A stretch of DNA of 64,000 nt from an uncultured delta proteobacterium. GTDB taxonomy: Bacteria > Myxococcota_A > UBA9160 > SMWR01. Shown here in pieces: positions 1 to 64,000 of the stretch. The notes under the pieces are model-generated. The model was not told the DNA's origin and made no database searches. It worked only from the letters and a program-made list of their open reading frames with translations. Every line of letters begins with the position of its first letter. The stretch's first letter is position 1. The DNA lies in assembly GCA_963832165.1 (NCBI GenBank), contig CAWHTE010000004.1, positions 64,001-128,000 on the forward strand, read 5' to 3'. The position numbers and the translations under genes are program-made.

Positions 1-133
1 GATGCACGGCGGGATCGGGATGACCGACGAGCACGAGATCGGCTTCTACCTGAAGCGGGCACGCGTCGCCGAGCTCACACTCGGCGACAGCGCCTGGCAC
101 CGCGCTCGCTGGGCGCGCCTCGCCGGCTATTGA
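1..133 (+). CDS. Acyl-CoA dehydrogenase family protein, C-terminal fragment (truncated by window edge)
   Basis: Frame from nt 2 reads MHGGIGMTDEHEIGFYLKRARVAELTLGD..., matching the HGGIG.T.EH ACAD C-terminal motif; TGA at 131-133. Confidence 0.85.
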   Translation, partial: MHGGIGMTDEHEIGFYLKRARVAELTLGDSAWHRARWARLAGY

Positions 134-142
134 TCACGTGCC

Positions 143-1267
143 GTGACCGCGCTCTCGCCGACTCAACGTCTGTTGCGCGCGTGCCGCGGCGAGCCGGTCG
201 ACCGCCCGCCGGTCTGGCTGATGCGGCAGGCGGGCCGCTACCTGCCCGACTACCGGCGCGTGCGCGAGCAGGTGTCGTTCCTCGAGCTGTGCCGCGACGT
301 CGATCGCGCGGTCGAAGTCTCGCTTCAGCCGATCGATGCGATCGGCTCGGAGGCGGTGATCTTCTTCTCGGACATCTTCACGCCGATCCCGGGCATGGGC
401 GTCGAGGTCGACTTCCGGCCCGGACCCGTGGTCGCGGCGCCGATCCGCAGCGCTGCCCAGGTGGAGCGTCTGCGCGTGCCCGATCCGCGCGAGAGCGTTC
501 CGTTCGTGTTCGAGATCCTGCGCACGCTGCGCCGCGAGCTCGCCGCGCGCGAGATCCCGCTGCTCGGATTCGCGGGCGCGCCGTTCACGCTCGCGGCCTA
601 CCTCGTGGAGGGGGCCGGCTCGCGCCACTTCAGTACCTGGAAGCGCATGCTCTGGCGCGAGCCCGCGCTCGCCCGCGCGCTGCTCGACCGGCTCACCGAT
701 CTCACGGTCGGCTACCTCGGCGCGCAGATCGAAGCGGGCGCCCAGGTGGTGCAGATCTTCGACACCTGGGCGGGCATGCTCTCGCCCGGGGACTACCGCG
801 AGTGGGTGCTGCCGACCCACCGCGAGATCGCGGCCAAGCTCGACCGCTCCGCGCCGCTGATCCTCTACGTGAACGATGGCGCCCATGTGCTCGAAGAAAC
901 AGCGGAAAGCGGGGCAGACGTGATCTCGCTCGACTGGCGCGTCGACCTCGCCGACGCCGCGCGGCGCGTGGGCGCGCGCGTGAGTCTCCAGGGCAACCTC
1001 GATCCGTGCGCGCTCGCGGCCGATCCCGAGACGATCGCGCACAAGGTGCGCGAGCTCGCGCGCGCGGCGGCACCCGCGCGCGGACACATCATGAACCTGG
1101 GACACGGCTGCCTGCCCGACACGCCCGTCGAAGGCGTGCGCGCATTCACGGATGCCGTGCGCTCGCTGAACGCAAGTTTCGCGCAGCGAGTGCAAGTTTC
1201 GCGCAGCGAGCCGGAGGCGAGCGAAGACCAGCAGCTAGCCGAGCGAAGGCAATCTGGGGGGTCATGA
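143..1267 (+). CDS. hemE: Uroporphyrinogen decarboxylase with a repeat-derived C-terminal tail
   Basis: PVWLMRQAGRYLPDY, FSDI, GFAGAPFTLAAY, LQGNLDP and NLGHG motifs. Confidence 0.97.
   Translation: MTALSPTQRLLRACRGEPVDRPPVWLMRQAGRYLPDYRRVREQVSFLELCRDVDRAVEVSLQPIDAIGSEAVIFFSDIFTPIPGMGVEVDFRPGPVVAAPIRSAAQVERLRVPDPRESVPFVFEILRTLRRELAAREIPLLGFAGAPFTLAAYLVEGAGSRHFSTWKRMLWREPALARALLDRLTDLTVGYLGAQIEAGAQVVQIFDTWAGMLSPGDYREWVLPTHREIAAKLDRSAPLILYVNDGAHVLEETAESGADVISLDWRVDLADAARRVGARVSLQGNLDPCALAADPETIAHKVRELARAAAPARGHIMNLGHGCLPDTPVEGVRAFTDAVRSLNASFAQRVQVSRSEPEASEDQQLAERRQSGGS
1173..1230 (+). repeat. 38-bp junction repeat: half copy (1173-1190) plus full copy (1193-1230), translated within the hemE C-terminus
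   Basis: CAAGTTTCGCGCAGCGAG-TG-CAAGTTTCGCGCAGCGAGCCGGAGGCGAGCGAAGACCA. Confidence 0.9.
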
Positions 1268-2668
1268 GCGATCCGTTCTCGATCGAGCTCGACCGGATCG
1301 CGGAGCTGCTGCCGCGCTACGCGATCGACGGGCCGCGCTACACGAGCTACCCGACCGCGCCGGTGTGGACCGCGGACTACGGCGCCGACGACTACCGCGC
1401 CGACCTCGCCGACGACGAGATCGAGGCGAGCGATGGCCTCTCGCTCTACGTGCACGTGCCGTACTGCGACTCGCTGTGCCACTTCTGCGCCTGCAACAAG
1501 GTGATCACGACCGATCACACGCGCGCGGCCGGCTACCTCGACACGATCGAGCGCGAGATCGAGGCGGTGCGCGCGGCCACGCGCGTGCCGCGCGCGGCGA
1601 CGCAGCTGCACTGGGGCGGTGGAACGCCCACCTGGCTCGCGCCGGCCGAGGTCCAGCGCCTGTTCCGCTCGCTCGTCGAGGCGTTTCCCATGCGCACGGA
1701 CGCCGAGATCTCGATCGAGGTGGACCCGCGCGTGACCACGCGCGAGCACATCGACGTGCTCGCCGAGTGCGGGTTCAACCGCATCTCGATGGGCGTACAG
1801 GACTTCGACCCGCGCGTGCAGCAGGCGGTGCACCGGATCCAGCCTGCCGCCGAGACGGCGCGCCTGGTCGAGTGGGCGCGCCGCGCCGGGCTTCGAGAGC
1901 GTGAACTTCGACCTGATCTACGGGCTGCCGTACCAGACGCCCGCGAGCTTCGAGCGCACGCTCGACCAGCTGTTCGCGATCGGCCCGGATCGCATCGCGC
2001 TCTACTCCTACGCGCACGTGACGTGGATCGCGAAGCAGCAGCGCGGCTTCGAGCGCAAGGACCTGCCCGATGCCGCGACGAAGCTCCAGATCATGCTCAC
2101 CGCGATCCGGCGCTTCCTGGCCGAGGGCTACCTGTTCATCGGGCTCGACCATTTCGCGCGCGAGGGCGACGAGCTCGCGAAGGCGCTCGCGGATCGCTCG
2201 CTGCGCCGCAATTTCATGGGCCACACGACCCAGGCTGGCGTCGATCTGATCGGCTTCGGCCCTTCCGCGATCAGCGAGCTGCGCGCGAGCTATGCGCAGT
2301 CACAGCGCGAGGTCCCGGCCTGGGAGGCGGCCGTGCGCGAGCACGGCGTGGCCACGATGCGCGGCCATCGCCTGTCGCGCGCCGACATCGAGCGGCGCTG
2401 GATCATCAACCGGATCCTGTGTCACGGCGAGCTGCGCGCACGCGACTACGAAGAGACGTTCGGGCGCGCGTTCGCGGAGGCCTATCGGCCCGAGCTCGCA
2501 TCGCTCGATCAGGCGCGCGCGGACGGCCTGATCGAGTGCGATACGGACGGCAGCCTGCGCGTCACGCCGATCGGGCGCCTGCTCGTGCGCACCATCGCGA
2601 TGGCGTTCGACGCCTATCTGCCCGAGCAGCAGAAGAGCGGGTCGCGGATCTTCAGCAAGACAGTCTGA
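1264..2668 (+). CDS. hemN: Oxygen-independent coproporphyrinogen III oxidase (radical SAM); apparent +1 frameshift near 1888-1890
   Basis: GPRYTSYPTA, CDSLCHFC (CxxxCxxC) and HWGGGTPT in one frame; NFDLIYGLPYQT, GLDHFA and RRNFMG in the next frame. Confidence 0.93.
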
Positions 2669-2680
2669 CTTCGCTCGGCT

Positions 2681-3067
2681 CTACGACTCCCAGTGCCGAT
2701 CGCCGCGGCGGCGATCGTGCCGGTCGTGCCTCCGGTGATGGCGGCGCTCGTAGCGGTCGTGCTGGCGATCGTGCCGCCGGTCGAGGTAGCGGTGGAAGCC
2801 GCGGTGCTGCCACCGATCGGCGTACGGGCTGTTCCAGTCATGCCACGTGCGGTGTTTGCGGTCGAGATGGCGGTGGCCGCTGCGGTGCTCGCGGCCCTGC
2901 CAGCGATGTCCGCCGCGGTGGTCGTCATCGAAGTCGCGGTAGGACTCGCTGTGTCCACCGCGGTTGTTCCAGTCGACGTACCGATCAGCCGCAGAAGCGT
3001 CACTCGCGATCAGCAGCCCCAGTACGCCGACGGCTCCCGCGAGCGCGGGGCCCAGAGAGATATGCAT
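2681..3067 (-). CDS. Small secreted His/Arg/Asp-rich low-complexity protein
   Basis: Strong RBS (AGGAGGAG) before ATG; signal peptide ending ASA-A; 17 His in the ~100-aa mature region. Confidence 0.7.
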   Translation of the reverse strand: MHISLGPALAGAVGVLGLLIASDASAADRYVDWNNRGGHSESYRDFDDDHRGGHRWQGREHRSGHRHLDRKHRTWHDWNSPYADRWQHRGFHRYLDRRHDRQHDRYERRHHRRHDRHDRRRGDRHWES

Positions 3068-3179
3068 CGGATCTCCTCCTGTTTCCGGCGCGTCCTCTGC
3101 GGCAGCGCCGGGTTGATGAAGCCGACACGCGCACGCTCGCGCGAATTCGATCGCGCTTCTGTGCGAGAGGGTGGGGAGA

Positions 3180-6026
3180 TCACCTGGGGGACGTGCCGTC
3201 TACCGCAGCCTCCAGGTCGGGCAGGGCGACGCCGCGCGCGAGCTGCTCGGAAGCGCGCAGGCCGCGAGCGCACGCCCCGGTGTCCTCTCCATCGGGGGCG
3301 CAGCGCCGCCACACCTCCACGAGCTGCGCGGGATCGAACGGCTCCGCGTGGGCATAGGCGCGCCTGTACAGCCGGGTCCACTCGATCGCCTCGTCCGGCG
3401 GTATGCGACCTGACGGCGCTGGCGCGGATGGATCGGCACCGAGCAGCCGCTGCAAGCGCTCCAGGTATCGGGGCCCGCGCTCGCGCAGCATCTCGGCGAG
3501 CGGCGCGAAGCGCTCGGGATTCGGGTGCGCGTTCGCCCACGCCGCTGCGAGCCCGCCACAGTTGGAAAGCACCGCCCGGCACGCGCGCCACGCGGCGTGG
3601 TCGAGGGCCTCGCGCGCCTCGTCGCCCGACAGCTGCGCGCGGTAGCGGCCCAGCAGCGAGTTGGCCGTCCCGATCTCCGCGGGCGCGCCGTAGCCCGTGA
3701 ACGGCACCGACCCGCGGCCGCCCGTGAAGAAGGCACGTCCGGCCACGAAGCTCAGGCGCGGGTGAATCAGCGAATGGACCGGCCCCCGGAGCGCGGCCGC
3801 GTGGACGACGCCGAGCGGAAGCGTTTCGTGGGCGAGCCAGGTCGCGAGGTCCGTGGCCTCGAGGCGCCGGAGCGCCAAGTGAAAGTCCGGTTGTTGCATG
3901 CGCGCTGCGAGACGCTCGAGGTCGAGCGCCCACATCGGGTCGCGGAAACCCAGAATCAGGGCGTCCGCGTAGTTCACGGTCCAGACGGCGACGTGATCGA
4001 AGACGCTCGCATAGGTCTCGAGCACGAGCTCGATCGTCGCGTCGCTGGTGTCGTAGAAGTGGAACCACTGGGCGAACACACCGCGCGGCGTCAGGTGATC
4101 GCGCGCTGCGGCGAGAAACTCCTGCGAGTAGAGCATCTCGACACCGGTCACCCACGGATTGCTCGGCTCCGAGATGATCACGTCGTATTGGCGCGCGCTC
4201 CGGACGAGCGCGCGGTAGGCGTCGCTGTGGACGAACGTCAACTTGGGATTGCGCGAGACGCCGTAGTTCCCGAAGTCGAACAGTGGCGCCGCGGCGATCA
4301 CGCCCGACGAGATCTCGGCCACCGTGATGCTCTGCGTCTCCGCGAGCTGGGAGAGCTCCCCCGCCGTGATCCCGGTCCCGAAGCCGATCACGAACGCGTT
4401 CTCGGCGCGCTCCGCGAACAGCGCCGGCACCACCGCGAGCATTGCCATCGTCCCGTAGTCGCCGGTCGTGTTCCCGTCCGACTTCCCGTTCACGAACAGG
4501 CTGCGACTCGAGGCGCGCGCACCCTGAGAGAATTCGCGGACCGTCACCGTGGTGTTCGGATCGTCGTCGTGGAACACGATCCGGCTGTTCGGGATGTAGT
4601 GGGCGAGCCCCGAGGGGCCGTCCCAGGTCCAGTCCGTGGACTTCCGCTCGCGGAACACGCCCGACGCGAGATAGGCAGGACGCCACGGCGGCAGCGCAGC
4701 GATCGCGATCAGCGAGGCGATTCCGAGCGCCGCGGTGCCCGCGAGCCCGATGCGCGCGGACTGGCGCCACGTCGCGATCGATGCCGCGAGTACGAGCGCG
4801 CACAGAGCGATCCGGTACACGTGATGCAGATCGAGCCAGACCAGGAGCGCATAGCCGCCGATCAGCGCGCCGAGCAGCGAACCGACCGTGTTCACACTGT
4901 ACAGGCGCCCCGCCTGCGAGCCGAGCTCGCCGACCTCGCGCCGCAGCGCGTGGAACGAGAGCGGCAGCGCCGCGCCCGAGAACACCACCGCGGGCCCGAT
5001 CGCGAGCAGCACGGCGAGGAAGACGCCGCCGTAGAACGGGTAGAACGCCGACTCGGTGTCGCCGAACGCGATGCGGACGAGGTGCGCCCAGTAGGGCGCG
5101 GTCTCGAGTCCGAAGTAGAGCGCGCTGAACAGGATCGCGAGCACCCACAGCGCGGCCGGAAGCGCCAACCGGGGGATCCGTGTGAATGCCGAGACCGCGA
5201 AGCTGCCGACCGCGATGCACACCACGAAGACGGCCACCACGATCGTGAACGTGTACTCCGACGAGCCGAACGAGAGGCCGCTGATCCGGATCACGGTGGT
5301 CTGGAGCACCATCATCGCGAAGCCCACGAGCAGCGCGATGCCGCCGTAGACGGCGAACACGCGCGCGCCGAGCGGTGGTGCTCCCTCCGTTTCGAGCTCG
5401 GCGAGCGGAGCCGCAGAGCGGCTCAGTGCCGCGAACGCGGCCCCGATCGCGAGATTCACGGCCCCCATCGCGTAGAGCGTGCCCTCGAGCCCGAGCCCGT
5501 GGATCAGCACGAAGCCGGTCGCGAGCGTTCCCGCAAACGCGCCCGCGGTGTTGGACGCATAGATCTGCGCGTGAACGCGCGTGGCGTCGGCCAGATTGCG
5601 CGCGAGCGCCTGGGTCAGGATCGGGATCGTCCCACCCATCAGCGTGGCGGGTGGCACGATCAGCGCGGCCGCGAGCGCGACGTCGACCGCAAAGCCGAGT
5701 GCTCCTTCGCCGCCGGGCAGCGTGGCCGACGCGCTGCGCACGAGCGCGAAGGTCCAGGGGAACCCGAGGCACCAGAGCCCGATGCCCGCCTCGACACCGC
5801 CGTAGACGGCGAGCAGGGAGCGTTCGCGCTCGACGAGCCGCCTCGTCAACGCGCCGAACAGCCAGTACCCGAGCGAGAGGCCGCCCAGGAACAGGCCCAA
5901 CACGGCCGCGGTCGCCTCGCTGTGCGCGCCCAGCAGGATCGCGAGGTACTTCTGCCAGGTGACCTCGTAGGCGAGCCCCGTGAACCCGGAGAGCACGGTG
6001 AGCGCGAGGGCGGCGGGTCGCAGCAT
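3180..6026 (-). CDS. Fused MFS-like membrane domain / spermidine synthase-like SAM-dependent transferase
   Basis: Many TM helices, repeated LY..NT.G motifs, VIGFGTGITAG, EIS, DA, YDVIISEPSNPW. Confidence 0.88.
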   Translation of the reverse strand: MLRPAALALTVLSGFTGLAYEVTWQKYLAILLGAHSEATAAVLGLFLGGLSLGYWLFGALTRRLVERERSLLAVYGGVEAGIGLWCLGFPWTFALVRSASATLPGGEGALGFAVDVALAAALIVPPATLMGGTIPILTQALARNLADATRVHAQIYASNTAGAFAGTLATGFVLIHGLGLEGTLYAMGAVNLAIGAAFAALSRSAAPLAELETEGAPPLGARVFAVYGGIALLVGFAMMVLQTTVIRISGLSFGSSEYTFTIVVAVFVVCIAVGSFAVSAFTRIPRLALPAALWVLAILFSALYFGLETAPYWAHLVRIAFGDTESAFYPFYGGVFLAVLLAIGPAVVFSGAALPLSFHALRREVGELGSQAGRLYSVNTVGSLLGALIGGYALLVWLDLHHVYRIALCALVLAASIATWRQSARIGLAGTAALGIASLIAIAALPPWRPAYLASGVFRERKSTDWTWDGPSGLAHYIPNSRIVFHDDDPNTTVTVREFSQGARASSRSLFVNGKSDGNTTGDYGTMAMLAVVPALFAERAENAFVIGFGTGITAGELSQLAETQSITVAEISSGVIAAAPLFDFGNYGVSRNPKLTFVHSDAYRALVRSARQYDVIISEPSNPWVTGVEMLYSQEFLAAARDHLTPRGVFAQWFHFYDTSDATIELVLETYASVFDHVAVWTVNYADALILGFRDPMWALDLERLAARMQQPDFHLALRRLEATDLATWLAHETLPLGVVHAAALRGPVHSLIHPRLSFVAGRAFFTGGRGSVPFTGYGAPAEIGTANSLLGRYRAQLSGDEAREALDHAAWRACRAVLSNCGGLAAAWANAHPNPERFAPLAEMLRERGPRYLERLQRLLGADPSAPAPSGRIPPDEAIEWTRLYRRAYAHAEPFDPAQLVEVWRRCAPDGEDTGACARGLRASEQLARGVALPDLEAAVDGTSPR

Positions 6027-6109
6027 CGCGGCAGTATCACCGAATCGGAGCGGTCCTGTGTCGGGTCGCGGGATGCCAAGTCGCGAATTCTCTTCCAAAG
6101 TCTGGGCCG

Positions 6110-7480
6110 ATGGGAACGACTCAGGTCGAGGCGGTGGTGGTGGGCGCGGGAATCGCCGGGCTCGCGGCGGCGCTCGAGCTCCAGTCGGCGGGCTGCGACG
6201 TGCTCGTGGCGGATCCGTCCGATCGGCCCGGCGGCGTTATGCGGACCGACCACCGCAAGGGCTTCGTCGTCGAGAGCGGGCCCGCCACGGCGATGGTCCG
6301 CAGGCCGATGCTCGACTTCCTCTCGAAGCGCGGGCTGCACGACCAGCTGTTGCGCGCAGCCCCGGCGAGCCGCAAGCGGTTCCTGTACAGCGGCGGTCGG
6401 ATGGTCCGCGTGCCGGACTCGCCGTTGCGGATCGCAGGCACCCCGCTGCTCTCGGGGCGCGCAAAGCTGCGCGCGCTGACCGAGCCGTTCCGCCGCCGCG
6501 GCAAATCGGAAGCCGAGTCGGTCGCCGAGTTCGTGGGGCGGCGGCTCGGGCGCGAGGTGTCGAGCGCGCTCGTGGGGCCGTTCCTGACCGGCGTCTACGC
6601 AGGCGACGAGGAGCAGCTCGGTGCGGCCGCGGTGCTGCCGCGCTGGGTGGATCGCGAGCAGCGCTTCGGCTCGCTCGCGCTGGGCGGGTTCGCGGGTCTC
6701 CTGCGCCGCGATCGCGATCGCGGACTGCGCGGCTCGTACGCGACCGAGCAGGGCTTCGGCCCGTTCGCGCGGCGCCTCGCCGAAGCGCTCGCGGAGCCGC
6801 CCGCGCTCGGCACGCGCGTGGCGTGGATCGCGCGCGACGGCCCGCGCTGGCACGTCGACCTGACGAGTCCGAGCGGAGATCTCGCGCTGTCGGCCGCGCG
6901 CGTCGTCGTCGCGGCGCCCGCCTATGCCGCGGCCGACGTGCTGCGCGGCATCGACGGCGAGATCGCGCTCGCGCTCGAGAGCATCGCCTATGCGCCGATC
7001 GTGGTCGCGCCGGTCGGCATCGAGGCGGGCCGCTCGCGCGAGCCGATCGAGGGCTTCGGATTCCTGGTGCCGCGCGAGGAGTCGATGGGACTGCTCGGCT
7101 GCTTGTTCATGAGCCAGCTGTTTCCGGGCCGCGCGCCCGCTGGCCACGAGCTCCTGCACTGCATGCTCGGCGGCGTGCGCTGGCCCGAAGCCGTGCACCT
7201 GCCCGACTCGGCGCTCGAGGCCCGCCTCGCCGAAGATCTGTCGCGCACGCTCGGGATCGCGGATCCGCCCGCGCCGCTCGGATTCGTGCGCTGGCCGCGC
7301 GCGGTCCCACAGCCCGACCGCGATCACCGCGCGCGCATGCGCTGGCTCTCCGGGCGGCTCGACCAGATGCCCGGCCTCGCGCTCGCGGGATCCTACGTTG
7401 CCGGCGTGAGCGTCTCGGACTCGCTGGCGTCGGGATTGGCAGCGGCTTCTCGAGCACTTACAGCGATTCCCTTCGCGTGA
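6110..7480 (+). CDS. hemG: Protoporphyrinogen oxidase (HemY-type flavoprotein)
   Basis: VVVGAGIAGLAAA FAD motif, GVYAGD, GFGFLVP, RWPRAVPQ; heme gene context. Confidence 0.9.
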   Translation: MGTTQVEAVVVGAGIAGLAAALELQSAGCDVLVADPSDRPGGVMRTDHRKGFVVESGPATAMVRRPMLDFLSKRGLHDQLLRAAPASRKRFLYSGGRMVRVPDSPLRIAGTPLLSGRAKLRALTEPFRRRGKSEAESVAEFVGRRLGREVSSALVGPFLTGVYAGDEEQLGAAAVLPRWVDREQRFGSLALGGFAGLLRRDRDRGLRGSYATEQGFGPFARRLAEALAEPPALGTRVAWIARDGPRWHVDLTSPSGDLALSAARVVVAAPAYAAADVLRGIDGEIALALESIAYAPIVVAPVGIEAGRSREPIEGFGFLVPREESMGLLGCLFMSQLFPGRAPAGHELLHCMLGGVRWPEAVHLPDSALEARLAEDLSRTLGIADPPAPLGFVRWPRAVPQPDRDHRARMRWLSGRLDQMPGLALAGSYVAGVSVSDSLASGLAAASRALTAIPFA

Positions 7481-8490
7481 AGCACGAGCTGTGCGACCGC
7501 CTCGACCCAGGTCGGGTGCGAGTTCGGGCAGTCGACGAGGAGTAGCTCCTCCCCGCCGAGCTCGCGCCATTGCTCGCGCGCGCGAATCCCGATCTCTTCG
7601 ATCGTCTCCAGGCAATCGGCCGCGAACGAGGGGCACAGGATCGCGAGCCGGCGCACGCCCTTCGCCGCGAGCTCGGGCAGCACGAGATCGGTGTAGGGCC
7701 TGATCCAGGGCCGGCGCCCGAGCCGCGACTGGAACGAAGTCGAGAGGCGCGCCGGATCGAGGCCGAGCGCGCCCGCGAGTGCCGCCGTGGTCGCGGTGCA
7801 CTGCGCGCGGTAGCAGAAGCGGTGCGCGGCATGCGGCGTCGTGCAGCAGCCGGGACCCGCGAGGCAGTGGGATCCGCTGCGGTCGGCGGCGCGGATCTGA
7901 TGCTCGGGCAGTCCGTGATACGAGAACAGCACGTGGTCGGCGCGGAACTCCGCGAGCGCGGGCGCGGCGACGTCGCGCCACGCGCGGACGAAGCCGGGAT
8001 CGTCGAAGAAGGGCTCGATCGCGGTGACGCGGTGCAGGCGCGCCGCCGCGGGTGACGCGAACAGCGCCGCGAGCGCCGAGCCGGTCGCCGCGGACGAGTA
8101 CTGCGGGAACAGCGGCAGCGCGACGACCTCGCGCACGCCGCGCTCCTCGAGCCGGCGCAGCGCCTCTTCGATCGACGGTCGCCCGTAGCGCATGCCGAGC
8201 GCGGCGGCCCAGCCCGCGCCGAGCCGTCGCTCGAGCGCCGCGCGCAGCGCCTCGCCGTGCACGAGCAGCGGTGATCCCGCCTCGCTCCACACCTTCGCGT
8301 AGGCTGCTGCCGTGACGCGCGGGCGCCGGGGCAGGATCACGGCTTCGAGCAGGAGCTTGCGCTGCAGCGTGGGCAGGTCGATCACGCGCGGATCGGAGAG
8401 GAACTCGCGCAGGTAGCGGCGCACCTCGCGCGGGCGCGGCGCATCGGGCGTGCCGAGGTTGATCAGCAGCGCGCCGCGCGGCGCGCTCAC
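7393..8490 (-). CDS. hemH: Ferrochelatase
   Basis: LLINLGTP, RYLREFLSDPRVID, GSPL, MRYGRPSI, PLFPQYS, FSYHGLP, FQSRLG, ADCLET.EEI; GTG overlaps the pcs stop. Confidence 0.96.
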   Translation of the reverse strand: MSAPRGALLINLGTPDAPRPREVRRYLREFLSDPRVIDLPTLQRKLLLEAVILPRRPRVTAAAYAKVWSEAGSPLLVHGEALRAALERRLGAGWAAALGMRYGRPSIEEALRRLEERGVREVVALPLFPQYSSAATGSALAALFASPAAARLHRVTAIEPFFDDPGFVRAWRDVAAPALAEFRADHVLFSYHGLPEHQIRAADRSGSHCLAGPGCCTTPHAAHRFCYRAQCTATTAALAGALGLDPARLSTSFQSRLGRRPWIRPYTDLVLPELAAKGVRRLAILCPSFAADCLETIEEIGIRAREQWRELGGEELLLVDCPNSHPTWVEAVAQLVLHAKGIAVSAREAAANPDASESETLTPAT

Positions 8491-9257
8491 GCGCCATCCC
8501 GGTGGACTTCGCTCGCCCTCGGCTCGCTGCGCGAGTATTGCGTCCAGAGGTTCCACCACTGCCCGAGCCACGCGGAGATCGCGACGTAGTAGGCCGGGTA
8601 CACGAGCGAGACCCACGCCGCGCGCTCGCGCTCGGGGGAGGGCGGCATCCCCGCGATCAGCGCCATCGCGATCATCCAGAGCATTCCGCCGGCTGCACTG
8701 ACGCCGCGCAGGCGCCGCATCTTGCTCGGGTAGATGTACTTGAGCGGTACGAAGGTCAGCGCGGCGAACAGCGCGATCCAGGCAGTGGCCACGGCGGACG
8801 ACATCTCGAGCAGCCAGACATAGAGCGCGACGACGTTCCAGTACGAGGGCCAGCCCAGGAAGAAATCGTCCTCGGTCTTCACGTCGACCTGCGCGAACGC
8901 GTAGGAGGCCGCGAGCACGGGGAGCAGCACGAAGCTCCAGTGCGCGAACGCGCCCAGCGCGAGCAGGAACACCACGGGGACGATCGCGTAGTTCAGGTAG
9001 TCGACGACGTCGTCGAGCGTGCGCCCGTCGATCCGCGGCAGCTGCTCCGCCACCCCGACCCGGCGCGCGAGCGTGCCGTCGACCGAATCGATTACGAGCG
9101 CAGCGAGCATGTAGATCACCGCGCGCGCGAAGCCACCGCGGCCGATCTCCCAGAGCGCGAATACCCCGAGCACGGCACCGCTCGCGGTGAACAGATGCAC
9201 CGACCAAGCCAGCGCTTGGCGGGTGGTGAGGGCTGTCGGCGCACCGTGACGGGCCAT
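8487..9257 (-). CDS. pcs: Phosphatidylcholine synthase-type CDP-alcohol phosphatidyltransferase
   Basis: DG-x2-AR-x8-P-x3-G-x3-D-x3-D motif (DGTLARRVGVAEQLPRIDGRTLDDVVD), AWSVHLFTASG, F.GWPSYWNVV. Confidence 0.8.
   Translation of the reverse strand: MARHGAPTALTTRQALAWSVHLFTASGAVLGVFALWEIGRGGFARAVIYMLAALVIDSVDGTLARRVGVAEQLPRIDGRTLDDVVDYLNYAIVPVVFLLALGAFAHWSFVLLPVLAASYAFAQVDVKTEDDFFLGWPSYWNVVALYVWLLEMSSAVATAWIALFAALTFVPLKYIYPSKMRRLRGVSAAGGMLWMIAMALIAGMPPSPERERAAWVSLVYPAYYVAISAWLGQWWNLWTQYSRSEPRASEVHRDGA
8503..8540 (-). repeat. 38-bp junction repeat in the pcs C-terminus, 12 nt before the hemH start
   Basis: Minus strand CAATACTCGCGCAGCGAGCCGAGGGCGAGCGAAGTCCA, encoding QYSRSEPRASEVH. Confidence 0.88.
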
Positions 9258-9301
9258 CCAGGAGTGCGGACGAACATACCAGAGGCCGCTATCGTTCCCC
9301 G

Positions 9302-9916
9302 ATGCCCGTCGACTCGATGCGCCGAGCCATTCCGAATCCCGTCTCGCGCGAGGACGCGAAGCGCGTGAACGACGCGCGCGCGCTCGAGTTCCTGCGCCAG
9401 GGCGGCGACTCGTTCATGACCACGAACGTGGACGCCGTGCTGAACTGGGCGCGCAAGTACTCGATGTTCCTGTACCCGTTCGTGACCGCGTGCTGCGGCA
9501 TGGAGTTCATGTCGGTGGCGGGCCCGCGCTACGACATCGACCGCTTCGGCTGCGCATTGCCGCGGTTCTCGCCGCGTCAGGCGGACCTCCTGATGGTGGT
9601 GGGCACGATCACCCACCGGCAGGCGCCGATCCTCAAGAAGGTCTACGACCAGATGGCCGAGCCGAAATGGGTGGTCGCGTTCGGCGCGTGCACGTGCTCG
9701 GGCGGCCCGTACAACAACTACGCCACCGTTCAGGGCATCGACACGATCATCCCGGTCGACGTGTACATCCCGGGCTGCCCGCCGCGGCCCGAGGCGGTGA
9801 TCGACGGACTGATCAAGCTCCAGTCGCGCGTCCAACAGGAGCGCGTGCCCGCCGACGGGCGTCACCGCGAGACCGCCGACCTCGCGCTTCCGGTGGTCGA
9901 GAAGCCGATCGCCTGA
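9302..9916 (+). CDS. nuoB: NADH-quinone oxidoreductase subunit B
   Basis: TACCGMEFM, SPRQADLLMVVGT, EPKWVVAFGAC, DVYIPGCPPRPEA. Confidence 0.95.
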   Translation: MPVDSMRRAIPNPVSREDAKRVNDARALEFLRQGGDSFMTTNVDAVLNWARKYSMFLYPFVTACCGMEFMSVAGPRYDIDRFGCALPRFSPRQADLLMVVGTITHRQAPILKKVYDQMAEPKWVVAFGACTCSGGPYNNYATVQGIDTIIPVDVYIPGCPPRPEAVIDGLIKLQSRVQQERVPADGRHRETADLALPVVEKPIA

Positions 9917-9920
9917 GGGG

Positions 9921-9958
9921 CAAGTTTCGCGCAGCGAGCCGCAGGCGAGCGAAGTCCA
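9921..9958 (+). repeat. 38-bp junction repeat, nuoB-lipB intergenic
   Basis: CAAGTTTCGCGCAGCGAGCCGCAGGCGAGCGAAGTCCA. Confidence 0.9.
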
Positions 9959-9970
9959 TAAGGGGGGAGC

Positions 9971-10633
9971 GTGCGGCTCTCCGTCCAGGAGCTCGGACAG
10001 GTCTCCTATCGCGACGCGCTCGCGCTCCAGGACGAGCTGGTGGCGGCGCGGCGCCGCGGTGCGTGTGCGGACACGCTGCTCCTGCTCGAGCATCCGCCGG
10101 TCGTGACGCTCGGGCGCAGCGCGCGCGGTGAGCACCTGCTCGTCGATGCGGAGGGGCTCGCGGCGCGCGGCGTGGCCGTGCACGAGGTCGCGCGCGGCGG
10201 CGACGTCACCTATCACGCGCCGGGTCAGCTCGTGGGCTACCCGATCGTCGACCTCGCCGCGCGCGACGCGTGTGACGTGCACGCGTGGCTGCGCACGCTC
10301 GAAGAGCTGATCGGCGAGGCGCTGATCGAGCTCGGCGTGCCGTGGCGGCGCATGCCCGGCTGGACCGGAGTATTCGTCGATGCTCCGGGCGAAGTGGCGC
10401 GCCCGCGCAAGATCGCGTCGATCGGCGTCGGCATCCGCGGCTGGGTCACCTTCCACGGCTTCGCGCTGAACGTCGATCTCGAGCTGGCCGGCTTCGATGC
10501 GATCGTCCCGTGCGGCCTGCACGCGGTCGAGATGACCTCGCTCGCGCGGGAGCTCGGCGCCGGCGCTCCGCCCGACCTCGCCGTGCGCGCGCGCGACGCC
10601 GTGCGCAGCGCATTCCTGGCGCGGCTCGGTTAG
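9971..10633 (+). CDS. lipB: Lipoyl(octanoyl) transferase
   Basis: LLLEHPPVVTLG, RGGDVTYHAPGQLVGYP, KIASIG, HGFALNV, IVPCG. Confidence 0.95.
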   Translation: MRLSVQELGQVSYRDALALQDELVAARRRGACADTLLLLEHPPVVTLGRSARGEHLLVDAEGLAARGVAVHEVARGGDVTYHAPGQLVGYPIVDLAARDACDVHAWLRTLEELIGEALIELGVPWRRMPGWTGVFVDAPGEVARPRKIASIGVGIRGWVTFHGFALNVDLELAGFDAIVPCGLHAVEMTSLARELGAGAPPDLAVRARDAVRSAFLARLG

Positions 10634-10727
10634 CGTCCGTCGGGAAGCGGACGGCGCGGGTTCGAGTTGACCCCAGCCGAGTTTGGGTGCACAAAGAGGT
10701 TCCCCAAGCTGTGCAGGAGCCAGGGCC

Positions 10728-11612
10728 ATGACGAAGCTGCGATTAGCCTTTCTTTACGCGGTCGTGTCGATCGGAATCCTCTGCGGGCTGTCGCTCGGCG
10801 CGAGCGCTCAGGTGGACGACCCCGCGCCCGCGGGCGCCAACGACTGGAATTGCGTGCCGAGCGCCGCGCATCCCAAACCCGTCGTGCTCGTCCACGGTCT
10901 GGGCGCGCGTATGTCCGAGAACTGGCTCTACCTCTCGCCGGCACTGAAGGAAGCGGGCTACTGCGTGTTCGCACTCACGTACGGGCGCAACGCGGCGGCT
11001 CCCCCGCCGCTCGACCAGCGGGGCGGCTTCCTGCCGATGGAGCAGAGCGCCCAGCAGCTCGCGGACTTCGTGGCCGAGGTGCTCGAGGCGACCGGCGCCG
11101 ACCGCGTCGACATCGTGGGGCATTCCGAGGGCAGCCTGATGCCCAACTACTACGTGAAGTTCCTGGGCGGTGCGGCCTTCGTCGATCGCTACGTGGGCAT
11201 CACGCCGCTCTGGGACGGGACCAACCTGGCCGGCTTGGCCACCGCCTACACGCTCCTGGATCCCACGGGTCTCGGCGTGGTCGTGGCGGGTCAGATCGCG
11301 CAGTGGTGCGCGTCGTGCCCGCAGTTCCTGCGCGGCTCGGACTTCCTGAAGAAGATGAATCAGGGCGGGGCCGCGGTTCCCGGCGTCAAGTACACGATGA
11401 TCATGACCATCTACGACGAGCTCGTCGTGCCGTGGTGGAGCGGCTACCTCGTCGCGCCGAACTCGACGAATATCGTGCTCCAGAAGGTCTGTCCGACCGA
11501 CGTCTCGGAGCACGTGCTGGTCGCCTTCGACCCGGTGGTGAAGCAGCTCGTCTTCAACGCGCTCGACCCGGCCCACGCGCAGAAGCCACGCTGCCTCCTC
11601 GGATTGCTCTGA
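10728..11612 (+). CDS. Secreted alpha/beta-hydrolase (lipase class 2-like)
   Basis: Signal peptide; PVVLVHG oxyanion motif, VDIVGHSEG nucleophile, YDELVVP, SEH. Confidence 0.88.
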   Translation: MTKLRLAFLYAVVSIGILCGLSLGASAQVDDPAPAGANDWNCVPSAAHPKPVVLVHGLGARMSENWLYLSPALKEAGYCVFALTYGRNAAAPPPLDQRGGFLPMEQSAQQLADFVAEVLEATGADRVDIVGHSEGSLMPNYYVKFLGGAAFVDRYVGITPLWDGTNLAGLATAYTLLDPTGLGVVVAGQIAQWCASCPQFLRGSDFLKKMNQGGAAVPGVKYTMIMTIYDELVVPWWSGYLVAPNSTNIVLQKVCPTDVSEHVLVAFDPVVKQLVFNALDPAHAQKPRCLLGLL

Positions 11613-11623
11613 TTCCGCTCTCC

Positions 11624-12250
11624 ATGATTGCGCGGACCGCGGCGATCGCCGCGCTCTTGCTCGTGTTCGCGGGCGTCGCGCGCGGCGCCGAAGCCGAACG
11701 CGTGATCGTGTGTCTGGGCGATTCGCTCACCGAGGGATACGGCCTCGCTCCCGAACGCGCCTATCCGAGCCTGGTCGAGCGCATGCTGCGCGAGCGGGGT
11801 CACAGCGTTCGCGTGGTGAACGCGGGCATCAGCGGCTCGACATCCGCGAGCGCGGTGTCGCGGCTGCGCTGGCAGCTGCGCAGCCGGCCCGAGATCGTCG
11901 TGATCGCGCTCGGCGGCAACGACGGGCTGCGCGGCGTCGACGTGGCGACGACGCGCGCGAACCTGTCGGCCGCGATCGAGCTCGCGAAGAAGAGTGGCGC
12001 GCGCGTGCTGCTCGCCGGCATGAAGATGCCGCCCAACTACGGACCCGAATACACCGCCGCGTTCGAGGCGATCTTCCCGGCGCTGGCCGCGCAGCACGGC
12101 GTCGCGCTGTTGCCGTTCCTGCTCGAGGGCGTGGCGGCCGATCCGGCGCTGAACCTGCCCGACGGGATCCACCCGAACGAACGCGGCGCCGAGGTCGTCG
12201 CGCGCAACGTGCTCGCGGCTCTGGTCCCGATGCTGGAGCCTCGCCGTTGA
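11624..12250 (+). CDS. tesA: GDSL/SGNH arylesterase (TesA-like)
   Basis: Signal peptide, LGDSLTEGYG, NAGISG, LGGNDGLRG, PPNYG, DGIHPN. Confidence 0.9.
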   Translation: MIARTAAIAALLLVFAGVARGAEAERVIVCLGDSLTEGYGLAPERAYPSLVERMLRERGHSVRVVNAGISGSTSASAVSRLRWQLRSRPEIVVIALGGNDGLRGVDVATTRANLSAAIELAKKSGARVLLAGMKMPPNYGPEYTAAFEAIFPALAAQHGVALLPFLLEGVAADPALNLPDGIHPNERGAEVVARNVLAALVPMLEPRR

Positions 12251-12909
12251 TCCTCGAGGCGGAGTCGGTCCACAAGACGTTCGCGTCGCCGGCAGGCGCG
12301 ATCGAGGTGCTGCGCGGCGTCGACCTGCGCGTGGCGAGCGGCGAGACGGTCGCGATCGTGGGCGAATCGGGCAGCGGCAAGTCGACGCTGCTCTCGCTGC
12401 TCGCGGGGCTCGACGTCCCCACGCGCGGCAGCGTGCGCCTCGACGGCGCCGATCTCGCCGCGCTCTCCGAGCGCGAGCTCGCGCGCGTCCGCGCGCGCCG
12501 GGTGGGAATCGTGTTCCAGCAGTTCCATCTCGTGAGCGGCTTCACCGCGCTCGAGAACGTGAGCCTGCCGCTCGAGCTGCAGGGCGAAGCCGACGCCGAG
12601 GCGCGCGCGCGCGCGGTGCTCGACCAGGTGGGGCTCGCGCCGCGCGCCGACCATCTGCCACAGCAACTGTCGGGCGGCGAGTGCCAGCGCGTTGCGATCG
12701 CGCGCGCGCTCGTGGTCGAGCCCGCGCTGCTGCTCGCCGACGAGCCGTCGGGCAGCCTCGATGCCGTGACCGGCGATGCCGTCGATCGGCTGCTGTTCGA
12801 TCTCGTCGAGCACCGCGGCACGGCGCTCGTGCTCGTCACGCACAGCGACCGCCTGGCGGCCGCGTGCGATCGCCGCCTCGCGCTCGAGGGCGGCCGGCTG
12901 GTCGGCTGA
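12247..12909 (+). CDS. ybbA: ABC transporter ATP-binding protein (YbbA/LolD-like)
   Basis: GESGSGKST, LSGGECQRVAIARAL, LLADEP, H-loop; TTG overlaps the tesA stop. Confidence 0.88.
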   Translation: MILEAESVHKTFASPAGAIEVLRGVDLRVASGETVAIVGESGSGKSTLLSLLAGLDVPTRGSVRLDGADLAALSERELARVRARRVGIVFQQFHLVSGFTALENVSLPLELQGEADAEARARAVLDQVGLAPRADHLPQQLSGGECQRVAIARALVVEPALLLADEPSGSLDAVTGDAVDRLLFDLVEHRGTALVLVTHSDRLAAACDRRLALEGGRLVG

Positions 12910-12910
12910 C

Positions 12911-15496
12911 GTGTGGGTGCTGGCGCGGCTCGCGTGGCGCGAGATCCGCAACCACGCGCGCTTCTCGGTGTTCTTCGCCACCAACCTCGCGCTCGGCTTC
13001 GCGGGATTCGTCGCGCTCGACGCGTTCGAATCGTCGGTGACCCGCGCGCTCACGGAGCGCTCGCGCGCCTTTCTCGGCGCGGACGTGGTCGTCTCGTCGC
13101 CGCGCCCGGTCACGGCGGCGGAGGTGCGCGCGCTCGATCAGCCGGCCGGGGAGGGCGCGCGCCTCGCCCACGCGGTCGTGCTGTTCTCGATGGTGGGTAC
13201 GGGCGAGCGAGCGCGTCTGGTCGAGCTGCGCGCGATCGACGCGGCCTATCCGCTGTACGGCGCGATCGAGCTCGAGGCGGGCGGCGGTGCGGCGCACGGC
13301 GGCCACGCGCGCGCGGCGCTGCGCGACGGGCCCGGTGCCTGGATCGACCCACCGCTGCTCGCGCAGCTCGGGGTCGCGGTGGGTGATGGGGTCCAGATCG
13401 GGCGCGCGTCGTTTCGCGTCGAGGGCGTCGTCGCGCGCGACGGGGGGCGCGCGAGCAGCGGATTCGCGATCGCGCCGCGCGTCTACATCGACCTCGGACA
13501 CCTCGACGCGACCCGACTCGTCGCGACGGGGAGCCGCGTGGAGTACCAGCGACTGTATCGGCTGGCGGGCGGTGCAGATCCCGACGCGGTCGCGCGCGCC
13601 ATGCGGCTCGCGATCGACGACCCTCGCATCGCCGCCCGCTCGCACGCCGAGGCCACGCGCGACCTCGCACGCAGCTACGGCGCCGTGACGCGCTACCTCG
13701 GACTCGTCGCGCTCGTGGCGGTGTTCCTCGCCGGGCTCGGCGCGGCGCACCTGTTCCGCGCGCATCTCGCGCGCCGCGTATTCGATCTCGCGATCCTCGT
13801 GAGCCTCGGTGCGACGCGCACGCGCGCGCAGGCGATCTTTGCGCTGCAGCTCGCACTGCTGAGCCTCGGCGCTGCGGCGGGCGCGCTCGTGCTCGGCGCG
13901 CTGCTGTTGCCCGCGCTCACGGCGATCGCCGGCGACGCGGTGCCGCCCGGGTTCGCGCCGCGCGCCGGTGTGCGCACGGCCGCGACGGTGGCGCTGCTCG
14001 CGGTGTTCGGCAGCGCGGCGGCGTGCCTGCCGCTCATCGTCCGGCTGCGCCGGCTGCGCCCGGCGGAGCTGTTCGCCGAGCAGGCGAGGCCACACCTCGC
14101 GAGCGCGCCGCGCGACGCGGTGTGGTGGACGCCCGCCGCGCTGGGGTTCTGGGCGATCGCGTGCTGGCGTGCGGAGAGCTTTGCGACCGGCAGCGTGTTC
14201 ACGGCGCTGTTCGGCGCGGCCGCGCTCGCGCTCTCGGCGGTCGGGCTCGCGCTGACGGTGCTGTTCGCGGCCGCTCCGCGCAGGACGCCGCTGCCCGCTC
14301 GGCTCGCGCTGCGCGAGCTGGCGCGGGGTCGGCTCCGCACGGTGTCGGGATTCGTGTCGCTCGGTCTGTGCGCTCTGCTCGTGAGCCTGGTGCCGCAGCT
14401 GCGCTCGGTGCTCGACCGCGACCTCGAGACCCCGCGCGGCGCTTCGCTGCCGAGCCTGTTCCTGTTCGACATCCAGCCCGACCAACGCGATCCGATCGCC
14501 GAGCACGTGGCCGCGCGCGGTACGTCGCTGCAGCGTCTCTCGCCGCTCGTTCGCGCGCGGCTCGATCGCATCGACGGCGTGTCCGTGGCCACACGCGAGG
14601 ACGACGCCGCGCGGCCTCCCGGGTCGAGGCTCGCGCGCGGCGACGCCGAGGACGCGCGTCGGCTGCGGTCGCGGCGCTACAACCTGACCTGGCGCCCTGA
14701 GCTGAACGATTCCGAGCGCATGCTGTCCGGGCGCGCGTTCTCGGGCACCTGGGATCCGCTCGCGGGGAAGCCAGCCGAGCTGTCGCTCGAGATCGACTTC
14801 GCCGAACGGCTCGGGATCGGGCTCGGCGACACGCTCGCGTTCGACGTGCAGGGAGTCGCGGTCGAAGGCGAGGTCGTGAGCCTGCGCGAGGTGCGCTGGA
14901 ACAGCTTCCAGCCGAACTTCTTCGTCGTGTTCCAGCCCGGTGTGCTCGAGGAGGCGCCCGCGGTCTATCTCGCGTCGATCCCGCAGCTGCCACCCGATCA
15001 GCGCGATGCGCTCCAGGCCTCGCTCGCGACCGCGTTCCCGAACGTCTCGAGCATCGACGTGACGCGGGCGGTCGAGCGTCTGCTCGGCCTGATCGACCAG
15101 CTGCAGTGGGCGCTCGCGGGCTCGGCGGCGCTCTCGCTCGCGGTGGGTTGGCTGCTCGTGACGGCACTCGCGCGCGACGCTGCGCGCGAGCGCCGCTGGG
15201 AGCTCAACCTGCTCAAGGTGCTCGGCGCCGAGCTGCGCGACATCCGGCGCTGCCTCGACATCGAGTTCGCGCTGCTGGGCGGGCTCGCGGCGCTGGCCGG
15301 CACTGCCGCGAGCGTGATGGCCGCGGCCGTCCTCGCGCGCTGGGTGATCGAGGTGCCGTGGGCGCCGGCGGTGGCCCCGCTCGCGGTGCCGCTGTTCGGA
15401 ATCCCCGCGCTATGCGTGGTCTGCGCGCGCATCGCGTCGCGCACCGTGCTGCGCGAGCGCCCGCTCGCGCTGCTCCAGGCCGCTCCTTCGCACTAG
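12911..15496 (+). CDS. ybbP: FtsX-like double-domain ABC permease (YbbP-like)
   Basis: RLAWRE N-terminus, GADVVV, YPLYG, PSLFLFDIQPDQ, W.SFQPNFFVVF. Confidence 0.85.
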   Translation: MWVLARLAWREIRNHARFSVFFATNLALGFAGFVALDAFESSVTRALTERSRAFLGADVVVSSPRPVTAAEVRALDQPAGEGARLAHAVVLFSMVGTGERARLVELRAIDAAYPLYGAIELEAGGGAAHGGHARAALRDGPGAWIDPPLLAQLGVAVGDGVQIGRASFRVEGVVARDGGRASSGFAIAPRVYIDLGHLDATRLVATGSRVEYQRLYRLAGGADPDAVARAMRLAIDDPRIAARSHAEATRDLARSYGAVTRYLGLVALVAVFLAGLGAAHLFRAHLARRVFDLAILVSLGATRTRAQAIFALQLALLSLGAAAGALVLGALLLPALTAIAGDAVPPGFAPRAGVRTAATVALLAVFGSAAACLPLIVRLRRLRPAELFAEQARPHLASAPRDAVWWTPAALGFWAIACWRAESFATGSVFTALFGAAALALSAVGLALTVLFAAAPRRTPLPARLALRELARGRLRTVSGFVSLGLCALLVSLVPQLRSVLDRDLETPRGASLPSLFLFDIQPDQRDPIAEHVAARGTSLQRLSPLVRARLDRIDGVSVATREDDAARPPGSRLARGDAEDARRLRSRRYNLTWRPELNDSERMLSGRAFSGTWDPLAGKPAELSLEIDFAERLGIGLGDTLAFDVQGVAVEGEVVSLREVRWNSFQPNFFVVFQPGVLEEAPAVYLASIPQLPPDQRDALQASLATAFPNVSSIDVTRAVERLLGLIDQLQWALAGSAALSLAVGWLLVTALARDAARERRWELNLLKVLGAELRDIRRCLDIEFALLGGLAALAGTAASVMAAAVLARWVIEVPWAPAVAPLAVPLFGIPALCVVCARIASRTVLRERPLALLQAAPSH

Positions 15497-15512
15497 GTGT
15501 GCGCGAGCGTTC

Positions 15513-15815
15513 TCAGCGCGGCAGTGCGCTCGCGATCGCCGCGATGTCCTCGTCCGTGAGCTTGCTCGCCATCGCCTTGTGCTTCTCGCTCGCGCGCAGG
15601 TGCTTCGCGACGTCCTCCGCGGCGAGGGTCTTGCCCGCGAGCGCCGGGACCTTCATCGCCTTGGCCGCAGGGGTCTCGGCCTTGCCGTCGAGACCGTGAC
15701 AGCCGGCGCACTTCTCCTTGTAGAGCGCGGCGCCGTCCGCCGCGAGCGCCTGGCTCGCGCAGAACAGCAGGGGAATCGCGAGCGAAAGCGACGCGAGTCG
15801 GACCAGGGTGTGCAT
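15513..15815 (-). CDS. Periplasmic monoheme class I cytochrome c (MtoD-like position)
   Basis: Signal peptide ALA-A, DGAALYKEKCAGCHG; RBS AAGGAG. Confidence 0.9.
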   Translation of the reverse strand: MHTLVRLASLSLAIPLLFCASQALAADGAALYKEKCAGCHGLDGKAETPAAKAMKVPALAGKTLAAEDVAKHLRASEKHKAMASKLTDEDIAAIASALPR

Positions 15816-15825
15816 TCGTTTCTCC

Positions 15826-17961
15826 TTAGAACTCGAACACGGCGCTGAGACTGAACAGATTTGCGTCGTAGTCTTCGAGACCGTTGTGAAGGAAGACGTC
15901 GTTGTTCGTGCCGAGCAGCGGCAGTCCTTCCACGCTGCTGGTCAGGCGAGTCACACCGAGCTCGTCGAACTGCCAGTTTTCCTGATCGTAGTGCTCGAAG
16001 CGGTACCGGGCCACGAAGCTCACGCGCTCGTCGTAGCGATACCAGAGGCTCGCAGTCGGCGCCCAGAGCAGGTCTTCGACGTCGGGATAGTTCACGGCGT
16101 CGACCGGCGCTCCGGAGGTGTGCGTCTTGCCGTTTCCGCTGTGAACGAAGAACCCGGTCGTGAGGATCAGTCGCTCCGGCAGGATCGCGAACGCGACGTC
16201 GATGCCGCCCGTGTGACCCATGTCCTCGTGGCGGCTCTTCCATTCGAGCGTCCCGCCCGACGACGCGCTGCGCTGGTGCAGCTCGATCCAGTCGTACGTG
16301 TAGGAGAGGGAGATCTCGATCCGCTCGAGCGGGCGATAGGAGGTATCGATCCCGACGTCGAAGCCATCGTCCGAGACCAGCCCGAAGTGATCGTCCCAGT
16401 CCGTGACGTGCAGGTTGCTGCTCAACGTGACGTCGGTGTCCTCACGCGTAAAGAGCTGGGACAGCAGGTGGACGGTGTGGCGCTGATTGTCCGCCTCGTC
16501 GTACTTGCGGATCGGCGGAGTCAACGGCGCCCGGACTACCCCGGGCTCGAGCGCGCGGAACGGAGCCAGCTCGTCGTACTTCTCGCTGTCGCGGATCCGG
16601 TACGAGTAGGCCGTGCGGAAGCGCGCCCAGGGCCCGGCTCGCGTGTCGAGGCGCAGCTCGGGCGTGTACTCGTCCATCTGCCGGACCTCGCGCTCGGGCC
16701 CGCGGTCCCAGCGGTCCCAGGCGAATCCGAGGGTCGCCTTCGCGCCGCTCGTGATGCGGTAGGCGGTCTCGAGAGTCGCGTTCTGCGTCGTGTAGCTCGG
16801 CGCGTACGAGCGCTTGGTCTCGACGGCCAGCGCGGCGTCGCTGTTCGACGTCTCCGTGAACAGGATCTCGTCGCTGTGGTTGTCGTAGTCGCGGAGCCGG
16901 TAGCGGCCGCGCACTTCGAGCTTTGCCAGCGGTCTCGCCGTGAGCATGAGATTCGCGAGGAACGGGCGCACGTCGCCGTCGAGGTCGTTCTGGGGCAGCG
17001 GCCCCGGCGTGAGGACGGGATTCACGGTGAGCGGCACGAAGGTCTCGTTCTGGCGGTTCAGGCCGTAGGCGACCGTGCCCGCGACGTGGAACGGGAAGCT
17101 CGTCGGAATCGCGGTCGAGCTCGTGAGCGCCACGACATGCGAAGAATTGTCGGGGTCCGCAGCGATCGCGCCCAGCGCGGAGCCGCCATCGAACGGCGCC
17201 GGGTTCTGTACCTGGATCGAGCGGAACTCGTTCGAGAACAGGCTCGCGGTGTAGTTCAGCCCGATGCTGAACGCGTCGCCCGAGTAGGAGAGGTCCGCGG
17301 TGCCCTCGTGGATCGTGTCGTCCACGGGCTGGGGGATGTGCACGAAGTTGCTGAACCCGTAGAAGAGCGTCTCCGGCCGGCGGCCGTCGCGATCGATCGC
17401 TCGGTAGGCAGCCCGGATCTGCGAGCCAGCGCTCGGCTCGAAGGAGGCACCCACGATCGCCGTGTTGGTGTCGAAGCCGAGCTTCGCGTCGCGGGCCGCG
17501 CCGGTCACGGACGACTCGAAGGTCGCGGCGTCGATCGGCGGTGCGAAGGGAAGGGTCAGCTCACCGCCCGGTACCCCGATGTACGGCGAGAGAGCGCCGT
17601 TGCTGAAGTTGTGCGGGAGCTGCGAGTACGAGCCGAACAGATTCCAGCGCCCCCAGCGTCCTCCCTCGAGGAAGTAGTCGGCGTCGTCCTCGCCGAAATC
17701 GAAGCCACCGAGGCGCAGGTAGTGGCGGCGATCGGGATCCTCGAGAAGCAGGCTGCCGGCGCCGAACAGACCTTCGTGGGGATCGCGGTACTCCTCGAAC
17801 TTCGCCGAGTGCTCCTCGCTGACCAGGCGCCCGCCGCCCTCGACCCAGCCCGACAGGTGGATGGGACCGGCGTCGACGTCCGCACGCGCGGTCGCCGGCG
17901 CGGTCGAGATCCAGCACGCGAGAGCCATGAGCGTTCGAATGCGTCGGTGCAACGGCGTCAC
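15826..17961 (-). CDS. mtrB: MtrB/PioB/MtoB family outer-membrane beta-barrel porin
   Basis: ~711 aa, signal peptide, SAKFEEYRD, P.PVD..., terminal Phe (SAVFEF); GTG overlaps the decaheme cytochrome stop. Confidence 0.85.
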   Translation of the reverse strand: MTPLHRRIRTLMALACWISTAPATARADVDAGPIHLSGWVEGGGRLVSEEHSAKFEEYRDPHEGLFGAGSLLLEDPDRRHYLRLGGFDFGEDDADYFLEGGRWGRWNLFGSYSQLPHNFSNGALSPYIGVPGGELTLPFAPPIDAATFESSVTGAARDAKLGFDTNTAIVGASFEPSAGSQIRAAYRAIDRDGRRPETLFYGFSNFVHIPQPVDDTIHEGTADLSYSGDAFSIGLNYTASLFSNEFRSIQVQNPAPFDGGSALGAIAADPDNSSHVVALTSSTAIPTSFPFHVAGTVAYGLNRQNETFVPLTVNPVLTPGPLPQNDLDGDVRPFLANLMLTARPLAKLEVRGRYRLRDYDNHSDEILFTETSNSDAALAVETKRSYAPSYTTQNATLETAYRITSGAKATLGFAWDRWDRGPEREVRQMDEYTPELRLDTRAGPWARFRTAYSYRIRDSEKYDELAPFRALEPGVVRAPLTPPIRKYDEADNQRHTVHLLSQLFTREDTDVTLSSNLHVTDWDDHFGLVSDDGFDVGIDTSYRPLERIEISLSYTYDWIELHQRSASSGGTLEWKSRHEDMGHTGGIDVAFAILPERLILTTGFFVHSGNGKTHTSGAPVDAVNYPDVEDLLWAPTASLWYRYDERVSFVARYRFEHYDQENWQFDELGVTRLTSSVEGLPLLGTNNDVFLHNGLEDYDANLFSLSAVFEF

Positions 17962-18938
17962 CGGGTGAGTGCGAAGCCCGACGGGTGGTTGGAGCCGTGG
18001 ACCTGCGTGTGGCACTGGAGACAAGACGATCCGACCGCGAAGCGATCGGTCGGGTTGCGCGCGCTCGTCGCATGCCCGGTCGAGACGTGACAGGTCTGGC
18101 ACAGCCGGGGCACGTTCATCTTGAGCATTGCTCGCCGCGTGCTGCCGTGGGGATCGTGACAGTTGAGACAGTTCTCGGGGACCGGTGAATGCTCCCAGAG
18201 GAACGGACCGCGCTTCTCGGCGTGACAGGAGAGGCACTGGTCGTTTGCCGAGATGTTCCGGATCAGGCTCTCGGTCACCGTTCCGTGCGGCTGGTGACAG
18301 GAGGTGCAACGCATCTTGCCTTCGCTGGCCGTGCTCGCCTCGAAGGCGCCCGGCCGCAGCGGCATGTGGGCGTTGCTGAAGATGCGCGAGTACTGCAGCT
18401 GGTGGCAGCCCGCACAGGTCTCGACCTCGGTCCGTGCCGAGAGCAGATCGTCGTGCGAGACGCTCTCCATGAGCGTGTGGCAGGTCGTGCAGGCGACTTC
18501 GCTCGACTCGTGCGCGCTGCCGCGCCAGTAGCTCCGCTCGCCTCCCTTGTGACACGAGAGGCACGCCCCGTTGATCCGCGACACGGCATCGGGTGTGTCC
18601 TGCTCGAAGGGCACGAAGTCGCCGACGCCCTTGCCCCCGCCGGCTTCCACGTGCGCGCCGCCCGGGCCGTGGCACGACTCGCAGCCGTGGCCGGCGACCT
18701 CGCCGCGCGCGTTCGCCTCGCTCAGCACGCGCGAGTGCACGGTGTGGCCGTACTTCGCCGTGAAGCCGGGCTTCAGCCCTTCGTGACACGCGAGACAGGT
18801 GGCGTCGCCGACGTAGACCGGAGCCGGGGATGTTTCGGAAGACTCACCCGCGACCGGCTCGACCGGCGGCGCGTGGCAGGCAACCGCCAGCGCGATCCCG
18901 ACTGCCAGGAGCCACCCGAACGCGGCGTAGGTTCGCAT
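17958..18938 (-). CDS. mtrA: DmsE/MtrA/MtoA family decaheme cytochrome c
   Basis: 10 CxxCH motifs; EKRGPFLWEH.PV.ENC.NCH.PHGS and C.QCH..VHGSNHPSG C-terminus. Confidence 0.93.
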   Translation of the reverse strand: MRTYAAFGWLLAVGIALAVACHAPPVEPVAGESSETSPAPVYVGDATCLACHEGLKPGFTAKYGHTVHSRVLSEANARGEVAGHGCESCHGPGGAHVEAGGGKGVGDFVPFEQDTPDAVSRINGACLSCHKGGERSYWRGSAHESSEVACTTCHTLMESVSHDDLLSARTEVETCAGCHQLQYSRIFSNAHMPLRPGAFEASTASEGKMRCTSCHQPHGTVTESLIRNISANDQCLSCHAEKRGPFLWEHSPVPENCLNCHDPHGSTRRAMLKMNVPRLCQTCHVSTGHATSARNPTDRFAVGSSCLQCHTQVHGSNHPSGFALTR

Positions 18939-18943
18939 GGGCC

Positions 18944-19120
18944 TCACTTGGCGGACCTCGCGGCCGCGACCCGCGCGGCGAGATACACCAGCATTCCCGC
19001 GCCCACACAGGGCGTTCCGAAGAAGATCGCCCGCGTCGCGGTCACACCGTTCGGGTCCAACACGACGTGCCCGACCGGAATCATCCCGATCAGGATCAGC
19101 GCACCGGCCAGGCGGATCAT
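18944..19120 (-). CDS. Small (58 aa) two-TM membrane protein in the cytochrome operon
   Basis: ATGA overlap with the upstream stop; hydrophobic MIRLAGALILIGMIPV...GAGMLVYLAARV. Confidence 0.6.
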   Translation of the reverse strand: MIRLAGALILIGMIPVGHVVLDPNGVTATRAIFFGTPCVGAGMLVYLAARVAAARSAK

Positions 19121-19779
19121 GGCTTCGCCCCCGAGCCATTCAACGCCTCCGGAGGGTGCGCGCTCGGGTGACACGCTCCGGTGCAGGACAGCTCTCGCGA
19201 GGCGAGCAGCTTCTGCGTGTCCGGGTCGGTGTGGAGGGACACCGCCTGGAACTTCGGCGCATGGCGATGGCAGTCGAGGCACGCGTCGATGTCGAACGGG
19301 CGGTTCATCGCGAGCGGATACTCGTAGCTGCCGCGGAGCTCGTGCCACATGTGGCCGATCCCGGCTCGCTTCGCCTGAAATCCGCCGAGAATTCCGTAGC
19401 CGGCGTGGCACGTGTAGCACGCGGTGTCGCCCTTGATGGCGCCGGATTGATAGTGGTTCGAGGCGAGTGAGCCATTGGCCTCGATCACGCTTGCCACGAC
19501 TGGAGCCATCGGCTCGTGACACGAGCCGCAGAACGACATCTCCTGCGAGCGACTCACGGTCTCGAGGTTCGAGAGCAGGAGAGCGACGCCCGGCACGACG
19601 ACGAGACCGGCCAGTCCCAGCTCCGGCGACACGTAGCCGCGGATCAGCGCATAGGCAGCGAGGCCGGCCGCGGCTGTCACCGCGATGAACGCCACGATCC
19701 ACAGCAGGTGGACCTGCGGCTGGTCCATGAACAGCGGACCCAGGTCCGCTTCCATCGGCATCCCCCGTTGTCGGCTCAT
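19117..19779 (-). CDS. Membrane-anchored NapC/NirT (CymA-like) tetraheme cytochrome c; start uncertain (19755-19779)
   Basis: Two N-terminal TM helices; CGSCHEPM, CYTCH, CLDCH, CTGACH. Confidence 0.8.
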   Translation of the reverse strand: MSRQRGMPMEADLGPLFMDQPQVHLLWIVAFIAVTAAAGLAAYALIRGYVSPELGLAGLVVVPGVALLLSNLETVSRSQEMSFCGSCHEPMAPVVASVIEANGSLASNHYQSGAIKGDTACYTCHAGYGILGGFQAKRAGIGHMWHELRGSYEYPLAMNRPFDIDACLDCHRHAPKFQAVSLHTDPDTQKLLASRELSCTGACHPSAHPPEALNGSGAKP

Positions 19780-19918
19780 GTTCTCACGACGGATCCGACG
19801 TTCGCAAGAGCGATGCGCGCAACGCCTCCGCGCCAGGAAGGGAATGCGGGCCGGTATGCTCGTGTTGGCGCACCCGGTCGGCGAGGCGATCGGGCGCTCG
19901 CAACAGGGAACACGCCGC

Positions 19919-20473
19919 ATGAAGCAATGCCCGTTCTGCGCCGAGTCCATCCAGGATGACGCGATCAAGTGCCGCTATTGCGGAGAGTTCTTGACGGGTG
20001 GACCGCCCGCGATGCAAGCCGCGATGCGCGCGGCGGGCATGCCGGCGAACGTGCGCTTCGGCTGGGGCTACGAGTACAAGTCCCGCATCACGGTTCTCGG
20101 CCTGCCGCTCGTCCACATCGCGAGCGGTGTGGACGAGCAGACCGGTCGCCCGCGCATCGCGTGCGGGATCCTTGCCATGGGCAACATGGCCGTCGGCCTG
20201 ATTGCCGTGGGAGGGATGGCCGCGGGCGGCCTGACCTTCGGCGGCGTGAGCCTCGGGCTGCTCTGCATCGGAGGCGTCGCGGTCGGCGGCATCGCGCTGG
20301 GCGGCCTGGCGATCGGAGCGCTGTTCGCGGTGGGCGGCATGGCCATCTCGCTCTCGTATGCGGTCGGTGGCGGCGCGCTAGCTCCCTGCGCCTTCGGCGG
20401 CTCGGGCGGCGATCCCTCCTGTTTCGCACCGTTACTGGAGAAGCTCGGCCGGCTCGGGATCCAGATGCGCTGA
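19919..20473 (+). CDS. Zinc-ribbon protein with a Gly-rich hydrophobic C-terminal domain
   Basis: CPFCAESIQDDAIKCRYC; YEYKS...GLPLVHI; repeated A.GG.A.G segments. Confidence 0.8.
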   Translation: MKQCPFCAESIQDDAIKCRYCGEFLTGGPPAMQAAMRAAGMPANVRFGWGYEYKSRITVLGLPLVHIASGVDEQTGRPRIACGILAMGNMAVGLIAVGGMAAGGLTFGGVSLGLLCIGGVAVGGIALGGLAIGALFAVGGMAISLSYAVGGGALAPCAFGGSGGDPSCFAPLLEKLGRLGIQMR

Positions 20474-20520
20474 GGATCCGGGTCGCTACATTGCGGCGGC
20501 AAGCGGCCCCCGCCGCACCG

Positions 20521-20558
20521 CAAGTTTCGCGCAGCGAGCCGAAGGCGAGCGAAGACCA
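20521..20558 (+). repeat. 38-bp junction repeat (consensus copy) upstream of nuoI
   Basis: CAAGTTTCGCGCAGCGAGCCGAAGGCGAGCGAAGACCA. Confidence 0.92.
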
Positions 20559-20592
20559 GCGGGGGGGCGGAGCCGAGCGGAGTCAATAGGAC

Positions 20593-21165
20593 GTGCCGGG
20601 CAGGGTCATCGTGGTGAAGCGCGCCGAGAAGCTCGGCCTGCTCGAGCGCCTCTACGTGCCGATGATCCTCAAGGGCCTCGCCGTCACGGCCGGCCACTTC
20701 TTCCGCAACCTGCGCGGGTTCGTCTCCGGCAAGAACCGCACCGACTTCGTCGTCCAGTACCCCGAAGAGCTCGTCGACTATCCCGATGCGTTCCGCGGCA
20801 TGCCCGTGCTCGTACAGCTCGACAACGGCCAGCCCAAGTGCGTCGCGTGCGGCCTGTGCGAGTTCGCTTGCCCGACCGACTGCATCAGCATCGTCCCGGG
20901 CGAGCTCGAGGGCTCGCGCATCGAGCGCTACCCCGAGGCGTTCGACATCGACATGTCGCGCTGCATGTTCTGCGGCCTCTGCGAAGAGGCGTGCCCCGAA
21001 GAGGCGATCGTGATGAGCCGCGAAGTCGAGCTCGCGACCTACGATCGCGGCTCGATGCTCTACGACAAAGAGCGCCTGCTCGTGCCCGATGCGCTGCTCG
21101 AGCGCCGGCTCGGCTTCCTGCGCGGGGAGTACGACCGCGAGCACGCGCAGGAGAAGCACCGCTGA
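20593..21165 (+). CDS. nuoI: NADH-quinone oxidoreductase subunit I
   Basis: QYPEE, FRG, CVACGLCEFACP and CMFCGLCEEACP (two [4Fe-4S] motifs). Confidence 0.93.
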   Translation: MPGRVIVVKRAEKLGLLERLYVPMILKGLAVTAGHFFRNLRGFVSGKNRTDFVVQYPEELVDYPDAFRGMPVLVQLDNGQPKCVACGLCEFACPTDCISIVPGELEGSRIERYPEAFDIDMSRCMFCGLCEEACPEEAIVMSREVELATYDRGSMLYDKERLLVPDALLERRLGFLRGEYDREHAQEKHR

Positions 21166-21695
21166 TGGAGGATCACGGGCAGGTTTCGCGCAGCGAGCCG
21201 AAGGCGAGCGAAGACCATGGGGATACGGTCCTGCGGCGCCTGATCGCCGCGATGCCCGAGGCGGTGACGTCGACACACGCGCATCTCGGCGATGCGACCG
21301 CGGTGGTCGCCGCATCCCGACTGATGGAGGTGATGCGCTACCTGCGCGACGACCGCGAGCTCGCGTTCGAGATGCTGATGGACGTCTGCGCGGTGGACTA
21401 TCTGCCGCGCGTACCGCGCTTCGAGGTGGTCTATCACCTCTACTCGATCGTGAAGAACCACCGACTCCGCGTGAAGGTGCTCGTGGACGGGAAGACGCCC
21501 AGCGTGCCCAGCGTGGTCAAGCTCTGGCTGTCGGCGAACTGGATGGAGCGCGAGGTGTTCGACCTCTACGGGATCCGTTTCGAAGGCCATCCCGACCTGC
21601 GGCGGATTCTGTTGTACGAGGAGTTCGAAGGCCATCCGCTGCGCAAGGACTATCCGAAGGAGCGCCGCCAGCCGCTCGTGGGTCCGAGGAACTGA
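21165..21695 (+). CDS. nuoC: NADH-quinone oxidoreductase subunit C with a repeat-derived N-terminus
   Basis: DVCAVDY, RFEVVYHL, ANWMEREVFDLYGIRFEGHPDLRRIL, GHPLRKDYP; TGATG coupling to nuoI. Confidence 0.93.
   Translation: MEDHGQVSRSEPKASEDHGDTVLRRLIAAMPEAVTSTHAHLGDATAVVAASRLMEVMRYLRDDRELAFEMLMDVCAVDYLPRVPRFEVVYHLYSIVKNHRLRVKVLVDGKTPSVPSVVKLWLSANWMEREVFDLYGIRFEGHPDLRRILLYEEFEGHPLRKDYPKERRQPLVGPRN
21180..21217 (+). repeat. 38-bp repeat in frame in the nuoC N-terminus
   Basis: CAGGTTTCGCGCAGCGAGCCGAAGGCGAGCGAAGACCA, encoding QVSRSEPKASEDH. Confidence 0.92.
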
Positions 21696-22933
21696 TGGCG
21701 CAGCCCTACTTCCCGACTCCGCCGCACAAGGACGAAGGCGACTTCGAGCGCGATCTCCATACCGAGCACCAGCTGCTCAACATGGGGCCGTCGCACCCGG
21801 CGACGCACGGAACCGTGAAGTTCCTCGTCGAGCTCGACGGCGAGAACATCGTCAACATCGACATCCAGGTCGGCTACCTGCACCGCGGCTTCGAGAAGGA
21901 GTGCGAGGCGGGAACCTGGTACCAGGCGATCCCGTACACCGACCGCCTCAACTACAACTCGGCGGTCCTCGCGAACCTGGGCTTCTGCATGGCCGTGGAG
22001 AAGCTGCTCGGGATCGAGACGCCCGAGCGCTGTCAGTGGCTGCGGGTGATGTCGGGCGAGATCAGTCGGATCGGCGATCACCTCACCCGCTGCGGTGCGG
22101 CCTGCCTCGAGCTCGCCGCGATGACGCCGTTCCTGTACGGCATCGAGGCGCGCGAGCTCACCTGGGACCACCTCGAGATGCTGTGCGGCGCGCGCGTCAC
22201 GAGCAACTACATCCGGATCGGTGGCGTGAAGCACGGCATGACGCCCGGCTTCCCCACGAGCTGCCGAGCCTACATCGCGAAGACGCGCGAGCTGCTGCGC
22301 GACTTCGACGACGTGGTCACGAGCAACCGCATCTTCGTCGACCGTCTGAAGGGCACCGGCGTCATCGATCGCGAGACGTGCATCCGCTACGGCGTCACGG
22401 GTCCGATCCTGCGCTCGACGGGCGAGCCGCTCGATCTGCGCAAGCAGCAGCCCTATCTCGTCTACGACCAGATCGACTTCGATGTACCCGTCGGCACTAC
22501 GGGCGACAACTACGATCGCTACCTCGTGTGCGTCGAGGAGATGCACCAGTCCCTTCGAATCGTGGAGCAGTGCCTCGTCAAGCTCGAGCAGCTCGGCCCG
22601 GGCCCCGTGAACGTGTTCGATCCGCGCGTGCGCTGGCCCGCGAAGGGGCGCGTGTTCAACCACATGGAAGAGCTGATCCAGCAGTTCAAGTCGGTCACCG
22701 AGGGGCCGCGCGTGCCTGCGGGCGAGGGCTACTTCGCGATCGAATCCGCCAACGGCGAGCTCGGCTTCTACCTGGTCTCCGACGGCAGCGCAGTGCCCGT
22801 GAAGGTGCGCTGCCGCCCGCCCAGCTTCATCAACCTCGCGCCGATGTCCGAGATGCTCAAGGGAGCAATGCTCGCCGACCTGATCCCGACTTTCGACTTC
22901 ATCAACATGATCGGCGGAGAGTGCGACCGGTGA
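21695..22933 (+). CDS. nuoD: NADH-quinone oxidoreductase subunit D
   Basis: NMGPSHPATHG, GYLHRGFEK, DRLNY, GELGFY, R.PSF, terminal GECDR; no NiFe CxxC pairs. Confidence 0.95.
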   Translation: MAQPYFPTPPHKDEGDFERDLHTEHQLLNMGPSHPATHGTVKFLVELDGENIVNIDIQVGYLHRGFEKECEAGTWYQAIPYTDRLNYNSAVLANLGFCMAVEKLLGIETPERCQWLRVMSGEISRIGDHLTRCGAACLELAAMTPFLYGIEARELTWDHLEMLCGARVTSNYIRIGGVKHGMTPGFPTSCRAYIAKTRELLRDFDDVVTSNRIFVDRLKGTGVIDRETCIRYGVTGPILRSTGEPLDLRKQQPYLVYDQIDFDVPVGTTGDNYDRYLVCVEEMHQSLRIVEQCLVKLEQLGPGPVNVFDPRVRWPAKGRVFNHMEELIQQFKSVTEGPRVPAGEGYFAIESANGELGFYLVSDGSAVPVKVRCRPPSFINLAPMSEMLKGAMLADLIPTFDFINMIGGECDR

Positions 22934-23157
22934 GCAGCCGCGATCGGGTCTGGAAGAAGCTCGGCGCACCGACCGACCAGGTCGGCAGCGTGAACGATCC
23001 GCGCACGCGCGTGGACTTCGGGCACAAGTGGAACGAGAAGTGGGTCTACCTGGACGAGGACGGCTCCCGGGTAGACAAGGTCGTGCTGTGGCTGCGCTAC
23101 GACCTGGTGGGCGCGTTTGCGGCCGACGGATCCCCGATCGCCGTCGGCGAAGACTGA
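22930..23157 (+). CDS. Hypothetical protein (75 aa)
   Basis: GTGA overlap with the nuoD stop; LGAPT...NEKWVY; typical high-GC codon usage. Confidence 0.65.
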   Translation: MSSRDRVWKKLGAPTDQVGSVNDPRTRVDFGHKWNEKWVYLDEDGSRVDKVVLWLRYDLVGAFAADGSPIAVGED

Positions 23158-23677
23158 CACGGCGGGTCCGGCGCAAGTCTCGCGCAGCGACGCGAAGCCG
23201 AGCGAAGGCCATCGTGCGGGCGGACCGCCGCCGCTGCGCCCGTTCGGGCTCGTGCTGCATCACGACGGCAGCTGGACGCACGAGGGGCACCCGATCCGGC
23301 ACGCGAAGCTGCGCGAGCACTTCGACCGCAGCGTGGTGTACCTGCCCGCGGAGCAGAAGTACGTCGTGACGCTGCGCCACTTCCGCGGCGAGATCACCGT
23401 GGAGGAGGCGGCCTTCTTCGTGCGCGCGTTCGAGCCCGGGACGGCGCGCATCGCGCTCTCCGATCGCAGCGAGGAGACGCTCGATCCCACCACGCTCGCG
23501 ACGTCGCCGATCGACGGTGCGCTCTTGTGCCGCGTGAAGCGCGCGCTCGCGTTCGAGGGACTGCTCGCGCGCTTCACGCACGCGGCTGCGGCCGAGCTGC
23601 TCCACGCGGTGGATGCCGCGCCGTCGGGCATGCGGCTGTGCGTGGCGGGCGTCTGGCACGCGCTGCCCGACCTCTGA
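23117..23677 (+). CDS. DUF1285-like protein; start uncertain
   Basis: DGSWTHEGHPI, VEEAAFFV, LLCRVK...ARFTHAA resemble DUF1285. Confidence 0.65.
   Translation: MRPTDPRSPSAKTDTAGPAQVSRSDAKPSEGHRAGGPPPLRPFGLVLHHDGSWTHEGHPIRHAKLREHFDRSVVYLPAEQKYVVTLRHFRGEITVEEAAFFVRAFEPGTARIALSDRSEETLDPTTLATSPIDGALLCRVKRALAFEGLLARFTHAAAAELLHAVDAAPSGMRLCVAGVWHALPDL
23174..23211 (+). repeat. Diverged 38-bp repeat at the 5' end of the DUF1285-like gene
   Basis: CAAGTCTCGCGCAGCGACGCGAAGCCGAGCGAAGGCCA, encoding QVSRSDAKPSEGH. Confidence 0.8.
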
Positions 23678-23680
23678 TCG

Positions 23681-24055
23681 TCACACGAGCTGGCGCGTGA
23701 GCTGGACGCCCACGACGACGGCTCCCACACCCGCCACGAGGCTGGCCGACGCGTTCGCGAGCGCGAGCCCTGCGTGGCCGTCCTCGACGAGCGCCCAGGT
23801 TTCGAGTCCGAACGTGGAGAAGGTGGTGAAGCCGCCGAGCACGCCCGTGATGAGCGCGAGCCGCGCGGCGGGCGTGATCCACGCATGCTCGTCCGCGAGC
23901 GTGGCGAGCACGCCGATCAGGAAGCAGCCGGAGACGTTCACCGCGAACGTGCCCCACGGAAAACCCGGCCCCGTGCGCGCCTCGATCCAGAGGCCGACCG
24001 CGTAGCGCAGCATCGAGCCCAGGCCGCCACCCGCGAACAGGAGCCACCACTTCAT
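23681..24055 (-). CDS. crcB: Fluoride efflux channel
   Basis: GGGLGSMLRY, FPWGTFAVN, GVLGGFTTFSTF. Confidence 0.95.
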   Translation of the reverse strand: MKWWLLFAGGGLGSMLRYAVGLWIEARTGPGFPWGTFAVNVSGCFLIGVLATLADEHAWITPAARLALITGVLGGFTTFSTFGLETWALVEDGHAGLALANASASLVAGVGAVVVGVQLTRQLV

Positions 24056-24084
24056 CGCGCGGAGACGCTACCGTCTCCGGCTCC

Positions 24085-24158
24085 GGCGGCGTAGCCAAGT
24101 GGTAAGGCAAGGGTCTGCAAAACCCTCATCCCCGGTTCAAATCCGGGCGCCGCCTCCA
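24085..24158 (+). tRNA. tRNA-Cys(GCA)
   Basis: Cloverleaf GGCGGCG...CGCCGCC-TCCA, anticodon loop CTGCAAA, GGTTCAAATCC T-arm. Confidence 0.96.
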
Positions 24159-24165
24159 ACCGCAC

Positions 24166-24981
24166 TCAACCGTGCGCGAGCTGCGTCGGATGCGCGAGCG
24201 CAGCGCCCTCGCGCGGCGCGTTCGGGTCGAGGCGCCGGCCGTTCGGATCGAAGATCGCGAACTTCGCGAGCCCGTGGCGCTGCGCGAACACCTGCAGCGA
24301 GGTCCAGAGCACGCCGAATCCGTAGCGCACCGAGCGCGAGAAGTTGATCGAGGACGCCTCCTCGAAGTAGGCGGCCGGGCAGCTCACCTCGCCGATCTCG
24401 AATCCCGCCACGAGGATCTGCGCGAGCATCTGGTTGTCGAATACGAAGTCGTCGGAGTTCTCGAGCAGCGCGAGCGATTCGAGCACTTCTCGAGTGAACG
24501 CGCGGTAGCCGGTGTGATACTCGGACAGCTTCGCGCCGCACAGGAGGTTCTGCACCGCAGTGAGGGCGCGGTTCGCGACGTACTTGTACCGCGGCATCCC
24601 CCCGGCGAGCGCGCGTCCGCCGAGCACGCGCGAGCCGAGCACGACGTCGAACGGCCCGTCGCAGACCAGCCCGATCATCGCGGGCAGGAGCTTCGGGGTG
24701 TACTGGTAGTCGGGGTGCAGCATCACCGCGACGTCGGCCCCGAGCCGGAGCGCCTCGGTGTAGCAGGTCTTCTGGTTGCCACCGTAGCCGCGGTTCTGCC
24801 CGTGCACGAGCGTGTGCAGGCCGAGGCGTTTTGCCACCTCGACGGTCTCGTCGCCGCTCGCGTCGTCGGTGACCACCACGGCATCGACCAGATCCATCGG
24901 AATTTCGCGATAGGTCTGCTCGATCGTGCGTGCGGCGTTGTACGCCGGCATCACGACGACGATTTTCTTGCCGTGGAACAC
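24166..24981 (-). CDS. Glycosyltransferase family 2 (polyprenol-phosphate glycosyltransferase-like)
   Basis: VVVMPAYNAA, DDAS.DET, NRGYGGNQK, HPDYQY, GSR, LSEYHTGYRAF. Confidence 0.9.
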   Translation of the reverse strand: MFHGKKIVVVMPAYNAARTIEQTYREIPMDLVDAVVVTDDASGDETVEVAKRLGLHTLVHGQNRGYGGNQKTCYTEALRLGADVAVMLHPDYQYTPKLLPAMIGLVCDGPFDVVLGSRVLGGRALAGGMPRYKYVANRALTAVQNLLCGAKLSEYHTGYRAFTREVLESLALLENSDDFVFDNQMLAQILVAGFEIGEVSCPAAYFEEASSINFSRSVRYGFGVLWTSLQVFAQRHGLAKFAIFDPNGRRLDPNAPREGAALAHPTQLAHG

Positions 24982-25028
24982 GCGCGGCTCCCTGGATTCG
25001 AACGCGGTCGAGTATAGACTCAGCGGCA

Positions 25029-25114
25029 GCCCGGGTGGCGGAATGGCAGACGCGGGCGACTTAAAATCGCCTGGCCTGAGAGCCGTGCAGGTTCGAGTCC
25101 TGCCCCGGGCACCA
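25029..25114 (+). tRNA. tRNA-Leu(TAA)
   Basis: GCCCGGG...CCCGGGC-ACCA, anticodon arm GGCGA-CTTAAAA-TCGCC, long variable arm. Confidence 0.95.
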
Positions 25115-25129
25115 TGCAAAGGTCGCGCG

Positions 25130-25483
25130 CTACGGCGTGACTTCGATCGCGGTCTGGATGTCTTCTCTTTCGAGCAGCGCTTCGAGCGCTTCGCGTCCGA
25201 GCAGGGTCGTGCGCTGGTAGCCCAGGTCGGGGCGCTCCAGCTCGACGCGGAAGATCTCGCGCGGCGCGACGAACACGCGCCGGATGCGCAGCGTCGATCG
25301 CTCGCCGCCGCCGCGGACCTCGTCGCCGATCGAGTCGACGATCCGCTTCGTGCGCCGTTCCGAGTGCGAGACGCGGTGCAGCGCGAGCTCGATCGGATCC
25401 GGGAGCGGTCCGATCACGCGCGGGCCGAACCCGGATTCGGGAACGCGCTGATAGCGGATCTTGTACGAGCCGGACGGCTTCAT
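25130..25483 (-). CDS. Hypothetical protein (~117 aa)
   Basis: Open frame with protein-like composition; downstream of and co-oriented with the PilZ gene. Confidence 0.6.
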
Positions 25484-25549
25484 CGGGTAAACGAGCGTAA
25501 GCCCGTGGCGTGCCGAGTTCAAGCGATTGCGAATCGAAACCGGCGCAGT

Positions 25550-25957
25550 TCAGTGATCGATCGCGTCGTCCGCGCCGCGCTTCAGGAACTCCTCGAGCGC
25601 GCTGATCTGCTCCGCGGCGCCGCCGAGGAACTCGATGCCCACACCGCAGTCGAGCCCGTTGGATGACGTGCTGCTGCGCATCGTGTACTGCGTCCACGCG
25701 ACGCGCCCGATCGCCTCGACGTGGCCACCGTCCGGCAGCGACAGCTCGACGAGCACGCGGCGTCCCGGGTCGAGCAGCTCGTGCGTGTGCACGAACACGC
25801 CGCCGCGCGAGAGATTTGCGCTGCGCTCCTGCGACGCGCGGAAATAGGTGCGGCCCGTGAGCGGATCGAGGTCCGGCTCGAGCGTGGAGATGCGAACCGG
25901 GATGTCCGCGCGCACGCGCTCGGACTTTCCCCGATGCGAGTCGGAGATTCCGGACAC
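25550..25957 (-). CDS. PilZ domain protein
   Basis: ER...IPVR, NLSRGGVFV, GRVAW, GVGIEF. Confidence 0.85.
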   Translation of the reverse strand: MSGISDSHRGKSERVRADIPVRISTLEPDLDPLTGRTYFRASQERSANLSRGGVFVHTHELLDPGRRVLVELSLPDGGHVEAIGRVAWTQYTMRSSTSSNGLDCGVGIEFLGGAAEQISALEEFLKRGADDAIDH

Positions 25958-26100
25958 CGATCGCTCCCTCCCATCTTATCCATCGGCAGCAACGCGCGCG
26001 CAACTTGAGCGCAACCAGCCCTGCGGGGCGCTCGTGTCTCAAGCGGCCGCTGTGATTCGCCGACGCAGGAGCGGGGCGGAGCAGCCGCAGGAGGGCAGGG

Positions 26101-27342
26101 ATGCGCGAGCGTTCGCAGGTGCCGGTCGTGATACCGGCCGAGCTCTCGAAGCGTCTGGGGTTCGGAGACCAGGCGACCTCGGTGCGCCCGCTCGCGAACG
26201 GACCGCGCACGGTCCTGCTCGAACGCCTCGATGGCGATGGGGGCGCCGTACCCTGGGATCGAGACCTGGTCCTGTGCGCCGACGTGCGCGCGTTCACGCT
26301 CGCCGACGTGATGCAGCTCGTTCACGCATCGGGCAAATCCGGCTTCCTGCTGTTCGAGCACTCCGACTGCGCGAAGTGCGTCTACCTCCACGCGGGCGAA
26401 GTCGTCTTCGCGAGCTCGAACCAGCGCATCGACCGGCTCGGCGAGTCGCTCGTGCGCGCGGGCGTGATCTCTGCGGAGGACTTCCACTCGGCATCGGCCA
26501 CCTACCGGGGGCCTGGCCAGTTCGGGCGCTACCTGGTCGAGCGCGGCCTGCTCTCGCCACGCGAGCTCTGGGACGGCGTCAAGCGTCAGGTCGAGGACAT
26601 CGTGCGGTCGCTGTTCGCGTTCGGCACCGGACAGGTGCTCTTCTGGGAAGGAGAGGTGAGGCCCGACAACGTCGTGAGGCTCGCGCTCCCGACCGGTCGC
26701 CTGATCGAGGAGGGACTCGAGCACCGCGACGAGCTGCTCTCGTTCCTCGCGCAGCTCGAGGACAATCGCGTGCGGCTCGAGGCCGTGGAAGGGGCGCTGG
26801 GCCAGCTCGATGGGACCGCGGGTGCGATCATCTCGGCGCTCGGCCGCGTCGGCAGCTTCCCCGCAGTCTGCCAGAGCGTCGGGATCGACCCGCTCTCGGC
26901 CGCGCGAACCGTGGCGCTGCTCGATCAGATGGGCGCGCTGCGCGTGGTCCGCGGCGCTGCGGGCTCCGATGCTCCGGGGGCCGAGGCCGCACTGCGCGAA
27001 TGCGTGCTGGCACACGTTCACCTGCTCTCCGAGCTGAGCGCGCCCGTCGTCGCGATGGAGGGTGCCGAGCCCGTGCGGCTGCGCATCTCCGAGGTGGCGC
27101 GCGAAGCGGCCGAGCGGCATCCGCAGCTGCTCGCGGGGCTCCAGTTCGGACCGGGCGGCGCGCTCGACCCCGAAGTGCTGTTCGAGCGCGCGCTTTGCTT
27201 CCCGGGGGACCGCGAGCGCGAGGTGCGCGCGGCGCTCGGCGAGCTCGTCTCCTATACGGAGTTCGAGCTGCTGAACCATCCCAAGGTCAAGAACCCCGAG
27301 GAGTTCCTCGAGGCGCTCGAGTCGCTGCGCGCCGACCTCTGA
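26101..27342 (+). CDS. DUF4388 domain protein
   Basis: LADVMQLV..SGKSG.L, VYL..GEVVFASSN...RLGE.LV..G, FG.YLVE.G.L. Confidence 0.8.
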   Translation: MRERSQVPVVIPAELSKRLGFGDQATSVRPLANGPRTVLLERLDGDGGAVPWDRDLVLCADVRAFTLADVMQLVHASGKSGFLLFEHSDCAKCVYLHAGEVVFASSNQRIDRLGESLVRAGVISAEDFHSASATYRGPGQFGRYLVERGLLSPRELWDGVKRQVEDIVRSLFAFGTGQVLFWEGEVRPDNVVRLALPTGRLIEEGLEHRDELLSFLAQLEDNRVRLEAVEGALGQLDGTAGAIISALGRVGSFPAVCQSVGIDPLSAARTVALLDQMGALRVVRGAAGSDAPGAEAALRECVLAHVHLLSELSAPVVAMEGAEPVRLRISEVAREAAERHPQLLAGLQFGPGGALDPEVLFERALCFPGDREREVRAALGELVSYTEFELLNHPKVKNPEEFLEALESLRADL

Positions 27343-27363
27343 TCCGCGGGTATCTTCGCGGCC

Positions 27364-27400
27364 CAAGTTTCGCGCAGCGAGCGAAGGCGAGCGAAGACCA
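27364..27400 (+). repeat. Junction repeat (1-nt deletion) 4 nt before the rlmB start
   Basis: CAAGTTTCGCGCAGCGAGCGAAGGCGAGCGAAGACCA. Confidence 0.9.
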
Positions 27401-27404
27401 TAAG

Positions 27405-28199
27405 GTGGCGGGCGAAGAGCGTCGTTCATTCCGAAAGTCCGATCGCGGCGCGCGCGGTGGCCCCGAGCACCTGACCGGGCTCAATCCGATTCGCGAGGCG
27501 CTCGCCGCACGGCGCCGCGAGCTGCGGCGGCTCGATGTCCGCGCGGACGCGACCCATCCGGGGGTGGTCGACCTCGTGACCCGGGCGCGCCAGCTCGGCA
27601 TCCGCGTGCGCGAGCTCGCGGATCGCGAGGCTGGCGGGCTCGCCTCGCCTGGCATCGAGCTGGAGGCGGGGCCGCTGCCCGAGCTCGGACTCGAGGAGCT
27701 GCTCGTCGCGAGCCCGGCGCGGACGGAGCCGCGTACGCTCGTGGCGCTCGACGGAGTGGAAGACCCCCAGAACCTCGGCGCGATCGCGCGCGTCGCCGAG
27801 TCGGCGGGGGCCGAGGGGCTGATCCTCACGTTCCGACACGCGCCGCCGCTCTCGGCCGCGGTCTCGCGCGCGAGCGCAGGTGCGATCGAATGGCTGCCGG
27901 TCGCGCGGGTTCCGAACCTGTCGCGCGCGCTCGAAGTCCTCCAGGGGGAGGGCTTCTGGGTGCTCGGGGCTGACGAGCAGGCGGCCGACTCCCTCTACGA
28001 GCTCCCCGAGAGCCTCGCCCGGGCCGACCGGGTGGTGGTGCTGGGCGCCGAGGGGCGCGGGATTCGGCCCGGTGTAGTGAAGCGACTCGACCAGCATCTG
28101 CGGATTCCCCTCCGGGGAAAGGTCGCTTCGCTCAACGTCTCGACCGCGGCCTCCGTGGTGCTGTTCGAGCTCGGGCGCCGGGCCGGGGTGTCCCGGTAA
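27405..28199 (+). CDS. rlmB: 23S rRNA (G2251-2'-O)-methyltransferase, SPOUT family
   Basis: LDGVEDPQNLGAIAR, ASAGAIE, VLGAEGRG, SLNVS.A. Confidence 0.9.
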   Translation: MAGEERRSFRKSDRGARGGPEHLTGLNPIREALAARRRELRRLDVRADATHPGVVDLVTRARQLGIRVRELADREAGGLASPGIELEAGPLPELGLEELLVASPARTEPRTLVALDGVEDPQNLGAIARVAESAGAEGLILTFRHAPPLSAAVSRASAGAIEWLPVARVPNLSRALEVLQGEGFWVLGADEQAADSLYELPESLARADRVVVLGAEGRGIRPGVVKRLDQHLRIPLRGKVASLNVSTAASVVLFELGRRAGVSR

Positions 28200-28249
28200 T
28201 CGAGTGATCCCGCAGCGGGTTTCTCGACGAGCTTCCGGCCCTCGAGCCG

Positions 28250-28278
28250 TTGCCCCGCTGGGGTGTGGCCCCTATAGT
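28250..28278 (+). promoter_or_regulatory. Sigma70-type promoter of the tRNA-tuf operon
   Basis: TTGCCC-17 nt-TATAGT, ending 20 nt upstream of tRNA-Thr. Confidence 0.6.
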
Positions 28279-28298
28279 GTCGAACCGATCGTCTCCGC

Positions 28299-28374
28299 GC
28301 TGGCGTAGCTCAACGGGTAGAGCAGCTGATTTGTAATCAGCAGGTTGCGGGTTCGAGTCCCATCGCCAGCTCCA
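28299..28374 (+). tRNA. tRNA-Thr(TGT)
   Basis: Cloverleaf, anticodon arm GCTGA-TTTGTAA-TCAGC, CCA end. Confidence 0.96.
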
Positions 28375-28642
28375 GCGCGGAACGCGAGCCCACATCGGGC
28401 GATCACGATCACTCGAGTCACCTCCCGGATCCACACCGGGTACGAATAACAACAACCAGCGGACGCACCGCGGCGACGCGGGCGGGGTTTTCGAAAACGG
28501 GTCGGCCTAACCGGGCAACGGCCAAACCGGTTTTCCTTCACGATCGCGGGCAGCAGCGATCGCGAGGGCGGGGACTCTTCACTCTTTGCTTCTTTCTTCA
28601 AACACGGTCAGGCGGGACGGCGGGGTTCAGCTGATTTCAGCT

Positions 28643-28727
28643 GGAGAGGTACCGAAGCGGTCAAACGGGGCAGACTGTAAATCTGTTGGCTTTGCCTTCG
28701 GAGGTTCGAATCCTCCCCTCTCCACCA
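28643..28727 (+). tRNA. tRNA-Tyr(GTA)
   Basis: GGAGAGG...CCTCTCC-ACCA, anticodon loop CTGTAAA, variable arm. Confidence 0.96.
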
Positions 28728-28767
28728 CTTCGCGCGCCTCCACGATCTCAACAGGACTGATTCGGGT

Positions 28768-28844
28768 GCGGGAATAGCTCAGCTGGCTAGAGCACGAGCC
28801 TTCCAAGCTCGGGGTCGCGGGTTCGAATCCCGTTTCCCGCTCCA
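28768..28844 (+). tRNA. tRNA-Gly(TCC)
   Basis: GCGGGAA...TTCCCGC-TCCA, anticodon loop CTTCCAA. Confidence 0.96.
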
Positions 28845-28888
28845 CGTCGACGGCGCCCGCTCACACAACACAACACGAGGCTTCGAAC

Positions 28889-28964
28889 GCCCACGTAGCT
28901 CAGGTGGTAGAGCACGTCCTTGGTAAGGACGAGGTCAGCGGTTCAAGCCCGCTCGTGGGCTCCA
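28889..28964 (+). tRNA. tRNA-Thr(GGT)
   Basis: GCCCACG...CGTGGGC-TCCA, anticodon loop TTGGTAA. Confidence 0.96.
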
Positions 28965-29001
28965 CCAGGAACGAAATCCGCGCACCGGAGGAAGACAGGA
29001 G

Positions 29002-30193
<1,192 letters not shown>

Positions 30194-30246
30194 CAACGCG
30201 CGCAGCGAAGTGATCCGCGCGCGCCGACGCGCGCGAGCAGTGTCGA

Positions 30247-30322
30247 AGGCGCGTAGCACAATTGGTAGTGCACCGGTCTCCAAAACCGGGGGTTGGGGGT
30301 TCGAGTCCCTCCGCGCCTGCCA
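30247..30322 (+). tRNA. tRNA-Trp(CCA)
   Basis: AGGCGCG...CGCGCCT-GCCA, anticodon loop CTCCAAA. Confidence 0.96.
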
Positions 30323-30364
30323 GAAATCAAAGAGTCGAGGGAGAGAGTGGGAGGCTTGGGAGCG

Positions 30365-30574
30365 ATGGAGTGGAATCCCATGGTCTGGGTTTCCGATGGC
30401 CGCCAGTTCCTGCTCGAGGTGCGCGCCGAGTTCCGCAAGGTGACCTGGCCGACCCGGCAGGAAGCCATGGCGGGAACGATCGGAGTCCTGGTCGTGGTAG
30501 GCGTGCTCACGGTCGCCCTGTCGATCGTCGATTTCGGTCTCTCCAGAGCGATTCAGTTCGTCATTCCTTCCTGA
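30365..30574 (+). CDS. secE: Preprotein translocase subunit SecE
   Basis: FLLEVRAEFRKVTWP plus one TM helix; synteny. Confidence 0.93.
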   Translation: MEWNPMVWVSDGRQFLLEVRAEFRKVTWPTRQEAMAGTIGVLVVVGVLTVALSIVDFGLSRAIQFVIPS

Positions 30575-30594
30575 TCCGATTCCGCGGAGATTCG

Positions 30595-31125
30595 ATGGCG
30601 AAACAGTGGTACATCGTCCACACCTACTCCGGGCACGAGAACAAGGCCATGCAGGCCCTGCTCGAGCGCGCGAAGGCGATGGGCAAGGCCGACCTGTTCG
30701 ACGAGGTGCTGATTCCCGAGGAGACCGTCGTCGAGATGGTCAAGGGGTCGAAGCGCACCTCGAAGCGCAAGTATTTCCCCGGCTACATCCTCGTGCGCAT
30801 GGAGCTCACCGACGAGACGTGGCACATCGTGCGCGGCACGCCGAAGATCACGGGCTTCGTCGGCGGAGACAAGACGCCGCCGCCGATCTCGGACGACGAA
30901 GTCGCCGCGATGACGCAGCAGATCCGCGACGGCGCCGCGAAGCCGAAGCCCAAGATCCTGTTCGACGCGGGCGACAGCGTGCGCGTGGTGAGCGGACCGT
31001 TCGCGAACTTCTCCGGCTACATCGACGAGGTGATGGAGGACAAGGAGAAGCTCAAGGTGATGGTGCACGTTTTCGGTCGCGCGACCCCGGTGGTGCTCGA
31101 CTACACGAACGTGGAAAAGGCCTAG
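30595..31125 (+). CDS. nusG: Transcription termination/antitermination factor NusG
   Basis: [33 protein letters not shown]. Confidence 0.97.
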
Positions 31126-31135
31126 GAGTTCTTCG

Positions 31136-31561
31136 TTGGCAAAGAAAGTCGTTGCGATCGTGAAGCTGCAGTGCCCGGCCGGCGCGGCCAACCCGTCGCC
31201 GCCGGTCGGTCCCGCACTCGGCCAGCACGGCGTGAACATCATGGAGTTCTGCAAGTCGTTCAACGCGCGCACGCAGGACAAGGCGGGCCTGATCATTCCC
31301 GCGGTGATCACGGTGTATTCCGATCGCTCGTTCACGTTCGAGCTGCGGACGCCTCCCGCGGCCGTGCTGCTGAAGCGCGCCGCGAAGATCGCGAAGGGAT
31401 CCGGTCAGCCGAACCGCGACAAGGTCGGGAAGGTCACGCGCAAGCAGTTGGTGGAGATCGCGGAGTTGAAGGCGCCCGATCTGAACGCACACGACGTGAA
31501 CGCGGCGGTGGCGATCATCGCCGGTACCGCCCGATCGATGGGAATCGAGGTCGAGGGTTAG
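31136..31561 (+). CDS. rplK: 50S ribosomal protein L11
   Basis: [23 protein letters not shown]. Confidence 0.98.
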
Positions 31562-31563
31562 TC

Positions 31564-32268
31564 ATGGCGAAGGACAAGCGATTCAATACCGCCGCGTCGC
31601 TGATCGATCCCGAGCAGTCCTACTCGCTCGTGGACGCGGTGGGGCTGCTCAAGGGCGCGGCGGGACCGAAGTTCGACGAGAGCATCGACCTCGCGATGAA
31701 TCTCGGCGTCGATCCGCGGCACGCCGACCAGATGGTGCGCGGCGCGATCGTGCTGCCCCACGGCATCGGCAAGGACACCCGCGTGGTCGTGTTCGCGAAG
31801 GGGGCCAAGGAGACGGAGGCGCGCAATGCGGGCGCAGACTTCGTCGGCGGCGAGGATCTGGCCAAGAAGATCACCGACGAGGGATGGCTCGATTTCGAGC
31901 GCGTGATCGCCACGCCCGACATGATGAGCGTGGTGGGTCGCCTCGGTAAGGTGCTCGGTCCGCGCGGCCTGATGCCCAACCCGAAGCTCGGCACCGTGAC
32001 GATGGACGTCGCCACTGCGGTGCGCGAGAACAAGGCCGGCAAGGTCGAGTACAAAGTTGACAAGTCGGGCATCATTCACGCCGTCGTCGGGAAGAAGTCC
32101 TTCGACGCCCAGAAGATCGTCGACAACGCGGCGGCACTGATCGACGCGATCGTGCGCGCGAAGCCGTCGTCCTCGAAGGGCATCTACCTCAAGAAGATCA
32201 CGATCTCGACCACGATGGGGCCTGGGATCCGGATCGATCCGGCGACTCTGCCGGCGGCAGCGGCATAA
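31564..32268 (+). CDS. rplA: 50S ribosomal protein L1
   Basis: [30 protein letters not shown]. Confidence 0.98.
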
Positions 32269-32279
32269 GGGGGCACGTC

Positions 32280-32813
32280 TTGCTTTCGCGAGCGCAAAAA
32301 GAAGCCCAGGTGGCCGAGCTGAAGGACAAGTTCAGCCGCGCGACTTGCTTGTACCTCGTCGACTATCGCGGGCTCGACGTCGAGTCGGTGAACAAGCTGC
32401 GCCGCCGCGTGCGCAAAGAGGGCGACGGCAAGCACGAGTACCGCGTGCTCAAGAACGCGGTGCTGCGCCGCGCCGTCGAGGGATCCGAGTACGCGAGCGT
32501 CGTCGAGAAGTTCGTGGGGCCCACCGCCGTCGCGCTGTCGTACGGCGATCCCGCGGGCCTCGCGAAGATCCTCGATCAGTTCGCCGAGGAGAACCAGAAG
32601 TTCGAACTCAAGGGAGGCGTCGTCGACGGCGTCGCGCTCGAGCGCGCCGACATCGCGAAGCTCGCGACGCTGCCGAGTCTCGACGAGCTGCGCGGGAAGA
32701 TCGTCGGGCTCCTGCTGGCTCCCGCGACCAAGCTCGCGCGGCTCATCTCCGAGCCGGGCGCGGGCCTCGCGCGACTGCTCGCCGCGCACGCCAAACAGGG
32801 GGAGGCGGGCTGA
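32280..32813 (+). CDS. rplJ: 50S ribosomal protein L10
   Basis: DYRGL, KN..LRRA, GPTAVA, LATLPS. Confidence 0.96.
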   Translation: MLSRAQKEAQVAELKDKFSRATCLYLVDYRGLDVESVNKLRRRVRKEGDGKHEYRVLKNAVLRRAVEGSEYASVVEKFVGPTAVALSYGDPAGLAKILDQFAEENQKFELKGGVVDGVALERADIAKLATLPSLDELRGKIVGLLLAPATKLARLISEPGAGLARLLAAHAKQGEAG

Positions 32814-32899
32814 GCCTCCCCATCAACCGTCTCCGGTTCTCGATTCCTTTCAACATCTGCTCGGTGATCCGGGCACAGTCCAGAGGGTAGAACGCAATC

Positions 32900-33271
32900 A
32901 TGGCCGATCTGAACGCAATCGTGGACAACCTCTCGAGCCTCACGGTGATGGAGGCCGCAGAGCTCGCCAAGCTGCTCGAAGAGAAGTGGGGCGTCTCCGC
33001 CGCCGCGCCTGTGGCCGTGGCAGCCGGAGCAGTGGCCGCCGCGCCTGCCGCGGCAGAGAAGGAGGAGTTCGACGTGATCCTCCTCTCCGCGGGCGACAAG
33101 AAGATCCAGGTGATCAAGGAAGTGCGAGCCATCACGAGCCTCGGCCTCAAGGAGGCGAAGGATCTCGTGGAGGGTGCGCCCAAGCCGCTCAAGGAGGGCG
33201 TCACCAAGGAAGAGGCGGCAAAGCTCAAGGAGCAGATCGAAGCCGCTGGTGGTCAGGTCGACATCAAGTAG
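32900..33271 (+). CDS. rplL: 50S ribosomal protein L7/L12
   Basis: [34 protein letters not shown]. Confidence 0.98.
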
Positions 33272-33359
33272 CCGAGCGCGCGGCCGGCGTTCTGACCGGC
33301 CGTGCGTGATTCGACCGTCGGGCCCCCTAACACCGCCATCCGGAGGGTGAAACCAACCC

Positions 33360-37550
<4,191 letters not shown>

Positions 37551-37565
37551 GAGAGGTCATCCCCT

Positions 37566-41747
<4,182 letters not shown>

Positions 41748-41753
41748 TTCGCC

Positions 41754-41781
41754 AGGCGGGCGACCCTTCGGTCGCCCGCCT
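41754..41781. terminator. Strong hairpin between convergent rpoC and the tadG-like gene
   Basis: AGGCGGGCGACC-CTTC-GGTCGCCCGCCT, 12-bp stem, weak U tract. Confidence 0.75.
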
Positions 41782-41801
41782 TACTCAGCCGATCGAGACG
41801 G

Positions 41802-43070
41802 CTACTCGACCAGAACGAGCTGGTTCGCGCGCAGACCGAAGTTGCAGCCGCCCGGCGCGGTCGGGTTCTCTTCCTCGTCGTCGTCGCGGCAGTACTGGTC
41901 GAACAGCGCGCGAACCTGGGCGTCGGTCGAATTCGGGCACAGCGCGCGCCCCTTGATCAAGCGGCTCGTGCCCGTCAATGGCGCGGAGCAGCCCTTGCCC
42001 GGCGCGGGCGCGATGATCTCGCGAATCTCGAAGCACACGCCGCCCGTGATCTTGAACGGCGAACCGCCCGCACAGTGCGCGGTGTCCTGGCACTCCACCA
42101 CGGGCAGCTTCACTACCCAGGAGTCGGGGAAGCCGCCCCCGTACAGACTCGCGCCTGCGGGCGTGTTGAACTTGCCGCAGCCGTAGAACTTGTCGCGGAT
42201 GTAATCGGTGACGGCCGTCTTGTCGCCGTTGTCGAGATAGACCGCATCGCCCGCGTCGACGCCGACAGGGTTTCCGTCGTCCACGATCCCCTTGAGACCC
42301 GGCACGTTGATCGCCGGGTGTTCGCCGTCAAACGCCGTGTAGCACATGTTCTGATCGGCGGTGTTGGAGAACTCCCCGCAGATCATCCCCGCGGTGTTGG
42401 TCTGCGGCCGCTCGAGCGCGCAGGCGCCCGACGGGATGTGCGTGCAAAAGTCGTTGCCACAGCCGCCGTTGTTCGAGAGCTCGCAACTGTCGATCGCGAC
42501 CGGGAGGTTGAAGTCGCCGGGCTCCCAACTGCCCACGAAACCCTTGTAGGCAACCGCTGTGTTCGCGACGTCGAAGCCGTCGAGATAGGGCCGCGAGTCG
42601 TCCTCGCGCTGGAGGAGCCGCGAGAGCAGGCCCGGCGAGCGCGCGTTCTTGGAGCCGTCCATGTCCACGTTCACGCGCACGCCCGTGACCAGGTCCGGGT
42701 TGGTCAGGTCGACCGAGGTATCGAGCGTGCGTGTGTTGAGGTCCCAGTTGCCGAAGGTGAAGTCGCCGGGCACCACGGTGACCGAGTCGTTGGCCACGGT
42801 GGAGTTGCTGGCGGCGTAGGTGGTCCCCACGGTGATGGCGTTGCCCAGCGTGACCGTCGCCGCACCGGTACCCACCTGGTTGATCATCGTCGAGGCCGCC
42901 GCTAGCGCCGCGGCGTCCCCCGCGTTCTGGCTCTGGGTGCGGCTCGCCCAGATGAAGCCGACGTCGATCGCGAGCGCCGCGAACAGAACGAGCGCCACCA
43001 TCGCCAGCGCCGCGATCACCATCACCGAGCCGCGCTCTGCGCGCTGCTTCGGGGTCCGATTCTCTCTCAT
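41802..43070 (-). CDS. TadG-like Flp/Tad pilus assembly (pseudopilin/adhesin) protein with a Cys-rich C-terminus
   Basis: ERGSVMVIAAL...ALAIDVG......QNAGDAAALAAA Tad N-terminal motif; FG.WD; RBS GGAGG. Confidence 0.82.
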   Translation of the reverse strand: MRENRTPKQRAERGSVMVIAALAMVALVLFAALAIDVGFIWASRTQSQNAGDAAALAAASTMINQVGTGAATVTLGNAITVGTTYAASNSTVANDSVTVVPGDFTFGNWDLNTRTLDTSVDLTNPDLVTGVRVNVDMDGSKNARSPGLLSRLLQREDDSRPYLDGFDVANTAVAYKGFVGSWEPGDFNLPVAIDSCELSNNGGCGNDFCTHIPSGACALERPQTNTAGMICGEFSNTADQNMCYTAFDGEHPAINVPGLKGIVDDGNPVGVDAGDAVYLDNGDKTAVTDYIRDKFYGCGKFNTPAGASLYGGGFPDSWVVKLPVVECQDTAHCAGGSPFKITGGVCFEIREIIAPAPGKGCSAPLTGTSRLIKGRALCPNSTDAQVRALFDQYCRDDDEEENPTAPGGCNFGLRANQLVLVE

Positions 43071-43444
43071 GCTCAGCCTCCGGGTTCCTGCTCCGCGCCA
43101 GGTGCGCGCTGCGAGAGCTCGGAGGCACGCTCGAGCGGGTCCGGGACCCGGTCGGAGGGGCTGCTCGTCAGGAGCACTGCCCCTCCGTGGAGGATCCACG
43201 TCCAGCCGCCCATCCGCGTTCCTGCTCAGCTTTCGCAACTTCCGCGCGGGGATCGCATCCTACCACGCGGGCACTGGCACCGTTTCGAGGTTTTTTGGCT
43301 ACCCGGGTGGCCGGGAAGCATCCCGACCCGGTCGCGGGCCCGTCCCGGCGGGGACGAAGCTCGCTTCCAGGTCGAGATACAGAGTGGGTGGCCGGTCGCC
43401 CGATCGAGGTTGCACAAGGGTCGATTTCCGTCGCTGTGCGTGCG

Positions 43445-43472
43445 TTGACAGGGGTCCCAAGGTCGCTAGGAT
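43445..43472 (+). promoter_or_regulatory. Sigma70-type promoter of the str/S10 operon
   Basis: TTGACA-16 nt-TAGGAT, ~200 nt upstream of rpsL. Confidence 0.65.
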
Positions 43473-43630
43473 CCGCCAGTTTTTCGACTTAGGGCCGCTC
43501 TCCCGCGGTTCGCCTCCGACGAGCGGAGGGGGTTCCTCGAAGCGCATCGCTTCCGGTCCCTCCGCGAGCGGCAGGCTGAACGTGGGGGAGCGGTGTCTTT
43601 CGGGAATCAAACTTTCTTTTGAGCGCTGGG

Positions 43631-43658
43631 CAAGTTTCGCGCAGCGAGCGAACGACCA
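43631..43658 (+). repeat. Internally deleted junction repeat in the rpsL 5' leader
   Basis: CAAGTTTCGCGCAGCGAGCGAACGACCA. Confidence 0.8.
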
Positions 43659-43676
43659 GATCGGAGTAGACCCCTC

Positions 43677-44048
43677 ATGCCCACCGTTCAGCAGCTCGTG
43701 CGCCACGGTCGCAAGCGACCGCGCTCGCGCTCGAAGTCGCCCGACCTGCTCTCGTGTCCGCAGCGGCGCGGTGTGTGTCTGCGCGTGTTCACGCAGACAC
43801 CCAAGAAGCCGAACTCGGCACTGCGCAAGGTTGCGCGCGTTCGCCTCACCAACGGCCGCGAGGTCAACGCCTACATCCCCGGCGAGGGACACAACCTCCA
43901 GGAGCACAGCGTCGTGCTGATCCGCGGCGGACGCGTGAAGGATCTTCCGGGTGTCCGCTACCACATCGTGCGCGGCACGCTCGACACGACCGGAGTGACG
44001 GCGCGCCACCGCAGCCGTTCGAAGTACGGCGCCAAACGTCCGAAGTAG
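43677..44048 (+). CDS. rpsL: 30S ribosomal protein S12
   Basis: [21 protein letters not shown]. Confidence 0.98.
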
Positions 44049-44137
44049 TCCGATTTCGGCAACCGGGCGCCGTCGGAGGTCGGCAGCGCCCGGCCGCCGC
44101 ATGATCGTCCGCGCTCGCGCGGTGAGAGAGATCCGAG

Positions 44138-44608
44138 ATGCCCCGACGGCGCGACGTTCCGAAGCGCGAGACGCTGCCCGATCCGAAGTACAGCGATCGG
44201 ATGGTGGGTCGCTTCGTCAACGTCCTGATGGTGGACGGCAAGAAGAGCACCGCCGAGCACATCGTCTACGGCGCGTTCCAGGTGATCGAGTCGAAGACGC
44301 GGAACGATCCGTTGGCGATGTTCCGCCGCGCACTCGAGAACGTTCGACCCCGCGTCGAGGTGAAGTCGCGGCGCGTCGGCGGCGCGACCTATCAGGTTCC
44401 GATCGAGGTTCGGCCGGAGCGCGCGTCTTCGCTCGCAATGCGCTGGCTCAAGGAGTACGCGCGCGGGCGCGCGGGCAAGAGCATGCGCGAGAAGCTGGCC
44501 GACGAGATCATCGATGCGGCGAACGAGCGCGGCGAGGCGGTCAAGAAGCGCGAAGACACCCATCGGATGGCGGAGGCCAACAAGGCCTTCTCCCACTACC
44601 GCTGGTAA
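44138..44608 (+). CDS. rpsG: 30S ribosomal protein S7
   Basis: [21 protein letters not shown]. Confidence 0.98.
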
Positions 44609-44627
44609 CGGAGCGCCCGAGATCGTC

Positions 44628-46697
44628 ATGCCGCGTCAGGCACCGCTCGAGCGCACGCGCAACATCGGCATCATGGCCCACATCGATGCCGGGAAGACGA
44701 CGACTACCGAGCGGATCCTGTTCTACACCGGCGTCAACTACAAGATGGGTGAAGTGCACGACGGCGCCGCAACGATGGACTGGATGGAGCAGGAGCAGGA
44801 GCGTGGCATCACGATCACGTCGGCCGCGACCACCTGCTTCTGGAACGACCATCGCATCAACATCATCGACACGCCGGGCCACGTGGACTTCACGATCGAG
44901 GTCGAGCGCTCGCTGCGCGTGCTCGACGGCGCGGTCGCGGTGTTCGACGGCGTGGCCGGAGTCGAGCCGCAGTCCGAGACGGTCTGGCGCCAGGCGGAGA
45001 AGTACCGCGTGCCGCGGATCGCGTTCGTGAACAAGATGGACCGCGTCGGCGCAGACTTCGAGCGCGTCGTCGCGATGATCCGCTCGCGTCTCGGCGCCAC
45101 CGCGATCCCGCTCCAGCTGCCGATCGGCGCGGAGGACAAGTTTTCGGGCGTCGTCGATCTCCTCGAGGAGCAGGCGATCGTCTGGGACGACACGAGCCTC
45201 GGTGCGAGCTTCGAGACGCGACCCGTGCCCGAAGAGCTGCGCGCCGCGGCGCAGAGCGCCCGCGAGGCCGTGATCGAGGCGGTCGCCGATTTCGACGATG
45301 CACTCACGGCGAAGTACCTCGACGGCGAGCCGATCTCGGCCGATCAAGTGCGCAAGGCGCTGCGCGAGGCGACGCTGCGCCTCGAAGTCGTGCCCGTGCT
45401 ATGCGGCGCGGCGTTCAAGAACAAGGGCGTGCAGCCGCTGCTCGACGGAATCGTGCACTACCTGCCGTCGCCGCTCGACGTCCCGCCCGTGGAGGGCACC
45501 AACCCGAAGACGGGCGAGATCGTCCAGCGCAAGGCCGACGACAACGAGCCGTTCTCGGCCCTCGTGTTCAAGCTGATGAACGACAAGCACGTCGGCCATC
45601 TCACCTACGTCCGCGTCTACTCGGGCCGCGTGGAGCCCGGCACGCAGGTGATCAACGCCGCGACCGGCAAGAAGGAGCGGATCGGGCGGCTGCTCCAGAT
45701 GCACGCGAACAAGCGCGAGGAGATCGAGGAGATCGGCGCGGGAGACATCGCGGCGGTCGTGGGCCTCAAGCTCTCGCGCACGGGCGACACGCTGTGCGAT
45801 TTCCACAAGCAGATCCTGCTCGAGTCGCTGCACTTCCCCGAGCCCGTGCTCTCGATCGCGATCGAGCCGAAGACCCAGGCCGACATGGACAAGCTCGCGC
45901 AGTCGCTCGATCGGCTGACCCAGGAAGACCCGTCGTTCCGGCGCTCGGTCGACGAGGAGACCGGGCAGACGATCATCTCCGGAATGGGCGAGCTCCACCT
46001 CGAGATCATCGCCGATCGCCTCGTGCGCGAGTTCGGAGTGGAGGCCAATGTCGGCAAGCCGCAGGTCGCCTACAAGGAGACGATCACGCGGCAGGTGACT
46101 GTCGAGGGCCGCTACATCAAGCAGACCGGTGGGTCGGGAGACTACGCGGTCGTGAAGCTCCAGGTCGGGCCGAGCAAGCCCGGCGCGGGCTTCTCGTTCG
46201 AGAACGCGCTCAAGGGTGGGGACCTGCCGCGCGAGTTCGTGCCCTCGATCGAGCGCGGCTGCGAGGAGGCGACGCAGAGCGGCGCGCTCGCGGGCTATCC
46301 CGTGGTCGACGTCGCGGTGCGCCTGATCGACGGACAGGCCCACGAGGTCGACTCGTCGGAGCGCTCGTTCAAGATCGCGGCCTCGATGGCGATCAAGGAT
46401 GCGTTCGAGCAGGCGGGACCGGTGCTGCTCGAGCCCGTGATGGCGGTCGAGGTCGTCGTCCCCGACGAGTTCGTCGGCGGCGTGCATGGCGATCTGTCGA
46501 GCCGGCGCGGCGAGATCACCGGCTTCGATACGCGCGGCAACGCCCAGGTCGTGACCGCCGAGGTCCCGCTCTCGAACATGTTCGGCTACGTGAACGAGCT
46601 CCGCTCGCTCACGCAGGGCCGCGCCACCTACACGATGCAGTTCCTGCGCTACGCGCAGGTTCCGGATTCGGTCCGCGACAAACTCGTCTTTCACTGA
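44628..46697 (+). CDS. fusA: Elongation factor G
   Basis: [28 protein letters not shown]. Confidence 0.98.
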
Positions 46698-46710
46698 GGA
46701 GACCGGAGAA

Positions 46711-47901
<1,191 letters not shown>

Positions 47902-47912
47902 GTAGTAGGCAT

Positions 47913-48230
47913 ATGGGCGATCTCGCATCTCAAAAGATTCGCATCCGGATGAAGGCCTACGACTTCAAGCTGCTCGATCAGAGCGCTGGCGAGATCGTCG
48001 ACACGGCAATGCGCACGGGCGCGCGCGTCGCGGGGCCGATTCCGCTGCCCACGAGCATCAACAAGTACACGGTGCTGCGCGGCCCGCACATCGACAAGAA
48101 GTCGCGCGAGCAGTTCGAGACTCGCACGCACAAGCGCCTGATCGACATCCTCGATCCGACGCCGCAGACCGTGGACGCGCTCATGAAGCTCGAGCTCGCG
48201 GCGGGCGTCGACGTGGAGATCAAACTGTAG
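47913..48230 (+). CDS. rpsJ: 30S ribosomal protein S10
   Basis: [23 protein letters not shown]. Confidence 0.97.
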
Positions 48231-48232
48231 TC

Positions 48233-48896
48233 ATGGCCACGGTGAACGTCGTAACGGTGAAGAATGCCAGCGCGGGCTCGATCGAGCTCCCGCCCGCGGT
48301 CTTCGAGGTCAAGGTGAAGCCCGACCTCTTCCACGCCGAGGTGCGCCGGCAGCTCGCCGCGCGCCACACGGGCACCCACAGCACGAAGAATCGCCACATG
48401 GTGTCGGGTGGCGGGTCGAAGCCGTGGCGGCAGAAGGGCACCGGGCGCGCGCGCCAGGGCAGCACGCGATCGCCGCAGTGGTCCGGCGGCGGCGTCGTGT
48501 TCGGTCCGGTTCCGCGGAGCTACGACCACTCGCTCCCGAAGAAGGTACGGCGCGCGGCGCTGCGCGGAGCGCTGTCGCTGCGCCAGCAGGAGAGCGCGAT
48601 CACGGTGGTCGACGAGCTTCGACCTCTCCGAGTTCAAGACCAAGCGGGTAGCCGAGATCCTGTCCGCACTCGGGCTCTCCGGTGAGAGCGTGCTGATCGT
48701 GATCGCCGAGGCCGACGAGAAGCTCGAGGTGTCGGCGCGCAATCTGCCGCGCATCGGCGTGCTCCGCGTCGAGGGTCTCAACGTCTACGACGTGCTCCTG
48801 CACGCGCGACTCGTGCTCACGAAGGCGGCCGTCGAGGCGATCGACGTGCGCCTGTCCGAACAGCGCCGTAAAGCGGCGCGCGCGGAGTCCGCATGA
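48233..48896 (+). CDS. rplD: 50S ribosomal protein L4; apparent +1 frameshift near 48617
   Basis: [15 protein letters not shown] in one frame; KTK...SARNLP...LNVYDVL in the next frame. Confidence 0.93.
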
Positions 48897-49180
48897 ACCT
48901 CCACGACGTCATACGTCGACCGCTCGTCACCGAGAAGAGCACGGTGGGCCGCGAGACGGCCAACGTCGTCACGCTCGCGGTCGACCCGCGCGCGAGCAAG
49001 CACGACATCCAGCGCGCCGTCGAGATGCTGTTCGACGTGAAGGTCGAGAGCGTCCGCACGATGCGGATGGCGCCCAAGCAGCGGCGCGTCGGAAAGAGCC
49101 AGGGGCGCAAGCCCGAGTGGAAGAAGGCGCTCGTGTGTCTGGCGGAAGGCCAGAGCATCGAGTTCTTCGAGGGAATGTGA
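48893..49180 (+). CDS. rplW: 50S ribosomal protein L23
   Basis: PLVTEKS, WKKA. Confidence 0.96.
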
Positions 49181-50010
49181 TGCCGGTCCGAAACTTCCGA
49201 CCCACGACTCCCGGACGCCGCGACATGAGCGTCTCCGACTTCTCGGAGCTCTCGCGCGGCAAGCCCGAGCGCTCGCTGCTCGAAGGGCGGCTCAACAAGA
49301 GCGGCGGCCGCAACTCCAACGGCCACGTCACCTCGTGGCACCGCGGCGGAGGGCACAAGCGCCTCTACCGCAAGATCGACTTCAAGCGCGACAAGCACGG
49401 CATCCCCGCGCGCGTCGCCGCGATCGAGTACGACCCGAACCGGTCCGCCAACATTGCGCTCCTGCACTACGCCGACGGAGAGAAGCGCTACATCCTCGCG
49501 CCGGCCGGGCTCGCGCTCGGCGATCGCGTGCAGTCGGGAGACGACGCCGAGATCCGCACCGGGAACACGCTCTCGCTCGAGAAGATCCCGCTCGGAACAG
49601 TGGTGCACGGCATCGAGACCAAGCCCGGCAAGGGTGCGCAGCTCGTGCGCTCGGCGGGCATGAGCGCGCAGCTGATGGCGCGCGAAGGACGTTATGCCAC
49701 GGTGCGCATGCCCAGCGGCGAGCACCGCCGCGTCCACGTGCGCTGCATGGCGACGATCGGGCAGGTCGGGAACACCGATCACGAGAACCAGAAGATCGGC
49801 AAGGCCGGTCGCTCGCGCTGGAAGGGCAAACGTCCGAACGTGCGCGGCGTCGCGATGAATCCGGTCGATCATCCGATGGGTGGCGGCGAAGGCAAGACGT
49901 CGGGCGGGCGCCACCCCTGCACACCGTGGGGTGTGCCGACCAAGGGTCACAAGACGCGCAACAACCCGCGCACCGACAAATACATCATCAAGCGGCGAGG
50001 CAAGAGGTAA
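49180..50010 (+). CDS. rplB: 50S ribosomal protein L2
   Basis: [19 protein letters not shown]. Confidence 0.98.
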
Positions 50011-50330
50011 TGGCGCGTTCGCTCCGGAAAGGCCCGTTCGTCGACCCGAGCCTTCAGCGCAAGGTCGATGCGTCGCTCGCGGTCGGATCGAAGCAGGTGA
50101 TTCGCACCTGGTCGCGCCGCTCGATGATCACGCCCGATTTCGTGGGCCTCACGTTCCACGTGCACAACGGCAAGCTGTTCGTCCCCGTGTTCGTGACCGA
50201 GAACATGGTCGGCCACCGCCTGGGCGAGTTCTCGCCCACGCGCAAGTTCACGGGTCACTCGGCGACGAAGAAGGTGAAGACGACGGGCGCGCCCTCTCAG
50301 GGTGGTCCGGTTCCCGGGCAGAAGTCATGA
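50010..50330 (+). CDS. rpsS: 30S ribosomal protein S19 (short C-terminal extension)
   Basis: [23 protein letters not shown]. Confidence 0.97.
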
Positions 50331-50674
50331 GCGTGACCGCATTCCTCAAGCACTACCGGGTGAGCCCGCGCAAGGTGCGGCTGCTCGCGGATCAGATCCG
50401 CGGCAAGGGCGTCGAGGAGGCGCTCGTGATCCTCGACTTGTCGCCGAAGCGCTTCTCGCGAGCGCTCGCGAAGCTCGTGCGGTCGGCGCTCGCCAACGCG
50501 GAAGAGAAGAACAGCCGGGATCACGCCGGCATCGACATCGACAATCTCGTCGTCGGGACCATCACCGTCGACCAGGGCCCGAGCATGTGGCGCGTTCGCC
50601 CGCGTGCGCAGGGGCGCGCCAACTGGGTCCAGAAGAAGACGGCAAGCGTGCGCGTCGTGCTTTCCGAGGAGTAA
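50327..50674 (+). CDS. rplV: 50S ribosomal protein L22
   Basis: SPRKVRL.AD.IRGK, SA.ANA, PRAQGRA. Confidence 0.96.
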
Positions 50675-50676
50675 TC

Positions 50677-51360
50677 GTGGGACAAAAGGTTCACCCGTAC
50701 GGATTCCGGCTCGGCTCGCTCTATGGATGGCAGTCGAACTGGTTCTCGGAGCGGCGCTATTCGGAGCAGCTGCACGAGGACATCGCGATTCGCAAGTTCA
50801 TCAAGAAGAAGCTCTACCACGCCGGCATCTCGCGCGTCGTGATCGAGCGCACCGGCGACAAGGTGGTGCTTAACATCCACACCGCGCGCCCGGGCATCCT
50901 GATCGGGAAGCGCGGCGCCGAGGTGGAGACGCTGCGCGAGGAGCTGGCGGGCTTCACCGCGAATCGCGAGGTGTTCATCAACATCAAGGAGATCCGCAAG
51001 GCGGAGCTCGATGCGCAGCTCGTCGCGGAGAACGTGGCGCTGCAGCTCGAGCGGCGCGTCGCGTTCCGGCGCGCGATGAAGAAGGCCGTGACGTCGACGA
51101 TGAAGTTCGGAGCCGGCGGAATCCGGATCCAGTGCTCGGGCCGGCTCGGTGGCTCGGAGATGGGACGCCGCGAGTGGTATCGCGAGGGCCGCGTCCCGCT
51201 CCACACGCTGCGCGCCGAGATCGACTACGGCTTCGCCGAGGCAAAGACCACGTACGGCGTGATCGGCGTGAAGTGCTGGGTATTCAAAGGCGACGTCTCC
51301 GATCGCGAGCTGCGCCAGGGCACGCTCGCTTCGCGGATCGGCGAGGTCACGACGAGATAG
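50677..51360 (+). CDS. rpsC: 30S ribosomal protein S3
   Basis: [22 protein letters not shown]. Confidence 0.98.
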
Positions 51361-51363
51361 GTC

Positions 51364-51780
51364 ATGCTGCAACCCAAGAAGGTCAAACACCGCAAGGTTT
51401 TCAAGGGGCGTATGCGCGGCAAGGCGTACCGCGGATCGACGCTCTCGTTCGGCGAGTACGGGCTCCAGGCGACCGAGCAGTCGCGCGTGACCGCGCGCCA
51501 GATCGAGGCGGCGCGCGTCGCGATGACCCGCCACGTCAAGCGCGGCGGCAAGGTCTGGATCCGGATCTTCCCGGACAAGCCGATCACGAAGAAGCCCGCC
51601 GAGACGCGCATGGGCAAGGGCAAGGGCAACCCCGAAGAGTGGGTAGCCGTCGTGAAACCGGGCCGGATCCTCTACGAGATGGAAGGCGTGACGCCCCAGG
51701 TAGCGCGCCAAGCGCTCAAGCTCGCCGCGAGCAAGCTGCCGCTCGCGACGAGGTTCATCGAGCGGAGCGCGATCCTATGA
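51364..51780 (+). CDS. rplP: 50S ribosomal protein L16
   Basis: [15 protein letters not shown]. Confidence 0.98.
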
Positions 51781-51974
51781 AGGCGAAGGAATGGCGCGAT
51801 CTCAACCTCGAAGAGGTCGAGGCGAAGGCGAGTCAGCTGCGGGGCGAGCTGTTCACGGCACGGATTCGCAAAGAGACCGGACAGCTCGAGAACACGGCGA
51901 AGCTTCGAACGCTTCGCCGCGACATCGCTCGCGCGGAGACGATCCTGCGCGAGCGACGCGGAGCGGGTGAATGA
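51777..51974 (+). CDS. rpmC: 50S ribosomal protein L29
   Basis: GQLENT...RRDIAR; synteny. Confidence 0.94.
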
Positions 51975-52234
51975 GCAAACGCGGCATGAGGCGCACGATG
52001 GTCGGCGTGGTCGTGAGCAACAAGATGGACAAGACCGTGGTGGTACGGGTCGAGCGCCTGGTGCAGGACCCCGAGTACAAGAAGTACGTCCGCCGCTATT
52101 CGCGGTTCATGGCCCACGACGAGGCGAATGCCTGCAACGTCGGTGACCAGGTCCAGATCATCGAACACCGGCCGATTTCGAAACGAAAACGCTGGAAGGT
52201 GCAGGCCACCCTCTCGGCGGCGGCCACCGTCTAG
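51971..52234 (+). CDS. rpsQ: 30S ribosomal protein S17
   Basis: [19 protein letters not shown]. Confidence 0.97.
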
Positions 52235-52251
52235 AGAATGGACGAGCGATC

Positions 52252-52620
52252 ATGATCCAGGTAGAAACCGTATTGGAAGTCGCCGACAACTCGGGCGCCC
52301 GCAAGGTCGCGTGCATCCGCGTGCTCGGCGGCTCGCGCCGGCGCTATGCGTCGGTGGGCGATCTGATCGTCGTGTCCGTGAAGGACGCGATCCCGAACGC
52401 GCGGGTCAAGAAGGGCGAGGTCCGGCGCGCGGTGGTCGTGCGAACGGCGCGCGCGATCTCGCGCAGCGACGGCTCCTACATCCGCTTCGACGACAACGCG
52501 GCCGTGATCCTGGACAACCAGAAGGAGCCGATCGGCACGCGCATCTTCGGTCCCGTCGCGCGCGAGCTCCGGGCCCGCAAGTTCATGAAGATCATCTCGC
52601 TCGCACCCGAGGTCCTCTGA
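52252..52620 (+). CDS. rplN: 50S ribosomal protein L14
   Basis: [22 protein letters not shown]. Confidence 0.98.
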
Positions 52621-52621
52621 G

Positions 52622-53164
52622 ATGACGCCGCGACTGCTCGAACGATACCGGTCCGAGATCGTACCGAAGCTCTCGCAGGAGTTCGGGTTCAAGAACGTCC
52701 ACCAGGTACCGCGCCTCGAGAAGGTGGTGGTGAACATGGGCGTCGGCAAAGCGACGCAGAACGCGAAACTGATCGAGAAGGCCGCCGAGGAGCTCGCGGC
52801 GATCACGGGCCAGAAGGCCGCGGTCCGGAAGGCGCGCAAGTCGATCGCGAACTTCAAGCTGCGCCAGGGCCAGGCGATCGGCTGCACCGTGACGCTGCGC
52901 GGAACGCGCATGTGGGAGTTCTTCGATCGTCTCGTGAACGTGTCGCTGCCGCGCGTGCGCGACTTCAAGGGCGTCTCGGTCAAGGCATTCGACGGCCGCG
53001 GCAACTTTTCACTGGGGATCCGCGAACAGATCATCTTTCCCGAGATCGACTACGACTCGGTGGAGAACATCACTGGGCTCAACGTCACGGTGGTGACGAG
53101 CGCCCGCAACGACGCCGAGGGCAAGGCGCTGCTCGCGCACCTCGGCATGCCTTTCCGTCCCTGA
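52622..53164 (+). CDS. rplE: 50S ribosomal protein L5
   Basis: ITGQK, LPRVRDF.G, FDGRGN, FPEI. Confidence 0.98.
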
Positions 53165-53179
53165 GAGGAACTCCTCCGT

Positions 53180-53575
53180 ATGATGACCGACCCGATCGCC
53201 GACATGTTGACGCGCATCCGCAACGCGGGCTCCGCGCGGCACGCGCAGACTTCGTGCCCTTCCTCGAAGGAGAAGGTCGCGATCGCGACCGTGCTCCAGC
53301 GCGCGGGCTTCCTCGACTCGGTGAAGGTGGAGGAGCGCGACGGCCACCCGAGTCTCGTGCTGGGCATCCGCTACGACGAGGCGGGGCGGCCGCTGATCGA
53401 CGGCATCCAGCGCGTGAGCAAGCCCGGGCGACGCGTGTACGTGGGCAAGGAGGAGCTGCCGCGCGTGCGCAACGGGCTCGGCGTGGCCGTGATCTCCACC
53501 TCGCGCGGAGTGCTCTCGGACCGCGAAGCCCGCGAGCAGAGCCTCGGCGGCGAGCTGCTCTGTGAGGTCTGGTAG
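53180..53575 (+). CDS. rpsH: 30S ribosomal protein S8
   Basis: DPIADMLTRIRN, SKPGRRVY, GGELL. Confidence 0.98.
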   Translation: MMTDPIADMLTRIRNAGSARHAQTSCPSSKEKVAIATVLQRAGFLDSVKVEERDGHPSLVLGIRYDEAGRPLIDGIQRVSKPGRRVYVGKEELPRVRNGLGVAVISTSRGVLSDREAREQSLGGELLCEVW

Positions 53576-53577
53576 GC

Positions 53578-54126
53578 ATGTCGCGCATCGGTAATCGACC
53601 CGTCGAGATCCCCTCCGGTGTCACCGTCGACAAGATCGACGGCGGCGTCCGCGTGAAGGGTCCGAAGGGCACGCTCTCCGAGCAGCTGCCCCCGACGATC
53701 GGCGTGGAGATCGAGAGCGGGCAGGTCGTGTTCCGCCGCGCCGACAACAGCGGGCCGACCCGCGCGCTGCACGGGCTCGTACGGGCGCTCGTGAACAACA
53801 TGGTGAAGGGCGTGCAGGCGCCGTTCGTGCGCGAGCTCGAGATCCAGGGTGTCGGCTATCGCGCCGAGGCGTCGGGCAAGAAGCTCACGATGCTGCTCGG
53901 CTACTCGCATCCGATCGAGGTCCCGGTGCCCGAAGGGCTGTCGGTCTCCGTCGATCGCAACGTGATCGTCCGGATCGAGGGAATCGATCGCCGCCGGGTC
54001 GGGCAGTTCGCGGCCGACATCCGCGCGCTGCGCCCGCCGGAGCCCTACAAGGGCAAAGGGGTCCGGTACATCGACGAGCGCGTGCGGCGCAAGGTCGGCA
54101 AGGCGGCTGCCGGCTCGGCGGGTTGA
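53578..54126 (+). CDS. rplF: 50S ribosomal protein L6
   Basis: MSRIG, GVGYRA, PEPYKGKG. Confidence 0.98.
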   Translation: MSRIGNRPVEIPSGVTVDKIDGGVRVKGPKGTLSEQLPPTIGVEIESGQVVFRRADNSGPTRALHGLVRALVNNMVKGVQAPFVRELEIQGVGYRAEASGKKLTMLLGYSHPIEVPVPEGLSVSVDRNVIVRIEGIDRRRVGQFAADIRALRPPEPYKGKGVRYIDERVRRKVGKAAAGSAG

Positions 54127-54139
54127 CGGTAAGCGGAGT

Positions 54140-54169
54140 GCGCAGCGAACCGCAGGCGAGCGGACATCA
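54140..54169 (+). repeat. Degenerate junction repeat, rplF-rplR intergenic
   Basis: GCGCAGCGAACCGCAGGCGAGCGGACATCA. Confidence 0.65.
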
Positions 54170-54199
54170 TTAGGTCGGGCGCGCGGAGACAAACGAGCG

Positions 54200-54568
54200 A
54201 TGAAACGCAAGATTCGAGACGAGGCCGATCGCAAGTGGCAGCTGCGCAAGCGGCGCAGCGCGGGATCCGTGTCGCGCAGCACGCGCGCGCGCGTGACCGT
54301 GTTTCGCAGCGCGCGCCACATCTATGCGCAGCTCATCGACGCGACTTCGGGGCGCACGATCGGGTCCGTGTCGAGCCGCTCGAAGGCGATCGTCGGCGAC
54401 GGCCAGACCGGCAACGTCGAGGCCGCGAAGAAGGTGGGCGCCGCGCTCGCGGCGCTCGCGCGCGAGCACCAGATCCAGGAGGCCGTGTTCAACCGGAACG
54501 GCTTCCTCTACCACGGACGCGTCAAGGCGCTCGCCGACGCAGCCCGCGAGGCCGGGCTTCGGTTCTAG
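54200..54568 (+). CDS. rplR: 50S ribosomal protein L18
   Basis: VFRS.RHIYAQLID, YHGRVKALADAAREAGL.F. Confidence 0.97.
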   Translation: MKRKIRDEADRKWQLRKRRSAGSVSRSTRARVTVFRSARHIYAQLIDATSGRTIGSVSSRSKAIVGDGQTGNVEAAKKVGAALAALAREHQIQEAVFNRNGFLYHGRVKALADAAREAGLRF

Positions 54569-54606
54569 TGGCGAAGCCGCCAACTCCAAACGATTCGAAG
54601 GAATGA

Positions 54607-55095
54607 ATGCCGCAACTCAATGCAAATGACTACGAGCTGACCGATCGCGTCGTGCACATCAACCGCGTCGCGAAGGTGGTGAAGGGCGGACGCCGCTTCA
54701 ACTTCAGCGCACTCGTGGTGGTCGGAGACGGTGCGGGCGTGGTCGGTGCCGGGTACGGCAAGGCCGGCGAGGTGCCCGAGGCGATCCGAAAGGGCATCGA
54801 GCGCGCGCGCAAGTCGCTGATCGAAGTGCCGCTCCAGGACGGACGCACGCTGCCGCACGAGATCATTGGCCACTTCGGCGCCGCGCGCGTGCTGCTCAAG
54901 CCGGCTGCGCCCGGCACGGGCGTGATCGCGGGCGGCCCCGTGCGCGCGGTGCTCGAGGCGGCCGGCGTCCACGACGTGCTCACGAAGACGCTCGGCACGA
55001 GCAACCCGATCAACGTCGTGCGCGCGACGATGACGGCGTTGCTCGAGCTCCGCGATCCCGAAGAGCGGCTCGCCCAGCTGCAGGGGAACGTGTGA
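54607..55095 (+). CDS. rpsE: 30S ribosomal protein S5
   Basis: [23 protein letters not shown]. Confidence 0.98.
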
Positions 55096-55325
55096 TGGCG
55101 CCGCAAGTTTCGAGCAGCGAGAAGGCGGGCGAAGGCCAGAAGGCGGGCAAGACGGTCTCGGTGCGCTGGGTGAAGAGCCAGATCGGATTCGATCAGCGCC
55201 AGCGCGCAACGCTGCGCGGGCTCGGTTTCCGGCGCCTGAACCAGCGCGTGCAGCTCGAGGATACGCCCTCGATCCGCGGGATGATCTACAAGGTGCGCCA
55301 CCTCGTCGTGGTGGAGGAAGGCTGA
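55095..55325 (+). CDS. rpmD: 50S ribosomal protein L30 with a repeat-derived N-terminal extension
   Basis: [32 protein letters not shown] coupling to rpsE. Confidence 0.95.
55104..55138 (+). repeat. Diverged repeat (3-nt deletion, frame kept) in the rpmD N-terminus
   Basis: CAAGTTTCGAGCAGCGAGAAGGCGGGCGAAGGCCA, encoding [12 protein letters not shown]. Confidence 0.75.
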
Positions 55326-55768
55326 TGCTCGATCGACTCTCGCCGCGACCGAACTCGCGTCGAAAGATCAAGCGCGTGGGCCGCGGGCCCGGCTCCGGCA
55401 ACGGCAAGACCTCGGGCCGCGGCGTCAAAGGGCAGGGCAAGCGCTCGACCGGACGCGAGACCCCGTTCCATTTCGAGGGCGGTCAGATGCCGCTCGTGCG
55501 GCGCGTGCCCAAGCGCGGCTTCCACAGCCTGTTCGGCACCACCTACCGGATCATCAACGTCGGCTCGCTCAAGCCCTACGGCGACGGCGGCGAGGTGGAT
55601 CCCACGAACCTCGAGCGGCGCGGGCTCGTCGAGCACGGGCGCGGCGGCGTGAAGCTGCTCGCCGAGGGCGAGCCGCCGCGCAATCTGCGCGTGAAGGTGC
55701 ACCAGGTCAGCGCTGCGGCGCGCAGGAAGATCGAAGAGGCGGGTGGCTCGGTGGAGCTCCTCGGATGA
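55325..55768 (+). CDS. rplO: 50S ribosomal protein L15
   Basis: RVGRG.GSG.GKT.GRG.KGQ, FEGGQMPL.RR.PKRGF. Confidence 0.98.
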   Translation: MLDRLSPRPNSRRKIKRVGRGPGSGNGKTSGRGVKGQGKRSTGRETPFHFEGGQMPLVRRVPKRGFHSLFGTTYRIINVGSLKPYGDGGEVDPTNLERRGLVEHGRGGVKLLAEGEPPRNLRVKVHQVSAAARRKIEEAGGSVELLG

Positions 55769-57075
55769 TCGCTGGCGTCCAGAACATCGGGAGGATCACG
55801 GAGCTCCGGCAACGGATCCTCTTCACGTTCGGGATGCTCGCGGTCTACCGCGTGGGCGCGTACATCGTCACGCCCGGCATCGATCCCGAGGTCGTGCGCA
55901 ACTTCTTTGCGCAGATGCAGGGAACGATCTTCGGCCTGTTCACGCTGTTCTCGGGCGGAGCGCTCGAGCAGCTCTCGATCTTCTCGCTGGGCATCATGCC
56001 CTACATCAGCGCCTCGATCATCTTCCAGCTGCTCACGATCGTGATCCCGCAGCTCGAGGAGCTCAAGAAGGAAGGCGAGCAGGGTCAGCGTCGGATCAAC
56101 CAGTTCACGCGTTATGCGACGATCGGGCTCGCGCTGTTCCAGGGCTTCCTGCTCGCGGTCGCGCTCGAGAACGGCCAGTTCGGCGCGGGTGCGGTCACGA
56201 ACCCGGGCTGGGCCTTCCGGATCATGTGCGCGCTCACGCTCACCACGGGCACCGCATTCATCATGTGGCTGGGCGAGCAGATCACCGAGCGCGGCATCGG
56301 CAACGGAATCTCGCTGATCATCTTCGCGGGCATCATCATCCGGATCCCGTCGGCGATCGCGAATCTGTTCGACCTGATCAGCACCGACCAGTTCTCTCTG
56401 CTCCAGACCGTTGTGTTCGCCGCGATGGCGGTCTTCGTGGTGTTCCTCGTGATCATCGTCGAGCGCGGCCAGCGCCGGATCCCGATCCAGCACGCGCGGC
56501 GCGTGGTGGGAAAGCGCGTCCAGCAGGGCGGCATGACCTACTTCCCGCTGCGCGTGAACACGGCGGGCGTGATCCCCGCGATCTTCGCGTCGTCGCTGCT
56601 GCTCTTCCCGCTCACGGTCGGCCAGTTCACCAACACGCCCGCGGTCGAGCAGTTCATCCAGGACTACATGAATCCGGGCGGCTGGGTGTACGAGGGGATC
56701 TACGTCGGGCTGATCGTCTTCTTCACCTACTTCTACACGGCGATCATGATCAACCCGGTCGACGTCGCCGAGAACATCAAGCGCTCGGGCGCGTACATTC
56801 CGGGCATCCGGCCCGGCAAGAAGACCGCCGAGTACATCGACCGCATCCTCTCGCGGATCACGCTGGTCGGCGCGCTCTACATCTCGGCCGTGTGCGTGCT
56901 GCCGACGCTCCTCGCCACCCGCATGGGGCTCCCGTTCCAGTACGGCGGAACGGCGCTCCTGATCGTGGTGGGCGTCGGACTCGACACGATTGCCCAGATC
57001 GAGGCGCACCTCGTCTCGCGCCAGTACGAAGGCTTCGCGCAGGGCGCGCGGATCCGGGGACGGTTGCAGCGATGA
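55765..57075 (+). CDS. secY: Preprotein translocase subunit SecY
   Basis: SIFSLGIMPYISASII, GIGNGISL, IPGIRPG, GGTALLIVV. Confidence 0.98.
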   Translation: MIAGVQNIGRITELRQRILFTFGMLAVYRVGAYIVTPGIDPEVVRNFFAQMQGTIFGLFTLFSGGALEQLSIFSLGIMPYISASIIFQLLTIVIPQLEELKKEGEQGQRRINQFTRYATIGLALFQGFLLAVALENGQFGAGAVTNPGWAFRIMCALTLTTGTAFIMWLGEQITERGIGNGISLIIFAGIIIRIPSAIANLFDLISTDQFSLLQTVVFAAMAVFVVFLVIIVERGQRRIPIQHARRVVGKRVQQGGMTYFPLRVNTAGVIPAIFASSLLLFPLTVGQFTNTPAVEQFIQDYMNPGGWVYEGIYVGLIVFFTYFYTAIMINPVDVAENIKRSGAYIPGIRPGKKTAEYIDRILSRITLVGALYISAVCVLPTLLATRMGLPFQYGGTALLIVVGVGLDTIAQIEAHLVSRQYEGFAQGARIRGRLQR

Positions 57076-57641
57076 CCGCGCGGCGCCTACTCATGTTGGG
57101 CCCCCCCGGGGCCGGGAAGGGCACCCAGGCGCAGCGTCTGGTGCAGAAGCTCGGGGTGCCGCAGATCTCGACGGGCGACATGCTGCGCGCGGCGGTCGCC
57201 GGAAAGACCGCGATGGGTCTCCTGGCGCAGGCGGTGATGGCGCGCGGCGACCTCGTGTCCGACGACATCGTGATCGCCGTGGCCGAGCAGCGCCTCGCTG
57301 CTGCCGACGCGCGGCGCGGCTTCATCCTCGACGGCTTTCCGCGCACGCCAGGCCAGGCGGCTGCGCTCGACGCCATGCTCGGGCGCCTCGGCACGCCGCT
57401 CGAGCGCTGCATCGCGCTCTCCCTCGACGACGACACCATCGTGCGCCGACTGCTCAAGCGCGCCGAGATCGAGGGCCGCAGCGACGACAACGAGGAGACG
57501 GTCCGCAAGCGCTTGAAGGTCTACCAGTCGCAGACCGAGCCGCTGATCGCCCACTACTCGCCGCAGGGCATCGTGCGCGCCGTGGACGGCAACGCGAGCG
57601 TCGACGAGGTGGCGAAGCGGATCGAGGAGGCGCTGTCGTGA
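57072..57641 (+). CDS. adk: Adenylate kinase (short, LID-reduced type)
   Basis: GPPGAGKGTQA, STGDMLR, LDGFPRT, GRSDD. Confidence 0.96.
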   Translation: MTARRLLMLGPPGAGKGTQAQRLVQKLGVPQISTGDMLRAAVAGKTAMGLLAQAVMARGDLVSDDIVIAVAEQRLAAADARRGFILDGFPRTPGQAAALDAMLGRLGTPLERCIALSLDDDTIVRRLLKRAEIEGRSDDNEETVRKRLKVYQSQTEPLIAHYSPQGIVRAVDGNASVDEVAKRIEEALS

Positions 57642-58429
57642 TGTCCTATCGCGAGCGGATCCCGATCAAGACGAAGCGCGAGCTCGAGACGATGCGCGAG
57701 GCCGCCCGCCACGTGGCCGAGATCCTGCTCGAGCTGCGGGAGCGGGTGAAGCCCGGCATCACCACGGCCGAGCTGGATCGGTTCGCCGAGAAGTCGATTT
57801 CGGCTCGGGGTGTGCGCTCGTCGTTCAAGGGCTACGATCCGCACGGCCTACCCAAGTATCCGGCCGTCCTCTGCGTCTCCGTCAACGACGAGATCGTCCA
57901 CGGCATCCCCGGACCGCGAGAGCTCGCGGAAGGGGACATCGTGAGTCTCGACTTCGGTGTCTCGGTGGATGGCTACCACGGTGATTCGGCCGTGACGGTG
58001 CCGGTCGGAGAGATCTCGGACGATGCGAAGCGGCTGCTGGAGGTTTCCCGGCAGTCCCTGAACGACGCGATGGAGGTGATGAAGCCCGGGGCCCGTCTGT
58101 CGGACCTCGGAAACGCTGTGCAGCGGACGGCCGAGGCCGCCGGCTTCTCGGTCGTGCGCGAGTTTGCGGGGCACGGGATCGGTCGCGCGCTCCACGAGCC
58201 GCCCTGGATCCCGAACTACGGTCACCCGGGACGCGGGCCGCGACTGCTGCCCGGCATGGTATTCGCGGTGGAGCCGATGCTCACCGCGGGCCGACCCGAT
58301 GTGCGAATGCTCGACGACGATTGGACCGCGGTGACCGCGGACGGGTCGCTGGCCGCCCATTTCGAGCACACGATTCTCGTGACCGAGGATGGCAGCGAGA
58401 CGCTCACGCGGATCGCGGGATCCCACTGA
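57641..58429 (+). CDS. map: Methionine aminopeptidase type I
   Basis: SVND.IVHGIP, DG.HGD, GHGIG..LHE.P, EPM, AHFEHT. Confidence 0.97.
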
Positions 58430-58442
58430 TTCGAGGCATGTG

Positions 58443-58556
58443 ATGAAGGTGAGAGCTTCCGTCAAGAAGATCTGTGCGAAGTGCCGCGTCGTCCGGCGCG
58501 GCGGGGTGATCCGCATCATCTGCGAGAACCCCAAGCACAAGCAGCGACAAGGCTAG
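58443..58556 (+). CDS. rpmJ: 50S ribosomal protein L36 (Zn-binding form; not in the ORF track)
   Basis: [37 protein letters not shown]. Confidence 0.97.
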
Positions 58557-58565
58557 GAGCACGCC

Positions 58566-58949
58566 ATGGCACGCATCGCTGGAGTCGACCTGCCGCGCAA
58601 CAAGCGGATCGAGATCGCACTGACCTACATCCACGGCATCGGGCACACGAGCGCCGCAAAGATCTGCGCGAAGGCCGACGTTCCGCCGGAGACCAAGACC
58701 GAACGCCTCGCCGACAGCGAGCTCGTGCGGCTGCGCGAGGTGATCGAGCACGACTTCACGGTCGAGGGCGATCTGCGCCGCGAGACCGCGCAGAACGTCA
58801 AGATGCTGATGGACATCGGCTGCTACCGCGGCCTGCGCCATCGCCGCGGGTTGCCGGTGCGCGGCCAGCGCACGCACACCAACGCGCGCACGCGGAAGGG
58901 TCCGGTGAAGACGGTGGCCGGCAAGAAGCAGGCGATCACGAAGAAGTAG
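58566..58949 (+). CDS. rpsM: 30S ribosomal protein S13
   Basis: [24 protein letters not shown]. Confidence 0.98.
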
Positions 58950-58956
58950 CAGGCCG

Positions 58957-58996
58957 CAAGTTTCACGAAGACCATCAGGTAGGCGAGCGCAGACCA
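58957..58996 (+). repeat. Rearranged junction repeat, rpsM-rpsK intergenic
   Basis: CAAGTTTCACGAAGACCA-TCAGGT-AGGCGAGCGCAGACCA; both repeat ends present, 3' end duplicated. Confidence 0.65.
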
Positions 58997-59011
58997 TCAG
59001 GAGAGTGAACC

Positions 59012-59392
59012 GTGGTGAAGGCCGGGAAGAAGAAGGTCAAGAAGAGCGTCCAGTCGGGTGTGGTGCACATCCAGTCGACGTTCAACAACACGATCATCTC
59101 GATCACGGATCCGTCCGGCGGCGTGCTCGCGTGGTCGAGCTCGGGCGGAGCCGGATTCAAGGGATCGCGCAAGTCGACGCCGTTCGCGGCCCAGGTGGCC
59201 GCGGAAGATTGCGCGAAGAAGGCGATGGAGCACGGAGTTCGACAGGCCTCCGTGTACGTCAAGGGCCCGGGTGCCGGCCGCGAGTCGGCGGTTCGCGCGA
59301 TCCAGGCGGCGGGGATCAAGGTGTCGTTGATCAGGGACGTCACCCCGATTCCCCACAACGGTTGTCGGCCGAAGAAGCGGCGACGCGTCTAG
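59012..59392 (+). CDS. rpsK: 30S ribosomal protein S11
   Basis: [32 protein letters not shown]. Confidence 0.98.
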
Positions 59393-59405
59393 AGGACATC
59401 GAATA

Positions 59406-60032
59406 ATGGCTCGCTACAACGATGCGGTGTGTCGGCTCTGCCGTCGGGAGGGCACCAAGCTCTTCCTGAAGGGCGACCGCTGCTTCACCCCCAAGTGCGG
59501 CGTCGAGCGCCGCAGCTATCCGCCCGGACAGCACGGCCAGGGCAGGACGCGCTTCTCCGACTTCGGCGTGCAGCTGCGCGAGAAGCAGAAGGTCCGCCGC
59601 ATGTACGGCCTGCTCGAGAAGCAGTTCGCTCGCACGATGGACCGGGCGGCGCACATGAAGGGCCGCACGGGCGAGAATCTGCTCGTGTTGCTCGAGCGGC
59701 GGCTCGACAACATCGTGTTCCGGCTCGGCTTCGCGACGTCGCGCGCGGAAGCGCGTCAGCTCGTGCGCCACGGCCACTTCACGGTGAACGGGCGCAAAGC
59801 GAGCATCCCGTCGATGCTCTTGCGCGCGGGCGACGTCGTGATCCTGCGCGAGGGATCGCGCGAGATCGTGCGCATCACCGCCGCGCTCGAGGCGCTCGAA
59901 GGCAAGAGCGTCCCGGGCTGGCTCGACATCGACAAGACGAACTTCGCCGGCTCGGTGAAGCAGCTTCCGGTTCGCGAAGACATCACGATGCCCATTCAGG
60001 AACAGCTCATCGTCGAGCTGTACTCGCGCTAG
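59406..60032 (+). CDS. rpsD: 30S ribosomal protein S4 (Zn-finger form)
   Basis: CRLCRREG...C...[14 protein letters not shown]. Confidence 0.98.
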
Positions 60033-60045
60033 TCGCCCGTTTCGG

Positions 60046-60083
60046 CAAATTTCGCGCACCGAGCCGGAAACGAGCGAAGTCCA
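60046..60083 (+). repeat. Diverged 38-bp junction repeat, rpsD-rpoA intergenic
   Basis: CAAATTTCGCGCACCGAGCCGGAAACGAGCGAAGTCCA. Confidence 0.78.
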
Positions 60084-60097
60084 TCAGAGAGGGATTC

Positions 60098-61111
60098 ATG
60101 GAACGACAGGAAACGATTGCAAAGAATTGGCGGGAGCTGATCCGCCCCCGCGAGCTGGAGACGGACGGAGGCGAGTCCTACGGGAAGTTCGCCTGCGAGC
60201 CGCTCGAGCGCGGATTCGGCCTGACGCTCGGCAACGCGCTGCGGCGCGTGCTCTTGTCGTCGCTGCAGGGCGCCGCGATCACGTCCGTGAAGATCGGCGG
60301 CGTGCTGCACGAGTTCTCGACGATTCCGGGCGTGATGGAAGACGTCGCCGACATCGTGCTGAACCTCAAGGAGGTTCGGCTGCGCCTGCACGGCGAGGGG
60401 CCGAAGATCCTGCGCGTGCACCAGAAGGGCCAGGGCGTGCTGCGCGCGGGCGACCTCTCCGAGGACCCGACCGTCGAGGTGATGAACCCCGACAAGAAGG
60501 TCGCCACGCTCTCCGCCGACGCCGACGTCGAGCTCGAGATCACGGTCGACACCGGCAAGGGCTACGTGGGCGCGGAGAAGAACAAGTCCGAGGACATGCC
60601 GATCGGCACGATCCCGATCGACTCGATCTTCTCACCGGTCCACAAGGTCAACTACACCGTCACCCCCGCGCGCGTCGGCCGCGAGACCGACTTCGACCGC
60701 CTGTCGCTCGAGATCTGGACCGACGGCACGCTCGCGGCCGTGGATGCTCTCGCGTACGCGGCGAAGATCCTCAAGGAGCAGCTCGCGATCTTCATCAACT
60801 TCGAGGAGCCGTCCGAATCCCACCTGCCGATGATCGAGGAGTCGCGGCCGCTCAATCCGCACCTGTTCAAGTCGGTGGACGAGCTCGAGCTCTCGGTGCG
60901 CTCGGCGAATTGCCTCCAGAACGCGAACATCCGGCTGATCGGCGAGCTCGTGCAGCGCACCGAAGGCGAGATGCTCAAGACCAAGAACTTCGGACGCAAG
61001 TCGCTCAACGAGATCAAGGAAGTGCTCGCGAGCATGGGACTCGAGCTCGGCATGCGGCTCGAGGGCTTCCCGACGCGCGCCGAGATCGAGCGGATGCGGG
61101 AGCGCGACTAG
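60098..61111 (+). CDS. rpoA: RNA polymerase alpha subunit
   Basis: [35 protein letters not shown]. Confidence 0.98.
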
Positions 61112-61114
61112 CTC

Positions 61115-61648
61115 ATGCGCCATCGCCTCAATACGCGCAAGTTCGGGCGCACGTCGGCACACCGGGTGTCGATGTTCCGAAACATGGTCTCGTCGCTGAT
61201 CGAGCACGAGAAGATCGAGACCACCCACGAGAAGGCGCGCGAAGTGGGCCGTCTGGCCGAGCACATGATCACGCTCGGCAAGCGCGGAGATCTGCACTCG
61301 CGACGCCAGGCGCTGCGCGTGGTGCGCGGGCGCGAGGTACACGCGAAGCTGTTCGGCGAGCTCGCCGAGCGCTTTGCAGATCGCACCGGCGGCTACACGC
61401 GCGTGCTGCGCACGCGTCGGCGCGCCGGCGATGCGTCCGAAATGTCGATCGTGTCGCTGCTCGAGTCGGCTCCGGCCGCGAAGGCGTCCGTGGAGAAGGG
61501 CGAGGCGGCTCCGAAGAAGAAGAAGGCCGCCGCGAAGAAGGCCCCGGCCAAGAAGGCCGAGAAGCCCGCGAAGAAGAAGACGGGCACCAAGAAGGCCGCC
61601 GCGAAGAAGAGCACGCGCAAGAAGAAGTCCTCCGCCAAGGACGAGTGA
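61115..61648 (+). CDS. rplQ: 50S ribosomal protein L17 with a Lys/Ala-rich tail
   Basis: MRHR, I.TT..KA, R.GGYTR, R.GD. Confidence 0.97.
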   Translation: MRHRLNTRKFGRTSAHRVSMFRNMVSSLIEHEKIETTHEKAREVGRLAEHMITLGKRGDLHSRRQALRVVRGREVHAKLFGELAERFADRTGGYTRVLRTRRRAGDASEMSIVSLLESAPAAKASVEKGEAAPKKKKAAAKKAPAKKAEKPAKKKTGTKKAAAKKSTRKKKSSAKDE

Positions 61649-61654
61649 TCGCGC

Positions 61655-62186
61655 GTGCGCGCCGGCGCGTGGGTACTCGCAGCGGTCGTGGCAGGCGCGA
61701 TCGGCTTTGCGATCTGGACCGGCTCGAGCGTCCCCGATCCGATCGGCCGCGGCAGCGCGGCGCCCGCGTTCACGCTGCCCGAGCGGCCCGGACCCGGCGA
61801 GATCTCGCTGGCTTCGCTGCGCGGCGCAGGTGGTGCTGCTCAACTTCTGGGCCACCTGGTGCGAGCCGTGCGAGCGCGAGATGCCCGCGATGAAGCGGCT
61901 CCACGAGAAGCTCGCGCCCGCGGGCCTGAAGCTCGTCGCGGTATCGGTCGACGAAACCAGCGAGCCGGTCGATCAGTTCCGCGAGCGCTTCCAGCTCACG
62001 TTTCCGATCCTCTGGGACTCCGATAAACGCATCTCCGACGCCTATCAGACCTATCGCTACCCCGAGACGTTCCTGATCGGCCGCGACGGCGTCGTGATCG
62101 AGCGCTACATCGGACCGCGCGAGTGGGACTCTCCGCTCTACGAGGCGCGACTGCGGCAGCTGCTCGAAGGGAAGGACGCGTCGTGA
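61655..62186 (+). CDS. TlpA/ResA-family thiol-disulfide oxidoreductase; apparent +1 frameshift near 61826
   Basis: TM anchor and APAFTL..SLASLRG in one frame; VVLLNFWATWCEPCEREMP...PETFLI in the next. Confidence 0.88.
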
Positions 62187-62311
62187 TCGAGGCACTGCGC
62201 AAGCGCCTGATCCGACTCCTGGATTCGCTCGACACCCTGATCTACGCGCTGCTCTTCCTGCTCGGCTTCGCGGCACTCGCGTACGCGGGATACGTCTCGA
62301 TCGTTGGATGA
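62183..62311 (+). CDS. Small single-TM hypothetical protein (42 aa)
   Basis: GTGA overlap with the tlpA stop; hydrophobic C-terminal half. Confidence 0.45.
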   Translation: MIEALRKRLIRLLDSLDTLIYALLFLLGFAALAYAGYVSIVG

Positions 62312-62368
62312 GCACCCTGGGTGCGAACCCACGCGCGCGCTACGGTTAGCGACCTGGGGGGGACGGCG

Positions 62369-62668
62369 ATGGGCGTGTGGCTCGCGATCGGTGTGGTCGC
62401 GATGGCGCTGGTGCTCGCGCTCACCGACGGGGAGTCGGGGCTGCGGACGTGGTGGGCGCTGCGCGACGACCTGCGCGCGGCGCAGGAGCGGATCGAGCGG
62501 CTCGAGAGCGACGTGGCGCACCTGGAGCGCGACAGCGGCGGACTCAAAGGTGCGGGCGAGTCGTTCGCACTCGAGCGCGCGATCCGCGAGCGCCTCGTGT
62601 ACGTGCGCGAGGGCGAAACGCTCGTGCGCCTCGATGCGCCCGGAGACACAAGTCCCCGGATTCCTTGA
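62369..62668 (+). CDS. ftsB: Septum formation initiator (FtsB/DivIC family)
   Basis: TM helix, G..GL, coiled coil, LERAIRERL.YVREGE. Confidence 0.8.
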   Translation: MGVWLAIGVVAMALVLALTDGESGLRTWWALRDDLRAAQERIERLESDVAHLERDSGGLKGAGESFALERAIRERLVYVREGETLVRLDAPGDTSPRIP

Positions 62669-62704
62669 AAAAAAGTTCTCGACACGTCACCCTGGGCCCA
62701 CGCC

Positions 62705-64000
62705 ATGCGCGCCGCGCTCCAACAGCATCTCCAGGATCTCGTGCAGGATCTGCTCGACGAAGCCGGAGTCACCGATCCGGTGCCCGACTTCACGCTCGAG
62801 GTGCCGCGCCAGGCCGACCACGGGGACTTCGCGTGCAACGCGGCGATGCTGCTCGCGAAGGCGCTGCGCGTGCCGCCGCGCGCGATCGCGGAGCAGCTCG
62901 CCGAGCGGCTCGCCGCGAAGGGCGGACTCGTCGCGCGCGTGGAGGTCGCGGGTCCGGGCTTCGTGAACATCTGGCTCTCGGAGTCGCGCTGGCGCGACCT
63001 GCTCCAGAGCGTGCTCGCGGCGGGGTCGCACTTCGGAGAGTCGAAGAGCGGCGCGAGCCAGCGCGTGCAGGTGGAGTTCGTGTCGGCGAATCCGACCGGC
63101 CCGCTCACGCTCGGCCACGGGCGCCAGGCCGTGCTCGGCGACGCGATCGCGCGGCTGCTCGAGGCGACCGGCCACGACGTCACGCGCGAGTACTACTTCA
63201 ACAACGGCGGCCGCCAGATGCGGATCCTCGGCGAGTCCGTGAAGGCGCGCTACCTCGAGCAGCTCGGACTCGCGGCGCCGCCGCCGCCCGAGGCGCTCGC
63301 CGACCCCGAGAACGCATGGGTGCAGTCGGTCGACGGCATGCCCGTGGCCTTTCCGAAGGGCGGCTATCAGGGCGACTACATCGGCGAGCTTGCCGCGGAG
63401 CTGCGAGGGCGCCACGGCGCGGCGCTCGTGGACGAGCCCGGAGACGGGATCTTCCGCGAGACCGCCGAGACCCAGATCTTCGGCGAGATCCGCAAGACGC
63501 TGTCGGCGCTCGGGATCGAGTTCGACGTCTATACCAACGAGCGCGATCTCTACACCTCGGGCGAGACCGACCGCGTGCTCGCCGATCTCGAGCGCGCGGG
63601 CCTGCTCTACGAGATGGACGGCGCCAAGTGGCTGCGCTCCACGGCGCGCGGCCTCGAGCGCGATCGCGTGGTCGTGAAGGGCACGGGTGAAGCCACCTAT
63701 CTGTTGCCCGATCTCGCCTATCACCGCCAGAAGTTCGCGCGCGGCTTCGACCGCGTGATCGACATCCAGGGCGCCGACCACAAGGAGCAGTTCCCGTACG
63801 TGGTCGTGGGCGCGGGTGCGCTGGGCTGTCCGGTCGATCGGCTCGAGCTCATCATGCACCAGTTCGTCACGCTCACGCGCGGCGGCGAGCAGGTGAAGCA
63901 GTCGACGCGCCGGGCCACCTACGTCACCGTCGACGAGCTGCTCGAGGAAGTAGGCGCCGACGTATTCCGCTTCTTCATGGTGCAGCGGCGCGCCGAGAGC
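62705..64000 (+). CDS. argS: Arginine--tRNA ligase (truncated by window end)
   Basis: HGDFACNAAM, VAGPGFVN, VEFVSANPTGPLTLGHGR, REYYFN, PDLAYH..K, GADH. Confidence 0.96.
   Translation, partial: MRAALQQHLQDLVQDLLDEAGVTDPVPDFTLEVPRQADHGDFACNAAMLLAKALRVPPRAIAEQLAERLAAKGGLVARVEVAGPGFVNIWLSESRWRDLLQSVLAAGSHFGESKSGASQRVQVEFVSANPTGPLTLGHGRQAVLGDAIARLLEATGHDVTREYYFNNGGRQMRILGESVKARYLEQLGLAAPPPPEALADPENAWVQSVDGMPVAFPKGGYQGDYIGELAAELRGRHGAALVDEPGDGIFRETAETQIFGEIRKTLSALGIEFDVYTNERDLYTSGETDRVLADLERAGLLYEMDGAKWLRSTARGLERDRVVVKGTGEATYLLPDLAYHRQKFARGFDRVIDIQGADHKEQFPYVVVGAGALGCPVDRLELIMHQFVTLTRGGEQVKQSTRRATYVTVDELLEEVGADVFRFFMVQRRAES

Follow-up and report, generated by a model that had tools for sequence, protein, structure and literature searches.

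The SDR repeats of the Nostocaceae are reportedly 21–27 nt long and, as Elhai is said to have described in 2008, insert at a preferred short motif; we know of no transposase for them. The GTAG and CGTC REPs and REPINs are hairpin-forming repeats of 20–50 nt that occur in hundreds of copies, some in frame in genes, and carry a CCA tail (Di Nocera 2013, PMC3733652; Bertels and Rainey 2011, PMC3116915). How bacterial repeats shorter than 50 nt move when they lack a dedicated transposase is an open question, one that is stated for CGTC REPs (PMC3733652). Rickettsia palindromic elements (RPEs) are described, in the available part of PMC2229807, as 105–146 bp long with terminal inverted repeats and as lying in frame in conserved proteins. 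For the MIRU of mycobacteria, the accessible portion of PMC12548453 describes start-codon insertion and a coupled mini-ORF at −4 spacing. DNA GNA mini-hairpins act in single-strand origins and N4 promoters and follow the rule that the middle loop base is free, according to the available sections of PMC13037366, which also name in RSF1010 ssiA the same 7-nt hairpin that is found in the family described here.

This family is genuine selfish DNA, 42–48 bases long and present at ~190 places in the genome of an uncultured bacterium. It was noticed in a 64,000-nt stretch of that genome, here called the window, by a first-pass annotation of the sequence.

The 42-nt unit and its copies in the window

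A profile HMM seeded with seven copies from the window gave, at a cut-off of at least 15 bits, 198 matches in the genome containing the window (G000, 89% complete). These matches form 188 loci, and the reversed-genome control gave a single match. The unit is 42 nt long (net 42–48 nt), not 38 bp as first annotated, and starts one base earlier with a sharp 5ʹ end, GCAAG. This end is found in 169 of 183 copies in G000, with GCAGG allowed; in other genomes, 155 of 188 copies have it. Tandem copies have a period of 42 nt, and 40 copies of type A are identical except at two free positions. The window is the densest of 87 windows across the genome, with 10 loci against a mean of 2.2 (corrected Poisson p ~0.008).

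The Rfam search proposed with the first-pass annotation returned no family match by gathering score or E-value, only tRNAs and sub-threshold matches. A position profile of 62 non-nested type-A copies contains no terminal inverted repeats, as had been observed in the window, and pairing between the upstream and downstream flanks of non-nested copies is not above that in shuffles. The plasmid collection held no match over 80% of the query; among viral contigs there are two matching stretches, from related phage contigs. No RNA run was listed among the sequencing runs that matched, none of the runs contained more than 0.11 of the words, and the four runs examined consist of contigs and bridge no site. 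Five exact 16–17-nt pieces of the core or of a REP-like arm do not occur in the literature searched.

All eight full copies in the window (36.7–46.2 bits) lie at the positions and on the strands first assigned to them. The copy annotated at 1193 is a type-A unit (1192..1233, plus strand) nested in the central hairpin loop of an older copy. The left half of this host (1172..1191, plus) had been recorded as a "half copy" at 1173, and its right half lies at 1238..1248 (plus). The copy annotated at 8503 is a type-A unit on the minus strand (8500..8541), upstream of hemH, and its site is empty in three of three congeners (net 42–45 nt). Both copies had been placed before genes and lie inside 3ʹ ends, those of hemE and of a phosphatidylcholine synthase gene, respectively, where they are read in frame. 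At the first of these units, the hemE stop overlaps the hemN start. The remaining full copies are on the plus strand. A type-A unit between nuoB and lipB (9920..9961) is at a place where congeners have a different gene order, and another, at 20520–20561, is nested in an older copy that belongs to a different subtype and precedes nuoI (20499..20582 in all). The type-A unit at 21179..21220 is in frame in the first codons of nuoC, and its site is empty in three of three congeners. Sites empty in four of four congeners are those of three type-A units: one whose central stem carries a swapped base pair (23173..23214), one with 1 nt deleted, immediately ahead of rlmB (27364..27403), and, counting the congeners that span the site, one between rpsD and rpoA (60045..60086).

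Four altered copies, annotated at 43631, 54140, 55104 and 58957, also belong to the family and are on the plus strand. They are an internally deleted copy in the rpsL leader (43630..43658; empty in two of two congeners), a degenerate copy between rplF and rplR (54129..54169; a gap of 7–8 nt in congeners), a degenerate copy in frame right after the rpmD start (55103..55144; empty in three of three) and a deleted, nested-looking copy between rpsM and rpsK (58956..59001; empty in four of four) that is a member by motif only. A possible fragment at 2666..2681 (minus), at the end of a minus-strand gene, is plausible by motif as part of a 3ʹ half, and one at 30194–30210 is too weak to call. The gene names hemN, lipB, nuoI, nuoC, rlmB and rpmD are upheld; the gene labelled DUF1285 had no NCBIfam match.

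Mobility, nesting and placement

Six congeners were compared, the nearest at ~86%. Among 28 sites examined, 25 can be aligned with an orthologue, and every one of these 25 is unoccupied in one or more congeners; a family copy is present at 5 of the 25 in one or two other congeners. The empty sites include five in ribosomal operons. Because the congeners are only 76–90% identical, exact junctions are available at few sites. At G000:C2:295716, comparison with G003 and G005 gives a clean junction of exactly 42 nt. As noted initially, there is no target-site duplication at family junctions, nor any excess of such duplications over shuffles; the single excess in this test (a 5-mer at 48 nt, eight copies) most likely reflects nested host halves. 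Copy number within one genus ranges from 2, in congener G001, to 199, and across the class from 0 to 304 per genome. The empty orthologous sites, the variable copy number and the in-frame and nested insertions support the first of two options offered by the annotation: the family behaves like a mobile element, small and non-autonomous, and not like an mRNA signal kept by conservation.

Among the 102 type-A copies, 21 interrupt an older copy at its central hairpin, and 8 lie in other hairpin hosts, including the loops of GTAG REPs. About 30 of the 102 are nested in hairpin loops, on the strand of the host hairpin, and hairpin hosts of these kinds make up ~0.3% of the genome. None of the 188 loci in G000 is of mixed strand. 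Four REP-hosted copies keep the strand of the REP and sit in antisense or convergent gaps. Inverted pairs do occur in another genome, G041, within a 240-bp composite.

Within G000, 77 of the 188 loci are in ORFs, in frame where checked (a RadA loop, rpmD and nuoC), and 111 are intergenic. The in-frame insertions in RadA, NuoC and L30 have a net length of 42–48 nt; the 14–16 residues that they add to core proteins make the family a live source of protein insertions. Further in-frame hosts are, by their motifs, presumably PurH-, BirA- and Sua5-like. The claim that every copy lies on the coding strand survives as a strong bias: 150 of the 188 loci do so, and 38 are off the coding strand of the nearest gene. 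A distance of 4–34 nt to the next start codon, reported for most copies in the window, is not general, since only 37 of the 188 loci are within 34 nt of a same-strand start.

Fold, proposed mechanism and alternatives

A search of G000 in which the paired positions could vary gave 151 matches, 134 of them paired at all five positions, and the control gave one match. Among 188 copies from other genomes, pair one is C-G in 165, T-A in 22 and C·A in 1, and pair two is C-G in 113, G-C in 73 and broken in 2. The middle base of the hairpin loop is free in G000, and the G, the A and the C-G closure are fixed. This pattern of substitution supports a predicted hairpin that combines a C(GNA)G triloop with tandem G·A pairs. 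Such a fold is typical of single-stranded DNA; tandem G·A pairs form in RNA too. A different outer stem results from nearest-neighbour folding, a method that has no score for sheared G·A pairs. A 26-nt core that keeps the same two covarying pairs turns up across many phyla in contexts unrelated to one another, and 48 of 122 loci in other phyla have it in the loop of [CT]GTC-type arms; this evidence excludes records labelled "Spirochaetales", whose DNA and genes resemble those of the group to which the window belongs. The first-pass view that this is not a named family stands as to the name, but its core is part of a broader hairpin module that crosses phyla and is linked to CGTC-type REP-like repeats.

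How might so small a unit move? We consider it probable that the family is a very small non-autonomous mobile DNA element acting as a folded single strand. As the data show, the 42-nt unit inserts without target duplication, often altering a few bases at the 3ʹ junction, and prefers the loops of existing GNA-type hairpins, keeping the strand of the host. Copies survive where harm is least, in frame in protein loops and ends and in short operon gaps. The recognised feature may be the fold, a variable G..C-closed hairpin followed by the tandem-G·A hairpin with its C(GNA)G loop, acted on by an enzyme in trans, and donor and target may both be single-stranded. The strand bias would come from insertion into the non-template strand exposed by transcription, sharpened by selection against antisense copies. 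Candidate movers are an HUH-type nuclease and a host repair or recombination route.

Other sources of the coding-strand bias were considered. A replication-strand cause is rejected, as the bias tracks transcription on both replichores (sense:antisense 55:10 on leading and 29:12 on lagging strands; approximate values, with gene calls and replichores from custom scripts and 56 loci without a clear replichore). Target availability is rejected because hairpins of the target type are less frequent on coding strands, not more so. Alternatively, the same mobile repeat could insert blindly with respect to strand, and selection could make the whole bias, if antisense copies are penalised by hydrophobic peptides or stops, by Rho-loading look-alikes and by having no purine-rich 3ʹ end usable as a ribosome-binding site. 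Much of the bias could indeed come from selection alone, because the antisense peptides are more hydrophobic, a stop occurs in one antisense frame, and C and U are abundant in the antisense strand (9 YC dinucleotides vs 4). Selection is also consistent with the uneven use of reading frames within genes (36:26:7), with the 31 of 69 sense in-gene copies that lie in the last 70 nt of a gene, where 7% are expected, and with a bias that is weaker in tandem gaps (sense:antisense 53:20) than mid-gene (32:2). However, two of the three antisense frames are open, and nested copies are always on the strand of the host hairpin, even when antisense to genes; we regard selection as the sole source of the bias as rather unlikely. 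The other option of the first-pass annotation is an mRNA signal, domesticated and placed before start codons, that would act in translation or processing or bind a protein. It would fit the coding-strand bias, the enrichment in the window with its ribosomal and nuo genes, the purine-rich 3ʹ end and the 21 of 29 divergent-gap copies that are nearer a same-strand start. It is nonetheless highly improbable: no site is common to all congeners, one of which has almost no copies, 32 sense copies are mid-gene, and tandem-gap copies are closer to stops than to starts (median 15 nt to the upstream stop vs 41 nt to the downstream start). Of the 52 loci in other genomes that could be classified, 40 lie downstream of a gene on the same strand and 28 upstream of one. 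Moreover, no functional theme was found among neighbouring genes, and their codon index, an expression proxy, is not shifted (p 0.11). The GC3 of neighbouring genes is slightly higher.

The family could also derive from REPs and be mobilised by either the resident RAYT (TnpA-REP) or a second Y1 family. G000 has a true RAYT, flanked by GTAG REPs, and REP loops bear the same GNA and G·A hairpins; in addition, the 5ʹ hairpin of the family allows a drawing in which an AA/GC internal loop resembles that of E. coli REPs (in the available part of PMC8266576), and its CCA end matches CGTC-REP tails (PMC3733652). Against this, the family has neither a GTAG/CGTC tag nor inverted doublets, and convergent gaps hold 9 of its 111 intergenic loci vs 85 of 128 resident REPs. 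None of the 12 Y1 genes in G000 has a copy within 1.3 kb, and their flanks are unlike the repeat, so a RAYT flanked by the repeat, the partner originally envisaged, was not found. Copy-rich genomes (G003, G004, G005, which is 99% complete, and G016; 93–199 copies) have no Y1 match, and G015 has seven Y1 matches and no copies, Y1 scores being near the cut-off in these comparisons. The mobiliser search spanned Y1_Tnp, RT, DUF559, GIY-YIG and neighbour paralogues. It found no RT or DUF559 in the 89% complete G000, one GIY-YIG match in a 625-aa frame that is by inference UvrC, and no partner among paralogue families of 325 neighbouring genes. We consider a REP derivative quite improbable. As to the 26-nt core, it may have arisen repeatedly by (GCGNA)n slippage in hairpin loops followed by palindrome-perfecting repair, with only the local type-A unit being block-copied. 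One REP-like arm in G234 has loops of GCGNA units at +0, +5, +10, +15 and +20 nt, the core being one +20 form, and REP loops in G000 carry shorter forms of such loops; however, many phyla carry this core, with both of its covarying pairs, in contexts unrelated to one another. We lean against slippage while taking it as a serious possibility, and it bears on the origin of the core, leaving the mobility of the 42-mer untouched. A bolder form of the folded single-strand mechanism is a transposase-free micro-element: a nuclease-resistant folded ssDNA of ~42 nt would be joined by host enzymes into GNA loops of the non-template strand during transcription. The 26-nt core, with its three GNAs, would be one module common to unrelated repeat families across many phyla, explaining the spread of, and peptide addition by, repeats without tag or RAYT (CGTC REPs, SDR, RPE). 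We think this unlikely.

Comparison with known systems

No named family was matched; the consensus figures of PMC3733652 and the report of Elhai (2008) may bear on novelty. The family offers unusually specific handles: its unit is fixed at 42 nt, its empty and filled junctions are exact, it prefers GNA hairpin loops and keeps their strand, its fold covaries, and its strand preference is linked to transcription. Should the core be a single cross-phylum module, it would connect several repeat families that are at present regarded as separate; if the family is no more than a lineage-specific repeat, it is a well-characterised new one.

Comparisons with RPEs, SDRs, MIRU and GNA mini-hairpins hold for the available parts of the sources. 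The family resembles RPEs in being selfish, in frame in conserved proteins and apparently tolerated, but it is far shorter and lacks their terminal inverted repeats. Like SDRs (PMC5861425), it is very small, mobile and structured; by description, it is about twice as long and from a different lineage. With MIRU it shares short length, mobility, operon junctions, gene co-orientation and tandem arrays, but only 3 of 169 tagged copies follow RTGA, and the 5ʹ end of type A contains no start codon. The family and GNA mini-hairpins both have C(GNA)G loops whose middle base is free, although the latter are single functional sites, and the family has no replichore bias. A primosome assembly site (ssi/pas) was rejected for ColE1, the one site tested, whose best score, 30, is inside the shuffled range. 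Empty orthologous sites are shared with class II MITEs, but there are no terminal inverted repeats or target-site duplications. Unlike an IS200/IS605 derivative, the family has no bias to the lagging-strand template (an approximate result), and the flanks of Y1 genes differ from the repeat. It is like REPs in size, copy number, hairpin fold (supported here by covariation), the in-frame position of some copies and the CCA tail. Unlike REPs, it is untagged and forms no inverted doublets, is often in ORFs and seldom in convergent gaps, is not beside a RAYT, is strongly co-oriented with transcription, and enters REP loops as well as its own loop. The family works like REP-, RPE- and SDR-type repeats, yet fails membership of both the REPs and MIRU.

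Copies, counts and placement

All eight full copies in the window lie where the first-pass annotation placed them (1193, 8503 on the minus strand, 9921, 20521, 21180, 23174, 27364 and 60046; profile scores 36.7–46.2 bits), and the degenerate copies at 43631, 54140, 55104 and 58957 are genuine family members. An HMM seeded with seven window copies gave 198 matches of at least 15 bits in the 5.5-Mb genome, against one in the reversed genome. Grouping left 188 loci, and the window, with 10 loci against a mean of 2.2, is the richest of 87 genome windows. The Rfam search gave nothing, and the first-pass annotation had likewise recognised no named family. Single frameshifts in two conserved genes, hemN (window ~1900) and the first tuf copy (~29470), are probably assembly errors. 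Hence, single-base indels in repeat copies may also be errors; as a counterweight, the 26-nt repeat core is present in many independent assemblies. Most of these records are labelled as MAGs of Myxococcota or Deltaproteobacteria, and so probably belong to the window's own group.

By our own gene calls, 77 of the 188 loci lie inside ORFs, 69 sense and 8 antisense (32:2 in mid-gene), and 31 of the 69 sense copies fall in the last 70 nt of the gene. The 111 intergenic loci comprise 53 sense and 20 antisense copies in tandem gaps, 29 in divergent gaps and 9 in convergent gaps. The claim that every copy lies on the coding strand thus survives as a genome-wide bias (150/188 match the nearest gene) and not as a rule for all copies. 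The sense bias is seen on both replichores (leading 55:10, lagging 29:12; 56 loci carry no assignment). In other genomes, the 52 classable loci out of 80 were 23 sense, 7 antisense, 17 convergent and 5 divergent. Placement just before start codons did not hold up, since a same-strand start follows within 34 nt at only 37/188 loci. For copies in tandem gaps, the median distance is 15 nt to the upstream stop and 41 nt to the next start. Intergenic gaps at the congener sites are often merely 7–12 nt, so any insert there would be close to stop and start alike.

Unit anatomy and fold

The 102 type-A copies in the genome, the subtype to which the window's copies belong, have a sharp 5ʹ start at GCAAG and are 90–100% conserved over most of 39 nt, fading across ~9 G-rich bases. 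Tandem copies have a period of 42 nt. The filled allele at C2:295716 is exactly 42 nt longer than its counterparts in two congeners (G003 and G005), with no target-site duplication, and congener alignments at other coding sites give net inserts of 42, 45 or 48 nt; at some of these, part of the G-rich tail belongs to the target. Copies of the wider family consist, in order, of GCAA, a variable hairpin with G..C closure, GCGCA, the central hairpin, GRAG and a variable tail. Of 188 distinct copies in other genomes, 155 show this GCAA-G..C arrangement (GCAAG in control windows, 3%). Two further subtypes in the genome, type B (~35 copies) and type C (28), have a longer first hairpin. Genome-wide, a TGG lies 3–11 nt 3ʹ of the final CCA in 31 of 91 type-A copies, versus 13 expected, which suggests a small third hairpin with a variable loop.

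In the central 17 nt, a GNA loop is enclosed by the pairs G-C, C-G, G·A, A·G, G-C, C-G and C-G. In a motif search of the genome with five paired positions left free, all five were paired in 134/151 matches; the control gave one match. One pair switched from C-G to G-C in 43 matches. In copies from other genomes, C-G makes up the outer pair 165 times, T-A 22 times and C·A once, and the switching pair is C-G in 113, G-C in 73 and broken in 2; these tallies count copies and not events, yet both switches recur in distant phyla. The middle base of the loop varies (A 108, C 22, G 12, T 5 in the genome), while the G, the A and the C-G closure are fixed. Standard folding, which is blind to such G·A pairs, favours a different outer stem. 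Tandem G·A pairs prefer the context pyrimidine-GA-purine. One account (PMC13037366) describes GNA as the only loop type forming such mini-hairpins, which are nuclease-resistant, a related RNA hairpin being far less stable. The structured molecule is thus more likely to be single-stranded DNA than RNA.

Insertion and its targets

We aligned 28 sites to the six congeners (identity 76–90%). Three (window 9921, window 20521 and C5:360651) had no two-sided orthologue; all 25 with a spanning orthologue were empty in at least one congener, supporting the first of the two early suggestions, a mobile element. Empty sites include rpsL, rplF-rplR, rpsE-rpmD, rpsM-rpsK and rpsD-rpoA. At five of the 25, one or two congeners also carry a family member, in some cases of a different subtype. 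Copy number ranges from 2 to 199 across the congeners and from 0 to 304 across 40 relatives. In the phylum sample, 19/37 genomes of the same class match versus 5/163 outside it, two of these five with at least 8 copies.

The repeat favours hairpin loops as targets. Hairpin hosts make up ~0.3% of the genome. Of the 102 type-A copies, 21 sit within an older copy and divide its central hairpin, 8 lie in other hairpin hosts, 2 are tandem and 9 have one host half; the other 62 were classed as un-nested, of which a few appear nested on inspection. Nested copies share the strand of their host. Four copies lie within the loops of GTAG REPs (palindromic repeats), whose empty form is abundant. Could simple slippage explain the nesting? 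Such splitting of older copies, often of type B or C, rules it out. Several empty sites look like parts of the element (nuoC, C2:295716 and C2:300485), an anecdotal hint of homology-guided joining.

At C2:300485 (L209:6486), the same end of one gene holds a copy in this genome and in two congeners (G003 and G006); the first hairpins differ, and their left arm overlaps codons of the empty allele. Either target sequence may have supplied the hairpin, or three congeners may have lost a single old insertion. In G003 (L261), the orthologue of window 21165–21180 carries a tandem repeat of the nuoI-stop/nuoC-start junction, and our copy sits just downstream of that junction.

The data show insertion itself, the length of the unit, the lack of a target-site duplication, the preference for hairpin loops, the strand rule and the covarying fold. 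We infer that donor and target would both be single-stranded, that transcription may expose the target strand, and that selection would filter inserted copies.

Possible mobilisers and related repeats

Besides one true RAYT (C4:535321-535956), which is flanked by GTAG REPs, the genome encodes 11 weaker Y1 genes. The proposed RAYT/Y1 partner flanked by the repeat did not emerge: none of these genes has a copy within 1.3 kb, and across 41 genomes repeat copy number does not follow the presence of Y1 genes. Searches of the genome for RT and DUF559 found none, and that for GIY-YIG gave a single match, inside a long frame. No gene family is enriched beside repeat copies. The eleven Y1-type HUH genes are related to one another (~235 aa; e.g. 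C2:485111-485863 and C11:62773-63468) and those tested score below the cut-off for RAYTs. Many have an inverted GAGGGAAG / CTTCCCTC-type motif, and not REPs, at their borders, and several relatives carry similar multi-copy sets. The REPs of this genome carry hairpin loops of the GNA / G·A kind that are interchangeable with one another, and 85/145 REP matches lie in convergent gaps.

With the first loop and two pairs left free, the core pattern occurs in at least 122 stretches with labels including Acidobacteriota, Binatia, Solirubrobacterales, Collinsella, Gemmatimonadota and Bacteroidales; single contigs among these records may be misbinned. Among the matches listed, both free positions are paired in 120/136, and at 71 of 122 loci a REP-like arm encloses the core as its loop, the arm being of [CT]GTC type at 48 of these. 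In five such genomes the REP-like arm exists in two forms, one of them longer by the additional 20 nt, and loops can be GCGNA ladders, as in one contig (G234:C1, locus L445) with 484 REP-like-arm matches and 5-nt growth steps. The core is thus a single module held in common or else a fold arrived at repeatedly. Another genome (G041, L210-L214) has at least 8 copies of an imperfect ~240-bp palindrome with an outward-facing core at each end and arms diverged yet pairing. In two related tailed-phage contigs (L422:317-420 and L423:4686-4762), a single intergenic stretch ahead of apparent terminase and portal genes holds three copies of the motif.

Five exact motif pieces had no occurrence in the text of the literature searched. 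By defining features that were tested, the repeat does not qualify as a REP, MITE or MIRU. However, it behaves like REP, RPE and MIRU repeats and, by their description, like SDRs.
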